NCBI GenBank assembly: GCA_002633005.1
Contig: NMRA01000347.1
Span: 278,304-342,303, forward strand
Source of the DNA: Phoronis australis
Taxonomy: Eukaryota > Animalia > Phoronida
DNA length: 64,000 bases
Direction of reading: 5' to 3'
Shown here: one piece after another, positions 1 through 64,000 of the stretch
Position numbering within the stretch: position 1 is the stretch's first letter
Layout of the letters: every line of letters begins with the position of its first letter
The notes under the pieces: generated by a model
The model's input: the letters and a program-made list of their open reading frames with translations, nothing else
Told to the model about the DNA's origin: nothing
The model's database searches: none
Translations under genes and position numbers: made by a program

Positions 1-540
1 CCAAAAGGGAATTCAAACCGGTTAAAATTCACGAAATCGCTCCCCAGTTCCTTACAAGGGCCAAACTACTTAAATATCGAAACTAGAAAAGTAATCGATA
101 AAACGCTTCAGAGTTAATTGGGTGTGACCAACATAATAATCACAAATTCGAAAAGGTGCCCATGTACATGTATGCGTTGCTTTGACATGAGTTTCTGGCT
201 CATTCAGCAGAAATGATGCTAGGCTAAGTGTAGTTATGCTATAAAATCCTAAAGCACTTCGATTAAGAATTTAAAAAATTGACAGCGACTAAAGCCATGG
301 CGAAAACCGATTTACACGACTTTTCGTTATGAAACTGGACACGTATAATTATAGACACGACTGGGAAGTGTTTGCTATCTGCAAGTGATCGTTTTCAAAC
401 AAAGAAATGCTCTCTGTACTGCCAACACCTAATGAGATCACGCGGAGACTTGTCTAATCTCACAAAACTCGTAAAGAACTATTTATTTTGAAAATCTCAA
501 CCACCCTCTCCGTGGGAACGTCGTCTCTGTATCACCTTAC

Positions 541-688
541 CCGGTGTCAATCACTTTGTACATCCATATTTCGTCGAACTCTTGACGGCGTTGGATTTCG
601 CCTATGTCTTGTGGCATCTGTTCAGGCATGTAGGACCTCTTAGAATCCCGACCCACACGACGCCCGAGTCCACTAAGTGAGCGACTTG
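541..688 (-). CDS. Copy A exon 14 (alpha'NT/MG6)
   Basis: ...GRRVGRDS...[17 protein letters not shown] (cf. C3 RSEFPESWLW). Confidence 0.85.
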
Positions 689-3600
689 CTGTAAAATATG
701 AAAAATTACAGAAACAATGCGTTTCATGAGGTCCACACTAAGCATTTAGGTGGTAAAGGTGTATATTGTATGTGTACATGTATGATAGCTTATGTCAAAA
801 ACAGATTTTATTTCTGCCTAGGTTAACCTTAATACCAAAAACGACTTTGCTCACGAAGCCGTCTTTCCTGAGTTTTCGTCTTCGGTCTTCAACTTCCTTA
901 AATTTTTAGTCTTACTGTAAGTTACTGGCATACTTTGTTAAATTTCTGATGGACATGAAACCACGTAATCTCCATAGGAGTGAGCATAGCTGTACATGAT
1001 GTTGACAAGTGTCATTACTCGACAGCTATCAAAATGTCACTCAATGCACGGCCAACGTAAACTCAGGAACTTGTGTAACGATGCTTAAAACGTCCATCTG
1101 CAGCTTATCTGTTAAAGATAGGATATAGATGGACAACGACAACAATAACAAGTTTATTACTACAATATGTAAGCTAGTAATAATTTTGAATTTGTTTCTG
1201 ATTTAAAGTGCTTCACGTAATCATCGGGCCGTATCCGGCCAACTTCGCTCGCGTAGTGTTAGCGTGCTCGTGCAGACGATTAAAGGAGTGTTAATGTACA
1301 CGTAACAAGGGAGTCTAGCAGTAAATGTCTATGAGTAGCTAAGCTACATGTATATGGCAGCGAGAGATCTCACAAAAAGTAGTTCGTGGTAAATGCCATA
1401 AAATCGACCAACAAACAAAACAAAATAGCATAGGTTGCATTTTTGTATGTTTACTAGCATAATACGATAAAGGCATTTTCAAATTTCGAATTGAAAGTGA
1501 TCGTCAAATGTCTTGTTTATCCTGTGTCCTCTTTGATTGTGCCTTTTTAGAATTTTAATACATTTTATTTCTAAATACACTAATATTTACAAACAATAAG
1601 ACATTTGCAAATTAAACACAGGCACACACACACACACACATATAATAGAAATTCACGGTTGGTCTAAAACAAATAGGCATTGATGCTTTCCCAAAAGGCA
1701 GTTTTACGGGGTTGTATATTCCTTACTTTACAATAATTATGCAAGTAACATTGAAATTATGAACATCCATTAATAATCTGGTTTCTAGAACATTTATGGA
1801 TGAAATACTGGCAAATAGTTAATAATTGATATCTTCAAAATTACATCCAAAATATGCTGTCAAAATAACATTTTTGTCTAAGATTAAGTCGTGTTGTGCA
1901 GTTACGTAAATTAAAAGTTTCTGAATTTCGCACCACAAAGTTTTCATAGAACCACATTCCACAAACATATGGTTAAAAGTTCCCAAAGTTCCACAAGATG
2001 CACACTTGTCATCACTTACTATGTTCATCTTTTTCAAATTAAATTTTGTAAATACTTTTCTATGAATATAGAAGTATTTAAAGGTTTTAACATAAGGGGG
2101 TAACAAGAGTTTGTGTGGAAGAACATAAATTTGCTTAATTTGTTGTCTAGAATAAATGTCACCTTAGTAATTTGGCTTGACTGGGGATGTATGCATTTTG
2201 AAATCGAAGGATCAGTTTTCAACTTAATCGCACGCCTCAAAGCAGCATAATGAATCCAATTTGAAAGCTTATACATGTATCTATTTTTCAAAACCTCCCA
2301 TGTCAGAAAGTTATTTTCAAAATTTAAAAGATCCTTCACAAAAGTGATACCAACCTCGAAAAAACTATTAAAGAATACAGTCCTCCTATTAATCAATATG
2401 TTTTTGTTATTCCACACTACTTGGTTTACAATTGTTATATCCTTATGTAAATGAGCACTAATTTCTTCCCAAGCAATCAAGATGTCAAGATAGAAGGTAT
2501 CAATATTTGCAAGAGACAGCAATTTACAATCATAATTTGATTTAAAGATCAAAATACTTCCATATGTTTTAAAAACATACCCTGGAAACACTTTGAAAAC
2601 TTCATTGTTTCCATCTAAGCAACGCGTAACCCACTTAACTAATAATGACTTGTACATAATATTTATAACGGGAACTGACAAACCACCATTTTCATGGGTA
2701 TTTACAGCCACTTTTTGTTAACTCTAGATAGTTTATTTTGCCAAACAAAATTTTTTATCATGAGTATTTATCTTAGCTCTACGTTCGCTGTCAATTCCTA
2801 AATTGCTCATCACATAAATTAATTATTGTGCATTAGTGGATTGGCATGTATTCGTGTTCACATGTGTGCGCTTCCATTCTTTTAAATTCAGTTCACTGTT
2901 TTCTGTCGTCGCTCGAAAACCAGAAATTTAACTGCCATGTTTTCTTCAGTGCACTAAAAAACTCTGACGAGCACGTTCACATTATTAGGAAAAGTAGATC
3001 TAGACCAAGTAAAAATGTTCGGCAATGAAGAAAGCCTTTTCTTGCCAATTAGTGTCAATGGTGCACAACCTCGCAGACTTCATACGAGCAACAACGTTGA
3101 GGGAGAAGGTTTCCAAGGTTACATGTCACTATTCCGAAAGTTTACTACTCTGAAGGTCCACTACTCTCGGTATGCAGATTCACTATATACTCTTTCGAAA
3201 AATCGCTACTTCGAATGTCCAAGTATTCTGACAAAAGAGCTCCGAAGTTAATTACTCTGATTGTCTGCTAAGGATTGGGAACTGACATGAATAAAGTGTC
3301 GTATTTGTGTCCATTTAGCAACCATATAAAGGGTGTGCAAGAACTGAATAGTTCTAAAAACGTTGATTACGTTGTTTACAAATGAGCCCACTTCCAATCA
3401 CTGCCAATCTTGAATCTAACTGTAACAGAGCAAGTCTCCACTGAGCATCAAAAATGTGTATTTCCCCTCATCAGGCATACGCTCAGTTCAGTTACACATG
3501 ATAACGATCAATTTCATGTAGGCAAAGGAAGGAAACACCCTTCTCATAAGCCTGTCACTAGCGAAGTGCCCGACACATACAGTCACGCCCGCATGCCCAC

Positions 3601-6600
3601 GTAACAAAGGCGCACTGAGACGCAACAAAGGCATTAGCATAAGAATAACTAAACATTTGCAACTAAACAAGAATAACAATAAGCGTAAAGTTACGAACGT
3701 CCCGTCACATAACTAATGACTCATCCTCAAGCAGGGACAACATCTGGACGACCCACGGTGGTTTTGCATGCGCGTGGTTCCGGTGGGTGAGGTTAAAGTG
3801 CAGCGACCATAAACTTTTCAGTCAGTCGCGCTCGTGAAATTATGCGATCTTGACACGGATTTAATGAATATATCGTGCCAGATAATTCATCAATATTCCC
3901 ACTTCATACAATGTACTCATTTTCCGTCTTCGTAAGACATGCAGATAATTTCACATTAGCGTGAAATCCAAACAAAGGGTTTTAGTACCAGGGCGTTGTT
4001 TTCGGTATAGGTACATGTACACGACTCAGAGCATATATTAACTGATGCATAGCTTAGTTTTGCTTTAAAAGAATAGAAAGTACACCTGAGCTAGGGAAGG
4101 ATCCACGATTTTGAGTTAGGGGGCCAGGATTTTGCCCGTCAGACATGTGCACCCTCTAACTGCGACATGGAATGGGGAAGAATTTTAAGGAGGGGGGGCA
4201 TGGTCTCTTTGCCCCTCACCCCTAAATTTTCATAGTTTTGAGAACCTTTGGAGTAGTGAACCTTAGGAGTAGTGAACCTTCGTTATAGTGGGTTGTTCCC
4301 ATTTCCAGCGATGTAAACAACCTCAGCAATACGCAAAACCTTAACTAGATAAACTATTTCAAGTCATTCTGTGATTATATATTTCCGTCCGAGTATTTAA
4401 TGAGGTTTAATTACTCATTTAAACACACCTGATTTGAAAGTTTGGCAGGAGGTAACGCTACAACATTGCATCAGAATTTGAGTACCCTTCTTCTTGGGAG
4501 CGACTGGATGTGAGCACCTAGGGGAGCTCAAAGGCTTTGAACGAGCCCCCCCCTTTTTGGAGAAGTTGGCAAGAAGGTCCGCCTCGGAGAAATACAATCT
4601 CGGGAAAAAAATTTGAAAGAGAGGCAAAAGTCTGCTAAAAAGGCAGGAACTGCTAAAATTTGGTGAATGCACAATTCATCTAAAAAATTCGTGCTCCCCA
4701 ATTATTCAGACTGGGTAAGCGCATGCAACCGCCACGGCATTCTCATTTCTGGTATCACGAATTCCGTCTCGACTCTGGAACATAGAGCCTTACAAAAAAC
4801 TGTACAGTGTCGACGTTTGGAAAATATCAAAGGTCCACCCTTCTTGAAATTCGAACCACCCCCCACGCAATGCTGGCTACGGGCCTGCGTTCACATCATA
4901 ATCTCACATTTATACGTTGACAGATGTCACCTTCGCTTTTACGAGTCATACGTGTATTTTAAATAAATGTGATTGTCATTTTGTTGTCATGGGCGCCCTC
5001 AGTGTTCGAGTAAGAACTTGTAAGATTATACATTTGATGACAGTGCAGATTTCGTGCCGTGTCGAGAATGTTACCTGTGTTGCCACGCCAAGAATGAAAC
5101 TGTCAATAAACTTCGGCAAAGTTTTGATTGCGATATGCTGTGACTTAAACCTGCATATTGTAAGCAGGTGAGGTGGTAGTGATAAATATAGTGAGGTTGC
5201 ATGTTATGAATCAAGGGGTTGTAGCTCAACACATTACTTGATTGTGTAAACGAATATGTTTCGAGATATGTCAGATTTCAGTGTGGTTTCGTTTGATGAA
5301 TTTGACCAGCTTCCGATTGATTGCGATTTTGCAGGTAATTGTAGCTATGATAGTTGATGTAGTGCACACAGTCGCACACTCGCCTAGAGTGGGATATTGG
5401 CCTAGTAGCAGAATCTCATGGAGTATTCTCTAGTTGGCTCTAAGAATGTCTCTTCATGGGACCACTCACGCGACTCTGTGGTATGACTTATGCTGATGAT
5501 TTTCGCGTGCGCTCTAGGCGCGGCTAATTACCAAAAGCATAAATCATACCGTCGGACTTACTTGTTCTCCTTCGGTGACGTCTACTGCGCTGCCCGTTTC
5601 TGTTCATGAAGCTCCTGAACGTGGTACGACTCAGACTTCGAACTCTTGTGTTGGTTAAAACTGTTAGACCCATGCTCTGAAAACAGATGTCTTGAGATTT
5701 AATATATGCACGTGTTCGTGAGAATACGATTGCTAGTATTGTAACTTGTTAAAATAGTTTTAGCTCTTGCTGTCCTATTATTCAATCAAACAATTTAATA
5801 AATTACTGTATTTCTTGCCTCATGTTTAGCATGTTCATGCAGTCTACAGTGGTGGATCTAGGATATCACAAGGGGGGCCCAATATTTTTTTCTGTAAGCA
5901 TTTGCGCAAACCAAGATTGTAGATGCGCATAGCACCTAATGGGGAGAGGTCAAAATCCCCTCCCGCCCAGGAAATTTTTCTGTTTTTTCCTCTAAAAATC
6001 AAGCATTTTCCTTGATTCCTGAAGTATTATCAATGAAAAAAGGCAAGAAAAGAGAACGTGTCAAACAGACTCGAACTCACGACCTGGCAGATAGAACCCG
6101 CGTGCTTAACCACTACACCACCACGATTTTTAAATCTGACACTAAGGTACCTACTTGTTTATGGTCCACAGCCTTTGCGCGCGAAACCTACTTCTTTTTG
6201 TAATGCTTACTACACGTTATATATTGTGTGCACTCGGTTCGTGGCAAATTTGTTGTATTTAAAATAGTCTTCAAATGCCCAAAAGACCAAGTCCGTTTTT
6301 CGTGTTGGCAATAATGACGGGATTGCTTTGGAAATCGTCTTAAGTTAAGGTTTGACAAAGAGAGTATTGCGAGTTTCTGAGTGATTCACTAAGGCTTCGA
6401 TTAATATTCACATCTTACCAGCAGCTTCTGTTTTTTCATCGTCATTCAGGTTCCATTTTCTTAAAAAAATGAAGTAAATTGTCTTCATTGCACAGTGGAT
6501 CAGACGACGGAAACGGAGTCGTAGTGCCCACCACCGCTATATATCGCGGGAGAGCCTATACTTAGCCATAGTTCCGTTACGATCGCGCCGTGTTCCGAAT

Positions 6601-9600
6601 TTGACACTTGAAATTGATCTGAGCCCCCCAAACACTAAAACTGCACACATTTAAATCTTGTTTCATCCGTATAATTTTAATAAACTCAACATTTCCCTAC
6701 GCTCTTGCTATTTTATTTTTTTGCGGCAGCCAAGGGGGGTGGGGTCCCAGGCCCCCTGCNTCTATTACCTGCAACACATCTTCGCTGCTCAAACCACCAC
6801 CAATTCCATATCCGTTGTCGAAGATTTTCATGCTGTTCAAAACATTGGCGGCTGTCATTCTGTACTTGGGGTTCATTAAATAGACGGCTTTATCAACAGC
6901 CAGTATCGCAACTTTGGTTCGGGGGTCAGCCTCCACTGTTACGTTAACGAAGTCACCCGGTTTGTACATCGTTGAATGCTGCTCTTCAGTCATTGGGTTG
7001 ACGCTGACCTTATAATTTAACAAAAAAAAAACACCTAGTCATCGTTTGTTGCTTGTTTGAGACACAGTTGCACAGCTTTAGCCACAGTTTATCCGGTTGA
7101 TTCTCAGATGTAAAGTGAATTTCAGTCAAATATTTTAAATAAACTAAACCTTTCTCGGAGCATCCATCTGGAAGCAAGCAACCTACCTTGGGTTCACATC
7201 TTCTTAAAACATCGAACCGTTTCGTATCGGCCACAACTTCATCACCATGTAAATAATAGAACAAAATACGAGCATATGGCCACATTGACGCGACAACAGG
7301 AATCGACAAGTTCAGCGGGAAGGTTGGTTCTTTAACAACTGCCGTATGTATCGTTTGGCCCCCGGATGTAACCATGTAAACCAACGTGCTCACATCGGAC
7401 GCCTTTGTTGCTGTGATTTCAATTACTGCGTTGCTTCCCACCTTGAAAAGAACACCCGCATGATCATTGACGGGCTTAGGGGGAAGGGGGAAGGGCCGAG
7501 GGTCATGCGCCCTAAAATTCTCCCGCTCCATTTGCCAGCTTGAAGGTGCAAATCTCTGACGGGCAAAACCCTGACTAATACTATGTCCTGCTCCCCCTCC
7601 CGTCGTTGCGATCCTGTTCGTTAAGAATAATGCAGAGTGTTGTCGTCATTACAAAAACGGTGATGCGCTAACGCATCCGGAAGGTGAAGTTGAAAGTGTG
7701 CCTTAAACAGCTAGTTCGTACTTTCAGTAAGCACGTTGTCTGGTTGATTTTTTAGACTAAGTCCAACCCTGACAACAGTACACAAACGAATGCCCCTGAT
7801 GATATTCATCCTGTATACAAAACTAACCACAAGTGCTTTAATATCCCTCGTGTTGTTTTTTTCGCCTAGATTGCTCAACGAAAAGCCAACAAAGTGGTGA
7901 ATTATTACTATGTTAACTTAAGAGTTGTGTTGGCATTGAAGTCTATAAAACTGTCTAATTTATTTAACCTTAATAACAAAATTCCTGTGAGTCTATGGTA
8001 GAGGGCAGTGTACAAATTTATCTGTGCTCCAGTTATACATGTATAGGCTAAAGTGTTTGCCATTTGAAAACCCGCACCAGGGGACATCTAAATTCTTACA
8101 GGGGCTCACATATTACTATTCATCTGCAGACCCCTAATCATTGTTATGAGCAATGCTCTTTCATTGACTTTGCTATAATAGACCAAGGAAAAAACAAGAA
8201 AGGAGCTTAAATTGTGTAACAGTCTACACATCAGTTGTTGCCAGCCCAGTCACAATAGGCCACTGGCACACTTCAGGTTGTCATTGCTAGTCTAGTCCAT
8301 TTTTACTTCCCTGTAACTGACTTTGTTTGTGTTTCATTATTTGTTGTTGGGTATAGAAAGGTGACCACTGTGTTTTTACGATAGGGTTTCAATATACGCC
8401 AACTCATGTCAAACCTATGTTGACGAAACATTTGAACCGATGTCTGGGACAAATAGATAACGTTCGTGTGTTGTACACTGCTTTGAACAGCGACACCTCT
8501 TGAAACACTAATGGCGAAGGCCGTAAATCAAATACTGTGCGAACAATTGAAACATCAACGGACTGTAACTTAGACTCCATTCGGAAGTTCAGACTAAATT
8601 GTTTTCTTACCGACACAGGTCGATCGCTTTTTACCGTTGCTTGTAAAAACCTGTTGCTTGGTGAGAAGGCTGACGTCATGGTATATTTCTCTGTCACAGG
8701 AACTTCGGTTAATGTCGACACCTAACAAAGGCAGTTTATGACCAGTTATATGTAAGTATTGCAATGAGTTAATATGGTGAGTTATGTGCATAACAAATTC
8801 AATGTATTGAAGTCAGGCCGCAGTTAAGAGTTTGAAATCACGGAAACCCGGTTTCCGTGATACCTTGCACGTTACAGCCGTTTAAGGAAAAACAATCTAG
8901 TAAACGCCATTTTCTTGCATAATCCTCCGCCTTTTGTAACAAAAAAGTCTATCGTCGATGACCCGCACACGCACGCTCACTCACTCTCATACGCAGACGA
9001 CCTTCAAAACAAACGTCACGTGACAACAACATGTGTGTTCATCCAGAGATTTTTCTCGTGTTGTGGAGTACGATGTAGCGCACATTTGGACTTAATCGCA
9101 ATTAATCTGGACTCCACAGGAACTTTAAAAATTGTAAAACATCAGGAAGATTTCAGGTAATTTGTTGAGTCGAAACTATATTTTTATTCAAGAGTACAAG
9201 TTTTCCTATTGACGATCGCGATTCAGCGACGCATCAGTCGGCAAGTTTTCGCCCTGTGATGAGCACAATTTTTTGAAAAATTATCGTAATTTAACAACGG
9301 AAGTTGATAGCAATGCACCACAATTTTGTAGAAAGGCTGTCATAGGCTACAAATACGTCACAGAGCGTAAATTTGATGAATCCTAGCTTCCGATTTTACC
9401 CGTTTGGGAAACCGGGTTTCAACTGCCGTAGGCTCACTACAATAAGCGTCCCCTCCCCGTGAAATGAATTTTTCTAAGCGTTTGTTTGAGCCAATACAGT
9501 ATACAGCTTTCCACCAAGGCTAGGTGATGCAAGACATTATTACTTGTTCTTTGTTGCATTATAGTAACTGGTCTTGGCTAATTATCATTTTATGGCCTGG

Positions 9601-12303
9601 TCATCCATTCAGCCCAAAGTAGTTCCAGAGGTGGCTTATCAGCCAATTATTCACGCATGCTGACTCACAATAGAAGCCTGATAAGAGTGAAGGTGGATAA
9701 ATGCGGTGTTCCTACAGTTTCTTGTTTTAGTGGATGTGTTCACGACATGCTAGAACAAAGTTTACCCAAAGACTAAGCCTTAAAATATAACGATAAAAGG
9801 GTTTCAATTCATTTCCCTTTGTCTAAAGATGTACATGTACACGTGTACCTGTATTGATGCCATAAAGGCGCTGGAGATTGAATCGACGATGACGGAAGCG
9901 TGTCCCTCTTTATTGGTCGAAACATTGGATGTTAAGGATGGCATTAAAGCGTCACCATTTGGTCTAAAGAAGATAGTAGTCACGCTAATGTCAATTTGCT
10001 CTGGTTTGCCGGTCACATTCGTCACGTCAATCTGAAATACGTATGAATCATTGAAATCAAGTTTCTACGTAAAGGCTGAAATGGTGTTGTTTAAAGGAAA
10101 GAATATCGAAAAACTCTTGTGATGTAAGCATATCGAGGTTGTCAGGGGCACATTTCAACGCTCTGTTGCTCTTTCTATACGCCGTAGATGTGAAATACAG
10201 CCTGTAAACTATCCAGTGCAAACGATGCATTATTCCATGTTCCGTAGAAGATATTAATAATCACACAACGTTAAGTACAATAACCGTCTGAAGCACGCAA
10301 TGCTTACCTCAACTGTAAAGGACAATCCAGGTTTGAAATAGGGGTGTGTTCTTGAAAACGTGACAATGTATGGTGCACTGAGGATTTTGGTGTAACTTGA
10401 CTTGCCAGTTTGCTTGATTCCCGATCCGTGGTCTCGCACTGTCGCCAGAGCATACAGTTTAGTACCCTCCTCAAGTTTAGGTGTTGAAAAATTCGTTTTA
10501 AAGCGGCCGTTTGTCATCTGCAAAGTTTAAAACATAACGCACAGTGAAGGTTTCGTAGCCAGGAAGTAGATATACAATATTTTTTGTAGTGGTTGCAACT
10601 GTGGTTAGATTTTACCTAATACAACGCTTCTGCGCCCGAAAACCTTTTAAATATTTGACGGTTGACAGTATGGTAAACACACGTGGCCCTTGTTTGTACA
10701 TGTACATAGATTTCTATACACGTGAAGGGTTTAATCTATTACAGAACTGAAGTTTTGTAAAACACGAATGGAATTAAACCCTCAACATTGTCGAGACAGT
10801 TATTCACCAATTTAATAAAATTATGTTGAATCATCAAATTATCACTTAACGAAGTGAACAACAGGGAGGATTGCATCATAAAACTTGCTCTTGTCATGAT
10901 TTGACGCTACTCAATCCTAGACTTGGAGATGTGCGACGTCATTCATGAACTTAGAACTTACGTTGCCAGTCTTACGGTCAATAATCGTCAGTCCAGTGTC
11001 TGTCTGCTTACCGAGACGTACGTCCACTGGCCCGTTAACTTCTTTCTCAAACACATATCTAAAATCGTCGAGAGTTAACGTTGAAAACAATTCGTTTTCA
11101 GTGGTGCAATAATCCTAGTATCTACAAACTGCGTGTAACCTGACATGCGCTAGGGGTCGCTCTGTATATACATGTACAGTGTTTGTTTATGATACAATCA
11201 CTGATGAAAGTTCTCATCTGTTCCGATGCTGTGCCATCGTCTGCTCGTATTCTTTAGTACATAGTCTGGAATTGAGATTTCTCAGGACTTGTGTAGTATC
11301 GTTGCTGAAGACAACAAAGATGACTTTTTTGAGTGACGATGTAAAACAACATATCTAGAGCTAAAAACACGAAAAGCGACTTGGGTGTCTACTCTCTCAT
11401 AAAGTTGGTCGACATACATGTAATATTGCGCAACTCAAATCACAGGAAAATGCGTACACGGACCATTTCCGAATTCGCAACCGATTTCCGCGTTGGCTAA
11501 TCCTGTTAAACATTGAAGCGTATTCTTGAGACACTGATGGTTCAAGCAATTATTGGCAACGGAAATCTACTCCTTTCACGGTACAAAGAGCACTGGCATA
11601 ATACGCAAGCCGCACGGTTGGGCCAGTCTCACAAAACAACAGTCCCGGTAATGAGTATCACGTGACCAATTTCATGGATTTAGAATATGAGGCCTAATCC
11701 GATTTCTGCTTTAAGTCATCTTTCGTAAGATGGTTTGGACTATAGTTCGTACAATGTTGAACGTGTCTTTTGCAGCAAAGGCTACATGACTCTTCTTTCA
11801 ACCTAGGGACATACACCTGTAGTGTTTCAAGCATTAAAAATAAAACGTACATAGAAATGCTTAACGCGAATTAGGCAAGTCGACACTTGTTCACATATTT
11901 AATCATTAGACAAACACTACCGTACGTGAATGACGACGCAGTGTTTTGAAAGAAAGTGCAAAGCTCTGAAATTGATTTCAACACTCACCGAGCTTCAACT
12001 TCCACTGTGACATATTTTCTTGGGTTGCTAGTTTTAACAATTACTGTCACGGAGAAGGTCGGAAGCACTGAAAAGAAGAATGGCTAAAAATAGGTGATGA
12101 CATCCACCACGTGAAAAAATGGCAACCGTGAGTTGAGCAAACCGTGGACTGTGAATCTGGACAACACGCGTGCAATCATTTGCATTGTTTCGCTGTTGCT
12201 GTAAAAGTTGTACAAAGATAATGAACTACCACAGTAAAATATTGCATTTTTTGGAAAGAGGCGAAATTGTTTCTTGCGTCGTGTGTGTGCGTGCATGTGT
12301 GTG

Positions 12304-12371
<68 letters not shown>

Positions 12372-15300
12372 CGTGTTTGTGTATGTGTGTGCGCGCGCGT
12401 GTATTTGTATGAATAGGGGTTTTCTAATGATGGGTGCTTTACTGGAAATCCCCGATAGTACAATATTGATGGAGCTAGACCTAAATATCGGCGTGTAATC
12501 TTTGCAGGAAAGGAAACGTTTAATGAACTTTTCAAGTAAAACCATAGAATATGACAAAAAGAACTCTTTAAAATTCGCAAACTAAAAAAATTGATCACGT
12601 GCGCTGATAACAGATGCAAGAGTGTCCCTACATTGCACAAGATAACTAGCTGAGAATATTAAAAACTAAAAGGGGTCCAAGACATAAGCTGAGAGTATGA
12701 AAACTAAAAGGGGTGCGCCTTCCATGCAAAGTTTCACTCAAATCGTTCGCGTATGACTGCATGCACCTGGATACAGGCCCAGAATCGAAAGTACGTGTAG
12801 GTCCACGGGTCAAAAACATTGTCAGCTCGTAACGAACTCTTGAAAATAAAAATACCGTTGATGAGTATCGTCATGAAGAAAGAAGGAGTTAATGTTAATT
12901 TCTTGGCATAAATCACCATTTAATAATTTCCAAAAACCTATTCCGAAGTTGTATTTACCGTAGTCTTTCACTTCAAATTGTACAGATTCTTCGAGTGCGT
13001 AATTCTTCCCATACTGCGCCGTGATCGACCAGTTTCCCAAATAAGAAAATGCCGGAATTTCCCAGCTCGTCGAGTCGAGTCCATTTGGGGTTGACATGTC
13101 AGCTCTTCTTGGCTTGTGAACCTTTCCTATTGGGTCCTGTAAATACGTGTAGGAGAGCGTAAAATATACATTGCACAGCAGCGCCATCACACGGTAGCGA
13201 AAGTCAGGGGTGGTTAATAAATTCTAAGCAAAATATGTATGTTTTTCATATTCGTATTCTATATCAAGAATATTAAAGATAAATTGCCCTGGCTGAGGCT
13301 GAAAACAGGTCTTTGACAGAGGTCTGACAAACAGTAACATTCCTGTTGTTGTTAGATTATTTTTATCTGCGTCCAGTTGTCTATCTAGCTGCGTGGTAGA
13401 ATGTGCTAATCTATTTTTGCATCATTTTAGTTTAGTCATTGCATCAGGTAACTTTCTCTTGCTGTTTAATCCCACTTTCTTAGAGTAGAAGATTAGTAAT
13501 ACTTCCTATTTCTAGAACTGTTTGTCAGCATGGTGTATCCCTTCATGCTCATTCCCACTAAATAATATTGGTCCTAACCCCGCTTGTCAAGGTAAACGGT
13601 GGGGTTTGGAAAATTGAACTAGACCGTACATGTATTTATCCACCTTGGCCGAGTCGCGCTCGGCTCACGATCAAATGGATGCAGCCAAGCTGCTCTATTC
13701 ATCGAATCACGAGCGAGGATAATTGGCTTCGCTCATGCGGATATGATAAGCTGATTACAATCTAGCTGGCAGACTGTACTTTTTATGGAGAGAGTTTTAC
13801 ATAGTTTTTACTGTAATATTTGAAAAGAGGAGCGAAAACAAAAATGAGTACAACTTAGAATTTTTCAAATCAGCCCAGGATAAGAAATTTTGCAACACAG
13901 CAACACTCACGATTACTTTCATTCGGCGCCCACGAATACAAAAATATAGGACCCAAGTTATTTAGATTTTGGAACACATGCATTGCAATATTCAAAATAC
14001 GTTTATTATGAATCTTACAAGCTGTAAAACGACGTTGTTTAATTTCATTGTACTGAGTCATTCATTGTCATCCGTCAAATCGGCAATTTCCGAGATGTGA
14101 TCTGCGGCGTGCGCGTATGTGTACAAAACACGTGATTGTTATGTTCCTGAAGTACGAAAATTAAGAAACTTTAGCATGCCGTTATTATTGACAGGGACAC
14201 GATAAAACGAATTTGGATTTTGACTGTAGTCTTGATACAGCTAGCTGACTCATGACCACTGCGTCAGTGTCTAAGTTAGACCCAGAAATTTCACACAGTC
14301 CGGGTAGTTCACCTCGTCCCCAACAAGTTATTTGTCCGTCTTATTTGATTGGTTAATTCGTGTTTCTCTAGACAATCTCTCTCTCTATATATATATACTG
14401 TTTCACTTGTTCGTAGTATTACATGTAGCAGTTGTTTTTCCGCATTGAGAGTTCTTCTCCTCATGTAACGTTTGTAGTCTTCAATATACTGATCAACACT
14501 CATATCTTGTTCTTGCCTACGAACCACCATAGCCAAAATTCAACGGGAAATGTGTTTTACCACAAAATGGATCCGAACAGGAGCATCTCTGGGCTTCATC
14601 ACGTGGTCCACTTGTATAATTTGGACTTGTACTGAAAGATTACAAAAACAGACCAACATGTGATTAAAGATAACAGAATTTACTTACCTTAGTCACAAGT
14701 TACTTACCCCACAATCAGATGCTTGGTGCGAGTGTACGATTATCTGTACATACTGCAGACAAATATCTTCAGAACAAACGTTGACCTGTCTGTTTATCAT
14801 ACATGTATGTATAGTTAGACTGAAGAACAGTTCGAGACAATTTCATAGAGCTAAGTCGTGGTCTAAATACTGTTTGTAAGGGAATAGTGTCTTGGGCTAT
14901 TTTGATGTTGGTTAAATGGTAGTTTTGCTGTTTCATCAGTAAATGACGAACTCACCGTTTTTTGGGCACAGGTGTGAATTTCAATTTATGCATCTGAGAC
15001 GGGTAAACACAAACCTTGCTGACTGGGAGCATATATCGGCTTGTCAAGCTGTATAAAGACCAGTCCATTTTGAGGGGTGACCAGGATCTCGACTTCTTGT
15101 TCAAACTGAAGCTCGCTGGAGGCGCCCTTAGCTTTTAAGAGTACAAAATACTCTTTGAAGAGAGGTGTGTACGATTTGTTGGAGGGTGCCATGATTTTGA
15201 GCTCAGTTGGAACTTCTGTAGAAAAACAAACATGGAAGATTTAGTCATTGGCCAAGTTCGTCTGAAAATCAGCAAATGGATTTCAGTACTAAAGCACACC

Positions 15301-18300
15301 CTTACACGTTGGCACAGAAAAGAGACACAGCGTAACCATGAGGACTATGATTTTTCATTGGCTCTACTAATGAAGTAACAGCCGGAAGTTCTAGTTCAAC
15401 TGGTTGTTACGGAATACCATTTGGGTTACAATGTGTTACTATGGTGTAATCCCGTCACTTTTACTACAACATCATTAAATACAGTGATTTATTCCAAATT
15501 AAAACTTTAACTGATGACGATAGGACATGCATTTTAGCACTTCACTCCACCATTTGATTTAGACAGAGTGGTTCCAAATTGAAAGCTGCGAGGTGCCCTC
15601 GTACAGTGCCCATCGAAACTGTACAAAGATCCGGTAACGCTTGTGAGGAACAAAATAGGACACCATCTTGTAAAATCTACGTGCAAAAGCAATGCCAAGT
15701 AAAAGAACTACTTTTCAGCGGTCTCATGAAATGCCGTTGATTCCATGTTGTTTGGCAATAATTCTTGGTGAGATGGCACGCGCTCCAATTGGACTGAGCT
15801 CCGTAGACTCAAGAATCTCGCGAAAGAAGATAGTGTGACCACTCGCTTTGGCTCTAATAAAACTGCGATACTTCCCGATTTTTTTCGTAATCTTACTTTT
15901 TCTCGAGGTTCTTACGTTCACGGAACGCACGATTATGCAGTCTCGCCAAAGTAGTCCATTCGTTGCTAACAAACCAGTGAGGCATTTTTTGATCAGTCCA
16001 GTTCATATGAAGAAACATCTCTGTATAAAAGTTTAAAAAATTACTTTTGTTACCACAGTTGACGATAAAATCGTTTTTTGATATGTTAATGAAACAGTTT
16101 TGCCATTTTATACATTGCAGAAATCGAGGGATGGTTGTGATAACAACATTAAATGCAAGGTTTGGAACACTGCTAAACAACCAACCCAAATGGACTCTAT
16201 TCGACGAGCTTGACGATTCCGGCATTTTCGGATTTGAGTAAGGTGGATCACGGTGCATCACTCAGTGGAATTTGAAACCGTCATTCCACACTGTTTCATA
16301 TCGCTATTGAAATTGTAAGCAGAAATGTATTGGTGGACTGACAATTTCTAAAGTTTAAATTATAGCACTTTCACATGATCCTTTATAAGTGTTATTGGAA
16401 AGCACTTGGTTTTCCAAAAAAATCATCATTAGAATTACTCGACAAGATTTGGAACACCGAAAAGCTCACCACGTATGTTCAAAAAGAACGATGATTCTAC
16501 CTTTCTTGATGCATTCCTGAATGGAACGTACTTCGTAAGTCGACCGTTTGTCTACATATTAAGATATCACTGCTATTAAGACTGGCATTGTGTCTAAATA
16601 TTTTTATTACCGCAATGAATCGAAAGTGTGTAGAATTTTAAAAATCACTGTGAATATATATAAATTGACCGCGACTAAGTCAACTCCATGTAAGAGACTT
16701 GAATTTTAAATATATTTGCCAATGTCTGCGTTGTTTCCTTTTTTGTTATGGATAGCAACAGAACTGGTATTTACTGAAAATGACACTTTCTGAGCTTGTG
16801 ATTGGCTAAAAGGACAGCAAACAGCGCCACCTCTGCTAAATAATGCTGAATTAGAGCAATAAATATGGAACTTAAAATTCTCGAATGTCAAACGCTTGAG
16901 GACATATCTAGCCACACAGGACAACCCGTGGCATCCTACTGGAGCTATAACACACAAATTTTTTACCATTTTTAAAACTTATTACTCAAATACTTTCTCT
17001 ATCAACTGTACAGTTACACTTACCGAACTTTTTAATTTTTCATGTTATGAACAGGTTGTTTTCATAATGTTCTATAAGATAACATGATTGTCTTAAGAAA
17101 AAAAAAACAAATGAACAACATTCCAAGGTCAGGGTCATAGAGCAGCCCAATACATGAAAGTTGCAGGGAATGTCAATCGACATGGGTTTTATCACGACCT
17201 TACGATTTTGGGCAGAGGTTCCCCGGCGTCGCCTGCGCTTTTTACTCCTTGAAGAGAAAACTTGTCAATGTCAAGTCTCAAACAATATTTGACACGATAA
17301 ATTATGCGCTGAAAATTAGTAAATTTAGATTCATATAATTTGAAACTAATGAACTCTTACAACTTGAGTTAATATTGCATGTTTGAGACAGCTCAACTCA
17401 GTCCTATTTTATCCCCTGGGTAATTAATGCCGTCGGACCGACTCACACCACGTCGCTTTGGTAAAAAGTTATTGAGAAATTTGATCACGTTTGTCGCCTA
17501 AATAGACTTCTAGTTGTGGTTTACATCGTTACTTACAGACGACATGCGGCAGTACCTACACAGAGATCTTGCCATGAACTTAGATAGAAATCGCCATTTC
17601 CAAGACTGCTGACCCCCCTACACAGTTGAACATTTCGTTGTGTAAAATAGTGATTTCAGGGGGAGTGACGGACATGAAATGGAACATTCGCTTGTTATTT
17701 TTGGAATCAGGATCGAAGTAAGAATACCGTTTGCGGCATGAATTGTTACAAGATGACTGTAATTCGACACTCGAGTGCGTTATTTCTTGAAATTAATATT
17801 TTAGAGTCAAGTAGCAAAATAATTCGCCTGAAGTTGGCGAACAAGACTTAGCTCTGTCATCGCCAGTGCAGCTCAGAAATCGCCAATGGCGAGCTGGCGA
17901 GCGGCTAGCGCGAGCCTTTATAGACAGGTATACAAATACTGGAGCTACATGTACATGTACATGTACTGTATGCCAAACGGCCTGTTACTGAGGCTTCGAT
18001 AAATTCTGAAGCGTGTGACTTCTTATCAATGTCTCTCTCCAATACTGTCGAACGATCAAAGTTTTGATTTACATGTAGATCAAATTAATCTTGTCACCTT
18101 GTTCATTACTTGAGATAACAAGTGATTTCTGGGTTTGCAATGATCAAATAAGATGTTACCTGTAGCTTGGCACGAAAGCCAACACGCTGTGAGGAGCTTA
18201 GGCTCCCCTATCAAGCTATAACGAAATGTCAGTTTCATTGAAGCCCCGATATATTTTTTCTGCTAACCAGATGAAAAGCTCACCGGGATGAATTACTTGT

Positions 18301-19121
18301 AAACCCTTTACCACCACCTTCGCAGTTACTATCATTACCTGGCTGTATGCGTTTCTTCACAGGATCAGTACGCCACTCCCTGAACGGATAATCTTGAAGG
18401 CACAGTTCCAACTGCACTGGTTTGGTGGCCTTAAAAATCGTGATGATCACACTTTCTTCGACATCAAATCGCAGGATGTTCGGAACGCTGAGTAGATATT
18501 TGGGACTGTAAAAATTATCAAAGCATCGCCTATTGCTATGTTCATGCGGGTCAACTTTTCAGAAAGAATTACGAATTATATTGGTCATTTTCCAATGGCC
18601 TGCACTTGCCGACTGAAGCATGGTGAACTTATGCTTGGCGTGGACATGCCTCAAATTCAGGTCATTGGCTTTGACTTCCTGGCTGTGATACTGCATTGAT
18701 TAATAACTCAAAAATTAAGCCCACATTTTCTGGTTCAGCATCCAAGCTTAGCTGCTCTTGCATGACCTAGATTAGTTGTAGAGTGTTTTTAATTTTATCT
18801 TTGATGGTACTGTCAAAAATATCACTGACCTAATCTCAAATGAAGAAGTTGTTGTCTGTGTTAACTACCTGTATGTAGCACTTAAATTCAACCAGATAAA
18901 CAGGTAGGCAATTACATCGCCTTGAATGCCGCAGGCCGACCGAGGGGCTCTGTGTTGCCTAATAGACAGTCATTGTTTAAAAGTCATGCAGGACTGTGAG
19001 ATATTCGACACCAAGTGACTAAATCCACTCACCTTGCTTTTGTTGACGACGGTGTTAGTAATAGCAGATATATGCACATCGTTGGTGTTGAAACACGAAA
19101 CACCTCTTTCGTAGATACCAT
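541..19121 (-). CDS. C3: Complement C3-like gene, copy A (exons 1-14 visible, about 714 codons; 3' part lies left of the window)
   Basis: 14 GT-AG exons with consistent phases splice into an open frame. It contains a signal peptide, [49 protein letters not shown] and RQEFDEIW, all C3/TEP-family motifs. The symbol means C3-like, not proven orthology. Confidence 0.88.
1560..2820 (-). mobile_element. 5'-truncated, frameshifted L1/Tx1-like non-LTR retrotransposon (ORF2 C-terminus) in intron 13 of copy A
   Basis: IYVMS...FVW...ENGGL...LLVKW, VWNNKNI, and a C-terminal CASC...HMFVEC zinc motif. (TG)n and AATAAA lie near the 3' end. Absent from the equivalent intron of copy B. Confidence 0.8.
3421..3710 (+). 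repeat. About 290-bp dispersed repeat
   Basis: Reverse-complement match to 33896-34185. Confidence 0.85.
5562..5676 (-). CDS. Copy A exon 13 (linker, beta-alpha polybasic site)
   Basis: [10 protein letters not shown]...RSRRHRRRT; donor gtaagt. Confidence 0.85.
5847..6760 (+). mobile_element. Non-autonomous TIR element (hAT-like termini) in intron 12 of copy A
   Basis: Starts CAGTGGTGGATCTAGG and is highly similar to 21612-22395. Absent from the copy B intron. Flanks gcagtcta and gc(n)tcta are compatible with an 8-bp TSD; the right end is cut by an N. Confidence 0.75.
6769..7008 (-). CDS. Copy A exon 12 (MG6/linker)
   Basis: YKPG...[14 protein letters not shown]...DNGYGIGGG. Confidence 0.92.
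7187..7441 (-). CDS. Copy A exon 11 (MG5)
   Basis: YMVTSGG...[11 protein letters not shown]...EVVADT...C. Confidence 0.92.
8611..8721 (-). CDS. Copy A exon 10 (MG4/MG5)
   Basis: ...[13 protein letters not shown]. Confidence 0.85.
8820..9430. mobile_element. MITE-like element in intron 9 of copy A
   Basis: Inverted GAAACCCGGTTTCC / GGAAACCGGGTTTC near both ends, plus a hairpin ATCACGGAAACC-C-GGTTTCCGTGAT. Copy B keeps only the left edge. Confidence 0.55.
9849..10031 (-). CDS. Copy A exon 9 (MG4)
   Basis: [10 protein letters not shown]...TNKEGHA... Confidence 0.85.
10308..10517 (-). CDS. Copy A exon 8 (MG3/MG4)
   Basis: ...[24 protein letters not shown]. Confidence 0.9.
10962..11058 (-). 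CDS. Copy A exon 7 (MG3)
   Basis: [16 protein letters not shown]... Confidence 0.86.
11989..12067 (-). CDS. Copy A exon 6 (MG3)
   Basis: VLPTFSVTV...VEVEAR. Confidence 0.88.
12281..12402. repeat. (GT)n/(GC)n microsatellite
   Basis: Directly visible. Confidence 0.97.
12959..13136 (-). CDS. Copy A exon 5 (MG2)
   Basis: DPIGK...[17 protein letters not shown]...FEVKDY. Confidence 0.9.
14561..14631 (-). CDS. Copy A exon 4 (MG2)
   Basis: [24 protein letters not shown]; same length as the copy B exon. Confidence 0.85.
15015..15215 (-). CDS. Copy A exon 3 (MG1/MG2)
   Basis: ...[24 protein letters not shown]. Confidence 0.92.
18339..18505 (-). CDS. Copy A exon 2 (MG1)
   Basis: [25 protein letters not shown]...LQDYPFR; cag/gt boundaries. 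Confidence 0.9.
19033..19121 (-). CDS. Copy A exon 1 (signal peptide)
   Basis: [29 protein letters not shown], donor gtgagt, phase 2; homologous to 57944-58029. Confidence 0.8.
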
Positions 19122-19174
19122 AATATGTCTACAACATAGCTCTCAAATCTAGAAACTAGAGTTCTAATTTGGTC

Positions 19175-19330
19175 AGTTCGGCTTTATGAACGTTTGGCGA
19201 ACATGACTTCCAAGGCTTTGAGTAATCGTTCACGAATATCCCTTGTCAAGAAATTCCCGCTGGTTTCGGTCGGCCGACATTTGATATGATAGTCAAGGAG
19301 CGGCATCCGGTTGTTTTCCGCAACGTCATG
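19175..19330 (-). promoter_or_regulatory. Putative proximal promoter of copy A
   Basis: On the minus strand, TATA-like CATAAAG about 60 nt upstream of the ATG, and kappaB-like GGGATATTCG (19233-19242) and GGGAATTTCT (19249-19258). Alignable with the copy B upstream region. Confidence 0.4.
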
Positions 19331-19360
19331 AAGTTTGTTTTTCAGTAAGTCCAGGTGTGC

Positions 19361-19500
19361 GTTCAGTAACACTAGAACCTACGCCAGGACCTAGCTAAAA
19401 TCTAGCTAAAGTCACGTGTTCTCATCTAGAATACACGACAATATCTCAAGTAATCTTGCGAAGTCTTGCTTTTTTGCGAGGTCAACTAGCGTTATTCAAC
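19361..19500 (+). mobile_element. About 150-bp MITE-like repeat copy just upstream of the copy A promoter
   Basis: Aligns with 46981-47130. Confidence 0.65.
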
Positions 19501-21611
19501 GGGATCGAGGCAGTTGTTAGCATCTAGGGATTCTAATTTTAGCTAACTGGCCACTTTGCCGAAGCTTGACGGTTGAGGGGTCAACGTAAGATTCTTATCT
19601 TGTACCATTGCTTCGTCAGAGCTCGCTCTGTATACGGTTCATGGCGATTTGGTCCTGCTTGCTCCTGCATGGTGTTTGGAAGTATGCATAGGGGCATTGG
19701 CTTCAGAGGCATGTTGCACCCACTTTCAGTTTCAACATGACCTCTGGTCTTCCTCAGCAAATCTTGGAGAACATACGATGACTTTCGGCATACATTATTT
19801 TAATTTCTTCTAAAATCTTGTATCTCACAACTTTGGTAATTCTCGCTAGTCGGCTAATTACGACCGTTTAACAACTGATAAGAGTAAGGAGATAAAGTAG
19901 GGGGGGGGAGGGGAGAGGGCACTCACAGTGATCTGCTGTAATGAAATGTTATTTATCAGGAGACTACAAACACTGTAATATATTGAATTACTAACTTTGT
20001 CTTATGAAAGGCCTAGTAATTGTTTTGTATCTGGCGATATTCGTCTGTCTCCGTGGCCTGCTGCGTGTCATCTCTGTGACTGTAAATACCTTTGCCCACC
20101 ACTTCTGTTTATGCAAATCAAACTTCTGTTCATTCGACGACAGGAGTTATCAATTTTCGTTTAAGTTAGCGTACATCTCCCAGTATCATCTACTGCTGTG
20201 ATTTGTGTATTAAAATAATAATATGTTAAATGTTTACCGATCCCCCAGCTCTGGTCCAGGTTACAATGATTCCATACATGGCAGTCACTTAAAAAACTTA
20301 AAGATACAAGAAAAATACATGATAAATAAACAGTGAGGTCAACGGTTAGAGGAGTTGATCCAAAAATGCCCATAAACAAAAATTGTCTGTTTCCAGGAAG
20401 AAGGACTGGGAAACTTCTTGGGAGGTCTACATGTATGTACCGTGTCACGTACATTCACACTGCGACATCTGTCACGAACTTCCCATATCTAAGTCAGAAT
20501 TTCCCTGCAGAGCTGCCAGTAGCCAGTCACGACCAGAATTGTACAACTAAGAACCGGTTAAAATGTGATGACCTCAGCATGTTTTTCTGTGGAATAACAT
20601 CCCGGAAAGTGTAAGTGGTCGTATGACAATACAACCAAGTTCTACAAGGTCGTCTTCATACTTCAATATTTCAGTTAGTTTGACCAGAGTTATTCATTTC
20701 CATACCTGTAATACACGTAGTCTATCCATCAGTCCCAGAATTTCTGCGTAAAATAGACAAGGGTTCTTGTTTAAAACAAGAACTTATTTGTATCTTGTCC
20801 GAAATTAATCAAATGCTGATGCATTGTTGAGAAATTTCTGTCAAAGAGTTAAATACTTTTTCCAAATCGACCATCTTTTGACCACAAGAATACCAGATAT
20901 TTTATGCATATTGTATTATATAATGAAGACATCGTATTTTTCTCACTAGAAATATTTTCTGGTTCTCATAAAATAGTCCATAACAGATTTTATCCTTTCA
21001 GCTTTAGAATCTGAAAACGTTTATAACTGATATTTAATAAGTTAACGGATCTCCAATTTTATAAGATTTCTTTTGGTTTATCAGCCTAAGGCAATAATTT
21101 ATAACCTAGCATAGCTGATTCTATGATGAATGTCCACTGGCGAAGTTACTGTGAAAACATTTCAAGCCATAGTGTGATACGTCATTCAAGAAAAAAATTA
21201 AAATTCAACTGCAAACACACCACTCCCTGAGCTTTTCCCATTCCTCATTTTACAAAAAGCACGTGACTGTAATTTCCTCTAACTGAATTCTCCACGCCGG
21301 TACTGGTATGAAGTACATGTTATGACCAAATTATACTTCCATCAACACAAAAGGTTATGCTTTAAGTGTTCGTTGTTTTCCCCTCCCCGACATCCTTTGC
21401 GTGGAAAATAGAAGCGACATAATCACAGTCAAAACGTACATGTACATGTACTGTAATTGAATACATGTACTTGATAACGATAGCTTGTCGACCCACAGCC
21501 TTAGATCTCAAATTCAAGCGAACGGAGACAAGATAAACGTTTTGTTAACATTTTCTTCTTGACCTACGATAACAATTTATATGGACTTGGAAACTTGAAG
21601 TCAATAGTGTC

Positions 21612-22395
21612 CAGTGGCGGATTTAGGATATCAGAAGGGGGGGGCAACATTTTGCCTGTAAACATTTGCTCAAAGCGCGATTGTAGATGCGCATAGCACC
21701 GAATGGAGGGTGGTCGGCCAGAAAATTTTTCTGTTTTTTTCCTCTAAAAATCAAGCATTTTCCTTGATTCCCGAAGTATTATCCAAGAGAAAAGGCAAGA
21801 AAGAAGGTGTCAACCAGGAAAAACTGCAAGTACCACATACTCGAACTCACGACCTTAGGGATAGAGCGCACGTGCTTTATCACTGCCCCACGATTTAACT
21901 CCTAGTTTGATACTAAGAGACCTACTTGTTTATGGTCCACAGCGTTTGGGCGCGAAACCTCCTTCTTTTTGTAATGCTTATTACATGTTTTATATTTTGG
22001 GCAATCAGTTCGTAACAAATTTGTTGTACTTAAAATAGTCTTCAACTGCCCAAAAGACCAAATCCGTTTTTTGTGTTGGCAATAATGACGCATTATTTTT
22101 GGAAATCGTCTTAAGTTAAGATTTGACAAAGAGAGAATTATGAGTTTCTGAGTGATTCACTACTGCTTCGATTACAATTGACATCTTACCATCATTACTT
22201 AGCCATAGTTCCGTTACGATTGCGCCGTGTTCCGAATTTGACACTTAAAACTGCACGCATTTAAATCTTGTTTCGGCCGTATAATTTTAATTACCGGGGT
22301 TAATTAATAAACTCAACACTTCCCTACGCTCTTGCTGTTTTATTTTTTTGCGGCAGCCAAGGGGGAGGGCCTGCGCCCCCCTAAATCCGCCTATG
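21612..22395 (+). mobile_element. Non-autonomous TIR element, same family
   Basis: CAGTGGCGGATTTAGG ... CCTAAATCCGCCTATG inverted termini; internal sequence matches 5847-6760. Confidence 0.8.
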
Positions 22396-25300
22396 GTGTG
22401 TGCTTTGGTTCGGTAAGATAAATTCAACTACTAGTGTTATACTAGGTACGTCTACACGTACCTCGTTATCCGGAAGTGGGAGATGAGGATGTAAACCAGT
22501 ATGCTAGGCACACACTGCATTTAATGCTGGACTTTTATGTCAACTCAGCAATCTTTTTGCTCATCCCTTTTTAAGGGAAAATTGATCTTCAGTGTTCAAA
22601 CGGTTTTCAAATTGCCCAATCTGCAATGAAGGACTCGAATATTTACTAAACTTCGGTGAAGTAGAGAACCAGTAAGTAACAAAATTGCAGTTCTTAGTTG
22701 GAACGTCAATATAGCACAACCATCTGATCTAAACGAGTCGACAAATACATTTAGGGATTTGTTCAGCTGCAAGGATAAAAATTACCATTTTTAAGAAGGC
22801 AATCCTAACTGCTACAAAATTCCTTCAAATTACAATAACAGTGAACCTTTTTCCATGGTTTACTTGGCGCGGATACGAACCGATTAGGTCAAGCATGATT
22901 TGGCCTAATGACCATACAACTTCAACGATTATTTAATAGATTGAAAATTGATTATTTGTTATCATAGTTGAATGCAATGTAAAATTCTTAAGTTCGAAAT
23001 AAAACTATTTACGAAAAGTATCCGAGTTTACTTTACAATTGCGCAAGCGTGTTTTTACAAAAGTGGTGTCATGCGGTTGAAAGTTTTAGGCACGTCGGAC
23101 AGCACAACTTTAATTTCTGACGTTTCGGGTACAGTGTGTGTTGTGTTTACAACTTTTTAAAAAATGGAAGGTAAAAGTGACAAAGAAACAGGAATCTGGC
23201 CAAAAACGGGCGAAATCAAGGAAAAAGGATCTCCTCACAGTATTGCACCGATCGTTTCTATTCTAATAAGCCTCTCGCGTCAGTGCAACAGGTTACTTCA
23301 GAATGCACCTGTTTGCCTAGGGATCTCCCACTTCAGATTTCTAAAGTGACCCTCATTCCACAGACCTACAGTTTCACCAAACAAGGCATGTGGACACAAA
23401 AATCTCGGCCTGTGAATCAAAAAAAGGTTCATGGTTCGCTAACACAACTCGTGGAACGTGGATACTGCTCATGACAGAGAGCCATCACGGCTCATGCACC
23501 GTAAACACGGATCACGTACCGAAAACACGGACCACAAAAAACGGCTCGTGGACAACAAACACTGCTTACGGAAAGTAAACTCGACTCACGAACACTTGAC
23601 TGAGTCATGCACTACTTTCCTGTTTATAAAATTAAAGGATCCATGTTTATTTCGGATTCGTAAGCCGTCATAGTTTTGAGTCTTCCTGTGCTGGGTTCAT
23701 GCGTCGAGTCACGTGTGAGTAGCTCGAATAGTCTTCGTTTAGAGGTTGCATCAGTGCAGAACACAGCAAATGGTTTTATCAGGAGGCATACATGTACCAA
23801 AAATGGTTATGTTTAGCAACACAAGTTTTCTCGCATTTTTGCGTTTTCTACAAACAATTCGTAAAAAGTGCTATTCACTGTCCTTAAACTGCCGGCGACG
23901 GCGTTTTGTTGGTGCATTATGGATAGAGAAGCTTGATTGTTTGTGATCAAACTTCTTTTAAAGAGTTCATAATTGAAAGGGATAGGAAAGATCATCTTAG
24001 AGAATTCAGCACCCACTTAGTATCTTTTATACTATCAATATACTCATCCGTATGCATACACCATTGTATACAACCTGTACTTCACAGAGTTGAAATCTTC
24101 TAAAGTGTGTCTCAATGACGCCGAAGACGAAGAGCATTACAGGCGCGCTGGTAGACAGGCAACCAGCGTGGGTACAAGGCAGAGGTTCTAGAGGTAAACT
24201 AGCGCTGAGGCTCCCACCGAATTCGACTGCTTGAACGCTAATTCCCATGTCCTGGCCATAAAAAGGACAAACTGCCCCGAAATCCATCCGGGACACTTCG
24301 AATATTTTCGAAGCTTCGATGGTGAATTTTATTCATTTAGATTGTACGTGCAAACTTCAGTCATGTGGTCAATCATTCTCCAAGTGACGTATCAGCATAA
24401 CTGAGGTCAGCACGTTGGCAGACAACGTACATCACCGATGGAAAATTTGATGCTGCAAAACTGCCCGAGGTGTTGCAAATACTCGTTAGAATCCTGCAAT
24501 GAGTTGCAGTTGCAGCTGTGGCAAATCATGCACATTCTCATAACTGTAAAATAATTATCCTTTCATCTATTCAGTCGTTCAAGCTTCACACACAGTCCTA
24601 CTGGGGCAAACAACGGGACGACGCAATATTCCGTTATTCCTCATGTTTTCTCATGTTCAATCATTCAGAATACAATGACGTAAAGACTGGATCTCGGGCA
24701 CTGAGAATACCACTATAATTTGTCCTTTTGGACGTGGTTGTAGTGGGAATATTTCGGTTGATCGTTACTAAAGTTACGACATAGAAACAAGCTCTAAACT
24801 ATGAAAATTTAATCCAGCCGAGTGGTAAATTACACGTAGCGTTGTTCAGGGTTTCCTTGAGCCAGCTACAACATCCAGAGATTTTCCAATCGCAGAAGTC
24901 CTACCATGCCGCTAATTGACCTATCGCAAGCTCCGCCCCTATGCGAAAAGTCACGTGATACCCGACATTCGAACGAGATGTCAGAGGCAAATACACTGTC
25001 GCTAAACGACGTTCCTTGTGGAATCGATGAGTGTTTTTGCACTATTTGAAAACGCTTCGACAGAGACAAGAGGCGATGCTTTTCAACAGAGAAACGTACG
25101 TTCATGATATGGGAATTTGTAAAGGTGACGAGGAAAAAATGGCTCGAGGAGCCAGCGAAAATCCGAAGAAACCCTCTGCCTCGGGGCCACCTTCCCCTGA
25201 CAAATGACAAAGCCACTGATACGATATGTTCATGTAAAGCTGGGTATGTACCTTATAGTCGAATTATCTGTACGATTCCATAGATTTCATGATCTTTCGA

Positions 25301-25620
25301 ATAAAATCAGTGAAGATTCACCGATATTTTTATTCTGTCGTTTGCTAAATTTCGCCAAATAAAACCTACTGAGTAGGTCACAACTGGTGGGACTCCTGGG
25401 GTAAAGTAGGTCACAGATTACAGACAACACATGCACTGTCTCTGACTAGGTCGACTCGACAGCACTGTTTACGCTTTTCTAATCTTGTAACGAAATATTT
25501 TGATAAAAAAATTCAGGTTCATAGCTCATGTACACGTTCATCTCGTCCTAGGCAAACAATTAGCTCAAGCGGTGTAGGTCTAGGGCTGTGTCTAAGTCAG
25601 TCAAGTTAATGTCTGCAACT

Positions 25621-25916
25621 CAGTAGCGGATCTAGGATACCACAAGGGGAGTCCAACATGTTGCCTCATGGAATTGGGCAAAGTGCAATTGTATGTACAC
25701 AGGCGGCCCGAAAGTTGCAGGGGCCTGGGATGCAGACTTTGGACCTTCTGTTCAGAAAATCTATCGGTGAACTAAAAAAACAGGAACTTGATTCCGCCGC
25801 TACCGGTCCTAGTTACTGAACTCAATATTTCCTCACGTTTCACGCTCTTGCTGTTTCATTTTGCTTGCGGGGGGGGGTGGGGGCTGGGCCCCTTTCNCCG
25901 CCTAAATCCGCCTATG
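25621..25916 (+). mobile_element. Short derivative of the same TIR family
   Basis: CAGTAGCGGATCTAGG ... CCTAAATCCGCCTATG. Confidence 0.65.
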
Positions 25917-26978
25917 GAATTGTCCGTTTGCACCATTAAGACATTTAAATTAGGCCTACCTTCTTACGAACTTGGGATTTTTTGTAGTTTCATTCCATAA
26001 AGGTAGCTTTCATTTAATTTTGAAGGTAGCATAATCACTAAGTCGTGGTATGGTTACAAAAGATTACAAGTCTGGTGTGGTAGTTGCAAAAGATAGGGTA
26101 TTTACCAAAATAACTCAAATTCATTTAAAGCTTCATAAATCTAAATATCATGTTTGAACAACTTCAAAATGAGCTCTGTCTAACTCTACAGACATAGTGT
26201 ATACACGTCAAAAAGTAATTCAACAGTTTATGTTTAGTGACAACAGCTCGACCAAGGCTTTGAGTTACCGGTAGTAATCCAGTGCCCCTCCCTGTGCAGA
26301 TCAATTCTCTGAATTTTGACCGGGAGAGAAGTTCAGTTGAACGCCTGCCTACGGGTTTATGAGTAACAAAAATGTACCTCTGTTAGGTTAAAATAACTAA
26401 AAAACATAAAATAAAAATGTCCTTGAAAACAACAATTTCCGGGGACTATACTGCTAAAGTGCTGAGATCCAGCAGGTGTCGAGACAAAGGCGGCCAGACG
26501 TAAGAAACTCGGGAGTCACAATCTGAGATAGCCCTTCACCATAGCCACCAAGCTGAAAAGTGCGTATCTTGGAACTAATATATTTGTGTTTATTATAGCC
26601 TTCGAGTTATCAAGCAACATCGCTAAGTTCAGTTGCTCTTGTGGCCGTACAGTTTGATCCATAGTTTACGCTTTTCAACATCATTTTTCGGCTTAGGACA
26701 TGCCAAAAAATGACGGGATATTATTCTGGAGCAGCATAACGGCTGTCGGTGCTGCACACGCCATATCAACACGGTTTCCCCATTCTTAGCGGACAATTTC
26801 TTGAGCTATAGACTAAAGTAAGTTTTACTCGACTACGTGTGGTTTGTCGGGTATAATGGCGGCTTGGAAACGCAGACGAAGGTGTGCCAAGAATGCTTTG
26901 TTCTGATTGGTCAATTAAGCCGTCCGTCATAATCCTGGCGATAGGTCAATTGAAATATGACAACAGGCTTCCACATAC

Positions 26979-27015
26979 ACATGTACATGTACATGTACAT
27001 GTACATGTACATGTA
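26979..27015. repeat. (ACATGT)n palindromic microsatellite
   Basis: About six tandem ACATGT units. Confidence 0.95.
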
Positions 27016-27387
27016 GAGGTATGCAAAATGTCTACCACACCGCGAATATTAGCAAACAGAACGGTAGTGGTGGCATCTCGTTCAAGACATGCACCTGTCC
27101 AGGGGCGTCCTCTTCTGGTTAATTGAAGGGAGCTTGATCAATAGTTTTTTAGCATCACCTTATCTTAGTATAATTACGGACCCCTAGGTATGTTGGAGAC
27201 ACATTTACTGTGTTGATTACTTTTTCTTTGCCATTTACGTAGGAAACTCGGCATGCTAGGTAAAGGTCCAGCAAAAGTGCATCGTCATGGTTCTTTTTAA
27301 GTCCGGAAGTTGACACTTACTAATTGTGATACAATTCTCTTTTTCGTTAAAATTCATAACCTTAGTACATGAGTATTCCAGGCTTGC

Positions 27388-27530
27388 ATTCAGTAGACGT
27401 TAGGACCTACGCTAGGACTTAGCTAAAACCTAGTCAAAGTTACGTGTTCTAATTTAAAATACACGGCAGTATCTCACGTAATCTCGCGAAGTCTTGCTTT
27501 TTAGCCAGGTCCTAGCGTTAATGAACGGGA
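27388..27530 (+). mobile_element. About 150-bp MITE-like repeat copy
   Basis: Aligns with 46981-47130. Confidence 0.7.
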
Positions 27531-30500
27531 GGCAGGACATGCCGGAAGTAGTTGAGTGGTACGAAAGCAACGACCGAGCGATGTTGAGATTTTACGATGA
27601 AGACGGAAATCCACTTCCAGTCCGTTACGTGGTGCCAGTTATTGGTGAACTTACTACAAGAAGAGGTGAAGAAGCCACATAAAAAGTAATTAGCACCACC
27701 TCAAATTTCATACTTTGTTTCCAGAGAGATTGTACATTCATACTTTCATTCCAGAAGGCAAAATTGTCCGTCATTATCCGCTCTTGGGTACAACATCAGA
27801 ATGTAGCAATAGACCATGCTGCAATCTCCACTTTTTGCGGAGGTAGATTTGTTCTACACTTAAAAGTCAAAGGAACACCTGAATGGATTAATTAGAAACT
27901 TTTACGATGAGTTGCACACTCAGTACTGATATTTGTTTTTTGGCAAGTTCTTACTGTCTGCGTTGCAACTCAAAGAGCAATGATGCGAGTTTGCTTGCAT
28001 TCTAACGATGGATTATATGCTAGATAGGATGGGATATAGTGAGTGAGAACATATGAATGTGAAGAAGCAAGACAGATTTTTGGCACGCGTGTTGAATTAT
28101 GGGTAAATGCCTTTAGAATGAGAGTGGTGCTGGGAGTCTTGTCATTACTAAACATTCCATGACCGATGCAGATTGTCTTTCAAATTCTTAATAAAAATTT
28201 AATCCTGAGTTATAACCCCCATGTCTTAGTATATATTGAAACCGAGGCGATCACGGTAAAGAAAAATCGGCTGCATAGGCTCACTTAAGAATTTTGATAT
28301 CGCGTTTGACGACTAAGCACCAATTAACGCAGCCTCCAGATGCTTATATCGACTACTGTTTTGATTGCTATGAACCCTTGTGTCTTGGCTGTTTCATACG
28401 GTTATACTCAGTTATTGTTTGAGGTCACATACGAAAAAGAGCGAACTATATGATATAAAGACGCACCCATCGATGACTTCATTCATGAAAACGAGTCACA
28501 ACATCTACACGAAGGCGTCTCGAACTTCGTTTACTTATTTAAAATGTTAAACCGAAAATGTTAATCGCAAAATCGCAATAAACAAATTCACATCATGAAT
28601 TGCACGAATTGCTGTTTTGTTCAGGTCAAGAACGCTGGTGGAACGCTGTCGTCATTTATACTTTGCTCTCACATAACCACCATGACGACATCAAACTGCA
28701 ATCATCATGTTTACGGTAACATCAACCCACTCCATTCAATTTGCACGTTAAATATGCGTAACCTTTAACGAGAGATCACGTAAGGAAGTCAAAGTAAAGC
28801 GTTACATGTACACCCTTAAGAATAAAATAAAACAGCACGTTTTAGAGATGGCGCTTCATGGGATTTAAATGTAGGGTCTTTGCTTAAGTTGAGTCAAAAA
28901 ATAATGAGTGTTGGTGAGATGCCTGTTCGTAGTCTGGAGAGCTTTTGGAAGCATAACTTTCAGGAAACGAAAGCTTCAGGTACATTTGTGCAATCCAAAG
29001 GCTCACAACACTCCAAATGGGTAACTCACCATCACTCATTCTTAATCTTAGAGTGGGATAATTAACATTCATTCTACAACCAAAACAATATTTTCTTTTG
29101 AAAGGCGGAGTTTTGGGGTCCTTCTCGAAGGTATGCGAGCAAATACTAGAACGGTAACCGGGAGAGCACTGGAGATTGCTGGGCGTCCGACGTGGGAAGG
29201 GGATAGGCCGCCTTCAGTCTTGAACATTTGAGAATTCTTTCGCGTTAGCACGAAACCTTGTTCATTCCGGAGACAGCTTGTTATGGGTGATAAACCAGCA
29301 CTCCAAAAGTCCCAGTAATCTTTGTTTACGATTTTCAGTACACGTTGTTTGAGCCCCTTAAAGTCCTTCTCTCAAACTGCCCATGTGCTTCCAGTATCCG
29401 AAAATACTTACTACATAAAGTCTTATTTTCGACACCCTTTCTTTATATTATTTTCGCCTTTCTTGCCAAAAGCGATTTTTGAACAGTATTTGACCCTTCT
29501 CTCTGAGCGTATGATTACCGGTTGTCATCGGTTATTTCCGTACCCACATTTCCGGCTCATCAGTTCAGGAACTTGTCCTGAAAGCCGCCATTTTTTCCTT
29601 GTAACTGAATGTGCTATCGCTTGCTCGAAAAGTCTTCATTATTTTGTTTTGTTAGTAATATCTCGTGATTCGTTTGCATATGTAGTGAATTTATAGTTTG
29701 TACTTAGTGGTCGTTGATGTTTTTTGGAATGTTACGCGTACTTAGTATGTTAAAATAGCATTTGTGTTTAGTTCATTACGTTGGCCGGTCGCCGGACCTA
29801 GGTACCAATATGGGTCGAACCTATTTTTTCGGGTTTTTTTCTTTTCTCGTTTTGAAAAATACTTTGCTATCATTGGAAAGGTAGTGCATTATACTCAGTA
29901 AAAATCGAAACAGTATCAAAATCGGGGCAAGCAGTGTAAAGTTATTGCAAGTTTTGTGTCGAAATTTGGGTCACTTTGTTTGGATCGCGTCGGCCATATT
30001 GGAGGACAGCGGGATAAGTTACGAGTTTAAAACTTTGCGTAAATTGTTTTCGCCAACAAATTACGGTGAAATTTAGTTAGACACATCTTTACTTACTATT
30101 CTGCACGATTTAACAGTGTTAGCCAAATTTCAGCCTCGCAGTTGTTACTCATTAAGGGATAAATGTGCTCACAATTCCCGTTGGACTTTGTCTCATTTCT
30201 GGCGGCACCGACAACATGGCGACTTTTGCTGAACTCAAAGGCATGTTCAATCGGCTACTTTGTAATTTGTGAAGATTTAACGTTGATACATTTTGACAAA
30301 CGTTGCTACAAAAAAGAAACTTTGTTCAATTTTCGTGTTTTTTGTGCAAAAATATAAGATGTATTCGAATCATTTCACTATAAATTTCCCATTCAGGTGA
30401 TCTTACACTAAGCTAAAAATAGTTGAAATAATTTTGAAATGGTTTTTTGTTTGACTGTCAATTGCTGTTCAAGGCTTGATTCGGTGTCACAAAATGATTC

Positions 30501-32900
30501 ATTTTTTTCTAAATTTTAATTCTCAGTTGCTTTCAAGTCATGTTTTGTAACTTAATGCTTCTTAATAGCGGATTTGCAGCGCAGACGAATTACGCATTGC
30601 GCATGTGCGAGTTACTTCCTTCGCGAAGGCTCATGGGATAGCTTGTGGTCAGGCATGTCTTGAGCAGGCTGGATACTGTGTGCATTTGGAGTGATTTGCG
30701 AACTAAAAACCATGTTTCATTTTTTTGCTTTATAATACCAAGCAAGTCCTTTCTCTCGTTTGTAAACACAGCGTAGCTATGATCAGTGACCGTGTGACCG
30801 AGGGCTCGTCATGTTCATCGGCGTTGATTTCGAAATCTCCTCCGGTTTCAGACAAGTTGAGAGTTCTTGGGTTGCTTAACTTTTGTGGCTTTCGCCGTGG
30901 ATATGCTAGAGACGTTAATTTTAAGAGGAAACTCCGTCCGAATGTTGTTCTCATAAGTCTTTTTTCCACCAGGAAAATGTTCGCTGCACACACGATGGCC
31001 CCTAGGCAATTACATCGCACTGGATGCCGCAGGCATTCAGGGGCGATAGTACATCCTCACAAAAAGTTACTCATTTCAAAATACAGCAAATAAAATCAAA
31101 TGAACCATACATATAGGAACACGGAGTTATAATTAACACATACCACGACTTTGGATACAATTTAGTCAGCANGGAAACACTATTCCGTCACCATGGTAAT
31201 AGTTACATGTATGTCCACTTTCATATCATGGAAACTGTTGCTGTCGAATAGTGTTTGTAATGCTAAATGTTGTAAAGTATTGTGCATTTTAAGTTACTTA
31301 TTATGTTAAAAGTTTGAATCATTTTGGGTTAATGAATAAAAAATGATAACATGTTGTATTGGACTTGTCATACTTATGTGCTCGAACGAGCCCCCTTTTT
31401 GGAGAACTGGAAAAAGGTCTTCCTCGGTCACAGAAGCACGAATTCCGGAAAAAGTAGAAAATGCGACAATATTCCACTAGAAGACAGGAAGTACCAAAAT
31501 TTAGAGTCTGCAATTCATAGCTCTGAACATACCCACTGAATCTTATAGTAAAAGATAGACATTCCCAAAAATTCCAGTCCCCCCTCCATTCTTTTAGGCT
31601 TGGTGCGGTCATACAAAATCTGCGAAAATCTCTATTGAAAGCCAACAACTTTGCACAGTTCGCCAGAAATACCCAAGTTTGAGCGAGCGCTGAGGCCAGC
31701 GACCAGTTAGGCCTAAGGGTAGCCTTGGCGCAAAGCTGTATATGCCTACTAACAAGCTGTATTTTGGCGATAGTCTTCACTGGTAGCTGGTGACTGACTC
31801 GGGCTAACTAAGGTCTGCCGCGGCAGTGTGACACAGGACTAACCAGCCCGTAATTTCATGCAAGTGTCTGAAACTACATATATATGCAGCATTTATGATT
31901 TGACCATTTTACTTCGACAAAACAGCTTGCAACCACATGCATTTACCGTTCGCCAGTGTCTGGTCTCGATCCGCACCGGGTCCGATAGGATGCGGTCCCG
32001 AGTCTGGCAAAATAATTTCTGTCAACATTTAGTCGCCACATTTCTTCAGCAAATTCGATAAAATTGTCCGTAGTTTGATTTTATTAAAATTAAGGCGTGC
32101 TGTCAATTATTTTATCCCCGTTTGCTGACTGGTAACAGTACAGGCACTGCTCCAGTCACACTGACGGCGTTTTCTCGGCCTGGGTTCATGAATGAATTGT
32201 ACCTCCGGTTTCGCGGCAAGTTCAAAATGGCGGTGGTTCTTCGGGTGCGAATCTTGAGTGGCGCGTTCATTTAAACTTTTTTCGAGTACGGACCGTGTAT
32301 TAGTTATGGGGTAGGCACTTCTTGGATCCTTATAAAATCCTTTAACCATGTAATAAGGGTTAACAACGCGTGAGAGAAGGACTTTAACCCTTACAGGTTG
32401 ACCCACACTATACACGGTTACCCACAATCCCCGACAGTCTGATTGACACGTGCGAGTGTCCGGCGAACACCTTTAGTCCTGTGTAATTTGTAAATAGTGG
32501 TCTTAATTTCTTCAATCTTCAGTCGCCAGACGGCGGTCAGGGCAGTTTTTTCGATACAGTCTCTCCTTTTGGTTATTGGCCGCAGCTCTCAATGCTGTTG
32601 TATTTCACATATACGTCCAACGTGTTTCTGTCGACAAGTGTGAAATCTCGTCTATTGTATCCGTGAATATTCAGCAGTGCCCGGTATATAGGTGGCAAGG
32701 AGGCCCCCAGAGAGGGACACAGTTTTGCTTTCCCTAAAATTGTATTTCTGAATTTAAATATCAATATGCGCTGCATAATCTATTCACAGCAAGTTTTCTC
32801 GGGCTAGTTCGAAGTATGGTTTTATAAACAGCAGTTTCACACTGTCAGGAAATTATTCGGGCACGCCGTGCGTACCTCGCTTAATACGGCTTTGGTTAGA

Positions 32901-33027
32901 GTTCAGTGATGCTAGGACCTCGTTAAAAAGTAAGACTTAGCGAGATTAGGTGAGATAATGCCGTGTATTTTAAATGAGAACATGTGATTTTGGCTAAATT
33001 TCAGCGTGGCACCTAGTGTTTTTGAAC
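32901..33027 (-). mobile_element. About 150-bp MITE-like repeat copy, inverted and diverged
   Basis: Reverse complement aligns with 46981-47130. Confidence 0.55.
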
Positions 33028-33064
33028 TCTACCATAGTTTACACGAATTCTTTCTTTTATTTTA

Positions 33065-33215
33065 TCCCATACGCGTTGAATCTGTCGAGCGAAACACGTC
33101 CATGTAATAATGTTTCCGTATTCAACTCCCGCACTACTTCAAAAGCGACCTGTGACATAGAAAGTTCAAAAGGTAGGTCAATGTCGACTCGACGTGTATA
33201 GCTGGTTCGATAATC
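33065..33215 (+). repeat. About 150-bp dispersed repeat
   Basis: Direct match to 55190-55337 (CCATACGCGTTGAATCT...GTCGACTCGACGT). Confidence 0.75.
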
Positions 33216-33895
33216 AAACTTTCGGAAAATAGCAATGCAATTGCAACAGTGAGTAACAAGCAAACCACAATAAAGGTACATTCATTTCAAACTACGATAT
33301 CAATACCAATATCATGACCAAATTTCTTTCGATATGGATATTCACGGAAATCTCAATTACAATATGCATACAAATTAACATGTTTATTCCGCAAAACAAC
33401 ATAACATAACATAACAGATAGCAAAACTGGCCACAGAACAGTAATACTGGTAAATGCAAAAATACTTTAATTCAAGTGCAGACGAAGTCTAAGGGGAGAC
33501 AGTGTCCCTTATGAGATAATGTCCCTCTTCCTTTGAATTCGAGTCCAACTGGAACACACTGATTGACACTAGTAAGGCTTATACTTCTTCAGCCTATCTA
33601 TACTAAGCAAGCGCTAGTATAATGGACCACATGAGCGGCCCGCGACTGTCTGGTAACAGACAGCTTCCATTTTTTAAGACACAGCATGGGAGTGACTCCA
33701 TAGCAAGCATCCCTCATCTGTCATAACCAAGGGAGAGATTTGTAAAAGGTATAAAAGTTTGCAAAATCTGCGTATTTGGAGAGACCCTTATCAGACATAT
33801 GCGCGCAGTGCGTGGTATAAATAGTTATAATATGTAGATATACAGACGAATGCAATCGTAGTCAAAAGAGTATTACGAAGTTTATTTCCGTATAC

Positions 33896-34185
33896 ATGTG
33901 CGACGGGACGTTTGTAACTTTACGCTTATTGTTATTCTTATTTAGTTGAACATGTTCAGTTATTCTTATGCTAATGTCTTTGTTGATTCTCAGTGCGCCT
34001 TTGTTACGTGGGCATGCGGGCGCGACTGTACATGTATGTGTCGGGCACTTCGCTAGCGAGAGAAGGGTGGTTTCCTTCCTTTGCCTACATGAAATTGATC
34101 GTTATCATGTGTTAATGAACTGAACGTATGCCTGATGAGGTGAAATACACATTTTTGATGCTCAGCGGAGACTTGCTCTGTTACA
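33896..34185 (-). repeat. About 290-bp dispersed repeat (inverted copy)
   Basis: Matches 3421-3710. Confidence 0.85.
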
Positions 34186-35394
34186 CATGTATCTTTGCGA
34201 TAGCCGAAATATTTAGTCCTCACTCTTTAGTGCAAAAATGTAATTTCTACCGTCATACCAGTTAGTCAAAATGGTCCCATATAAAATTCTTTAATGCTAT
34301 TCACAAAAGGGTCATGCAACATCACGTTATTTTGTTGAAACACACGGTGGAAATGTCAGGCATTGCAAACTACCAATTCATTGCCTAGGAGACGTTAATG
34401 CGTGGTAGTGAACTCAACCCTGAAGTGTACCCTCTTGGACAGCCAGCAGTTTTGCAGCGCGGTGATGTTCTTTCCGTCATTTGCCTTGGCGATTCACTCG
34501 GCCACCACTCTACCTTCGTTATATCCTGATCATGTGACTCTGGAACAATAGTGGAATAGTATACTCAATGCAAAAAAACGAAAGAAATTTCGTTAAAAGC
34601 TGCGGCGGAGAGCAACTATGCACGTTAACTTTCAAAATAGTGCAGCATTTCTCCTCAACAACTAGATTTCGAGCAAGCTATTTCAGATCCTGTGCGTCAC
34701 AAACTTTACTACAAGGATTTTTTAAAAGGGGTTCAAAGTCATTAATTTGAAAAATTTAGATTTGACATCACTAATATTAAGGGAAACGGGAGGTCCGGAC
34801 CCCTTAGAAACCTCTGTATCCGCCTTTGAATGCATAAGTTCGACTACACATTACACTGTACACGCTAACGAGAACGTGGGAGGTAGGCGTTTTATGCTTC
34901 CTGCATCATTATGTTGACCTACAGTTTCGCGTTAAGTCTTGCAAAACGTACGTTAGCAATGTGAAGGAGACAACTGGTGTTCCATGAGTGCTGAACGTGG
35001 GTCTTAATTGTCGATTTATCTTAAAGTTATGCAATATTAAGGCCCTCGTTGCCTTACTGTTTTTTCTCAGAATAGCCACAATAATCGGGTGGTAATGGGT
35101 GCCGTCTGAGCCAAAACATCTCAGTTTTCGTAATATTTCAGGAAAGCAAATGACACAAAAGCTCCGATTAAACTTATTTGAAGCAAACATAAATAATTTA
35201 GAGTTGGTGAATTACGCGCAAAGCTTTAAATTTCTTTGCATTTCCTTCTTCAAATCACTTTTGTTGTCGTGACTTTTAACTCCCTCTTTCGCATCTGCAC
35301 CCCTCTTCTAGCGATGAGATCTCTGGTGACTCACACGTTTGTGTTCGTGTTACGTGTAGCCAAACCTCTCTAATATTAACAAAACTCACTCACC

Positions 35395-35495
35395 TTAACC
35401 ACACGTGCATTGACCGGTTGAATTACTGCAGATGGGTTTCAATAGCTCGCTGCCACTATTTGGGTGGTAGAAAACAGTGCACTTCGAATCAACAC
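35395..35495 (-). CDS. Copy B last coding exon (MG8 end + anchor), stop TAA
   Basis: SKCTVFYHPNSGSELLKPICSNSTGQCTCG* (cf. SCTRFYHP...KLC...CRCAE). Confidence 0.88.
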
Positions 35496-38400
35496 CTGTG
35501 AAACAGGACAAAACGAAACTTTGGTAACACCCCAACAGTCCTAAGAAGGGGTTTCTAGATGTGAGATGATTGTGGTGAGTCTTCCAAGCTCAACAAGCAA
35601 TAGGTGAACTAACTGAAATTCGGTCACAAAAATCAATTAAATGTGAACGCGATTTGGGCCTCGTTTTCATCACAAATCAACAGCTTTACTTTTACAACAC
35701 AGATAAAAATAGGCATTATGTGAATATCTTTTTGTAATACATAATATATCTGAAATCTAAACTAGTTTTAGATCGCGAAAACTTTCGAAGTCCGAGGTAA
35801 ATTACATTTTAAAAGTTAATTTTAAATTGGCTGGTAACCAAAATGAGGCACGCACATGGAGTCAACCGTTACAGTGTCTTCTTTAAAAGGAACACCTGAC
35901 CGACAAGCACAAAGACATTTCTAACCAAATTACCTCGGCCTAACCAGTTAATAGCGACAGGCTGAGTCTTGCCGATCCTGTACCGTTGTTGGATGAAAAA
36001 TTCGACACATACCTCCCTGCCACGCGGAACCTGCAACAGCGGTGAGTTAACTACTGTTAGCCTAGAACACTACATAATGTGAGGCGATAACGAAGGGTCC
36101 TCGCTGGTATGCCAGGACTTACGCGTCTAACAATTCGAAAAGGGGGCACAGGTTTTGAAAAAAATCTCAGCGGTGTAGGTCGTAAAGTCGGCATTTTTAA
36201 AGTGTACACACAACTGGGGACAGAGGGGATGGTTCCTGTCCCCTTAAACCCGCCTTTGCTTGGACTTCCAAAGTAAAATTCAGGTTGTCAATGGAAAGAA
36301 CAGGACTTCCGATATCAAGGACGGACTTTAATTTGTAAATGACGCGCTAGAAATGGGAAAGACTAGGCAATCGGTGAAAATCAGGTTGTATGTGTACACC
36401 GTACTTTTTATATCTTTCTTTATAATAGCGTAATTTTCGTCACAGGCTGTCGTAATTTCGAACAAAAATCTGAACGATATTATTTTCATACAGGCTTGCA
36501 CGTTGTTACTGTGTACACTGTAATCCGTGTAACTTCAGTTGCAGGTGAACTGTAACTCTAATTGGAGATGTAGCAGTACAAGTAGAATGAAATTAACATG
36601 ACATTATATTTCGGGTATGCTGTGGATATTTGACATCGAATCTTCCCTCTGACTAGTCTTCCAAAATACGTTATTGAGCAGCAGCTCTGTGACAAAACTG
36701 CTTTAAATGCTTTTTCTACACTTAGGACCAATGCAGCATGGGAAACCTTACCTTCGACAGCTGAAGTACGATTGTCCTTGAGGTAATATGGTAATTCATG
36801 ACAAAAGTGGTCGAGTTGCATACAATCTGGAATTTAAAGCCAGGAACGTGAAGTGAATATATATTTCTATACTCCTAACTGTGCTAATGTATAGCAGGAT
36901 ATATACAAAAATGCTGATTGGTGACCTTTGCACTAACGACTTACCCTGCAGGCTCACACTGACTGCATCATGAACTGTTATTCCCAGCAAGTCTCGACAC
37001 TTACTGGTCACCGTTCAGTGATTTAGGGTGCATCACTTTCGCCACAAAACTCGTCCTTAAAAACATTTGACAATTTTCAACCAACTTCATATTCATGTCG
37101 TAGCTATATGTTGTGTTTCTATAAAACGACAAGCAATAACATACCAGACGATCTAAAGATGCCTTCATCGGCTCAAATCCGCTAAAGAGACCGACGTCTA
37201 TCTCGTTTTCTCGACTGACCAGAAACCTGAGGGAAAACGGAAGACAGTTTGTTCATGAAACATGCTTCAGGCGGCTAGGTTCAAGCTAGCCTACTATACA
37301 TAACTGCATGATACACGTGAAACCCCATTACTAACCGTTTATCTTTGTGACGAAGCAGGAAAACGTTCTATTTTTTCATCCGTTCACTAAATATGTAGAT
37401 ATAAGGATATCAACACAATTCACTAAATATGGAGCTACCAGGATATCAACACACTTAACTAAATATGTAGATATCATGATATCAACACAGTTCACTATTT
37501 ATGTAGATATCAGAATATCACCACGCCTTTCCTTTTTTGATAATAAGACATTGACTTCATTTACCTGTTCTTAATTAATCAAATTCGCGAAGTTTTTAAC
37601 AATACATCATATTCTGGTTTCAATGTATCTATTGATAAAATTTGTCATTTTTCCATACGACAATAGAATGTAGATGTAGTACTTTCAACGTCACACGGAC
37701 GTAGACGAACTTTGGACCGAATACGCATGCTCATAGCACAGAGCACTTAGCACAAAGAACTGCTGCACCTTACGCCAGTTCACGATTTCATAAAATGTTT
37801 CTGCTTACTTCGTGCAAACTCGCAATTTTGAAACAACTCCAGAACTCCTTCCCCATGTTAGAGATCCACGCACGCTCCGGCGTGATCGATACATGTACTC
37901 GGCAGATGGCACTCTAGTATCCCTACGGCAAGAATAGTCTTCGTCGTCAAATCTGAAATTGCACGTCATTAAACTGTAGGTCGAAAAACAAAACAAAGGT
38001 TGGTGTGAGAAACTTAACCTCTAACGACATGTGTGGTTGGTTGCGCGTGCGAATGCCTGATGTCAAAATAAAATCCCTTTATTGCATTTCCTTGCCTTCA
38101 AGACAAACGAAATCAATTAGTCACGTTAGTACATCTTTCCGTCGATGTTCAACAGACTACAAAATCGCTCGCGCTATTGCGATCGAAGGAAAAGAGACAT
38201 AATGCAACCACTCGCTGGTTCCCTGTGAGTCCGCTAGGGGATAGAGAACACGCGGGTATCATTAAATTACCTTTGAGTGTTTCTGATTGACTGGTCGAAT
38301 TCTCAACAGCTGGCGCTTTATGTAAACAAACTGGTATGACTGATGGAAGTGTAAATGTGGAAATAATTTGTGGTCTGTTGTACAGGCAAATCGGTGCTTA

Positions 38401-41400
38401 ATTCATGTTCAGAAATTTGGGGCTGTGTCTTTTCGGAGTGCATCTTTCTAATGTTGCTGACTTTTGTTTACATTGCTGTCCAGTATTCACTCAGTAGACC
38501 TATGAATAACACATCGGTTAAATCGGCCAGATGTGTGTGTGCATTGTATGTGCTTCAAGCACGCGCCTATTAAAAATTACTGCAGAAACGAAATATTTTC
38601 TGTCACACCACTTGCACGACAAGGCTAAGCCATTTTTTTTCTTTTTTGTAAAGCTACCCAATGACTGCCGAGGTTACAAAAGGCGAGCTGCTGATTTATA
38701 CACGAAGGGTACGTGCGAGAATGCAACCACGGAACGACCCATATAGTGATATTATACACATAAAAATGAGCCAATCTTCAGGTTGATGTACCAGGTGTTT
38801 TTGTACGATATGGACAGATTATGAAGTTAAAACTCGTATTTTAGAATCAATTATTCTCACCCTCAAACCCCGAGCTACCCCACTGCTATGCTAATATAAT
38901 TTTTAATAACATTAGAGTGAGTTTATGTAGAAATCATGTAAAACATTTTAATTTAACACAATTCAAGTGAAAAATTAGTCTTGTGGTGTTCATAAAAATT
39001 TAGAATGCTTGCAATCGTTGACATGTTGATTTGACTTTGTTTTTTGAAACAAAATGCATTTTACAAAAAGAAAATGACCACATTGTTAACAACAAATGCA
39101 AAAGGTATCCCGTTGATGACACGTGACTCGATGTACTCTTGTCGCCATCTGCTCCGATACTGATGCACAGGATTTCATCTTCGTTTGTTTTTATTAATAT
39201 AACCTTTAGTAAACCTCTCAATTTCTGCTCCATGAATATTGTATTGGGAGACCTTTAAAAAACGATTTTTACAAAATTGAGCAACTTGAAATGCGGTGAC
39301 TTTTGGAATACTTCCTGTTTGAATGTACATGTAGATGATAATTACAGACTGAGGAAAATTGAAGTTAACACACAGCTGGATGAGAAGACAAAAGCTATGG
39401 CTCACGAAGCGATAACATTTTCAGACAAAAGGGACTTCGGTTCTTGCAAAGAATCTCGTGATTGCTGGAGACTAAACTTGGTGAATAAAATGACAATCCG
39501 TGGAAAGTCAGCTTGTATAGATCCTGGTCTCAACAAATAACGAATTGTCAGTGCTTCCAAGACGGAAAATCACATCTACAGTGTACTGTATGTTGACTAC
39601 GGGACAATGTGAGACTGACTTTGCTACTGAAAGTGATCTGAATCAAATATTAATTCTTGTGATGAAAAGAAGGTTATCCGCTTTCAGAAAACTCACCGTG
39701 GGATTTTGTCCAGGTCTCGAGGTATCCTAAATTCCTCCAAAGTCACATTAGTTGGAAAATTACACGACGTGGCGTTCTTGGAAGCAGGCCTTACCTGAAA
39801 ATTACACCAGCATTAGTGTTTTTACGTACTGGAAGGCGTCCAAACGTGACCGAGTGACTGATAAGTTGAAGGACCAGTGAAATAAACAACCTCTCCCGCG
39901 TACAAAACCAAAAGAGTAATAAAGACAAGAAACCCGATTTTCTGAGATAATCTTCAGGGGAGAATCGGAACAATGCAAAACCCGAGGTTGCATTCCAAAG
40001 CTCTTCTCGTGGAGCCAAACCACATGACAGAGTATTTTAAGCGTAAGCCACCGGCGTTGACTTCAGCGATTATTTGACTATTTGTATCGGAATGTAAAAG
40101 CGTGTAAAAGACTGCTATATTCATCAATAATCCCCAATGTACATGTACATATTTCTTTGTGGGAATGCCAAAAAAGGTCCATGAAATAAGATTTAGCCAG
40201 CACAGTTTGAAAACGCACAGTATCTCTACTGTAGCGAAAATAATGTTAAGAACAACTTACTAAAACGTTGAGCTTTTTCAGTATCTTGTCGGAGGATTTT
40301 GTAGCGGATATAGCGATCACTTTAATGGTGTGTATACCGACATGTAGAGGCACAATAGGGAAGGTCACAGTTTCAGATTTTCGTTTTTTAACAGTGACAG
40401 AAACCGGCTTGCTTGCTTCCCCAGATTTTAATTTTGCACACACGCCATGACCAACGATGGTGTACAGATGTACCTGAAGCGATAAAGATATCATTCAAAA
40501 ATTGTTAATGATATACGGAGACTTAATCAAGTCATTTTCATCGCCTCTTCTTTAACCCTCATCATTTCAAACCTTGCCTTTACGATTAGCACCACCAAAG
40601 TCGTCGTCATTGTCAGCATCAACAACATCATTTACACCAGACACCTGTGGAAGTAAGCGATATTGGGGTGGGGCACAATATAATTTGACTACACTGAAGT
40701 TGTGTCCCCTTTTGGTCCCAAGTTTCAGATTCTTAATTCGCGACACGACTTAAACTCTCTGGCCGAGGCCAGTTTCGTGATGACCGGGGCTTCAACCCTC
40801 ACGGATGCAGCCACCAGAAACGTAGGTACACAGATCTCTCAACGACAGTTCGAGCCTCAAGGGTCATCGGTAGCCCTGAGCACGTGACATGATAGAGGTG
40901 ATCAAAGTATATTAGCAAAGGCCCTTCTATGGGTGGGCTGCAAAATCCAAAGTAAACGGCGATTACATGAATTATTTTGTAATGCAGGTGGCGATGGAAT
41001 ATCGGAATGGAAGCTTCGGTTGTAAATTCGTCAGGGAGGTCTACTTCATTAGGGCCACGTGGTGAACATACAGCGTGCACTCTAGGCTGTCCAGTGTACA
41101 AGGCCGTAGTTAGGGGCTGTCAAGAAATTTCCTGTTGATATGTGGTTTTTAAAAAATGAACTCCTACAAAAATGCCTTGGACTGGTCCCCCAAACAGAGA
41201 ATCATCAAACACTGGTAGTTGTCAAATGTTCTCTAACTTTTCATTTTTGCTCTATCTGTTTTTCGCGATTGCCCTTGCTTCCGACCTACGCATATGACAG
41301 TTGCCACAAAAGCTTTAGAGCCACGCCTTCAAATTCTTGGGAGTGCGTACATGTACCTTCGCGATTCGCCGTTTCTGCATCTGCGATTACAGAATGACAG

Positions 41401-44400
41401 TGGAGGAAGGAGGCGCTCACACTGTCTCCCCCCTCACCCTCCTACGCCTATGGCCATTGTACATGTATTTACCTTTGACAGCAGTGGGTGACGTTTCATG
41501 CACCTAACGCCTTTGACACATCTTAATTTAGTTGTGAAGATATTTGACACCATTGACGCAGGCTGGAAAAACACAGCTACGTAAAGGTCATCGGAAAACT
41601 CACCAGTAAATCCACTTTTCCATAGTTAAATATCGTTGCTCTGACTTCGACTTGTTCGTGTTGGATAATTGAATGAGGTAAGGATGCTTCTATGAAAAAT
41701 TCTTTGTAAACCTTGATAGTAGTCGTTTCAGCCACACAAAAACCGGAGTCCTGGTTGATACCAAATGCTTGTACATGCCACGTAGTGATGGAGTCGGGGA
41801 CCGTGGTACGAAAGGTGTACCTACGCTGCGATCTGCAACGAAGCAAACTAAACCTATAGTTCTTTTCCATTCAATAGTTAAACAGGAAATCGATTAATTT
41901 ATTATTTAAAACTGTTTTTAGCTACCAGAAAAATGAAAAAGAAACTAAGCCCGGCTTAAATTCACGAAATCGCTCCCGTGTCCTTTACAAGGGCGAAACT
42001 ACACAGATATCGAAACTATAAGAGCAACTCATTATAAGCTTCACAGTTTATTGAGTGTGGCCAACTTTATCAATGCAAATTCGAAAAGGTGAGCATGTAG
42101 ATGTATGCATTGCCTTTAACGTAAATTTCTGGCTCATTCGGCAGAAATGCATGCTCGGTTAAGTGCAGTTATGCTATAAAATCGTAAAATGCTACGGTTA
42201 AGAAATAAATATTGACAGCTACTTGAACCGAGGAGAAAACTCTACAAATTCCGAGTAAAGATTCTTGATTTGACGATTTGCAGTCACGTATGAAACTGGC
42301 CACAGGTTGTTCATTTGTAAAAATAGACACGACTGAAATGCGGTCCGTACTGTCAACACTTAACTGGTGAGATCACGCGGAGACTTGGATGAGCTCACTA
42401 AATTCACACACAACTACTAAATTCGCAGACAACTAATTATTTTGCAAATCACAACTACCCTCTCCGTGTGAACAATGTCTCTGCATCACCTTACCCGGTG
42501 TCAATCACTTTGTATATCCACGTTTCGGTGAAATTTTGACGGCCTTGGAGTTTGTGGTTGACATCCTGTAATTTTGGTATATCTTCAAACGTGTAGGAAC
42601 TGTCAGAAGCACGACCCATACGGCGACCTGGTCCACTAGGTGAGCGGCTTGCTGTAAAATGCGAAACATAGTAGAAACAAGGCGTTTCATGAATTTTATA
42701 CAGAGCATAGATGGGGCGAGTGTAGTTTGTACGATAGCCCATATCAGAAAATTACTTCATTTCTGCCTACTGTATGTTAAACTTTAAGACCAACAGCCGA
42801 TATTGCTCACGAAACGGTGTTTTCAGAATTTTCGCCTTCAGTCTTCCACTGCGACAATTTTTCGTCTTAAGTCGTAAGTTTTATGTAAATGTTCATGAAA
42901 CAGCCCCCTTTCCGTAGTGTTTTTCTTCATGTCGAGGTCATAATAGATCTCAATTTTTACATCCTTTCTTTCAAATTCGATTCAGTTCCTCTCTTACATG
43001 TATAAAATTTGTCTGAAAATTTTCAGATCTGTTTTGATCTGTACCGACATACTGTACGTGTGACAGTATTTTGTGGAATTTGTGATTGACACGAAAGCAC
43101 GCAATCTCCATAGAAGCGGGACATGTAGATGAATGTTGACAAGTGTCATTACTCCGCAGATATCAACATGTCACTCAATGTACGGCCAACCTAACCTCAG
43201 AAATTTGTCTAACGTTGTTTAAAGATAACGAAGGTATCGCAAACGTATTAAGTTTCCAAGCAAGGGCATACACTGTAGGTTACAGGGCAACTCGGCACAC
43301 AGATACCTAACAAACTGATACAAGATACCAGTATGTAGTAGCAATGAGTGAAACAAGGGCATGTAAACCAAACCAGTTTAGTTATACAGGCTACGTATTT
43401 ATTGAGCAGAATGAACAGAGGAAAAAGTGCAGAACAAACCTTGAATGTTAAAGTGGTCAACAATTTTAAACGGTCGAAGTTTGATTACGTTCAAAACATA
43501 ATCTTACTTGTGAACGACGGATATTACTTTTTGTTTTGAGGAGTCACCAGTGTATTTCAAAAATTGTTATTGTCAAATTGTTGTCATGAGCGCCCTCATT
43601 GTTACAATAGGAAACTCGTAAAATTATATATTTGATGACAGTGCACATTTCTTACCGTGTCAAGAATGGTACGAACATGACACAATTTGTGTTTCAATGC
43701 ACGCAGTAAATGCAACTTGTCAAATAACTTTGGCAAAGCTTTGATTGCGATATGTTGTGGTTTAATCTTTCATATTGTAAACGGTAGGGATGGTAGTGAT
43801 AAATGAAATGAGTTGTGAATCAAGAGGTTGTAACACAATAGATAACTTGATTGAGTCAACGAATATGTTCCGAGATATCCCAGATTTCAGTGTGGTTTCG
43901 TTTCAAGAATCTGACCATTGTTAGCGATCTCGCAGGTAAATGTACGTGTGCCGGTTGCTGGAGCAAAGTCGCCTAGAGGGGGATATTGACCGGGTTTCAC
44001 GAATTTCGAACTTCACGAAGTATTCTTTAGTCGCCTATCAGTGTCTCTTCTTGGGACCACTTACGTCACTCATTGTGGAAAGATTGACGTCGGCGGACCC
44101 TCGTGCGCTTCACGTGCTGGCCCTAGACGCGGTTACTAACGCAAAGCATAAAACATACCGTCGGACTTACTTTTGCTCCTACGGCTACGGTGACGGCTAC
44201 AGAGTGGCACTCTTTTCTTCTTAAAGCTCCCAATCTCGATACAGTTCGGACTTCGGACTCTTGTGTTGGATAAAACTGTCAGACCCATGCTCTGAAAACA
44301 GATGTCTTGAAATTTACATAGGCACGTGTTCGTGAAAACACTAGCACTCCTATTGTAGCATGTTAAAATAGTTTTAGTTGCTGCTGTCCTATTATCCAAA

Positions 44401-47400
44401 CAATTCAATAAATTACTGTATTGTATTTATTATATTTATTGTATTTATTGGTTCGTGATTAGCATGTCCATTCACGTCTATTACCTGCAACACGTCTTCG
44501 CTGCTCAAACCACCACCAATTCCATATCCGTTGTCGAATATTTTCATGCTGTTCAACACATTCGCGGCTGTCATTCTGTACTTGTGATTCATTAAATAGA
44601 CGGCTTGATCAACAGCCAGTATCGCAACTTTGGTTCGGGGGTCAGCTTTCACTGTTACCTTGACGAAGTCACTCGGTTTGTACGTCTTCGACTTCCGCTT
44701 TCCAGTCATTGGCTTGACGATGACCTTATAATTTAAACACCAAAAAAGCGCATAGTCATTATTTGTTATTTGCTTACGACAGTTTTGCAAGAGCTTAGCC
44801 ACAGTTGTACCGGTTTATTCTCAGATGTGAAGTGTATTTCAGTGAACTATTCCTTGAACAAACCAAAGTTTGCGGGGAACATTCGTCTGGAAGCAAGCAA
44901 CCTACCTTGGTTTTACATCTGCTTACAACATCGATCAGTGTCGAATCGGCCACGACTTCGTCTCCATGTAAATAATAGACCAATAAACGAGCAGATGGCG
45001 ACATTGACGCGACAACGGGAATCGACAAGTTGAGCGGGAAGAATGGTTCTTTAACAACTGCCGTATGTATCGTTTGGCCCCCGGATGTAACCATGTAAAC
45101 CAACGTGCTCACATCGAACGCCTTTGTTGCTGTGATTTGAATTACTGCGTTGGTTCCCACCTTGAAAAAAACATCTCATAATCAGAGGCGGATTTAGGGG
45201 GGAGGGGGACAGGGAGCCATGACAACCCCTAAAAATCGTGTAGGTTCCATCTGGCAGTTCGAAGGTGCAAATACATGTACCTGATGAGCAAAATCCTGGC
45301 TATTACTCTGTCCTGCCCCCCCCCCAACTCAAAATATTGGGTCGGCCCCTGGTGATACCCCCAACTCAGCCTGTCCTCTATGTTACCATAAATTTATAAC
45401 TCCGAGGATATTTCCAGTTCCAAGAAGCACTTTAGATACGTGTTCTAAGCTTCAAATTTCCTTTAGTCGTTGCAAATCATAGTGTTTGTTAAGAATAATG
45501 CTGGGTTTGTGCGTCATAACAAAAACGGAAGGTTGACTGAAGTGTGCCTCAACCAGCTAGTTTGTACTTCCGGTAAGCATATAGCCTAGTTGATTCTTCG
45601 CCTGCATAGTGGTACATCTTCCAGACGAAGCCGTAGCCTGAAGACAATACAGAAAAGAATGGTCTGCATATTCAACAATAACCCAGACCAACCCCACTTT
45701 TTGTCTGAAGACGATTTTCCTTCGAAAGTGCCGGCTTGAATGGCATTTGAAGCTTTACGATCTTCACTACCGGGTAGCCTACATCAATCCTTCCATAAAG
45801 AAAATATAAATTTAAGACTTCACGCACGCAACATTCTTTCAATTCATCATCTCCCGTTTTCTGATTTGTTTGTGCATCTACTGGGTTAAGATGTGAAATG
45901 ATCAATATTTGATAAACCACAGCTCCCTATATGAGGTGCAATAACGCTAAATCGTCGCCGACCGCCCGGAGTTGGTATATGGTGCAACTCCTGACGATCT
46001 GCGCTCTACAGAAAATCACAGTTCTACTGTGAGTCTACATCAAAGTTTGATAGAAGAAAGAGGTTCTACATGTACTTGCCGCGCAATCTGCAGGTATTAT
46101 TATCTCTTTTATGACACCCAATGTGTGACTGGACAAAGCCTTTTCAAAATATTGTAGATAAGATAGTGGAGCGTGAGTCCCCTGAGGTCCCTGTCAACTC
46201 AGGTATCAGCGTAATCTAATGATTAAACTGCTAGTATTCAGTCCAGTCACGAGCGACAAGAAGACTGGTTTGACATCTGACAACAAGACAGTTGAGACGC
46301 TGGTAAACATGCATATGTGAAAGATATTCAACTGTAGATCAGATACCTCAGTGGGCCGTTTTCTGATGGGACAGCAAGGGGACGATGCATGAATATAAAA
46401 AGAGAGATACGTGTAAATAGATAATTAGATTTATTTGGCGAATTGTTCTTAGTGTCTTCAAAGTTGACAAAACCTCTGAACAGGTGTTTGGGACAAATAG
46501 GTCTAGAATGGTCATGTTTTGCCCACTGCCTTAGCGCTAACTGCTGTATCTTTTCTTACCATGCCGCCGAGAAAAACTCAAAGCAAACGCTGTAAATCAA
46601 ATACTGTCTACCCTATTGAAAAAGAAACGAACTAACTTTGACATCATTCGGACAATCAGACTAAAACGTTTTCTTACCGACACAGGCTGTTGGGTTTTTA
46701 CCGTTGCTTGTAAAAAGCTGTTGCTGTGTGAGAAGGCTGACTTCATGTTATACTTCTCTGTCAAAGGCACTTCGGTTAATGTCGACACCTAACAAAAGCA
46801 ATGATTTACGTCACTCTACGTGCATGGTGCAGTTTATGACCGGCTAAGTATTGGAAATATAGTGAAGATAGATTCAATGGTGAACTACGAGCAGAAGAAA
46901 TTCAATGTATTGAAGTAGATTGCAGTTAACAGTTTGAAATCACGGAAAAGTTAGTCAAAGTTTACCCAATTCAGGCGGGTGTTCAGTAGACGCCAGGACC
47001 TACGCTAGGACCTACATGTAGCTAAAACCTAGTCAAAGTCACGTGTTCTCATTTAAAATGCACGGCAATATCTCAAATAATCTCGCGAAGTCTTGCTTTT
47101 TAGCGAGATCCTAGCGTTACTGAACGGGAGGCAGGTTTCTTCGTCTATAGATGGTGTTCATGTACATGTACCTGTATTGTGGTCATAATGGCGTTGCTGG
47201 GTGGAGTGACGATAGCGGAAGCGTGTCCCTTTTCATTGGTCAAAACTTTGGTGGTAAAGGATGACGGTAAGGCGTCATCATTTGAACTGCGGAAGACAGT
47301 AGTTATGCGAATGTCCGTTTTCTTTGGTTTGCCGGTCAAATGCCTCACGTCAATCTGAAATACGTATGAATCGTTGAAGTCAAGTTCCAACGTAAAGACG

Positions 47401-50400
47401 GTTACATAAACTTTAGAACTATCATTTATGTACTAAATTGGTAGCGTTTTAAGGAAAAAAGCAAATTGAGTAACTGTTGTCCCGTAAGCATACCATTTGG
47501 GGCTTGTCGGGGACGCATTCCAACGCTCCGTTGCCTTTTCTACAGATGTGGAGTACAGTGCTAAAAATCCAGTGCAAGCTGTACATTATTCCGTGTTCCA
47601 TAAATGATCACACAACGTAAAGTACAAAAACTGTAGTAAGTACTGCCTACCTCAACTGGAAAGGACAACCCAGGTTTGAAACAAGGGCGTATTCTTGAAA
47701 ACGTGACAGTGTATGGTGCAGTGACAAATTTGGTGTAACTTGATTTGCCAATTTGTTTGATTCCCGATCCGTGGTCTCGCACTGTCGCCTCAGCATATAA
47801 TTTGGCACCCTCCAGAAACCAAAAGTCTGCACCTCGTCTCCTAAGTCTACGTGTTGAAAATTTCGTTTTAAAACGGCCGTTTGTCATCTGAAAATTTTAA
47901 AACAAAGCACATTGAATGTTTTGAAGACAGGAAGTAAATAAATAACGTTCTCGGTGTAATGGTATTGATTTTGGTTAGACTTTACGTAGTTCAACGCCTC
48001 TGTGCCCAAAAACCTTTTGAATATTTGACTGTGAACACTATGATAAACACACGTGACCCTTGTTTGTACATGTAGAAATCTACACACGCTTATGGTTTAA
48101 TCTATTACCGAACTGAACCTTTTTAAAACACGAATGCAACTTAACCCTCAAGATACTCGAAACAGTATATCACCGATTTAATAAAATTATATTAAATCAC
48201 CAATTTATCACTTAACGAAATCAAACAACAGAGATGATTGAATCATAAAATTTGATCTTATCATGATTTGACACAACTCAATCCCGGACTTGGAGATGTG
48301 TGACGTCATTACGTGAACTTAGAACTTACCTTGCCAGTCTTACGTCCTAAAATCTTCCGTCCAGTGTCTGTCTGCACAACGAAACGTACGTCCACTGGCC
48401 CATTAACTTTTTTCCCAAACACGTATCTAAAATGGTCGATAGTCAACGTTGAAAACATGTCATTTTCAGTGGTGCAATAATCTTAGTACCTACAAACTGC
48501 GTATAATTGGACATGCGCTAGGGGTCTTTCTGTACATGTATGTGTTTATGATGCAACCACTGATGAAAGTTGTCGTTTGTTTTGTCGCAGTGTCACCGTC
48601 TCCTCGTTTTGTTTGGAGTTAAAATTTTTGAAGATTTGTGTCGTAACATTGCTGGAGACAATGAGGATGATTTTTTTAATCCAAATTATGTTATGTAAAA
48701 CAATACATCTAGAGCTAGAAGCACGAAAACAGACTTAGGTCTTTACTCTCTCCTTAAGTCAGTCGACATAATATTGCGCATCATGATAGGGTGTCTTCAG
48801 TTAACAACGCAAATCACAGGAAAATGCGTACATGGGCCATTTCCGAAATCGTAACCGTTTTTTTTTTGCGTTGGCTAATCCTGTTCAACACTGAAGCATA
48901 TTCTTGAGACACTGATGGTTTCTAAGCATTTGTTGGCAACGGAAATGGTACATGTACTCCTTTAACGTTAGAAAGAGCAACGGCAAGCCGCAAGGTTGGG
49001 TCTATCACACAAAACACTTGTCACGGTAAAGAGTATTATGAGACCAATGTTATGAGAATTTTCGTTTTGCTCCATCTAGTAAACAGAGCGAAATGGAGAT
49101 TTACATAACATGGTTTGTGCTCTAGTTGTACAGTGTTGAATGTGTCTTAGCCGCCATTACTTCATCACAAATCTTCTTTCAACCTACAGACAGAGTGTTT
49201 TAAGCAGTAAGAAGAAAACGTCCATGGGAATGCTTCAAGAGAATTAAACAATTAGACACTGGTTCACAGGTTTAATTATTAGTTCAACATGCACTGCACC
49301 GCGAGTGAATGAAGAGGCAGTGTTTTAAAAGAAAGTGCAAAACTCTGCAAATGATTTCAATACTCACCGAGCTTGAACTTTCACTCTGACCCCTTTAGTT
49401 GTGTTCAATATATGCTTGGGAGTTTTCACAGTCACGGAAAAGGTCGGAAGCACTGAAAATTGAATTAAATGGAGTTCATGCAACTTCACGGAATTTTCCG
49501 AAAGTCAAAGCTGGGGTCATTTTCACGCACCTACATGTACATGTATGAGTTTTGGTAATCGGTAAAGGTGGGTGGCCCTGAGCACAAAACAATCGCATGC
49601 CCTGGGACAGGTTTGTAATTTTTGTACTCGAAACGAACTCGAAATTATTTTGGACGTTTTTTTCTGATCTCTTTGTGCAAATTAAAGAAAAGTGGTTAAC
49701 ATACTGTGCTCGAATACATCGTGGTTTATGGATATGACTTGCTAGTCCGAGACCCTTATATTCGAGCTACAAACTCAAGTAAAAACTCGAAATTTCGAAT
49801 TCAAACTCAAACTTTCAGCCCTATTGTTGGGTTTATCGACTGCAAACTAGGACTAATAGTCATTATAGCATGTCCATCTGCATAGAATAATGGACACTTA
49901 TCTTAAGTTCGCACAAAAGCAGAGTAGGAAATGCCAAATATAATTTCGAGTTCCATTTTGAGTAAAAAGGTTATAGACCGGGTGGTGTGGACACAGGAAC
50001 ACGTTGTCCACAACAAGATTAAAAAAATCCTGGAAAAGCATTTCCTACATAATATATGACCACAACCCAAAAATTGCCTTTGCATTATAAATATTAAAAA
50101 TAAAAGGGTGATCCCTTCATACAAGGTTTTGCTCAAACTGTTCGCGCATGCAAGCATGAACCTGGACACAGGCGTAGATTCGAATGCGCATGTGCCTAAA
50201 ATACAGCCCGTATATATGTCATGAGCTCGTCGTACACTGTAATTTAAAGTCTCTTGAAAATAAAAATACGGCTTATGAGTTTCATCATGCCGAATGGAGA
50301 AGTTACGTTTTGAGCATTAGTCACCCTTTAACATTTCCCTAAAATCTTTTCCAAGTCGTAGTTACCGTAATCATTCACTTCAAATTGCACAGATTCTTTC

Positions 50401-53400
50401 AGTGTGTAATTCTTCCCATAGTGCACCGTGATCCACCAATTACCCAAATCAGAAAATGCCGGAATCGTCAAGCTCGTCGAACAGAGTCCATTTGGGGTTG
50501 ACACGCCAGCCCTACTTGCCTCGTAAACGATTCCTTTTGGGTCCTGTGAATACAAGAGCATAAAGATACATTCCACAACAGCGCCATCACACTGTCGCGT
50601 AAGTCGGGGTTACTAAATGAATTCTAGGCACAATGCGTATGGTTTTCGTGTTAGCATTCTATATTTGGAATATTAAAAACCAAGTGTAATGACTGAGGCG
50701 TAAAACACGTCTTGTATGTGAAAGTCTGGGGAACAGTGACGGATTCCTTTTATTTTGTTAGTTTATTTGTATATTCAGCATATTCACGTCTTCTTAATTG
50801 TCTTGCTGATTCTTGCTGCTACCAGTTATCGTGTTTTGTTAATTTTTGATGTATTTCCAATTAATTTCAAACACATTCGTTAGCTCACACTAATGGCCGC
50901 TACCCAAATTACGTCAAACATTACAGAACCGAAGACAAAATTCAGCGGGAAATGTTCCTTACCAAAATATCGATTCGAACAGGAGCATCTCGGGGCTTCA
51001 TCAGGTGGTCCACTTGTATAATTCGGACTTGTACTGCAAAATTACATAAATAGGGCAACATGTAATAAATAGGTAACAGAAAGAATTAACCTGTAAGTCA
51101 ATTCAAAGCTGACCGCAGAGGCCAACCGAATAGAGGACAATTCTCAAGCTCGCAATTTTAAAGCGCGAGTTTCCTGTTGACGATAATGTTTCCAATTATC
51201 ATGCCTTTAGAGAAGTATGCATTTACTACTTTGATAAAACCAGACGGAATACATTTGGTCACAATGTAATCAGTCATGAGAGTTCATTACAGTTTCTGGA
51301 AATTGTAATTCGTGTTTTTTAATTTTTTTAAAATAAAGGAAACAAGCTTTAGCCAAGGGCATGGTCCTCTATACGTTCTCTCTCACTCCCTTGCACACAT
51401 TCACAAATAAGACCGAGCTCAAAGGAATATGAGGCATCTTTGTGCAATGCTCGAATGTCAGCCACATGAAGCCAGGATTTGACCAAGGTCTCTCAAGCCG
51501 GAGTCTGAAGTTCTAGCCACTGAGCCACACTGTATTTTTGAGCCTGTTTAACTTATTTGACTATTCAAATGAACGGCTGGCACACGTATCTGAAGGGTAG
51601 GTTTCGAAGTGTATTGTATAGAAAAGGTCAGGATTTCAAAAATAACATTACGGCGTTCTGTCGTTCAGTAACTTTTTCAGACGTGAGGGGTGCTGAACGT
51701 GCGATGACATCTGGCTCTTTTGTTAACTGCCCAGCTCAGTTTTTTGTCCCGTATGATAACAAGCAGGCCAATTATCTCCCAGGCTTCAAAGGAAAAGTAT
51801 GGTAGTTGCACGCTATTACCGAACGCGTATGAACACACAGTCAAACCCAATGCGTTGGTAATCCGTTTGGACATAATAAATTGTCTGGACTTCTGTTGTG
51901 GTTGGGCGATTTTGGTGATTCAAAAACGGAATATGATCAGCATTTGACGAGGAAGTCAGAAATGCTATTGGTTTAAGCTCAAATATGTTATAGCTTAGCT
52001 TTCATTTTTATCAGCCCAGCCCAGTCAGGCTAGATACGATCTGATCGGAGATTAGAGCAATTATCGAAAAAAACGCAGGCCCTCCAACCATGAATGCCAG
52101 AATGGAGTTAATCAGACGTTTAAGATATTGGCTACGGGTGTAAACTTCCCAACTTGTTGTTGGGCTATAGAATCGAACAAGTTGGTAGCAACGGGATGTC
52201 GCCGTCACGATGTAAAACAGATGCATCCTTTACGATTTCAAAAAAACGTCTGTCCCGTGACGAATTCACCTAAAATAAATAGGGTTCCGCTAGGTATAGT
52301 TGCTTTCGTATTTTGAAAATTCGGTGGAACCCTTAAGTTAGGCTACGCATTCGGTTATTCCGTGGGTTCAATTTCGGCCATCCATACTAAAACGAAGTCG
52401 TCGGTAGTTACACAGAACGACCTGCACAAACGTGGTCCTCGTCACCGGACCACAATTTGTTGCCTGATGAGAGTGTGCGATTATTTGTACTGCACAATCA
52501 TCTTCAGGGCAATGTTGCCCTATTTGGTGTTTGGCGGCAAATTCTCGATGCCCAGGATGTCATTCAACAAGTTATGCCTCACTATGTCAAAGCCTCAGAC
52601 CAGTGATGAACGTAATATACATGTAGTTTACTTATCAGTCAATCACACAATTAGTTGGTGATTAACGTGTTATGAACAACAGGATATCGTTTTATTTTAA
52701 CGAGAGGTCAAACAAACTGGACAACCTCTAGATACTGACTCGTTTTAAAAATAACTAAGTGAAGCGTCTATATTCCCATGTGAAACGTCTATAAACCCAC
52801 TTGAAGCGTCTATATATACCCATGTGAAGCGTCTATAAACCCACGTGAAGCGTCTATAAACCCACGTGGAGCGTCTATATACCCAGGTAAAGCGTCTATA
52901 AACCCACGTGACATGTCAAAGAAACCAAATTTTCATTTAGATCACTTATCGCTTTAAAATTTGTCTCTTTACTTTCTTGCTCAGTAGAGAAGTTATTCTA
53001 GGCTCTGCTTAAAACGACAGATCCGTAATTGGCTGAAGCCATTACAGGTCATCATGTTAAGCGTGGTTTAAAATGAGTTATGATAAACTATCAGCTCTTA
53101 CGCGCTCTAAAATCACTTATACTTTGAATAAAGAACAATTTGAGACAATTTCATGGAGCTAAGTAGTGGCTTTACTATTTTTGTGAGGGAAGACGTGTCT
53201 AGGGATTCGTGTACTTTGTTGTTTGTTATCCGGCAGTTTCGCTTTATGTCTCAGTAAATTATGAAACTTCTGCCTGTGTTTCGGTACAGTGAACAGTCAA
53301 CACAAACCTTGCTGACCAAGAGAGTATATCGGCTTGTCAGTCTGTATAAAGACCAGTCCATTTTGAGGGGTGACCAGGATCTCGACTTCTTTTTCAAATT

Positions 53401-56400
53401 GAAGTTCACTGGAGGCGCCCTTAGCTGTTAACAGCACGAAATGCTCTTCGAAGCGTCGTGTGTACAAATTGTTGGAGGGTGCCGTGATTTTGAGCTCAGT
53501 TGGAACTCCTGTAGGAAAACAGATATCAAAGTTTTACACATAGGTCGAGTCCTTTTGAAAATGAAGAAAATGAATCGATTTCAGTAGCACACCCATACAC
53601 GTTGGCACAGAAAAGAGGCACAGCCAAACATACCATATCCCTATAAAATCTTTGGCACAGCATAACCAAGAGGAAGGTGTTTTTTCATTGGCTATGCGAA
53701 TGAAGTAACAGTCGGTCGTTCCAATTGGTTGTTACGGGGGTGGATCACTATATTTTAACATGGTGTTATCCGCCGCTTTCACTGCAACTGCATTAATTAC
53801 TAGTGATGGCTTCCAAATTAAATTTGTAGGTTTATGATCATTTAAGATCACACTTTAGCAGAAGAAAACAGGACATGCATTTTAGCATTGATTCCACCAT
53901 TTGATTTAGACAGAGGGTGATTCTAAATTGAATTCTGCGAGGTGTCGTCGTACATTGCCACTCCTACAGTACGTTTGGCGTTGTAGAAGAGCTGGTCACA
54001 TTTTTGGTAGACAGATGAATAAAATGTGACGGCATCTTTTAAAATCAGAAGAGCAAAGGCAACTCCAAGTCGCCACCAAAGGTTTTTGATAGCCGTTTCT
54101 CTTACTGGTAAATACTTAAATCTTTTCTTAAAAAACTGCTTTTGAGCGGTCTCACGGAAAGCAGTTGATCCCATGTCAAAAGTTGTTTTGCAGTAATTCT
54201 TTGTGAGATGACTCGTGGCTAAGTTGGAGTGAGCTTCGTAGACTCAAGAATCTCGCGAAGGAAGCTTGAGTGACCACGTGTTTTGCTTCTAGTACAACTG
54301 CGATACTTCCCGGATTTTTACAAGCTTACTTTTTAGCGAGATTCTTGCGTCTACTGAACCTACGTCCAGTCTTGCCATATAGGCCCAAGACATTCGTTGC
54401 TAACAACACAAGTGGGGTAGTAATTTTAACAGTTTAGTCCATTTACTTTGCATAAGAACGATTAAAGCAGGACAGCCAAGGAAAGGAACTTAAATATGTA
54501 TAAAAAATAAGCACGATTGTGATACAATCAGCTCAACACTTGTCCCACTATAGATTAGAATAAAGTCGTCTAAAGGGAAGTTAGCCCTTTTCAAGTTTCG
54601 AAAACATTTTTCTTTACTAGTACCTACTGTGAGTGAGGATATGCCATATCAATATATGGAGCATGTGTGTGGGTGGCAGTACAATTGACCCACCCAGTCG
54701 CGAACACGTGGTAGGGGTCATTTTTCACGGTATTTGTTAGTGGAAGCTAACCACGACAAGAGAGTTTTTGCAGTGGCGTCTTCCTCCTCTGCCAGAACCA
54801 GAATCACATTTGGGCAAACAGGAAAGCCATAAATCCAAGCGTTATATTTTATAAAACTAAAAGGTATCGTGTCCAAACATGACCATACATGTATACATGA
54901 AATCTGATGTTTATAGTTTGGGTCACTTAGCAAAGTGGGCGTGTAATAGAGCGTGTTTAAAAACAAACAAACTAGCTGTTCATAGGGTGTGATATTGACA
55001 ATAATATTTCCATAGGTTGAACCAAGTCATAAAAACAGTCAAATTTCTGAATTTACGGGCATCACTCAGTTGTGGAATTTGAAACCATTCCAAACAGTTT
55101 CGTATTGCTATCGAAATTTTAAACAGAAATGTATTGGTGGGCTGACAATTTCTCCAGTTAAAGTGATAGCACATTCACAAAATACTGCATCCATACGCGT
55201 TGAATCTATCGAGGGAAATACGGCCGTGTAATAAAGTTTTCCTCTTCACCTCCCGCACTACTTTAACAGTGAGCTCTGACATGCAATGTTCAAAAGGTAG
55301 GTCGATGTCGACTCGACGTCGTTAGTCGGTTCGATCACCAATCTCAAAGATTTTATAGTATATATGCCAATCTTTCGGAAACTAGTTTAAAGTACATGTA
55401 ATACAATTATAGCAGTGTAAATAACGCTCAACATACAATCAGGTCTCAATCGTAACATCTGGAACAGGACTGTTAATTATATGGCAGTTCTGTCTCAGTT
55501 TTCATTTGCTAAATATTTTATCGTCTGCAACTCAGGCGCCGATTCCTCGGTAACTACGGTATAAAATATTGTTGTTTTTTAACTATTTTCAAGAGATGTT
55601 ATAAGTTCAATGACTGAAAAGTTTCCCTTGTTTTCATCTTTGTTATCTCTTTTCAAGAAATAACTCGTTACATTTAAAACTGTTTATTTTACTAGAGTAA
55701 ACTTGCAGCTTAACGCGAACGTACATACATATAGGACACCGCCACGTGAACAGTCTGGGTGAATTATTTAAAAAATCTGCGGAAAAAATGAAAGAAACTT
55801 AGGCATTAAACGTGTATGGAATAATTGCGGCCTCGGTCGATACGCGGAATAATGTCTCGTGGGATATCACTTTATGTATGCCTCTCTCGATACGTTTTGT
55901 GTATTTATAAGTGTTACTGGAAAGCAAAATTATTGGTTTTTCAAAAAAATCACTAAAATTACACAAGGTTTGGAACACTAAAAAGCTCAGCGTGTATGCT
56001 GATCATTCTACCTTTCTTGATTTGTTCCTGAATGGAACGTACTTTGTAAGTCGACCGTGTGCCTACATGTTAAGATACCTTTGATATTAAAACTGACATC
56101 GTGTCTTCTCATTTTTATTACCGCAGACAATCGAAAGTTTGTAGAATTTTAAAAATCAGTGTGAATATATACGATTTGCCCGAACAGCAGAATGTTTGAC
56201 CCAGATTAATTCATAACTGCATGTAAGACATAACTTATAAATACAATTGCAGATGTCGCGTTTTTTCCTTTTTTGGTGTGGGTATCAACAGAGCTAGTAC
56301 GTTACTAATAATATCACTGTGAACACTTTCAGAGCATGTGATTGGCTAAAGAGACAGCAAGAAGCGACACCTCTGCTAAATAGCAATAAATGGGCAACGG

Positions 56401-58029
56401 TGACGTCTCAAATATCAAACACTTGAGGATAAGCAGTAATTTCCGGGTTTGCAAAGAACAACTAGTCTATCATAAAATCTACGACCCCATTTACATGGAA
56501 ACAAGACCACGTGATTCGTACATGTTGCTATTAACGAGCGCAATTCCCGGTTGAGGGTTAATAACAGGAAAAGTAAACCGTCATCTGAAGGCTGGCGGAC
56601 TTTCACTTGCACTTTGCCTACTAATTGCCAGAGTACATGTAGGTACCATGTTCAAGTGTAGGCATCATGTGCAAGCATAGGCGCTAACGTGTGAGGGTAG
56701 GCACCATGTGAAAGAGAGTAATAAAGTTATTGCGCCTTCTGTCCTCTCGGTGTCGTCTGTCCCGTCTTGGTAAAAATACACTTGGGAATAAAAAAATAAG
56801 CTTAGTGTTCATTTAGTCAATAACTGGACCGCTTATGCCTCATATATTTTCGCAATACACCCATGTTCACAAAGGCAGCCAATTGGAAACCTATAGCTTC
56901 ACGAGTTTTAGTTGGCGACACTACACGTACATGTATTCACACGCGCCTTGTGGTTTTGTAAACACCGTGATAATTCATATCGTAAGTAGTTACATGTAGG
57001 CTCTTTAAGGTTAAAAGTGCTTAATTGTACTCGGAAAACAATCCCACACAATAGGATCACGCGGACTTTTTTCTAATGAACTAGGGCCCAGTTGCATAAA
57101 AGCTATACGCCCTATGGGAACAATGACGTAGCATTATCACGCGTCACGTTGGTTTTGTTGAACAATGCACCTTACGTAATGCAACAATCAAACTTATTCC
57201 GCGAATACCTTTTGAAGCTTTACGCAAATCAGCTCAGATGAACTGTTTACGGGGATGTATTACGTGTAGCTCTTTTACGATCACCTTGGCAGTTATTACC
57301 TGGCTGTATAAGTTGCTTCACGGGATCAGTACGCCACTTTCTGAACGGATAATCTTGAAGGTACAGTTTCAGCTGCACTGGTTCTGTGGCTTCAAAAATG
57401 GTGATAACAACACTTTCTTCGACATCAAATCGCAGAAATTTCGGAGCGGTGAGCAGATATTTGGGACTAAAAATATAAACAAAGCTTCGTCCATACGTTT
57501 TGTTAATGCGTGTCAACTTTTCGGAAAATAAAAAGAATTACAAATTACATTCGTCACTCTCCCATGGCCTGTACTTGTCAAGTCTTGCACGGCGGTACTT
57601 TTAATTGATTTGGGCATGCCTGCAATTCAGGCTATGGCTTTGAATGTCACACAGTGACACAGTGATAGTGCTTGATTAATTCAAAAAATAAGCCTACATC
57701 TTTCCGACTCAGGATTCGGGCCTAGCTGCATTTGCCTGACCCAGACTAGTTGTCGGTTGTTAAATTTATCTTTGATGGTAGGCCTGTTGTTAAAAAAGAT
57801 CACTGATCGAGTTGACTTCAAATGAAAAAGTTGTTGCCGGTACTAATTCTGTAGCAAGCAAACTCAAGCAAACAAACGTTTTGTTTTTAAAACTTCATGC
57901 AGGACATTGAGATATTCGACACAATGCAACCAAATCTACTCACCTCGCTGTTACTGACCACTGTGTTAACAGCAGACATATGCACATCGTTGGTGTTGAA
58001 ACACGAAATACTTCTTTGATAGATACCAT
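35395..58029 (-). CDS. C3: Complement C3-like gene, copy B (about 1,085-1,093 aa; MG1-MG8 + anchor; no ANA, CUB, TED or C345C detected)
   Basis: Exons 1-16 splice into 877 open codons with FIQTDKPIY, PDSITTW, GFCVAE and EQVEVRATIFNY. Five further exons give LRVCTK, IDVGLFSGF, IGKTQP, CTVFYHP and CTCG-stop. Only the MG7-to-MG8 junction exon is ambiguous. Confidence 0.85.
35934..36030 (-). CDS. Copy B MG8 exon
   Basis: VPRGREVCVEFFIQQRYRIGKTQPVAI (cf. CLAFKVHQ...IQPGAV). Confidence 0.82.
36752..36826 (-). CDS. Copy B MG8 exon
   Basis: IVCNSTTFVMNYHITSRTIVLQLSK (cf. ISKYE...LIIYLDK); phase 0-0. Confidence 0.75.
37145..37226 (-). CDS. Copy B MG8 exon
   Basis: FLVSRENEIDVGLFSGFEPMKASLDRL (cf. 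LDISMMTGFAP). Confidence 0.85.
37383..37526. repeat. Minisatellite, 36-bp unit x4
   Basis: TTCACTAAATATGTAGATATCAGGATATCAACACA(N) repeats. Confidence 0.9.
37809..37952 (-). CDS. Copy B MG8 exon with second polybasic site
   Basis: FDDEDYSC...YRSRRSVRG...KLRVCTK (cf. C3 ILEICTRY). Confidence 0.8.
39697..39726 (-). CDS. Copy B putative 30-nt micro-exon
   Basis: tttag/gtgagt boundaries; in phase 2-2 it reads IPRDLDKIPR. Confidence 0.5.
39795..39951 (-). CDS. Copy B putative MG7-MG8 junction exon (boundaries uncertain)
   Basis: Two phase 0-to-2 options: 39830-39951 (IISENRVSC...GCLFHWSFNLSVTRSRLDAFQ) or 39795-39892 (RLFISL...VIFR). Confidence 0.4.
40261..40473 (-). CDS. Copy B exon 16 (MG7)
   Basis: GVCA...VTFPIVPLHVG...DKILKKLNVL; ends phase 0. 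Confidence 0.92.
41604..41832 (-). CDS. Copy B exon 15 (MG6/MG7)
   Basis: VPDSITTW...GFCVAE...FFIEASLPHS...EQVEVRATIFNY. Confidence 0.95.
42495..42651 (-). CDS. Copy B exon 14 (alpha'NT/MG6)
   Basis: ...GRRMGRAS...RQNFTETWIY. Confidence 0.88.
44171..44291 (-). CDS. Copy B exon 13 (linker, beta-alpha site RSRR)
   Basis: SMGLTVLSNT...LCSRHRSRRSK; donor gtaagt. Confidence 0.85.
44485..44724 (-). CDS. Copy B exon 12 (MG6/linker)
   Basis: VAILAVDQAVYLMN. Confidence 0.92.
44906..45160 (-). CDS. Copy B exon 11 (MG5)
   Basis: MSPSARLLVYY...EVVADS..IDVVSRC. Confidence 0.92.
46678..46788 (-). CDS. Copy B exon 10 (MG4/MG5)
   Basis: ...AFSHSNSFLQATV. Confidence 0.85.
46981..47130 (+). mobile_element. 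About 150-bp MITE-like repeat with inverted ends
   Basis: GTTCAGTA(G)ACGC ... GCGTTACTGAAC; further copies at 19361-19500, 27388-27530 and inverted at 32901-33027. Confidence 0.7.
47172..47354 (-). CDS. Copy B exon 9 (MG4)
   Basis: IDVRHLTGKP...TNEKGHA. Confidence 0.85.
47651..47887 (-). CDS. Copy B exon 8 (MG3/MG4)
   Basis: ...LYAEATV...APYTVTF...FKPGLSF. Confidence 0.9.
48330..48426 (-). CDS. Copy B exon 7 (MG3)
   Basis: YVFGKKVNG. Confidence 0.88.
49368..49452 (-). CDS. Copy B exon 6 (MG3)
   Basis: [15 protein letters not shown]...VQAR. Confidence 0.88.
50366..50543 (-). CDS. Copy B exon 5 (MG2)
   Basis: DPKGIV...LGNWWITVHYG...FEVNDY. Confidence 0.9.
50963..51033 (-). CDS. Copy B exon 4 (MG2)
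   Basis: [24 protein letters not shown]. Confidence 0.87.
51400..51532 (-). mobile_element. tRNA-derived SINE-like head
   Basis: Minus strand TGGCTCAGTGG (A box) ... GGTCAAATCC (B box-like) at tRNA-like spacing. Confidence 0.45.
52759..52911. repeat. Minisatellite, about 21-bp unit x7
   Basis: GTGAAGCGTCTATAAACCCAC repeats. Confidence 0.92.
53308..53508 (-). CDS. Copy B exon 3 (MG1/MG2)
   Basis: GLVFIQTDKPIY. Confidence 0.92.
55190..55337 (+). repeat. About 150-bp dispersed repeat copy in intron 2 of copy B
   Basis: Matches 33065-33215. Confidence 0.75.
57300..57466 (-). CDS. Copy B exon 2 (MG1)
   Basis: SPKYLLTAPKFLRFDVEE...LQDYPFRK. Confidence 0.9.
57944..58029 (-). CDS. Copy B exon 1 (signal peptide)
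   Basis: [28 protein letters not shown]; donor gtgagt. Confidence 0.8.
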
Positions 58030-58084
58030 ACTATGTCCACAACTTAATTCCCAAACTCGAGAAACTAAAGTTTGAGTTGGTGGG

Positions 58085-58265
58085 TCGGGCTTTTAAATTT
58101 GTCGAACGTGAATTCCCACCTTCGAGATCGTTGGGATTTTTCTCTTGATCGAATTTTCGCTGACACGGCTTTTCCCAGAATTTCCCGCTTGATTTCTGTT
58201 CTCCTGGCCTATATTTAGCTATGATATCCAAACTGCAGCATTCTGGTCGGTTTTCCATACTCACG
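58085..58265 (-). promoter_or_regulatory. Putative proximal promoter of copy B with kappaB-like and GAS-like motifs
   Basis: TATA-like TTTAAAAG; GGGAATTCAC, GGGATTTTTC, GGGAAAAGCC, GGGAAATTCT; TTCCCAGAA at 58172-58180. Confidence 0.45.
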
Positions 58266-58782
58266 AATAGGGCCTACAGAACGCCGAGGGGGACGTTGGT
58301 TTAATCGGGAGTAATCCAGTATACATGTACCTAAATGCTTGCGTTAGGTTCCGTGCATTTGTTCCTCTCCAGTGTCCAGGCCTGCCCATGTCTTGGGCAC
58401 CATCATGATCGTCGTCTGAGCGGGCAAGTGATCGGCAAGTTCTACTCCTAAGCCTTGTCAACCCTACACAGGGGTCAAGTTCAGGTTCTGACCCTCCTGA
58501 TTTAAGTTCTGATAAATGCTAACCACGGATTTGGATAGAAGGGATGTTTAGCACGACGTCACTTTGACGTAATTAGGACACACTTTGGACCCAGTGTGAC
58601 GGCATATCTATTCTTATTTCCGAGTCCAAATTGCGTAACTACTGCCACGGCATGACGTCACTCAATGGCCAGAAAGCTGAAACAGAGAATGTGTTTGGTC
58701 TATGATTTTCAAACATAAGCGTCATTGGTGAAATTTTTCCACGTCTCTTTAAGTTTGAAGTATGCCTCGTTCAGGCCTATGT

Positions 58783-59110
58783 CAGTCGCAGATCTAGGAT
58801 ATCATAATGGGGTCCCAACATTTTGTCTCGTAAACAATCGCTCAAAGCAAGATTGTAAAGGCGCATAGCGCCGAATGGGGGAAAGTCCCGCACAGGAGAC
58901 AATTTTGTTTTTTCCTTTAACAACAAGCATTTTCCTTGATTTCTGAAATATTATCGAAGAAAAAACACTAAAAACATGTTTAAAAACGGAAAATTTGTTA
59001 AAGGCACGGAATCCAACTCTCGACGTATCGGTCAGAGCGCGCGTGCTCTTCCACTGCACCATTCTTCCAAAGAAAGTACTGTGCTAAGAGACATACTGTA
59101 CTTGTTTATG
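58783..59110 (+). mobile_element. Diverged 5' fragment of the same TIR family
   Basis: CAGTCGCAGATCTAGGATATCA, followed by sequence alignable with 21612-21930. Confidence 0.6.
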
Positions 59111-61062
59111 TAATCACAATCAGTCAAAATGTTTTTGAATACTCGCGGTTTAGCGTTCCCCAAATAAAATATACGAACAGCGACTGCAGTTCAGTCATGT
59201 ATTTACTTATATCAACGATGCAGCTACACTTCACAAACTCCAACATTGCTAATGAATGTTGTAATAGCTAATTGGTTAAGAGGTATATAGGTTATATTTA
59301 TCGAAAACAATTTTCACCGAATTCGAAGATTTTGACATTTGCACTCGTCCTAGTTTAATCGGCTTTTTGCGGTTTCACTAACACCGTCGTTGTAACATGA
59401 TGAGGTTGGTGCTTCACTTTGTTTATATACTGTCAGTTATCATAAATCATGGCCACTAACATAGTGCATGGTAGCAACTTGATGCTAGTAGTTGTGTTCA
59501 AATCGTTAAGGAAGGTGGATACACAAAAAAAATAAATTTTGGCTGTTTTTTACATTTTTATGTCATCCTAATCTTTAATTCTTGATGCAAAGTATACTGA
59601 AGAAAAATAAAATCATTCTGAAAAACCAAAGTTGTTTTTTAGCTATATTTGACCAAGCCTCAGTAAGTCGTATGGCTTGAGGCTCACCAGCTCAGTGATT
59701 GACAACTGGGGCGGAGCTTATATACAAGGACACTAGCTCTAATCTAACCCTGTCAACAAGCATTGCGTAACCGGGCAATCGAGAGTGCTGTACCAGCTGA
59801 TATTGGTGTTGTAGCAAGACCAAGGATAAATTAATTCTATTTTTGACCATGTGAAAGTTGGTAGTGAAATGGTGAACTAGCTCCTGTTCCGAGCCTGAGC
59901 CTGTTTGTCTATCTGCAAAAAAATCAAGTTGAGTACGCCAAGCCCTACCGAAGCCATCACTGCACTCAGCTTGAGGAGTCCGTGCAGAAATTGTGCATGT
60001 ACATGTATGAGACAAGTCTGTAATATAAGGTCAGGTGTCTTGCGAGAGGACGCTGAGTGTCGACGAGGGTGGTGTTGCACGATTCGGTGAGAGTGCATGC
60101 ACGCGCTGTGAAGACAAGCCGCGCGCGCGACACATAGACAACTACATGCCGTCAGAGTAGAGTCTTCGCAGATAAACCGTGCTTCTGTGCTGGGAACGCG
60201 CCGTGGAGAAACTAGGCTGTCAAACCCAGAGGATTTTTAATTTGCCACTGGCCGTAACCCAAAGAATTTGAGAAATGACCCAGTGATCAACATAACAAAT
60301 ATTTTCTAGTGCATAGATTCAAACGTAACCCTGAATTAAAACTCATGATATTATACGATTTTAGAGGAAAGCAATATAAGAAACTTTAGTAACTTGAGAA
60401 TCTCACCCAAGCGACGCTATTTGCGCAGAAAGTGATATTTTCTTATCCCAAAGTCCATTCGGTACAGGCACGTAAAAATGTTGAACCATTACTACTGTAT
60501 GAAAGTAGTTCTTTATCCTCGTCGTCAATATTGTTATGTAGGCAGTAACGCGGCGATCTTTGTATATAACACATATATTGGTTGATGATTTGATTGGAAT
60601 ACTAACAAATAGGTCTGTGTAATATAGTTAGAGAGTCTTTTACTAACTGAGTGGAGAGTTCAGATGAATCGTATAAACAATCAACACATGGTATCGTATT
60701 GTCTCAGAGCTCTATATCAGTGACTCGGGCAGCGTCATGCGTAATAAGACAACTTAATTGGCAATATATTTTCATCCCAAAGTACAGTATTAATGTTCTA
60801 CATATGTACAAATTGTTTACCCCGTTGACTCTCATCTATTTGAACTAATATCACATCCGTAGTACGCCAATCCATTTCACTTGTTATTGTTACTAATCCA
60901 TCAGTTTTCTATTTGCAAGATTTAGCCTAACTCAATGTAATTAAATTAGTGGTGGTGAGAATTTTCATGCCTACCCTAGTGTTCATAGCTTTTGTCCTTA
61001 CTTCATTACTTTTAGTCTAATCACACACTTGTATATACTTCTTTTTCTCTTGTTAGATAAGC

Positions 61063-64000
61063 ATGTTAATTATGAACTGTATGAATTTATCAGTATTTAA
61101 CTACAGACATAATAATTATAATTGTTCGGGTGCCTGGAAAACAAAAATACCCCACTGCTTTTCGTCTATTACGCTCGACCTCACTCTTCTACTACGAAGA
61201 CGACCCCGAACTGAGCACTCACGTAATGTTTACTGCACAATGAAGAACTCATGTTGTGATATCCGAGTTATCATTGAGCAAAGTCTTTTGACTGCCGGTG
61301 ACATAGAGGTCAATCCAGGACCAGGCACTCAGGGTTTAGCCAGCTTCAAGGTCTTATTCACTAATATCAACAGTATCAAGGCGAACAATCTTTCAAGATT
61401 TGATCTTCTCAAGCAAGTTATTACAGACAACAATTAAATGGTCATTGCTATATGTGAATCTGGAACACTGTCCGAAGACAACCTCAGTGCACTATTCCAG
61501 AATACCACATTGCCTACCACACTAACGTATGGAGGGGGTTGATCTTGTTTGTCCACAACTCAGTAAATTACAAAACAATTGATGATAAAATTATACAATC
61601 AATGAGTAACTGTTGGATTGAACTTTACGTCAACCACAAAAAGGTATATTACGGTTTTTTCTATCGCTCACCCTCACAGACGTCCCATGAAAGGAAAGCA
61701 TATTTCAAAACCTTTTCAGAACAATTGCAAGAACTCTCTCAAACTAATAAAACAATTGTTATCAACGGGGATTTCAACGCAAGAAATAGTACTTGGTACT
61801 CAGAAGACAATGACAACCAAGCCGGTCTCGAATTATTCGATATTCTCCTCACAAATGACTGTATACAACTATAATAAACGAGCCTACACGTTTAACAATG
61901 TATTCACATTCTTGCCTTGATTTATGTATAACAAACAATCTCGGATTAATTGAATCCACTTCTGTAAGGCATCCCATTGGTAACGCAGACCACCACGTTA
62001 TAGAAACAACATTCACACTCAACTGCGCACCTAAAGAACCAGACATTATGGAGAAGATCTGGAATTACATCTTCATTAACATGGACAAACTGCGCTCTGA
62101 CATGACCACATTCAACTGGACTGAAATACTTAACAAAAGTGACATAAATGACACAGTCTCAATATTCACACAGTCACTCTCCAACACATTAGATAATAAT
62201 ATCCCATTAACTGTGAAAACAATAAAAAACAAGAACAAACCGTGGTTTAGCAATAACATTAAGTCTGAAATAAATAAAAGAAATAAACTGTACAGATCGT
62301 TCATGCACGTTCAAGCGCTACAAAGAACAGTGCAAGAGTGTGGAAGAACTAATTAAAAAGACAAAACAAGACTATAAGATGAAAGTTATCTCCAATATCA
62401 AAAATGTCTCCAAAAATTCTAAGGAATATTGGGATATAGTAAACAAAATTCGAGGACAGGTAAAGCAATCATCATACCCCACCATCCATTCAAAAGAATC
62501 CAACTCTCAGGCGTCATCCAAAGTCGATAAAAGTATCTTATTTCTAGACTACTTCACTGCCAAGAGTACATTGCACCAACAATAAACTATCCAGAATTCA
62601 CAAACAGAACATTAGAACACCTCTCTTACATAGAAGCCCAACCATCTGAAGTCAGAAAACTACTAGAAAACATCGACGAAAACAAAACCGACGGTACCAA
62701 CCTCACAACCAATAAAATGATCAAGATAATAGCAAGAGAGCTTACACTTCCTCTGAGAACATTATACAACAAAATACTACAATCTGGAAAATTTCCTTTG
62801 AACTGGAAGCTTGGCGTTCTGATACCAATACAAAACTCCAAAACAGACATTGCCAACTATCGCCCCATAACTCTACTTAACACCTTATCCAAAATTTTAG
62901 AAAAAATCATTTCTCAGCACATGCTTGACCACCTCTCTTCACAAAACCTCATATATCGTCGCCAATTTGAATTCATGCCTGGTAACAGCACTGTGTCGCA
63001 ACTTACAGAAATTGTACACGACATCCACCTCCAGTTTGAGCAAGGGTACAACGTGAGATCCGTATTTTAGACATTGCGTCAGCTTTTGATGTCGTTCCCC
63101 ATGACCTGCTTCTACATGAATTACAATCTTACGGTTTCTCAGGCAATCTCCTCTCACTTTTAAAATCATATCTGGAAAATCGAACTTACAAAGTCCGAAT
63201 TGATGGTGTCTTATCACCTTCATCAACGCCAGGTTTCGTAAATGCTGGAGTACCACAGGGTAGTGTACTAGGCCCCATTTTCTTTTTACTGTACATCAAT
63301 GATCTTCCAGACACGATAAGCTCTAAAATAGTCTTATATGCTGATGACACTGCAATATTCCACCCATTCTCAAAAGAGCATCCCCATGACTCCTTACAAT
63401 TGCAAACTGACCTTAAAAAACTCTATGACTGGTCTCACAAATGGCAGATGAAATTTAAACCTGAAAAAAGTGTTGATCTTATATTTTCTAAGTCTAATAA
63501 TACTCATTTCCAAACAAATCCAACACAGGAATTATCACTCAATGGGGAAGTTATACCCAATAAATTCACGCACAAACATCTTGGCTTGCTACTCGACCAT
63601 AAGCTTACATTTACTCCTCATTGTCGCGAACTCGTTCAAAAGGTACAAAAATTAATTAATCCAATTAGAATTATCTCTCGTCATCTCAACTCCATGCATC
63701 TTGAAACTCTGTTCAAGTCTTTTGTACTTCCACATCTAGATTACTGTGACATAATCTACCAATCGGCAAACGCTGGCATACTTCTCCAATTAGAAAGACT
63801 ACAATACCAAGCAGCTTTAGCCATAACCGGGGCATACAAAGGGTCCAACACAATCAAGGTTCTAAATAGTCTTCACTGGAGCAAACTAGCAACCCGTCGT
63901 AAACTCCACCTGTCCATGTATACATTCAAAGTCTTAACCAACATAAACAATTACTCTAACAAAATCCTCTTTGACTCCTACAAAAGACCAAGCACGAGAC
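61063..64000 (+). mobile_element. Degenerate CR1/L2-like non-LTR retrotransposon (APE endonuclease + RT), runs off the right edge
   Basis: GDIEVNPGP, NINSI, YRSPS, GDFNAR, LDLCITN, ADHH; NYRPITLL, GVPQGSVLGP..FLLYINDL, YADD (63337-63348). Several in-frame stops and frameshifts. Confidence 0.93.

Follow-up and report, generated by a model that had tools for sequence, protein, structure and literature searches.

Gene A, a complement C3 paralog modelled within the window (the whole 64,000-nucleotide stretch of Phoronis australis DNA analysed here), appears to encode only the MG scaffold of the family, without ANA, CUB-TED or C345C. The explanation that best accounts for the combined evidence, and to which we give an even chance, is a transcribed, frame-kept C3 paralog that retains only the MG core and would act as a non-covalent ligand. 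Taken separately, it is highly probable that the scaffold-only protein is really made, and the proposed role as a non-covalent ligand via the MG ring is plausible but tentative, falling just short of evenly balanced.

Gene model and retained domains

The spliced coding sequence of gene A (3,241 nt) translates to 1,079 aa, all 21 of its introns are GT-AG and the intron phases chain without a break. The original prediction of an open C3-family frame stands with its counts corrected from about 23 exons and about 1,090 aa to 22 exons and 1,079 aa, and its reading of a span free of N also holds, the three Ns in the window (6760, 25897 and 31172) all falling outside the gene. The model and domain alignment place a signal peptide, MG1-MG8, LNK, alpha'NT and the first half of the anchor as follows.

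35394-58029, minus strand: gene A, scaffold-only C3, 22 coding exons, 1,079 aa (exon model from window sequence)
57944-58029, minus strand: exon 1, predicted signal peptide (aa 1-28; hydropathy peak of 2.4 near aa 13-22)
53308-57466, minus strand: exons 2-3 (57466-57300, 53508-53308), MG1 and start of MG2 (Pfam MG1, E 3.4e-9; alignment)
50366-51033, minus strand: exons 4-5 (51033-50963, 50543-50366), MG2 (Pfam MG2, E 9.1e-5, below cut-off; alignment)
47651-49452, minus strand: exons 6-8 (49452-49368, 48426-48330, 47887-47651), MG3 and start of MG4 (Pfam MG3, E 7.8e-4, below cut-off; alignment)
46678-47354, minus strand: exons 9-10 (47354-47172, 46788-46678), MG4 and start of MG5 (alignment to C3-like proteins)
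44485-45160, minus strand: exons 11-12 (45160-44906, 44724-44485), MG5, first half of MG6 (C554) and start of LNK (Y624) (Pfam A2M_BRD)
44159-44291, minus strand: exon 13, end of LNK and the beta-alpha site RSRR (aa 672-675) (exon model)
42652-44158, minus strand: intron 13 (1,507 bp, phase 1-1), expected position of the ANA exons, none found
42495-42651, minus strand: exon 14, short cysteine-free linker, alpha'NT-like stretch and start of the second half of MG6 (profiles/alignment and RNA cover)
40261-41832, minus strand: exons 15-16 (41832-41604, 40473-40261), second half of MG6 (C766) and MG7 (C822) (Pfam A2M, E 1.7e-25)
39795-40260, minus strand: intron 16 (466 bp, phase 0-0), CUB-TED deletion junction, about 450 aa missing relative to P0008
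37809-39794, minus strand: exons 17-18 (39794-39697, 37952-37809), short linker, start of MG8, the alpha-gamma site RSRR (aa 936-939) and C960 (MG8 profile)
35934-37226, minus strand: exons 19-21 (37226-37145, 36826-36752, 36030-35934), MG8 without the Met, Tyr and Y-x-Y-Y lid columns (profile and column comparison)
35394-35495, minus strand: exon 22, end of MG8 (C1052), start of the anchor (C1069, C1076, C1078) and TAA at 35397-35395 (exon model, anchor alignment)

Hydropathy gave no transmembrane stretch elsewhere in the protein. Aligned one at a time to relatives, exons 13, 17 and 18 did not outscore shuffled sequence at their expected positions. Exon 13 has a second same-phase donor just upstream of the modelled one, and the model omits a 24-codon stretch of intron 15 bounded by AG and GT (40645-40574), which has no family match.

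Across 18 segments (17 exons and a candidate exon 23), Pfam returned MG1, A2M_BRD (two exons) and A2M above cut-off and MG2, MG3 and A2M_recep below it, with no ANATO, TED or NTR; the domain content anticipated in the original prediction was recovered for the first three and for the absences, the remaining three staying sub-threshold. The MG8 profile matches aa 888-1057 at 66.7 bits, and C892 is likely the first MG8 cysteine. The cysteines named beforehand were all located (C554/C766 in MG6, C822/C1078 for MG7-anchor and C960/C1022 in MG8), with C1052, C1069 and C1076 in addition, and the MG6 interchain pair is present in 19 of 19 relatives. Both RxxR processing sites are kept, and the anchor matches that of C3/CVF/C4 and ends after the third cysteine. 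Gene A combines MG1-MG8, LNK and alpha'NT with neither ANA nor TED, the set that marks a C3c-like protein. Features that go beyond the original prediction are a tandem paralog (gene B), a donor 1 nt past the stop, a candidate C345C remnant, the loss of an LNK cysteine and an eroded MG8 lid.

Missing modules and assembly integrity

As modelled, the ANA, CUB-TED and C345C exons are missing at phase-matched junctions. Profiles of our own, run over six frames of the window, recovered none of the missing domains, with CUB and TED at background (best bits: ANA 6.9, CUBa 1.0, TED 0.1, CUBb 1.9, C345C 3.9; on reversed DNA: 3.8, 2.0, 0.4, 2.4 and 5.5, respectively), in agreement with the originally proposed architecture without C3a, CUB, thioester or C345C, and positive controls reached 56.6 (MG6b), 11.9 (MG8) and 9.8 bits (anchor). 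Pieces left out of the profiles exceeded 7 bits in 65 of 69 cases for exon-sized TED and in 11 of 16 for ANA, which makes the test for ANA absence the weaker one. Complement families were also absent from 144 stop-free segments drawn from introns 13-17 and 32.5-35.4 kb.

Between aa 669 and 765 of gene A there is no cysteine, where an ANA would carry six, and intron 13 yielded no ANA exons in either the gene A or the gene B copy; gene B shares the ANA-less junction, with introns that are alignable there. No sense RNA was seen within intron 13 at 43096-43759. A 48-bp phase 1-1 candidate in this intron, with two cysteines and no counterpart in gene B, was rejected. Exon 16 stops where relatives run on into CUB, and the minus strand of the window contains no thioester motif (GCGEQ); with neither TED nor motif no thioester is possible, which upholds the earlier claim that the covalent opsonising site is lost. 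Profiles detected no C345C exons in the 16 kb downstream of gene A.

Assembly collapse at gene A is unlikely because MG8 lid residues, which a collapse would leave in place, are also lost and because a short-read contig carries exon 16 and nearly all of intron 16. This contig piece (run X1, 39796-41036, 1,241 letters, one difference) spans exon 16 and intron 16 minus its last base, and read depth is flat (40-67) over 39112-43095, in a DNA run that may be the assembly's own source. The locus is repeat-rich and tandem, the contig pieces at the end of intron 16 overlap by just 14 letters, such that none formally bridges it, and a 410-aa library protein (P0110) also jumps from MG7 to MG8, illustrating that such models can arise. 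Even so, with ANA absent from two copies that have alignable introns and no C345C exons downstream, we regard it as very improbable that the assembly collapsed CUB-TED (and ANA) exons or joined two paralogs.

Erosion of MG8 and the 3' end

As aligned, the gene A MG8 has lost its thioester-shielding residues and kept its structural cysteines. Across 37 relatives, 27 columns of MG8 and the anchor reach at least 70% conservation, and gene A retains 15 of them, compared to 106 of 129 conserved columns in MG1-MG7. The lost MG8 columns include a Met (32 of 37 relatives), a Tyr (36 of 37) and Y-x-Y-Y (32, 33 and 31 of 37), corresponding by alignment to A2M M1378, Y1418, Y1452 and Y1453, which a preprint describes as thioester pocket residues (bioRxiv 10.1101/2022.05.10.491262). 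The pattern suggests a coupled decay of the MG8 surface after loss of its partner.

The reading frame closes at aa 1080, and a consensus donor follows 35394, 1 nt past the TAA. Behind it a frameshift-tolerant scan located:

34385-34539, minus strand: candidate exon 23, likely a decayed last C345C exon (VEWWP motif)

This candidate has an AG acceptor and an open frame of 50 codons whose phase matches the donor of exon 22, lies behind the stop and is followed by ATTAAA at 34295. It is the best minus-strand site at 14.5 bits, with one plus-strand site reaching 16.4, in a scan designed after the motif had been noticed; against Pfam, the PDB and the plain profile it was not significant. C345C thus appears to have been lost through a stop adjoining an intact donor, the last exon having likely decayed, and this arrangement looks like a recent change.

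Transcription

Sense-strand RNA, from runs chosen by species label, covers gene A exon bins and is absent from two intron-only bins, and the cover of exon 14 is not attributable to gene B. Most exon reads differ from gene A and few match exactly; at exon 19, reads without other letters (gene A-like) amounted to 4 of 13 in run X6, 2 of 5 in X7 and 0 of 13-18 in X5. No exon-junction reads, including exons 13-14 and 16-17, were seen among the 15 of 117 rows listed, all of which are in repeat-rich bins.

Ancestry and relatives

The original assignment to C3 was sustained by an MG-domain tree in which gene A groups with C3/C4/C5, split from four CD109-type rows with 100/100 support, and an AU test rejects joining it to those rows (p = 0.035), in a tree without a true A2M row. 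Gene A is sister to Tubulanus polymorphus XP_074654266.1 (P0019; support 97/88), and its best match is Ptychodera flava XP_070581805.1 (P0008), with 33% and 36% identity in two blocks. Word-index protein searches with exons 15 and 11 gave 5 and 84 candidates, none of which scored as a relative; this is slight evidence for the lack of an annotated close ortholog. PF07678 occurs in all 24 matches of the relative search, and an atlas search returned A2M-domain clusters only. Library proteins with MG6b and MG8 carry a TED in 87 of 88 cases (39 of these built the profiles). The sole exception, P0110, keeps ANA and C345C without a beta chain and was read as a fragmentary model, not a relative of the same architecture.

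Tandem paralog and selection

Gene B is carried on the same strand:

541-19121, minus strand, running on past base 1 with the 3' half beyond the window: gene B, tandem paralog, exons 1-14, 718 aa open
Exons 1-7, minus strand: 19121-19033, 18505-18339, 15215-15015, 14631-14561, 13136-12959, 12067-11989, 11058-10962
Exons 8-14, minus strand: 10517-10308, 10031-9849, 8721-8611, 7441-7187, 7008-6769, 5676-5550, 688-541

Over exons 1-14 the two copies differ by 15% in nucleotides and share 73% amino-acid identity at a dN/dS of 0.74 (bootstrap 0.59-0.97), with no stops and with whole codons in all seven alignment gaps. Neutral simulation of the pair predicts about 15 stops and about 48 frameshifting indels, and none of 500 runs was stop-free; with sense RNA on the exons, this favours, for exons 1-14, the open frame of the original prediction over a neutral pseudogene. 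Differences between the copies are rarer at conserved columns (19 of 139) than elsewhere (134 of 470; p = 3e-4). The comparison is confined to exons 1-14 and is consequently silent on exons 15-22 and on recent decay.

Gene A could instead be a recently disabled or decaying duplicate with a non-functional product, gene B or a third copy being the one that may function, and we consider this quite unlikely. An intact donor follows its stop at 1 nt, and the candidate last exon farther on is in phase. MG8 has two short deletions and a tyrosine (Y624) stands in both genes where 17 of 19 relatives have the first LNK cysteine, which could also fit. In addition, dN/dS is close to 1, few reads are identical to gene A, and PMC7768046 reports incomplete c3 copies as common in fish. 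Against this, gene A maintains 1,079 codons without stop or frameshift, its branch since the duplication is the shorter (0.089 vs 0.21), its retained cysteines have family partners and its exon 14 RNA does not come from gene B. Should gene A be a decaying copy, it would merely exemplify domain loss in a tandem C3 expansion.

Comparison with known systems

The hallmark of thioester proteins is a macroglobulin ring carrying a CUB-TED insert. To our knowledge, reduction in the family takes the form of losing the motif, ANA or C345C, or of proteolytic removal of the TED. C3c, derived from human C3, resembles gene A in its MG ring without ANA or TED and its MG1-MG6 receptor-binding surfaces. However, C3c is a product of factor I cleavage and keeps C345C, whereas gene A is genetically encoded, lacks C345C and has an eroded MG8 lid. 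Cobra venom factor (CVF) is a three-chain C3 homolog with a full-length precursor (1,642 aa) and a mature form without TED; it keeps CUB and C345C, unlike gene A, which has neither and is predicted to be unable to bind factor B. Insect TEP1, CD109 and alpha-2-macroglobulin also lack ANA and C345C but keep CUB-TED and the TED-MG8 interface, and gene A is set apart by its C3/C4/C5 grouping, its anchor, both RxxR sites and the missing CUB-TED. With CUB and C345C gone too, gene A is more reduced than C3c and CVF, and its modelled protein is "C3c minus C345C".

The likenesses to C3c and CVF drawn in the original prediction are not supported in the form given there. The TED is essentially the difference between C3c (PDB 2A74, 2ICE) and C3b according to PMC10518620, such that C3c retains the C345C that gene A lacks, and the TED-less CVF (PDB 3FRP, 3PRX) makes stable convertases with Bb (excerpt of PMC6064732), where gene A has no CUB or C345C. 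TEP1 is described without ANA and C345C (excerpt of PMC3464232). The invertebrate C3-like proteins P0008 and P0019 share MG1-MG8, both RxxR sites and the MG6, MG7-anchor and MG8 cysteines with gene A, but keep ANA, CUB, TED with GCGEQ and C345C; an excerpt of PMC8960428 gives 13 domains for such proteins, with some paralogs lacking the motif, ANA or a cleavage site, and reports no loss of CUB-TED. Gastropod type I C3-like proteins and sea bream C3.1.6/C3.1.7 are C3 paralogs without ANA (excerpts of PMC8960428 and PMC7768046) that differ from gene A in keeping CUB-TED, with at most an altered thioester motif or shorter C345C. An encoded C3 without ANA, CUB-TED and C345C was not found described in the literature searched, mostly outside subscription journals; the supplementary domain maps of PMC8960428 may bear on its novelty.

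Proposed history and function

A C3 duplicate would have lost ANA before the A/B duplication, the CUB-TED exon block would have been lost in frame, and gene A would have lost C345C through exon loss and a stop. The product is predicted to be secreted, with cleavage at both RxxR sites giving three chains of about 640, 260 and 140 aa held together by disulfides, and may be an always-open, non-covalent immune ligand acting via its MG ring, not a triggered opsonin. Because it has no ANA trigger, thioester, C345C or CUB, it would neither tag surfaces covalently nor hold factor B, and is predicted to be unable to build a convertase. Bridging to phagocyte receptors is favoured because the MG1-MG6 surfaces for integrin-type and Ig-type receptors remain. 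The MG ring of C3c bears complement receptor sites (excerpts of PMC10518620 and PMC4451739), receptor data that are for human C3c, to which gene A is about 30% identical at best, and the conservation pattern of gene A is compatible with a receptor-binding ring.

The gene A protein might instead be a decoy or brake on host complement, occupying the MG4-MG5 face where convertase substrates dock or soaking up regulators. Between the two copies the MG5-MG6 exons have changed least (pN 0.08-0.09), a block of MG4-MG5 by compstatin hinders substrate access in human C3 (excerpt of PMC4451739), and the protein has no ANA to release. MG3-MG4 is the most divergent (exon 9 pN 0.26, pS 0.14, short of significance at p = 0.10). 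Divergence there is more readily reconciled with a partner that varies than with a single, constant self partner, and we judge the decoy reading unlikely.

With the ligand reading preferred, gene A is a natural minimal C3 with which to ask about the ring's own role in receptor binding, convertase docking and target recognition. It is a more doubtful suggestion that C3 rings reduced to the scaffold, without trigger, thioester or convertase site, are diversifying as a small family in this lineage and serve as non-covalent ligands or brakes. If true, the ring of C3 would be under selection for a role in its own right, and the disappearance of the MG8 lid would be a natural test that lid residues only guard the thioester.

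We consider it improbable that gene A has left complement altogether and been co-opted as a secretory protein of mucus, gland or matrix. All catalytic and amplifying modules are gone, the first 650 aa are strongly basic (net +35, pI 9.8, compared to -23 to +12 in five relatives and +9 in gene B) and the stem branch is long (0.89). However, no neighbouring gene in the window suggests a gland cluster, and the protein retains its two processing sites along with the interchain cysteines.

Gene model and ancestry

Gene A, the scaffold-only C3 paralog, and gene B, its tandem paralog, are placed in the window as follows:

35394..58029, minus strand: gene A, 22 exons, running from 58029 to 35394
541..19121, minus strand: gene B, starting at 19121 and continuing beyond base 1, with 14 visible exons and 718 open codons
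19200-33800, between the genes: about 14 kb of repeats and transposon-like fragments, where none of the longest frames tested matched Pfam
61057-64000, plus strand, directly upstream of gene A: a frameshifted LINE-type retroelement with endonuclease and reverse transcriptase matches

The exons of gene A were built from six-frame reading and splice-site checks. Introns are GT-AG throughout, phases chain, and the N-free span yields an open frame of 1,079 aa ending at a TAA (35397-35395). The open spliced C3-family frame of the original prediction therefore holds, with its approximately 23 exons and 1,090 aa revised to the present counts. Of the Pfam domains anticipated, MG1, A2M_BRD and A2M are matched by the exons over the cut-off and MG2, MG3 and A2M_recep only under it. 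A 24-codon acidic AG-GT stretch in intron 15 (40645-40574, minus strand, phase 0) lacks a family match and was excluded from the model.

Against solved structures, exon 15 ranks C5, C3 and cobra venom factor (CVF) before A2M, C4 and CD109, and of 74 long library hits, the one that matches the whole protein best is a Ptychodera flava C3-like protein (P0008, XP_070581805.1), aligned in two blocks (aa 10-916, 33% identity; aa 948-1079, 36%). A tree of the retained domains (881 columns, 27 rows) nests genes A and B within C3/C4/C5, separated from four CD109-type rows at 100/100 support, and constraining them with CD109 is rejected (p=0.035). Both genes are sister (97/88) to a C3-like protein of Tubulanus, and their stem is long. 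FastTree gives the same placement, though the long branches leave the exact sister uncertain. By this alignment-based placement, in which no true A2M was sampled, gene A is a C3 subfamily member by descent, in agreement with its prior designation as a C3 paralog rather than a CD109.

The interchain and MG8 cysteines are kept, the N-terminus carries a hydrophobic stretch, the protein has no transmembrane segment, and RxxR sites occur at aa 672-675 (the beta-alpha RSRR) and 936-939. From these features, the product would be secreted and cut into three disulfide-linked chains. A basic RRLRRR loop in MG3 (exon 8, 47887-47651) forms an extra RxxR at aa 309 that gene B does not have. Exon 13 (44291-44159) carries linker (LNK) cysteines C654 and C668, both missing from gene B, and in both genes Tyr stands in place of the family's first LNK cysteine. 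Both copies conserve two nearby same-phase donors in exon 13 (near 44170 and 5560), which may give two lengths of the linker that follows RxxR.

Missing domains

Between RSRR and an alpha'NT-like stretch, gene A has about 16 cysteine-free residues; the corresponding part of P0008 is about 66 residues long and includes six cysteines. Exon 16 ends with MG7 (aa 881, P0008 residue 925) and, after a 466 bp phase 0-0 intron, exon 17 begins MG8, from which it follows that the CUB-TED block of about 450 aa is absent. The MG8 profile matches aa 888-1057 at 66.7 bits; exon 17 tested alone did not align above shuffles. No complement family was matched by any of the 144 stop-free segments taken from introns 13-17 and the 32.5-35.4 kb region. 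Domain profiles made from 39 full-length relatives and run on all frames of the 64 kb window detect MG6b, MG8 and anchor, and those for ANA, CUB, TED and C345C gave nothing clearly over the reversed-DNA background in any frame; the top two ANA scores (6.9 and 6.3 bits) fall outside intron 13. With left-out exon-sized pieces, 65/69 for TED and 11/16 for ANA exceeded 7 bits, making the absence test strong for TED and moderate for ANA. The predicted lack of C3a (ANA), CUB and thioester (TED) is thus borne out.

At the C-terminus, the stop falls where C-A-E-G continues in relatives, and a consensus donor lies one base downstream. At 34539, after an AG acceptor, a VEWWP-bearing stretch resembles the last C345C exon, with 50 open codons in a phase matching the exon 22 donor and ATTAAA downstream. 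A motif scan tolerant of frameshifts ranks it first on the minus strand (14.5 bits, against 8.0 for the next independent site), but one plus-strand site reaches 16.4, and it was not significant in plain searches. From its sequence, this stretch is likely a C345C remnant that has become part of the 3' untranslated region. None of the C345C exons that should lie in between was found, so the domain is absent, as predicted, even should the stop prove an error.

Deletion or assembly collapse

The scaffold-only architecture is a real feature, and three lines of evidence speak against an assembly collapse, which is highly improbable. First, 27 columns of MG8 and the anchor are conserved in 70% or more of 37 relatives; as aligned, gene A keeps 15 of these (Cys, Gly, Leu, Phe, Gln-Pro, Phe-Tyr), compared with 106/129 in MG1-MG7. 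Those gone include a Met (32/37 relatives), a Tyr (36/37) and the three tyrosines of Y-x-Y-Y (32/37, 33/37 and 31/37). Through library protein P0111, counting from matched-range ends, these correspond to human A2M M1378, Y1418, Y1452 and Y1453, pocket residues named in bioRxiv 10.1101/2022.05.10.491262; PMC3464232 reports this TED-MG8 shield for TEP1 as well. MG8 appears altered as if TED had long been missing. Second, a contig piece from DNA run X1 (1,241 letters, one difference) covers 39796-41036, and X1 depth is flat at 40-67 across 39112-43095. Because the neighboring piece shares just 14 letters of intron 16 with it, and the assembly may itself derive from X1, this support is consistent rather than independent. 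Third, ANA is lost in gene B as in gene A, with the same exon 13-14 junction.

Comparison with known systems and proposed function

TED is present in 87/88 library proteins with MG6b and MG8 and in 24/24 hits of a further sampled search, so the suggested look for same-architecture orthologs gave none that is convincing among sampled library proteins. The 88th, P0110, is a 410-aa C3-like model that jumps from MG7 to MG8; it keeps ANA and C345C, and was set aside as probably fragmentary. No encoded CUB-TED-less C3 was found in the literature searched, supplements being outside its coverage. PMC7768046 reports fish C3 copies that lack ANA or have a short C345C, and PMC9835746 a nemertean with two complete C3s.

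Despite its descent, the gene A product lacks the features that define a functional C3. The likeness to C3c and CVF, as worded in the proposal, is not supported either: C3c retains C345C and CVF retains CUB and C345C, whereas gene A lacks both. Without ANA there is no trigger and no anaphylatoxin, without TED no covalent tagging, and factor B needs C345C/CUB surfaces. The surfaces for properdin, factor I and factor H are likewise gone, since C345C and CUB carry them (PMC4451739). The MG-ring sites that bind CR3, CR4 and CRIg in C3c (PMC10518620) are what is left. The favored reading is that the product acts as a constitutive non-covalent ligand bridging to phagocyte receptors, a role given close to an even chance. 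A convertase decoy is considered unlikely, a decaying gene copy rather improbable, and co-opted secretion very doubtful.

Selection on the tandem copies

The introns of genes A and B align, and the two copies share 73% identity at the protein level and 85% in their coding DNA, with dS 0.21, dN 0.15, a dN/dS of 0.74 (bootstrap 0.59-0.97) and an intron divergence of 0.23. Each of the seven alignment gaps spans whole codons, where neutrality at the intron rate predicts about 48 frameshifting indels; about 15 stops are expected, and 0/500 simulations were stop-free. Differences avoid family-conserved columns (19/139 versus 134/470 elsewhere; p=3e-4), and a test on the hydrophobic core did not reach significance (p=0.15). 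Given the lack of stops, whole-codon gaps and avoidance of conserved columns, selection kept both frames across gene B's visible exons 1-14, though weakly.

Gene B intron 2 holds an inverted 75-bp exon 5 fragment (16185-16257, plus strand), closer to gene A (93% identity) than to gene B (81%), hinting at a third copy or later transfer from gene A. A retroelement remnant with a zf-RVT match (1822-2717, minus strand) adds to the length of gene B intron 13 (4,861 bp, versus 1,507 bp in gene A).

Expression

RNA evidence covers 33800-53700 and about 18-19% of each of three runs with the same species label (X5, X6, X7). Cover in repeat-free exon bins is almost wholly in sense orientation, at about 2-22 reads in X5/X6 and 0-6 in X7, and two intron-only bins have zero sense reads. 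The majority of reads do not match gene A exactly and show gene B's letter at 45017. Exon 19 reads without other letters number 4/13 in X6, 2/5 in X7 and 0 of 13-18 in X5. Exon 14 cover, at a depth of about 5-7 in both X5 and X6, is beyond gene B's reach at the 90% threshold, which leaves gene A itself, a divergent allele or a third, closer copy as the transcribed source. Among the 15 of 117 joints shown, all in repeat-rich bins, there is no exon junction, and the splicing model is thus a prediction that reads do not confirm. The window base at 37166 differs from that in every RNA read and in the X1 contig (M982 to I) and is probably an assembly error or private allele.
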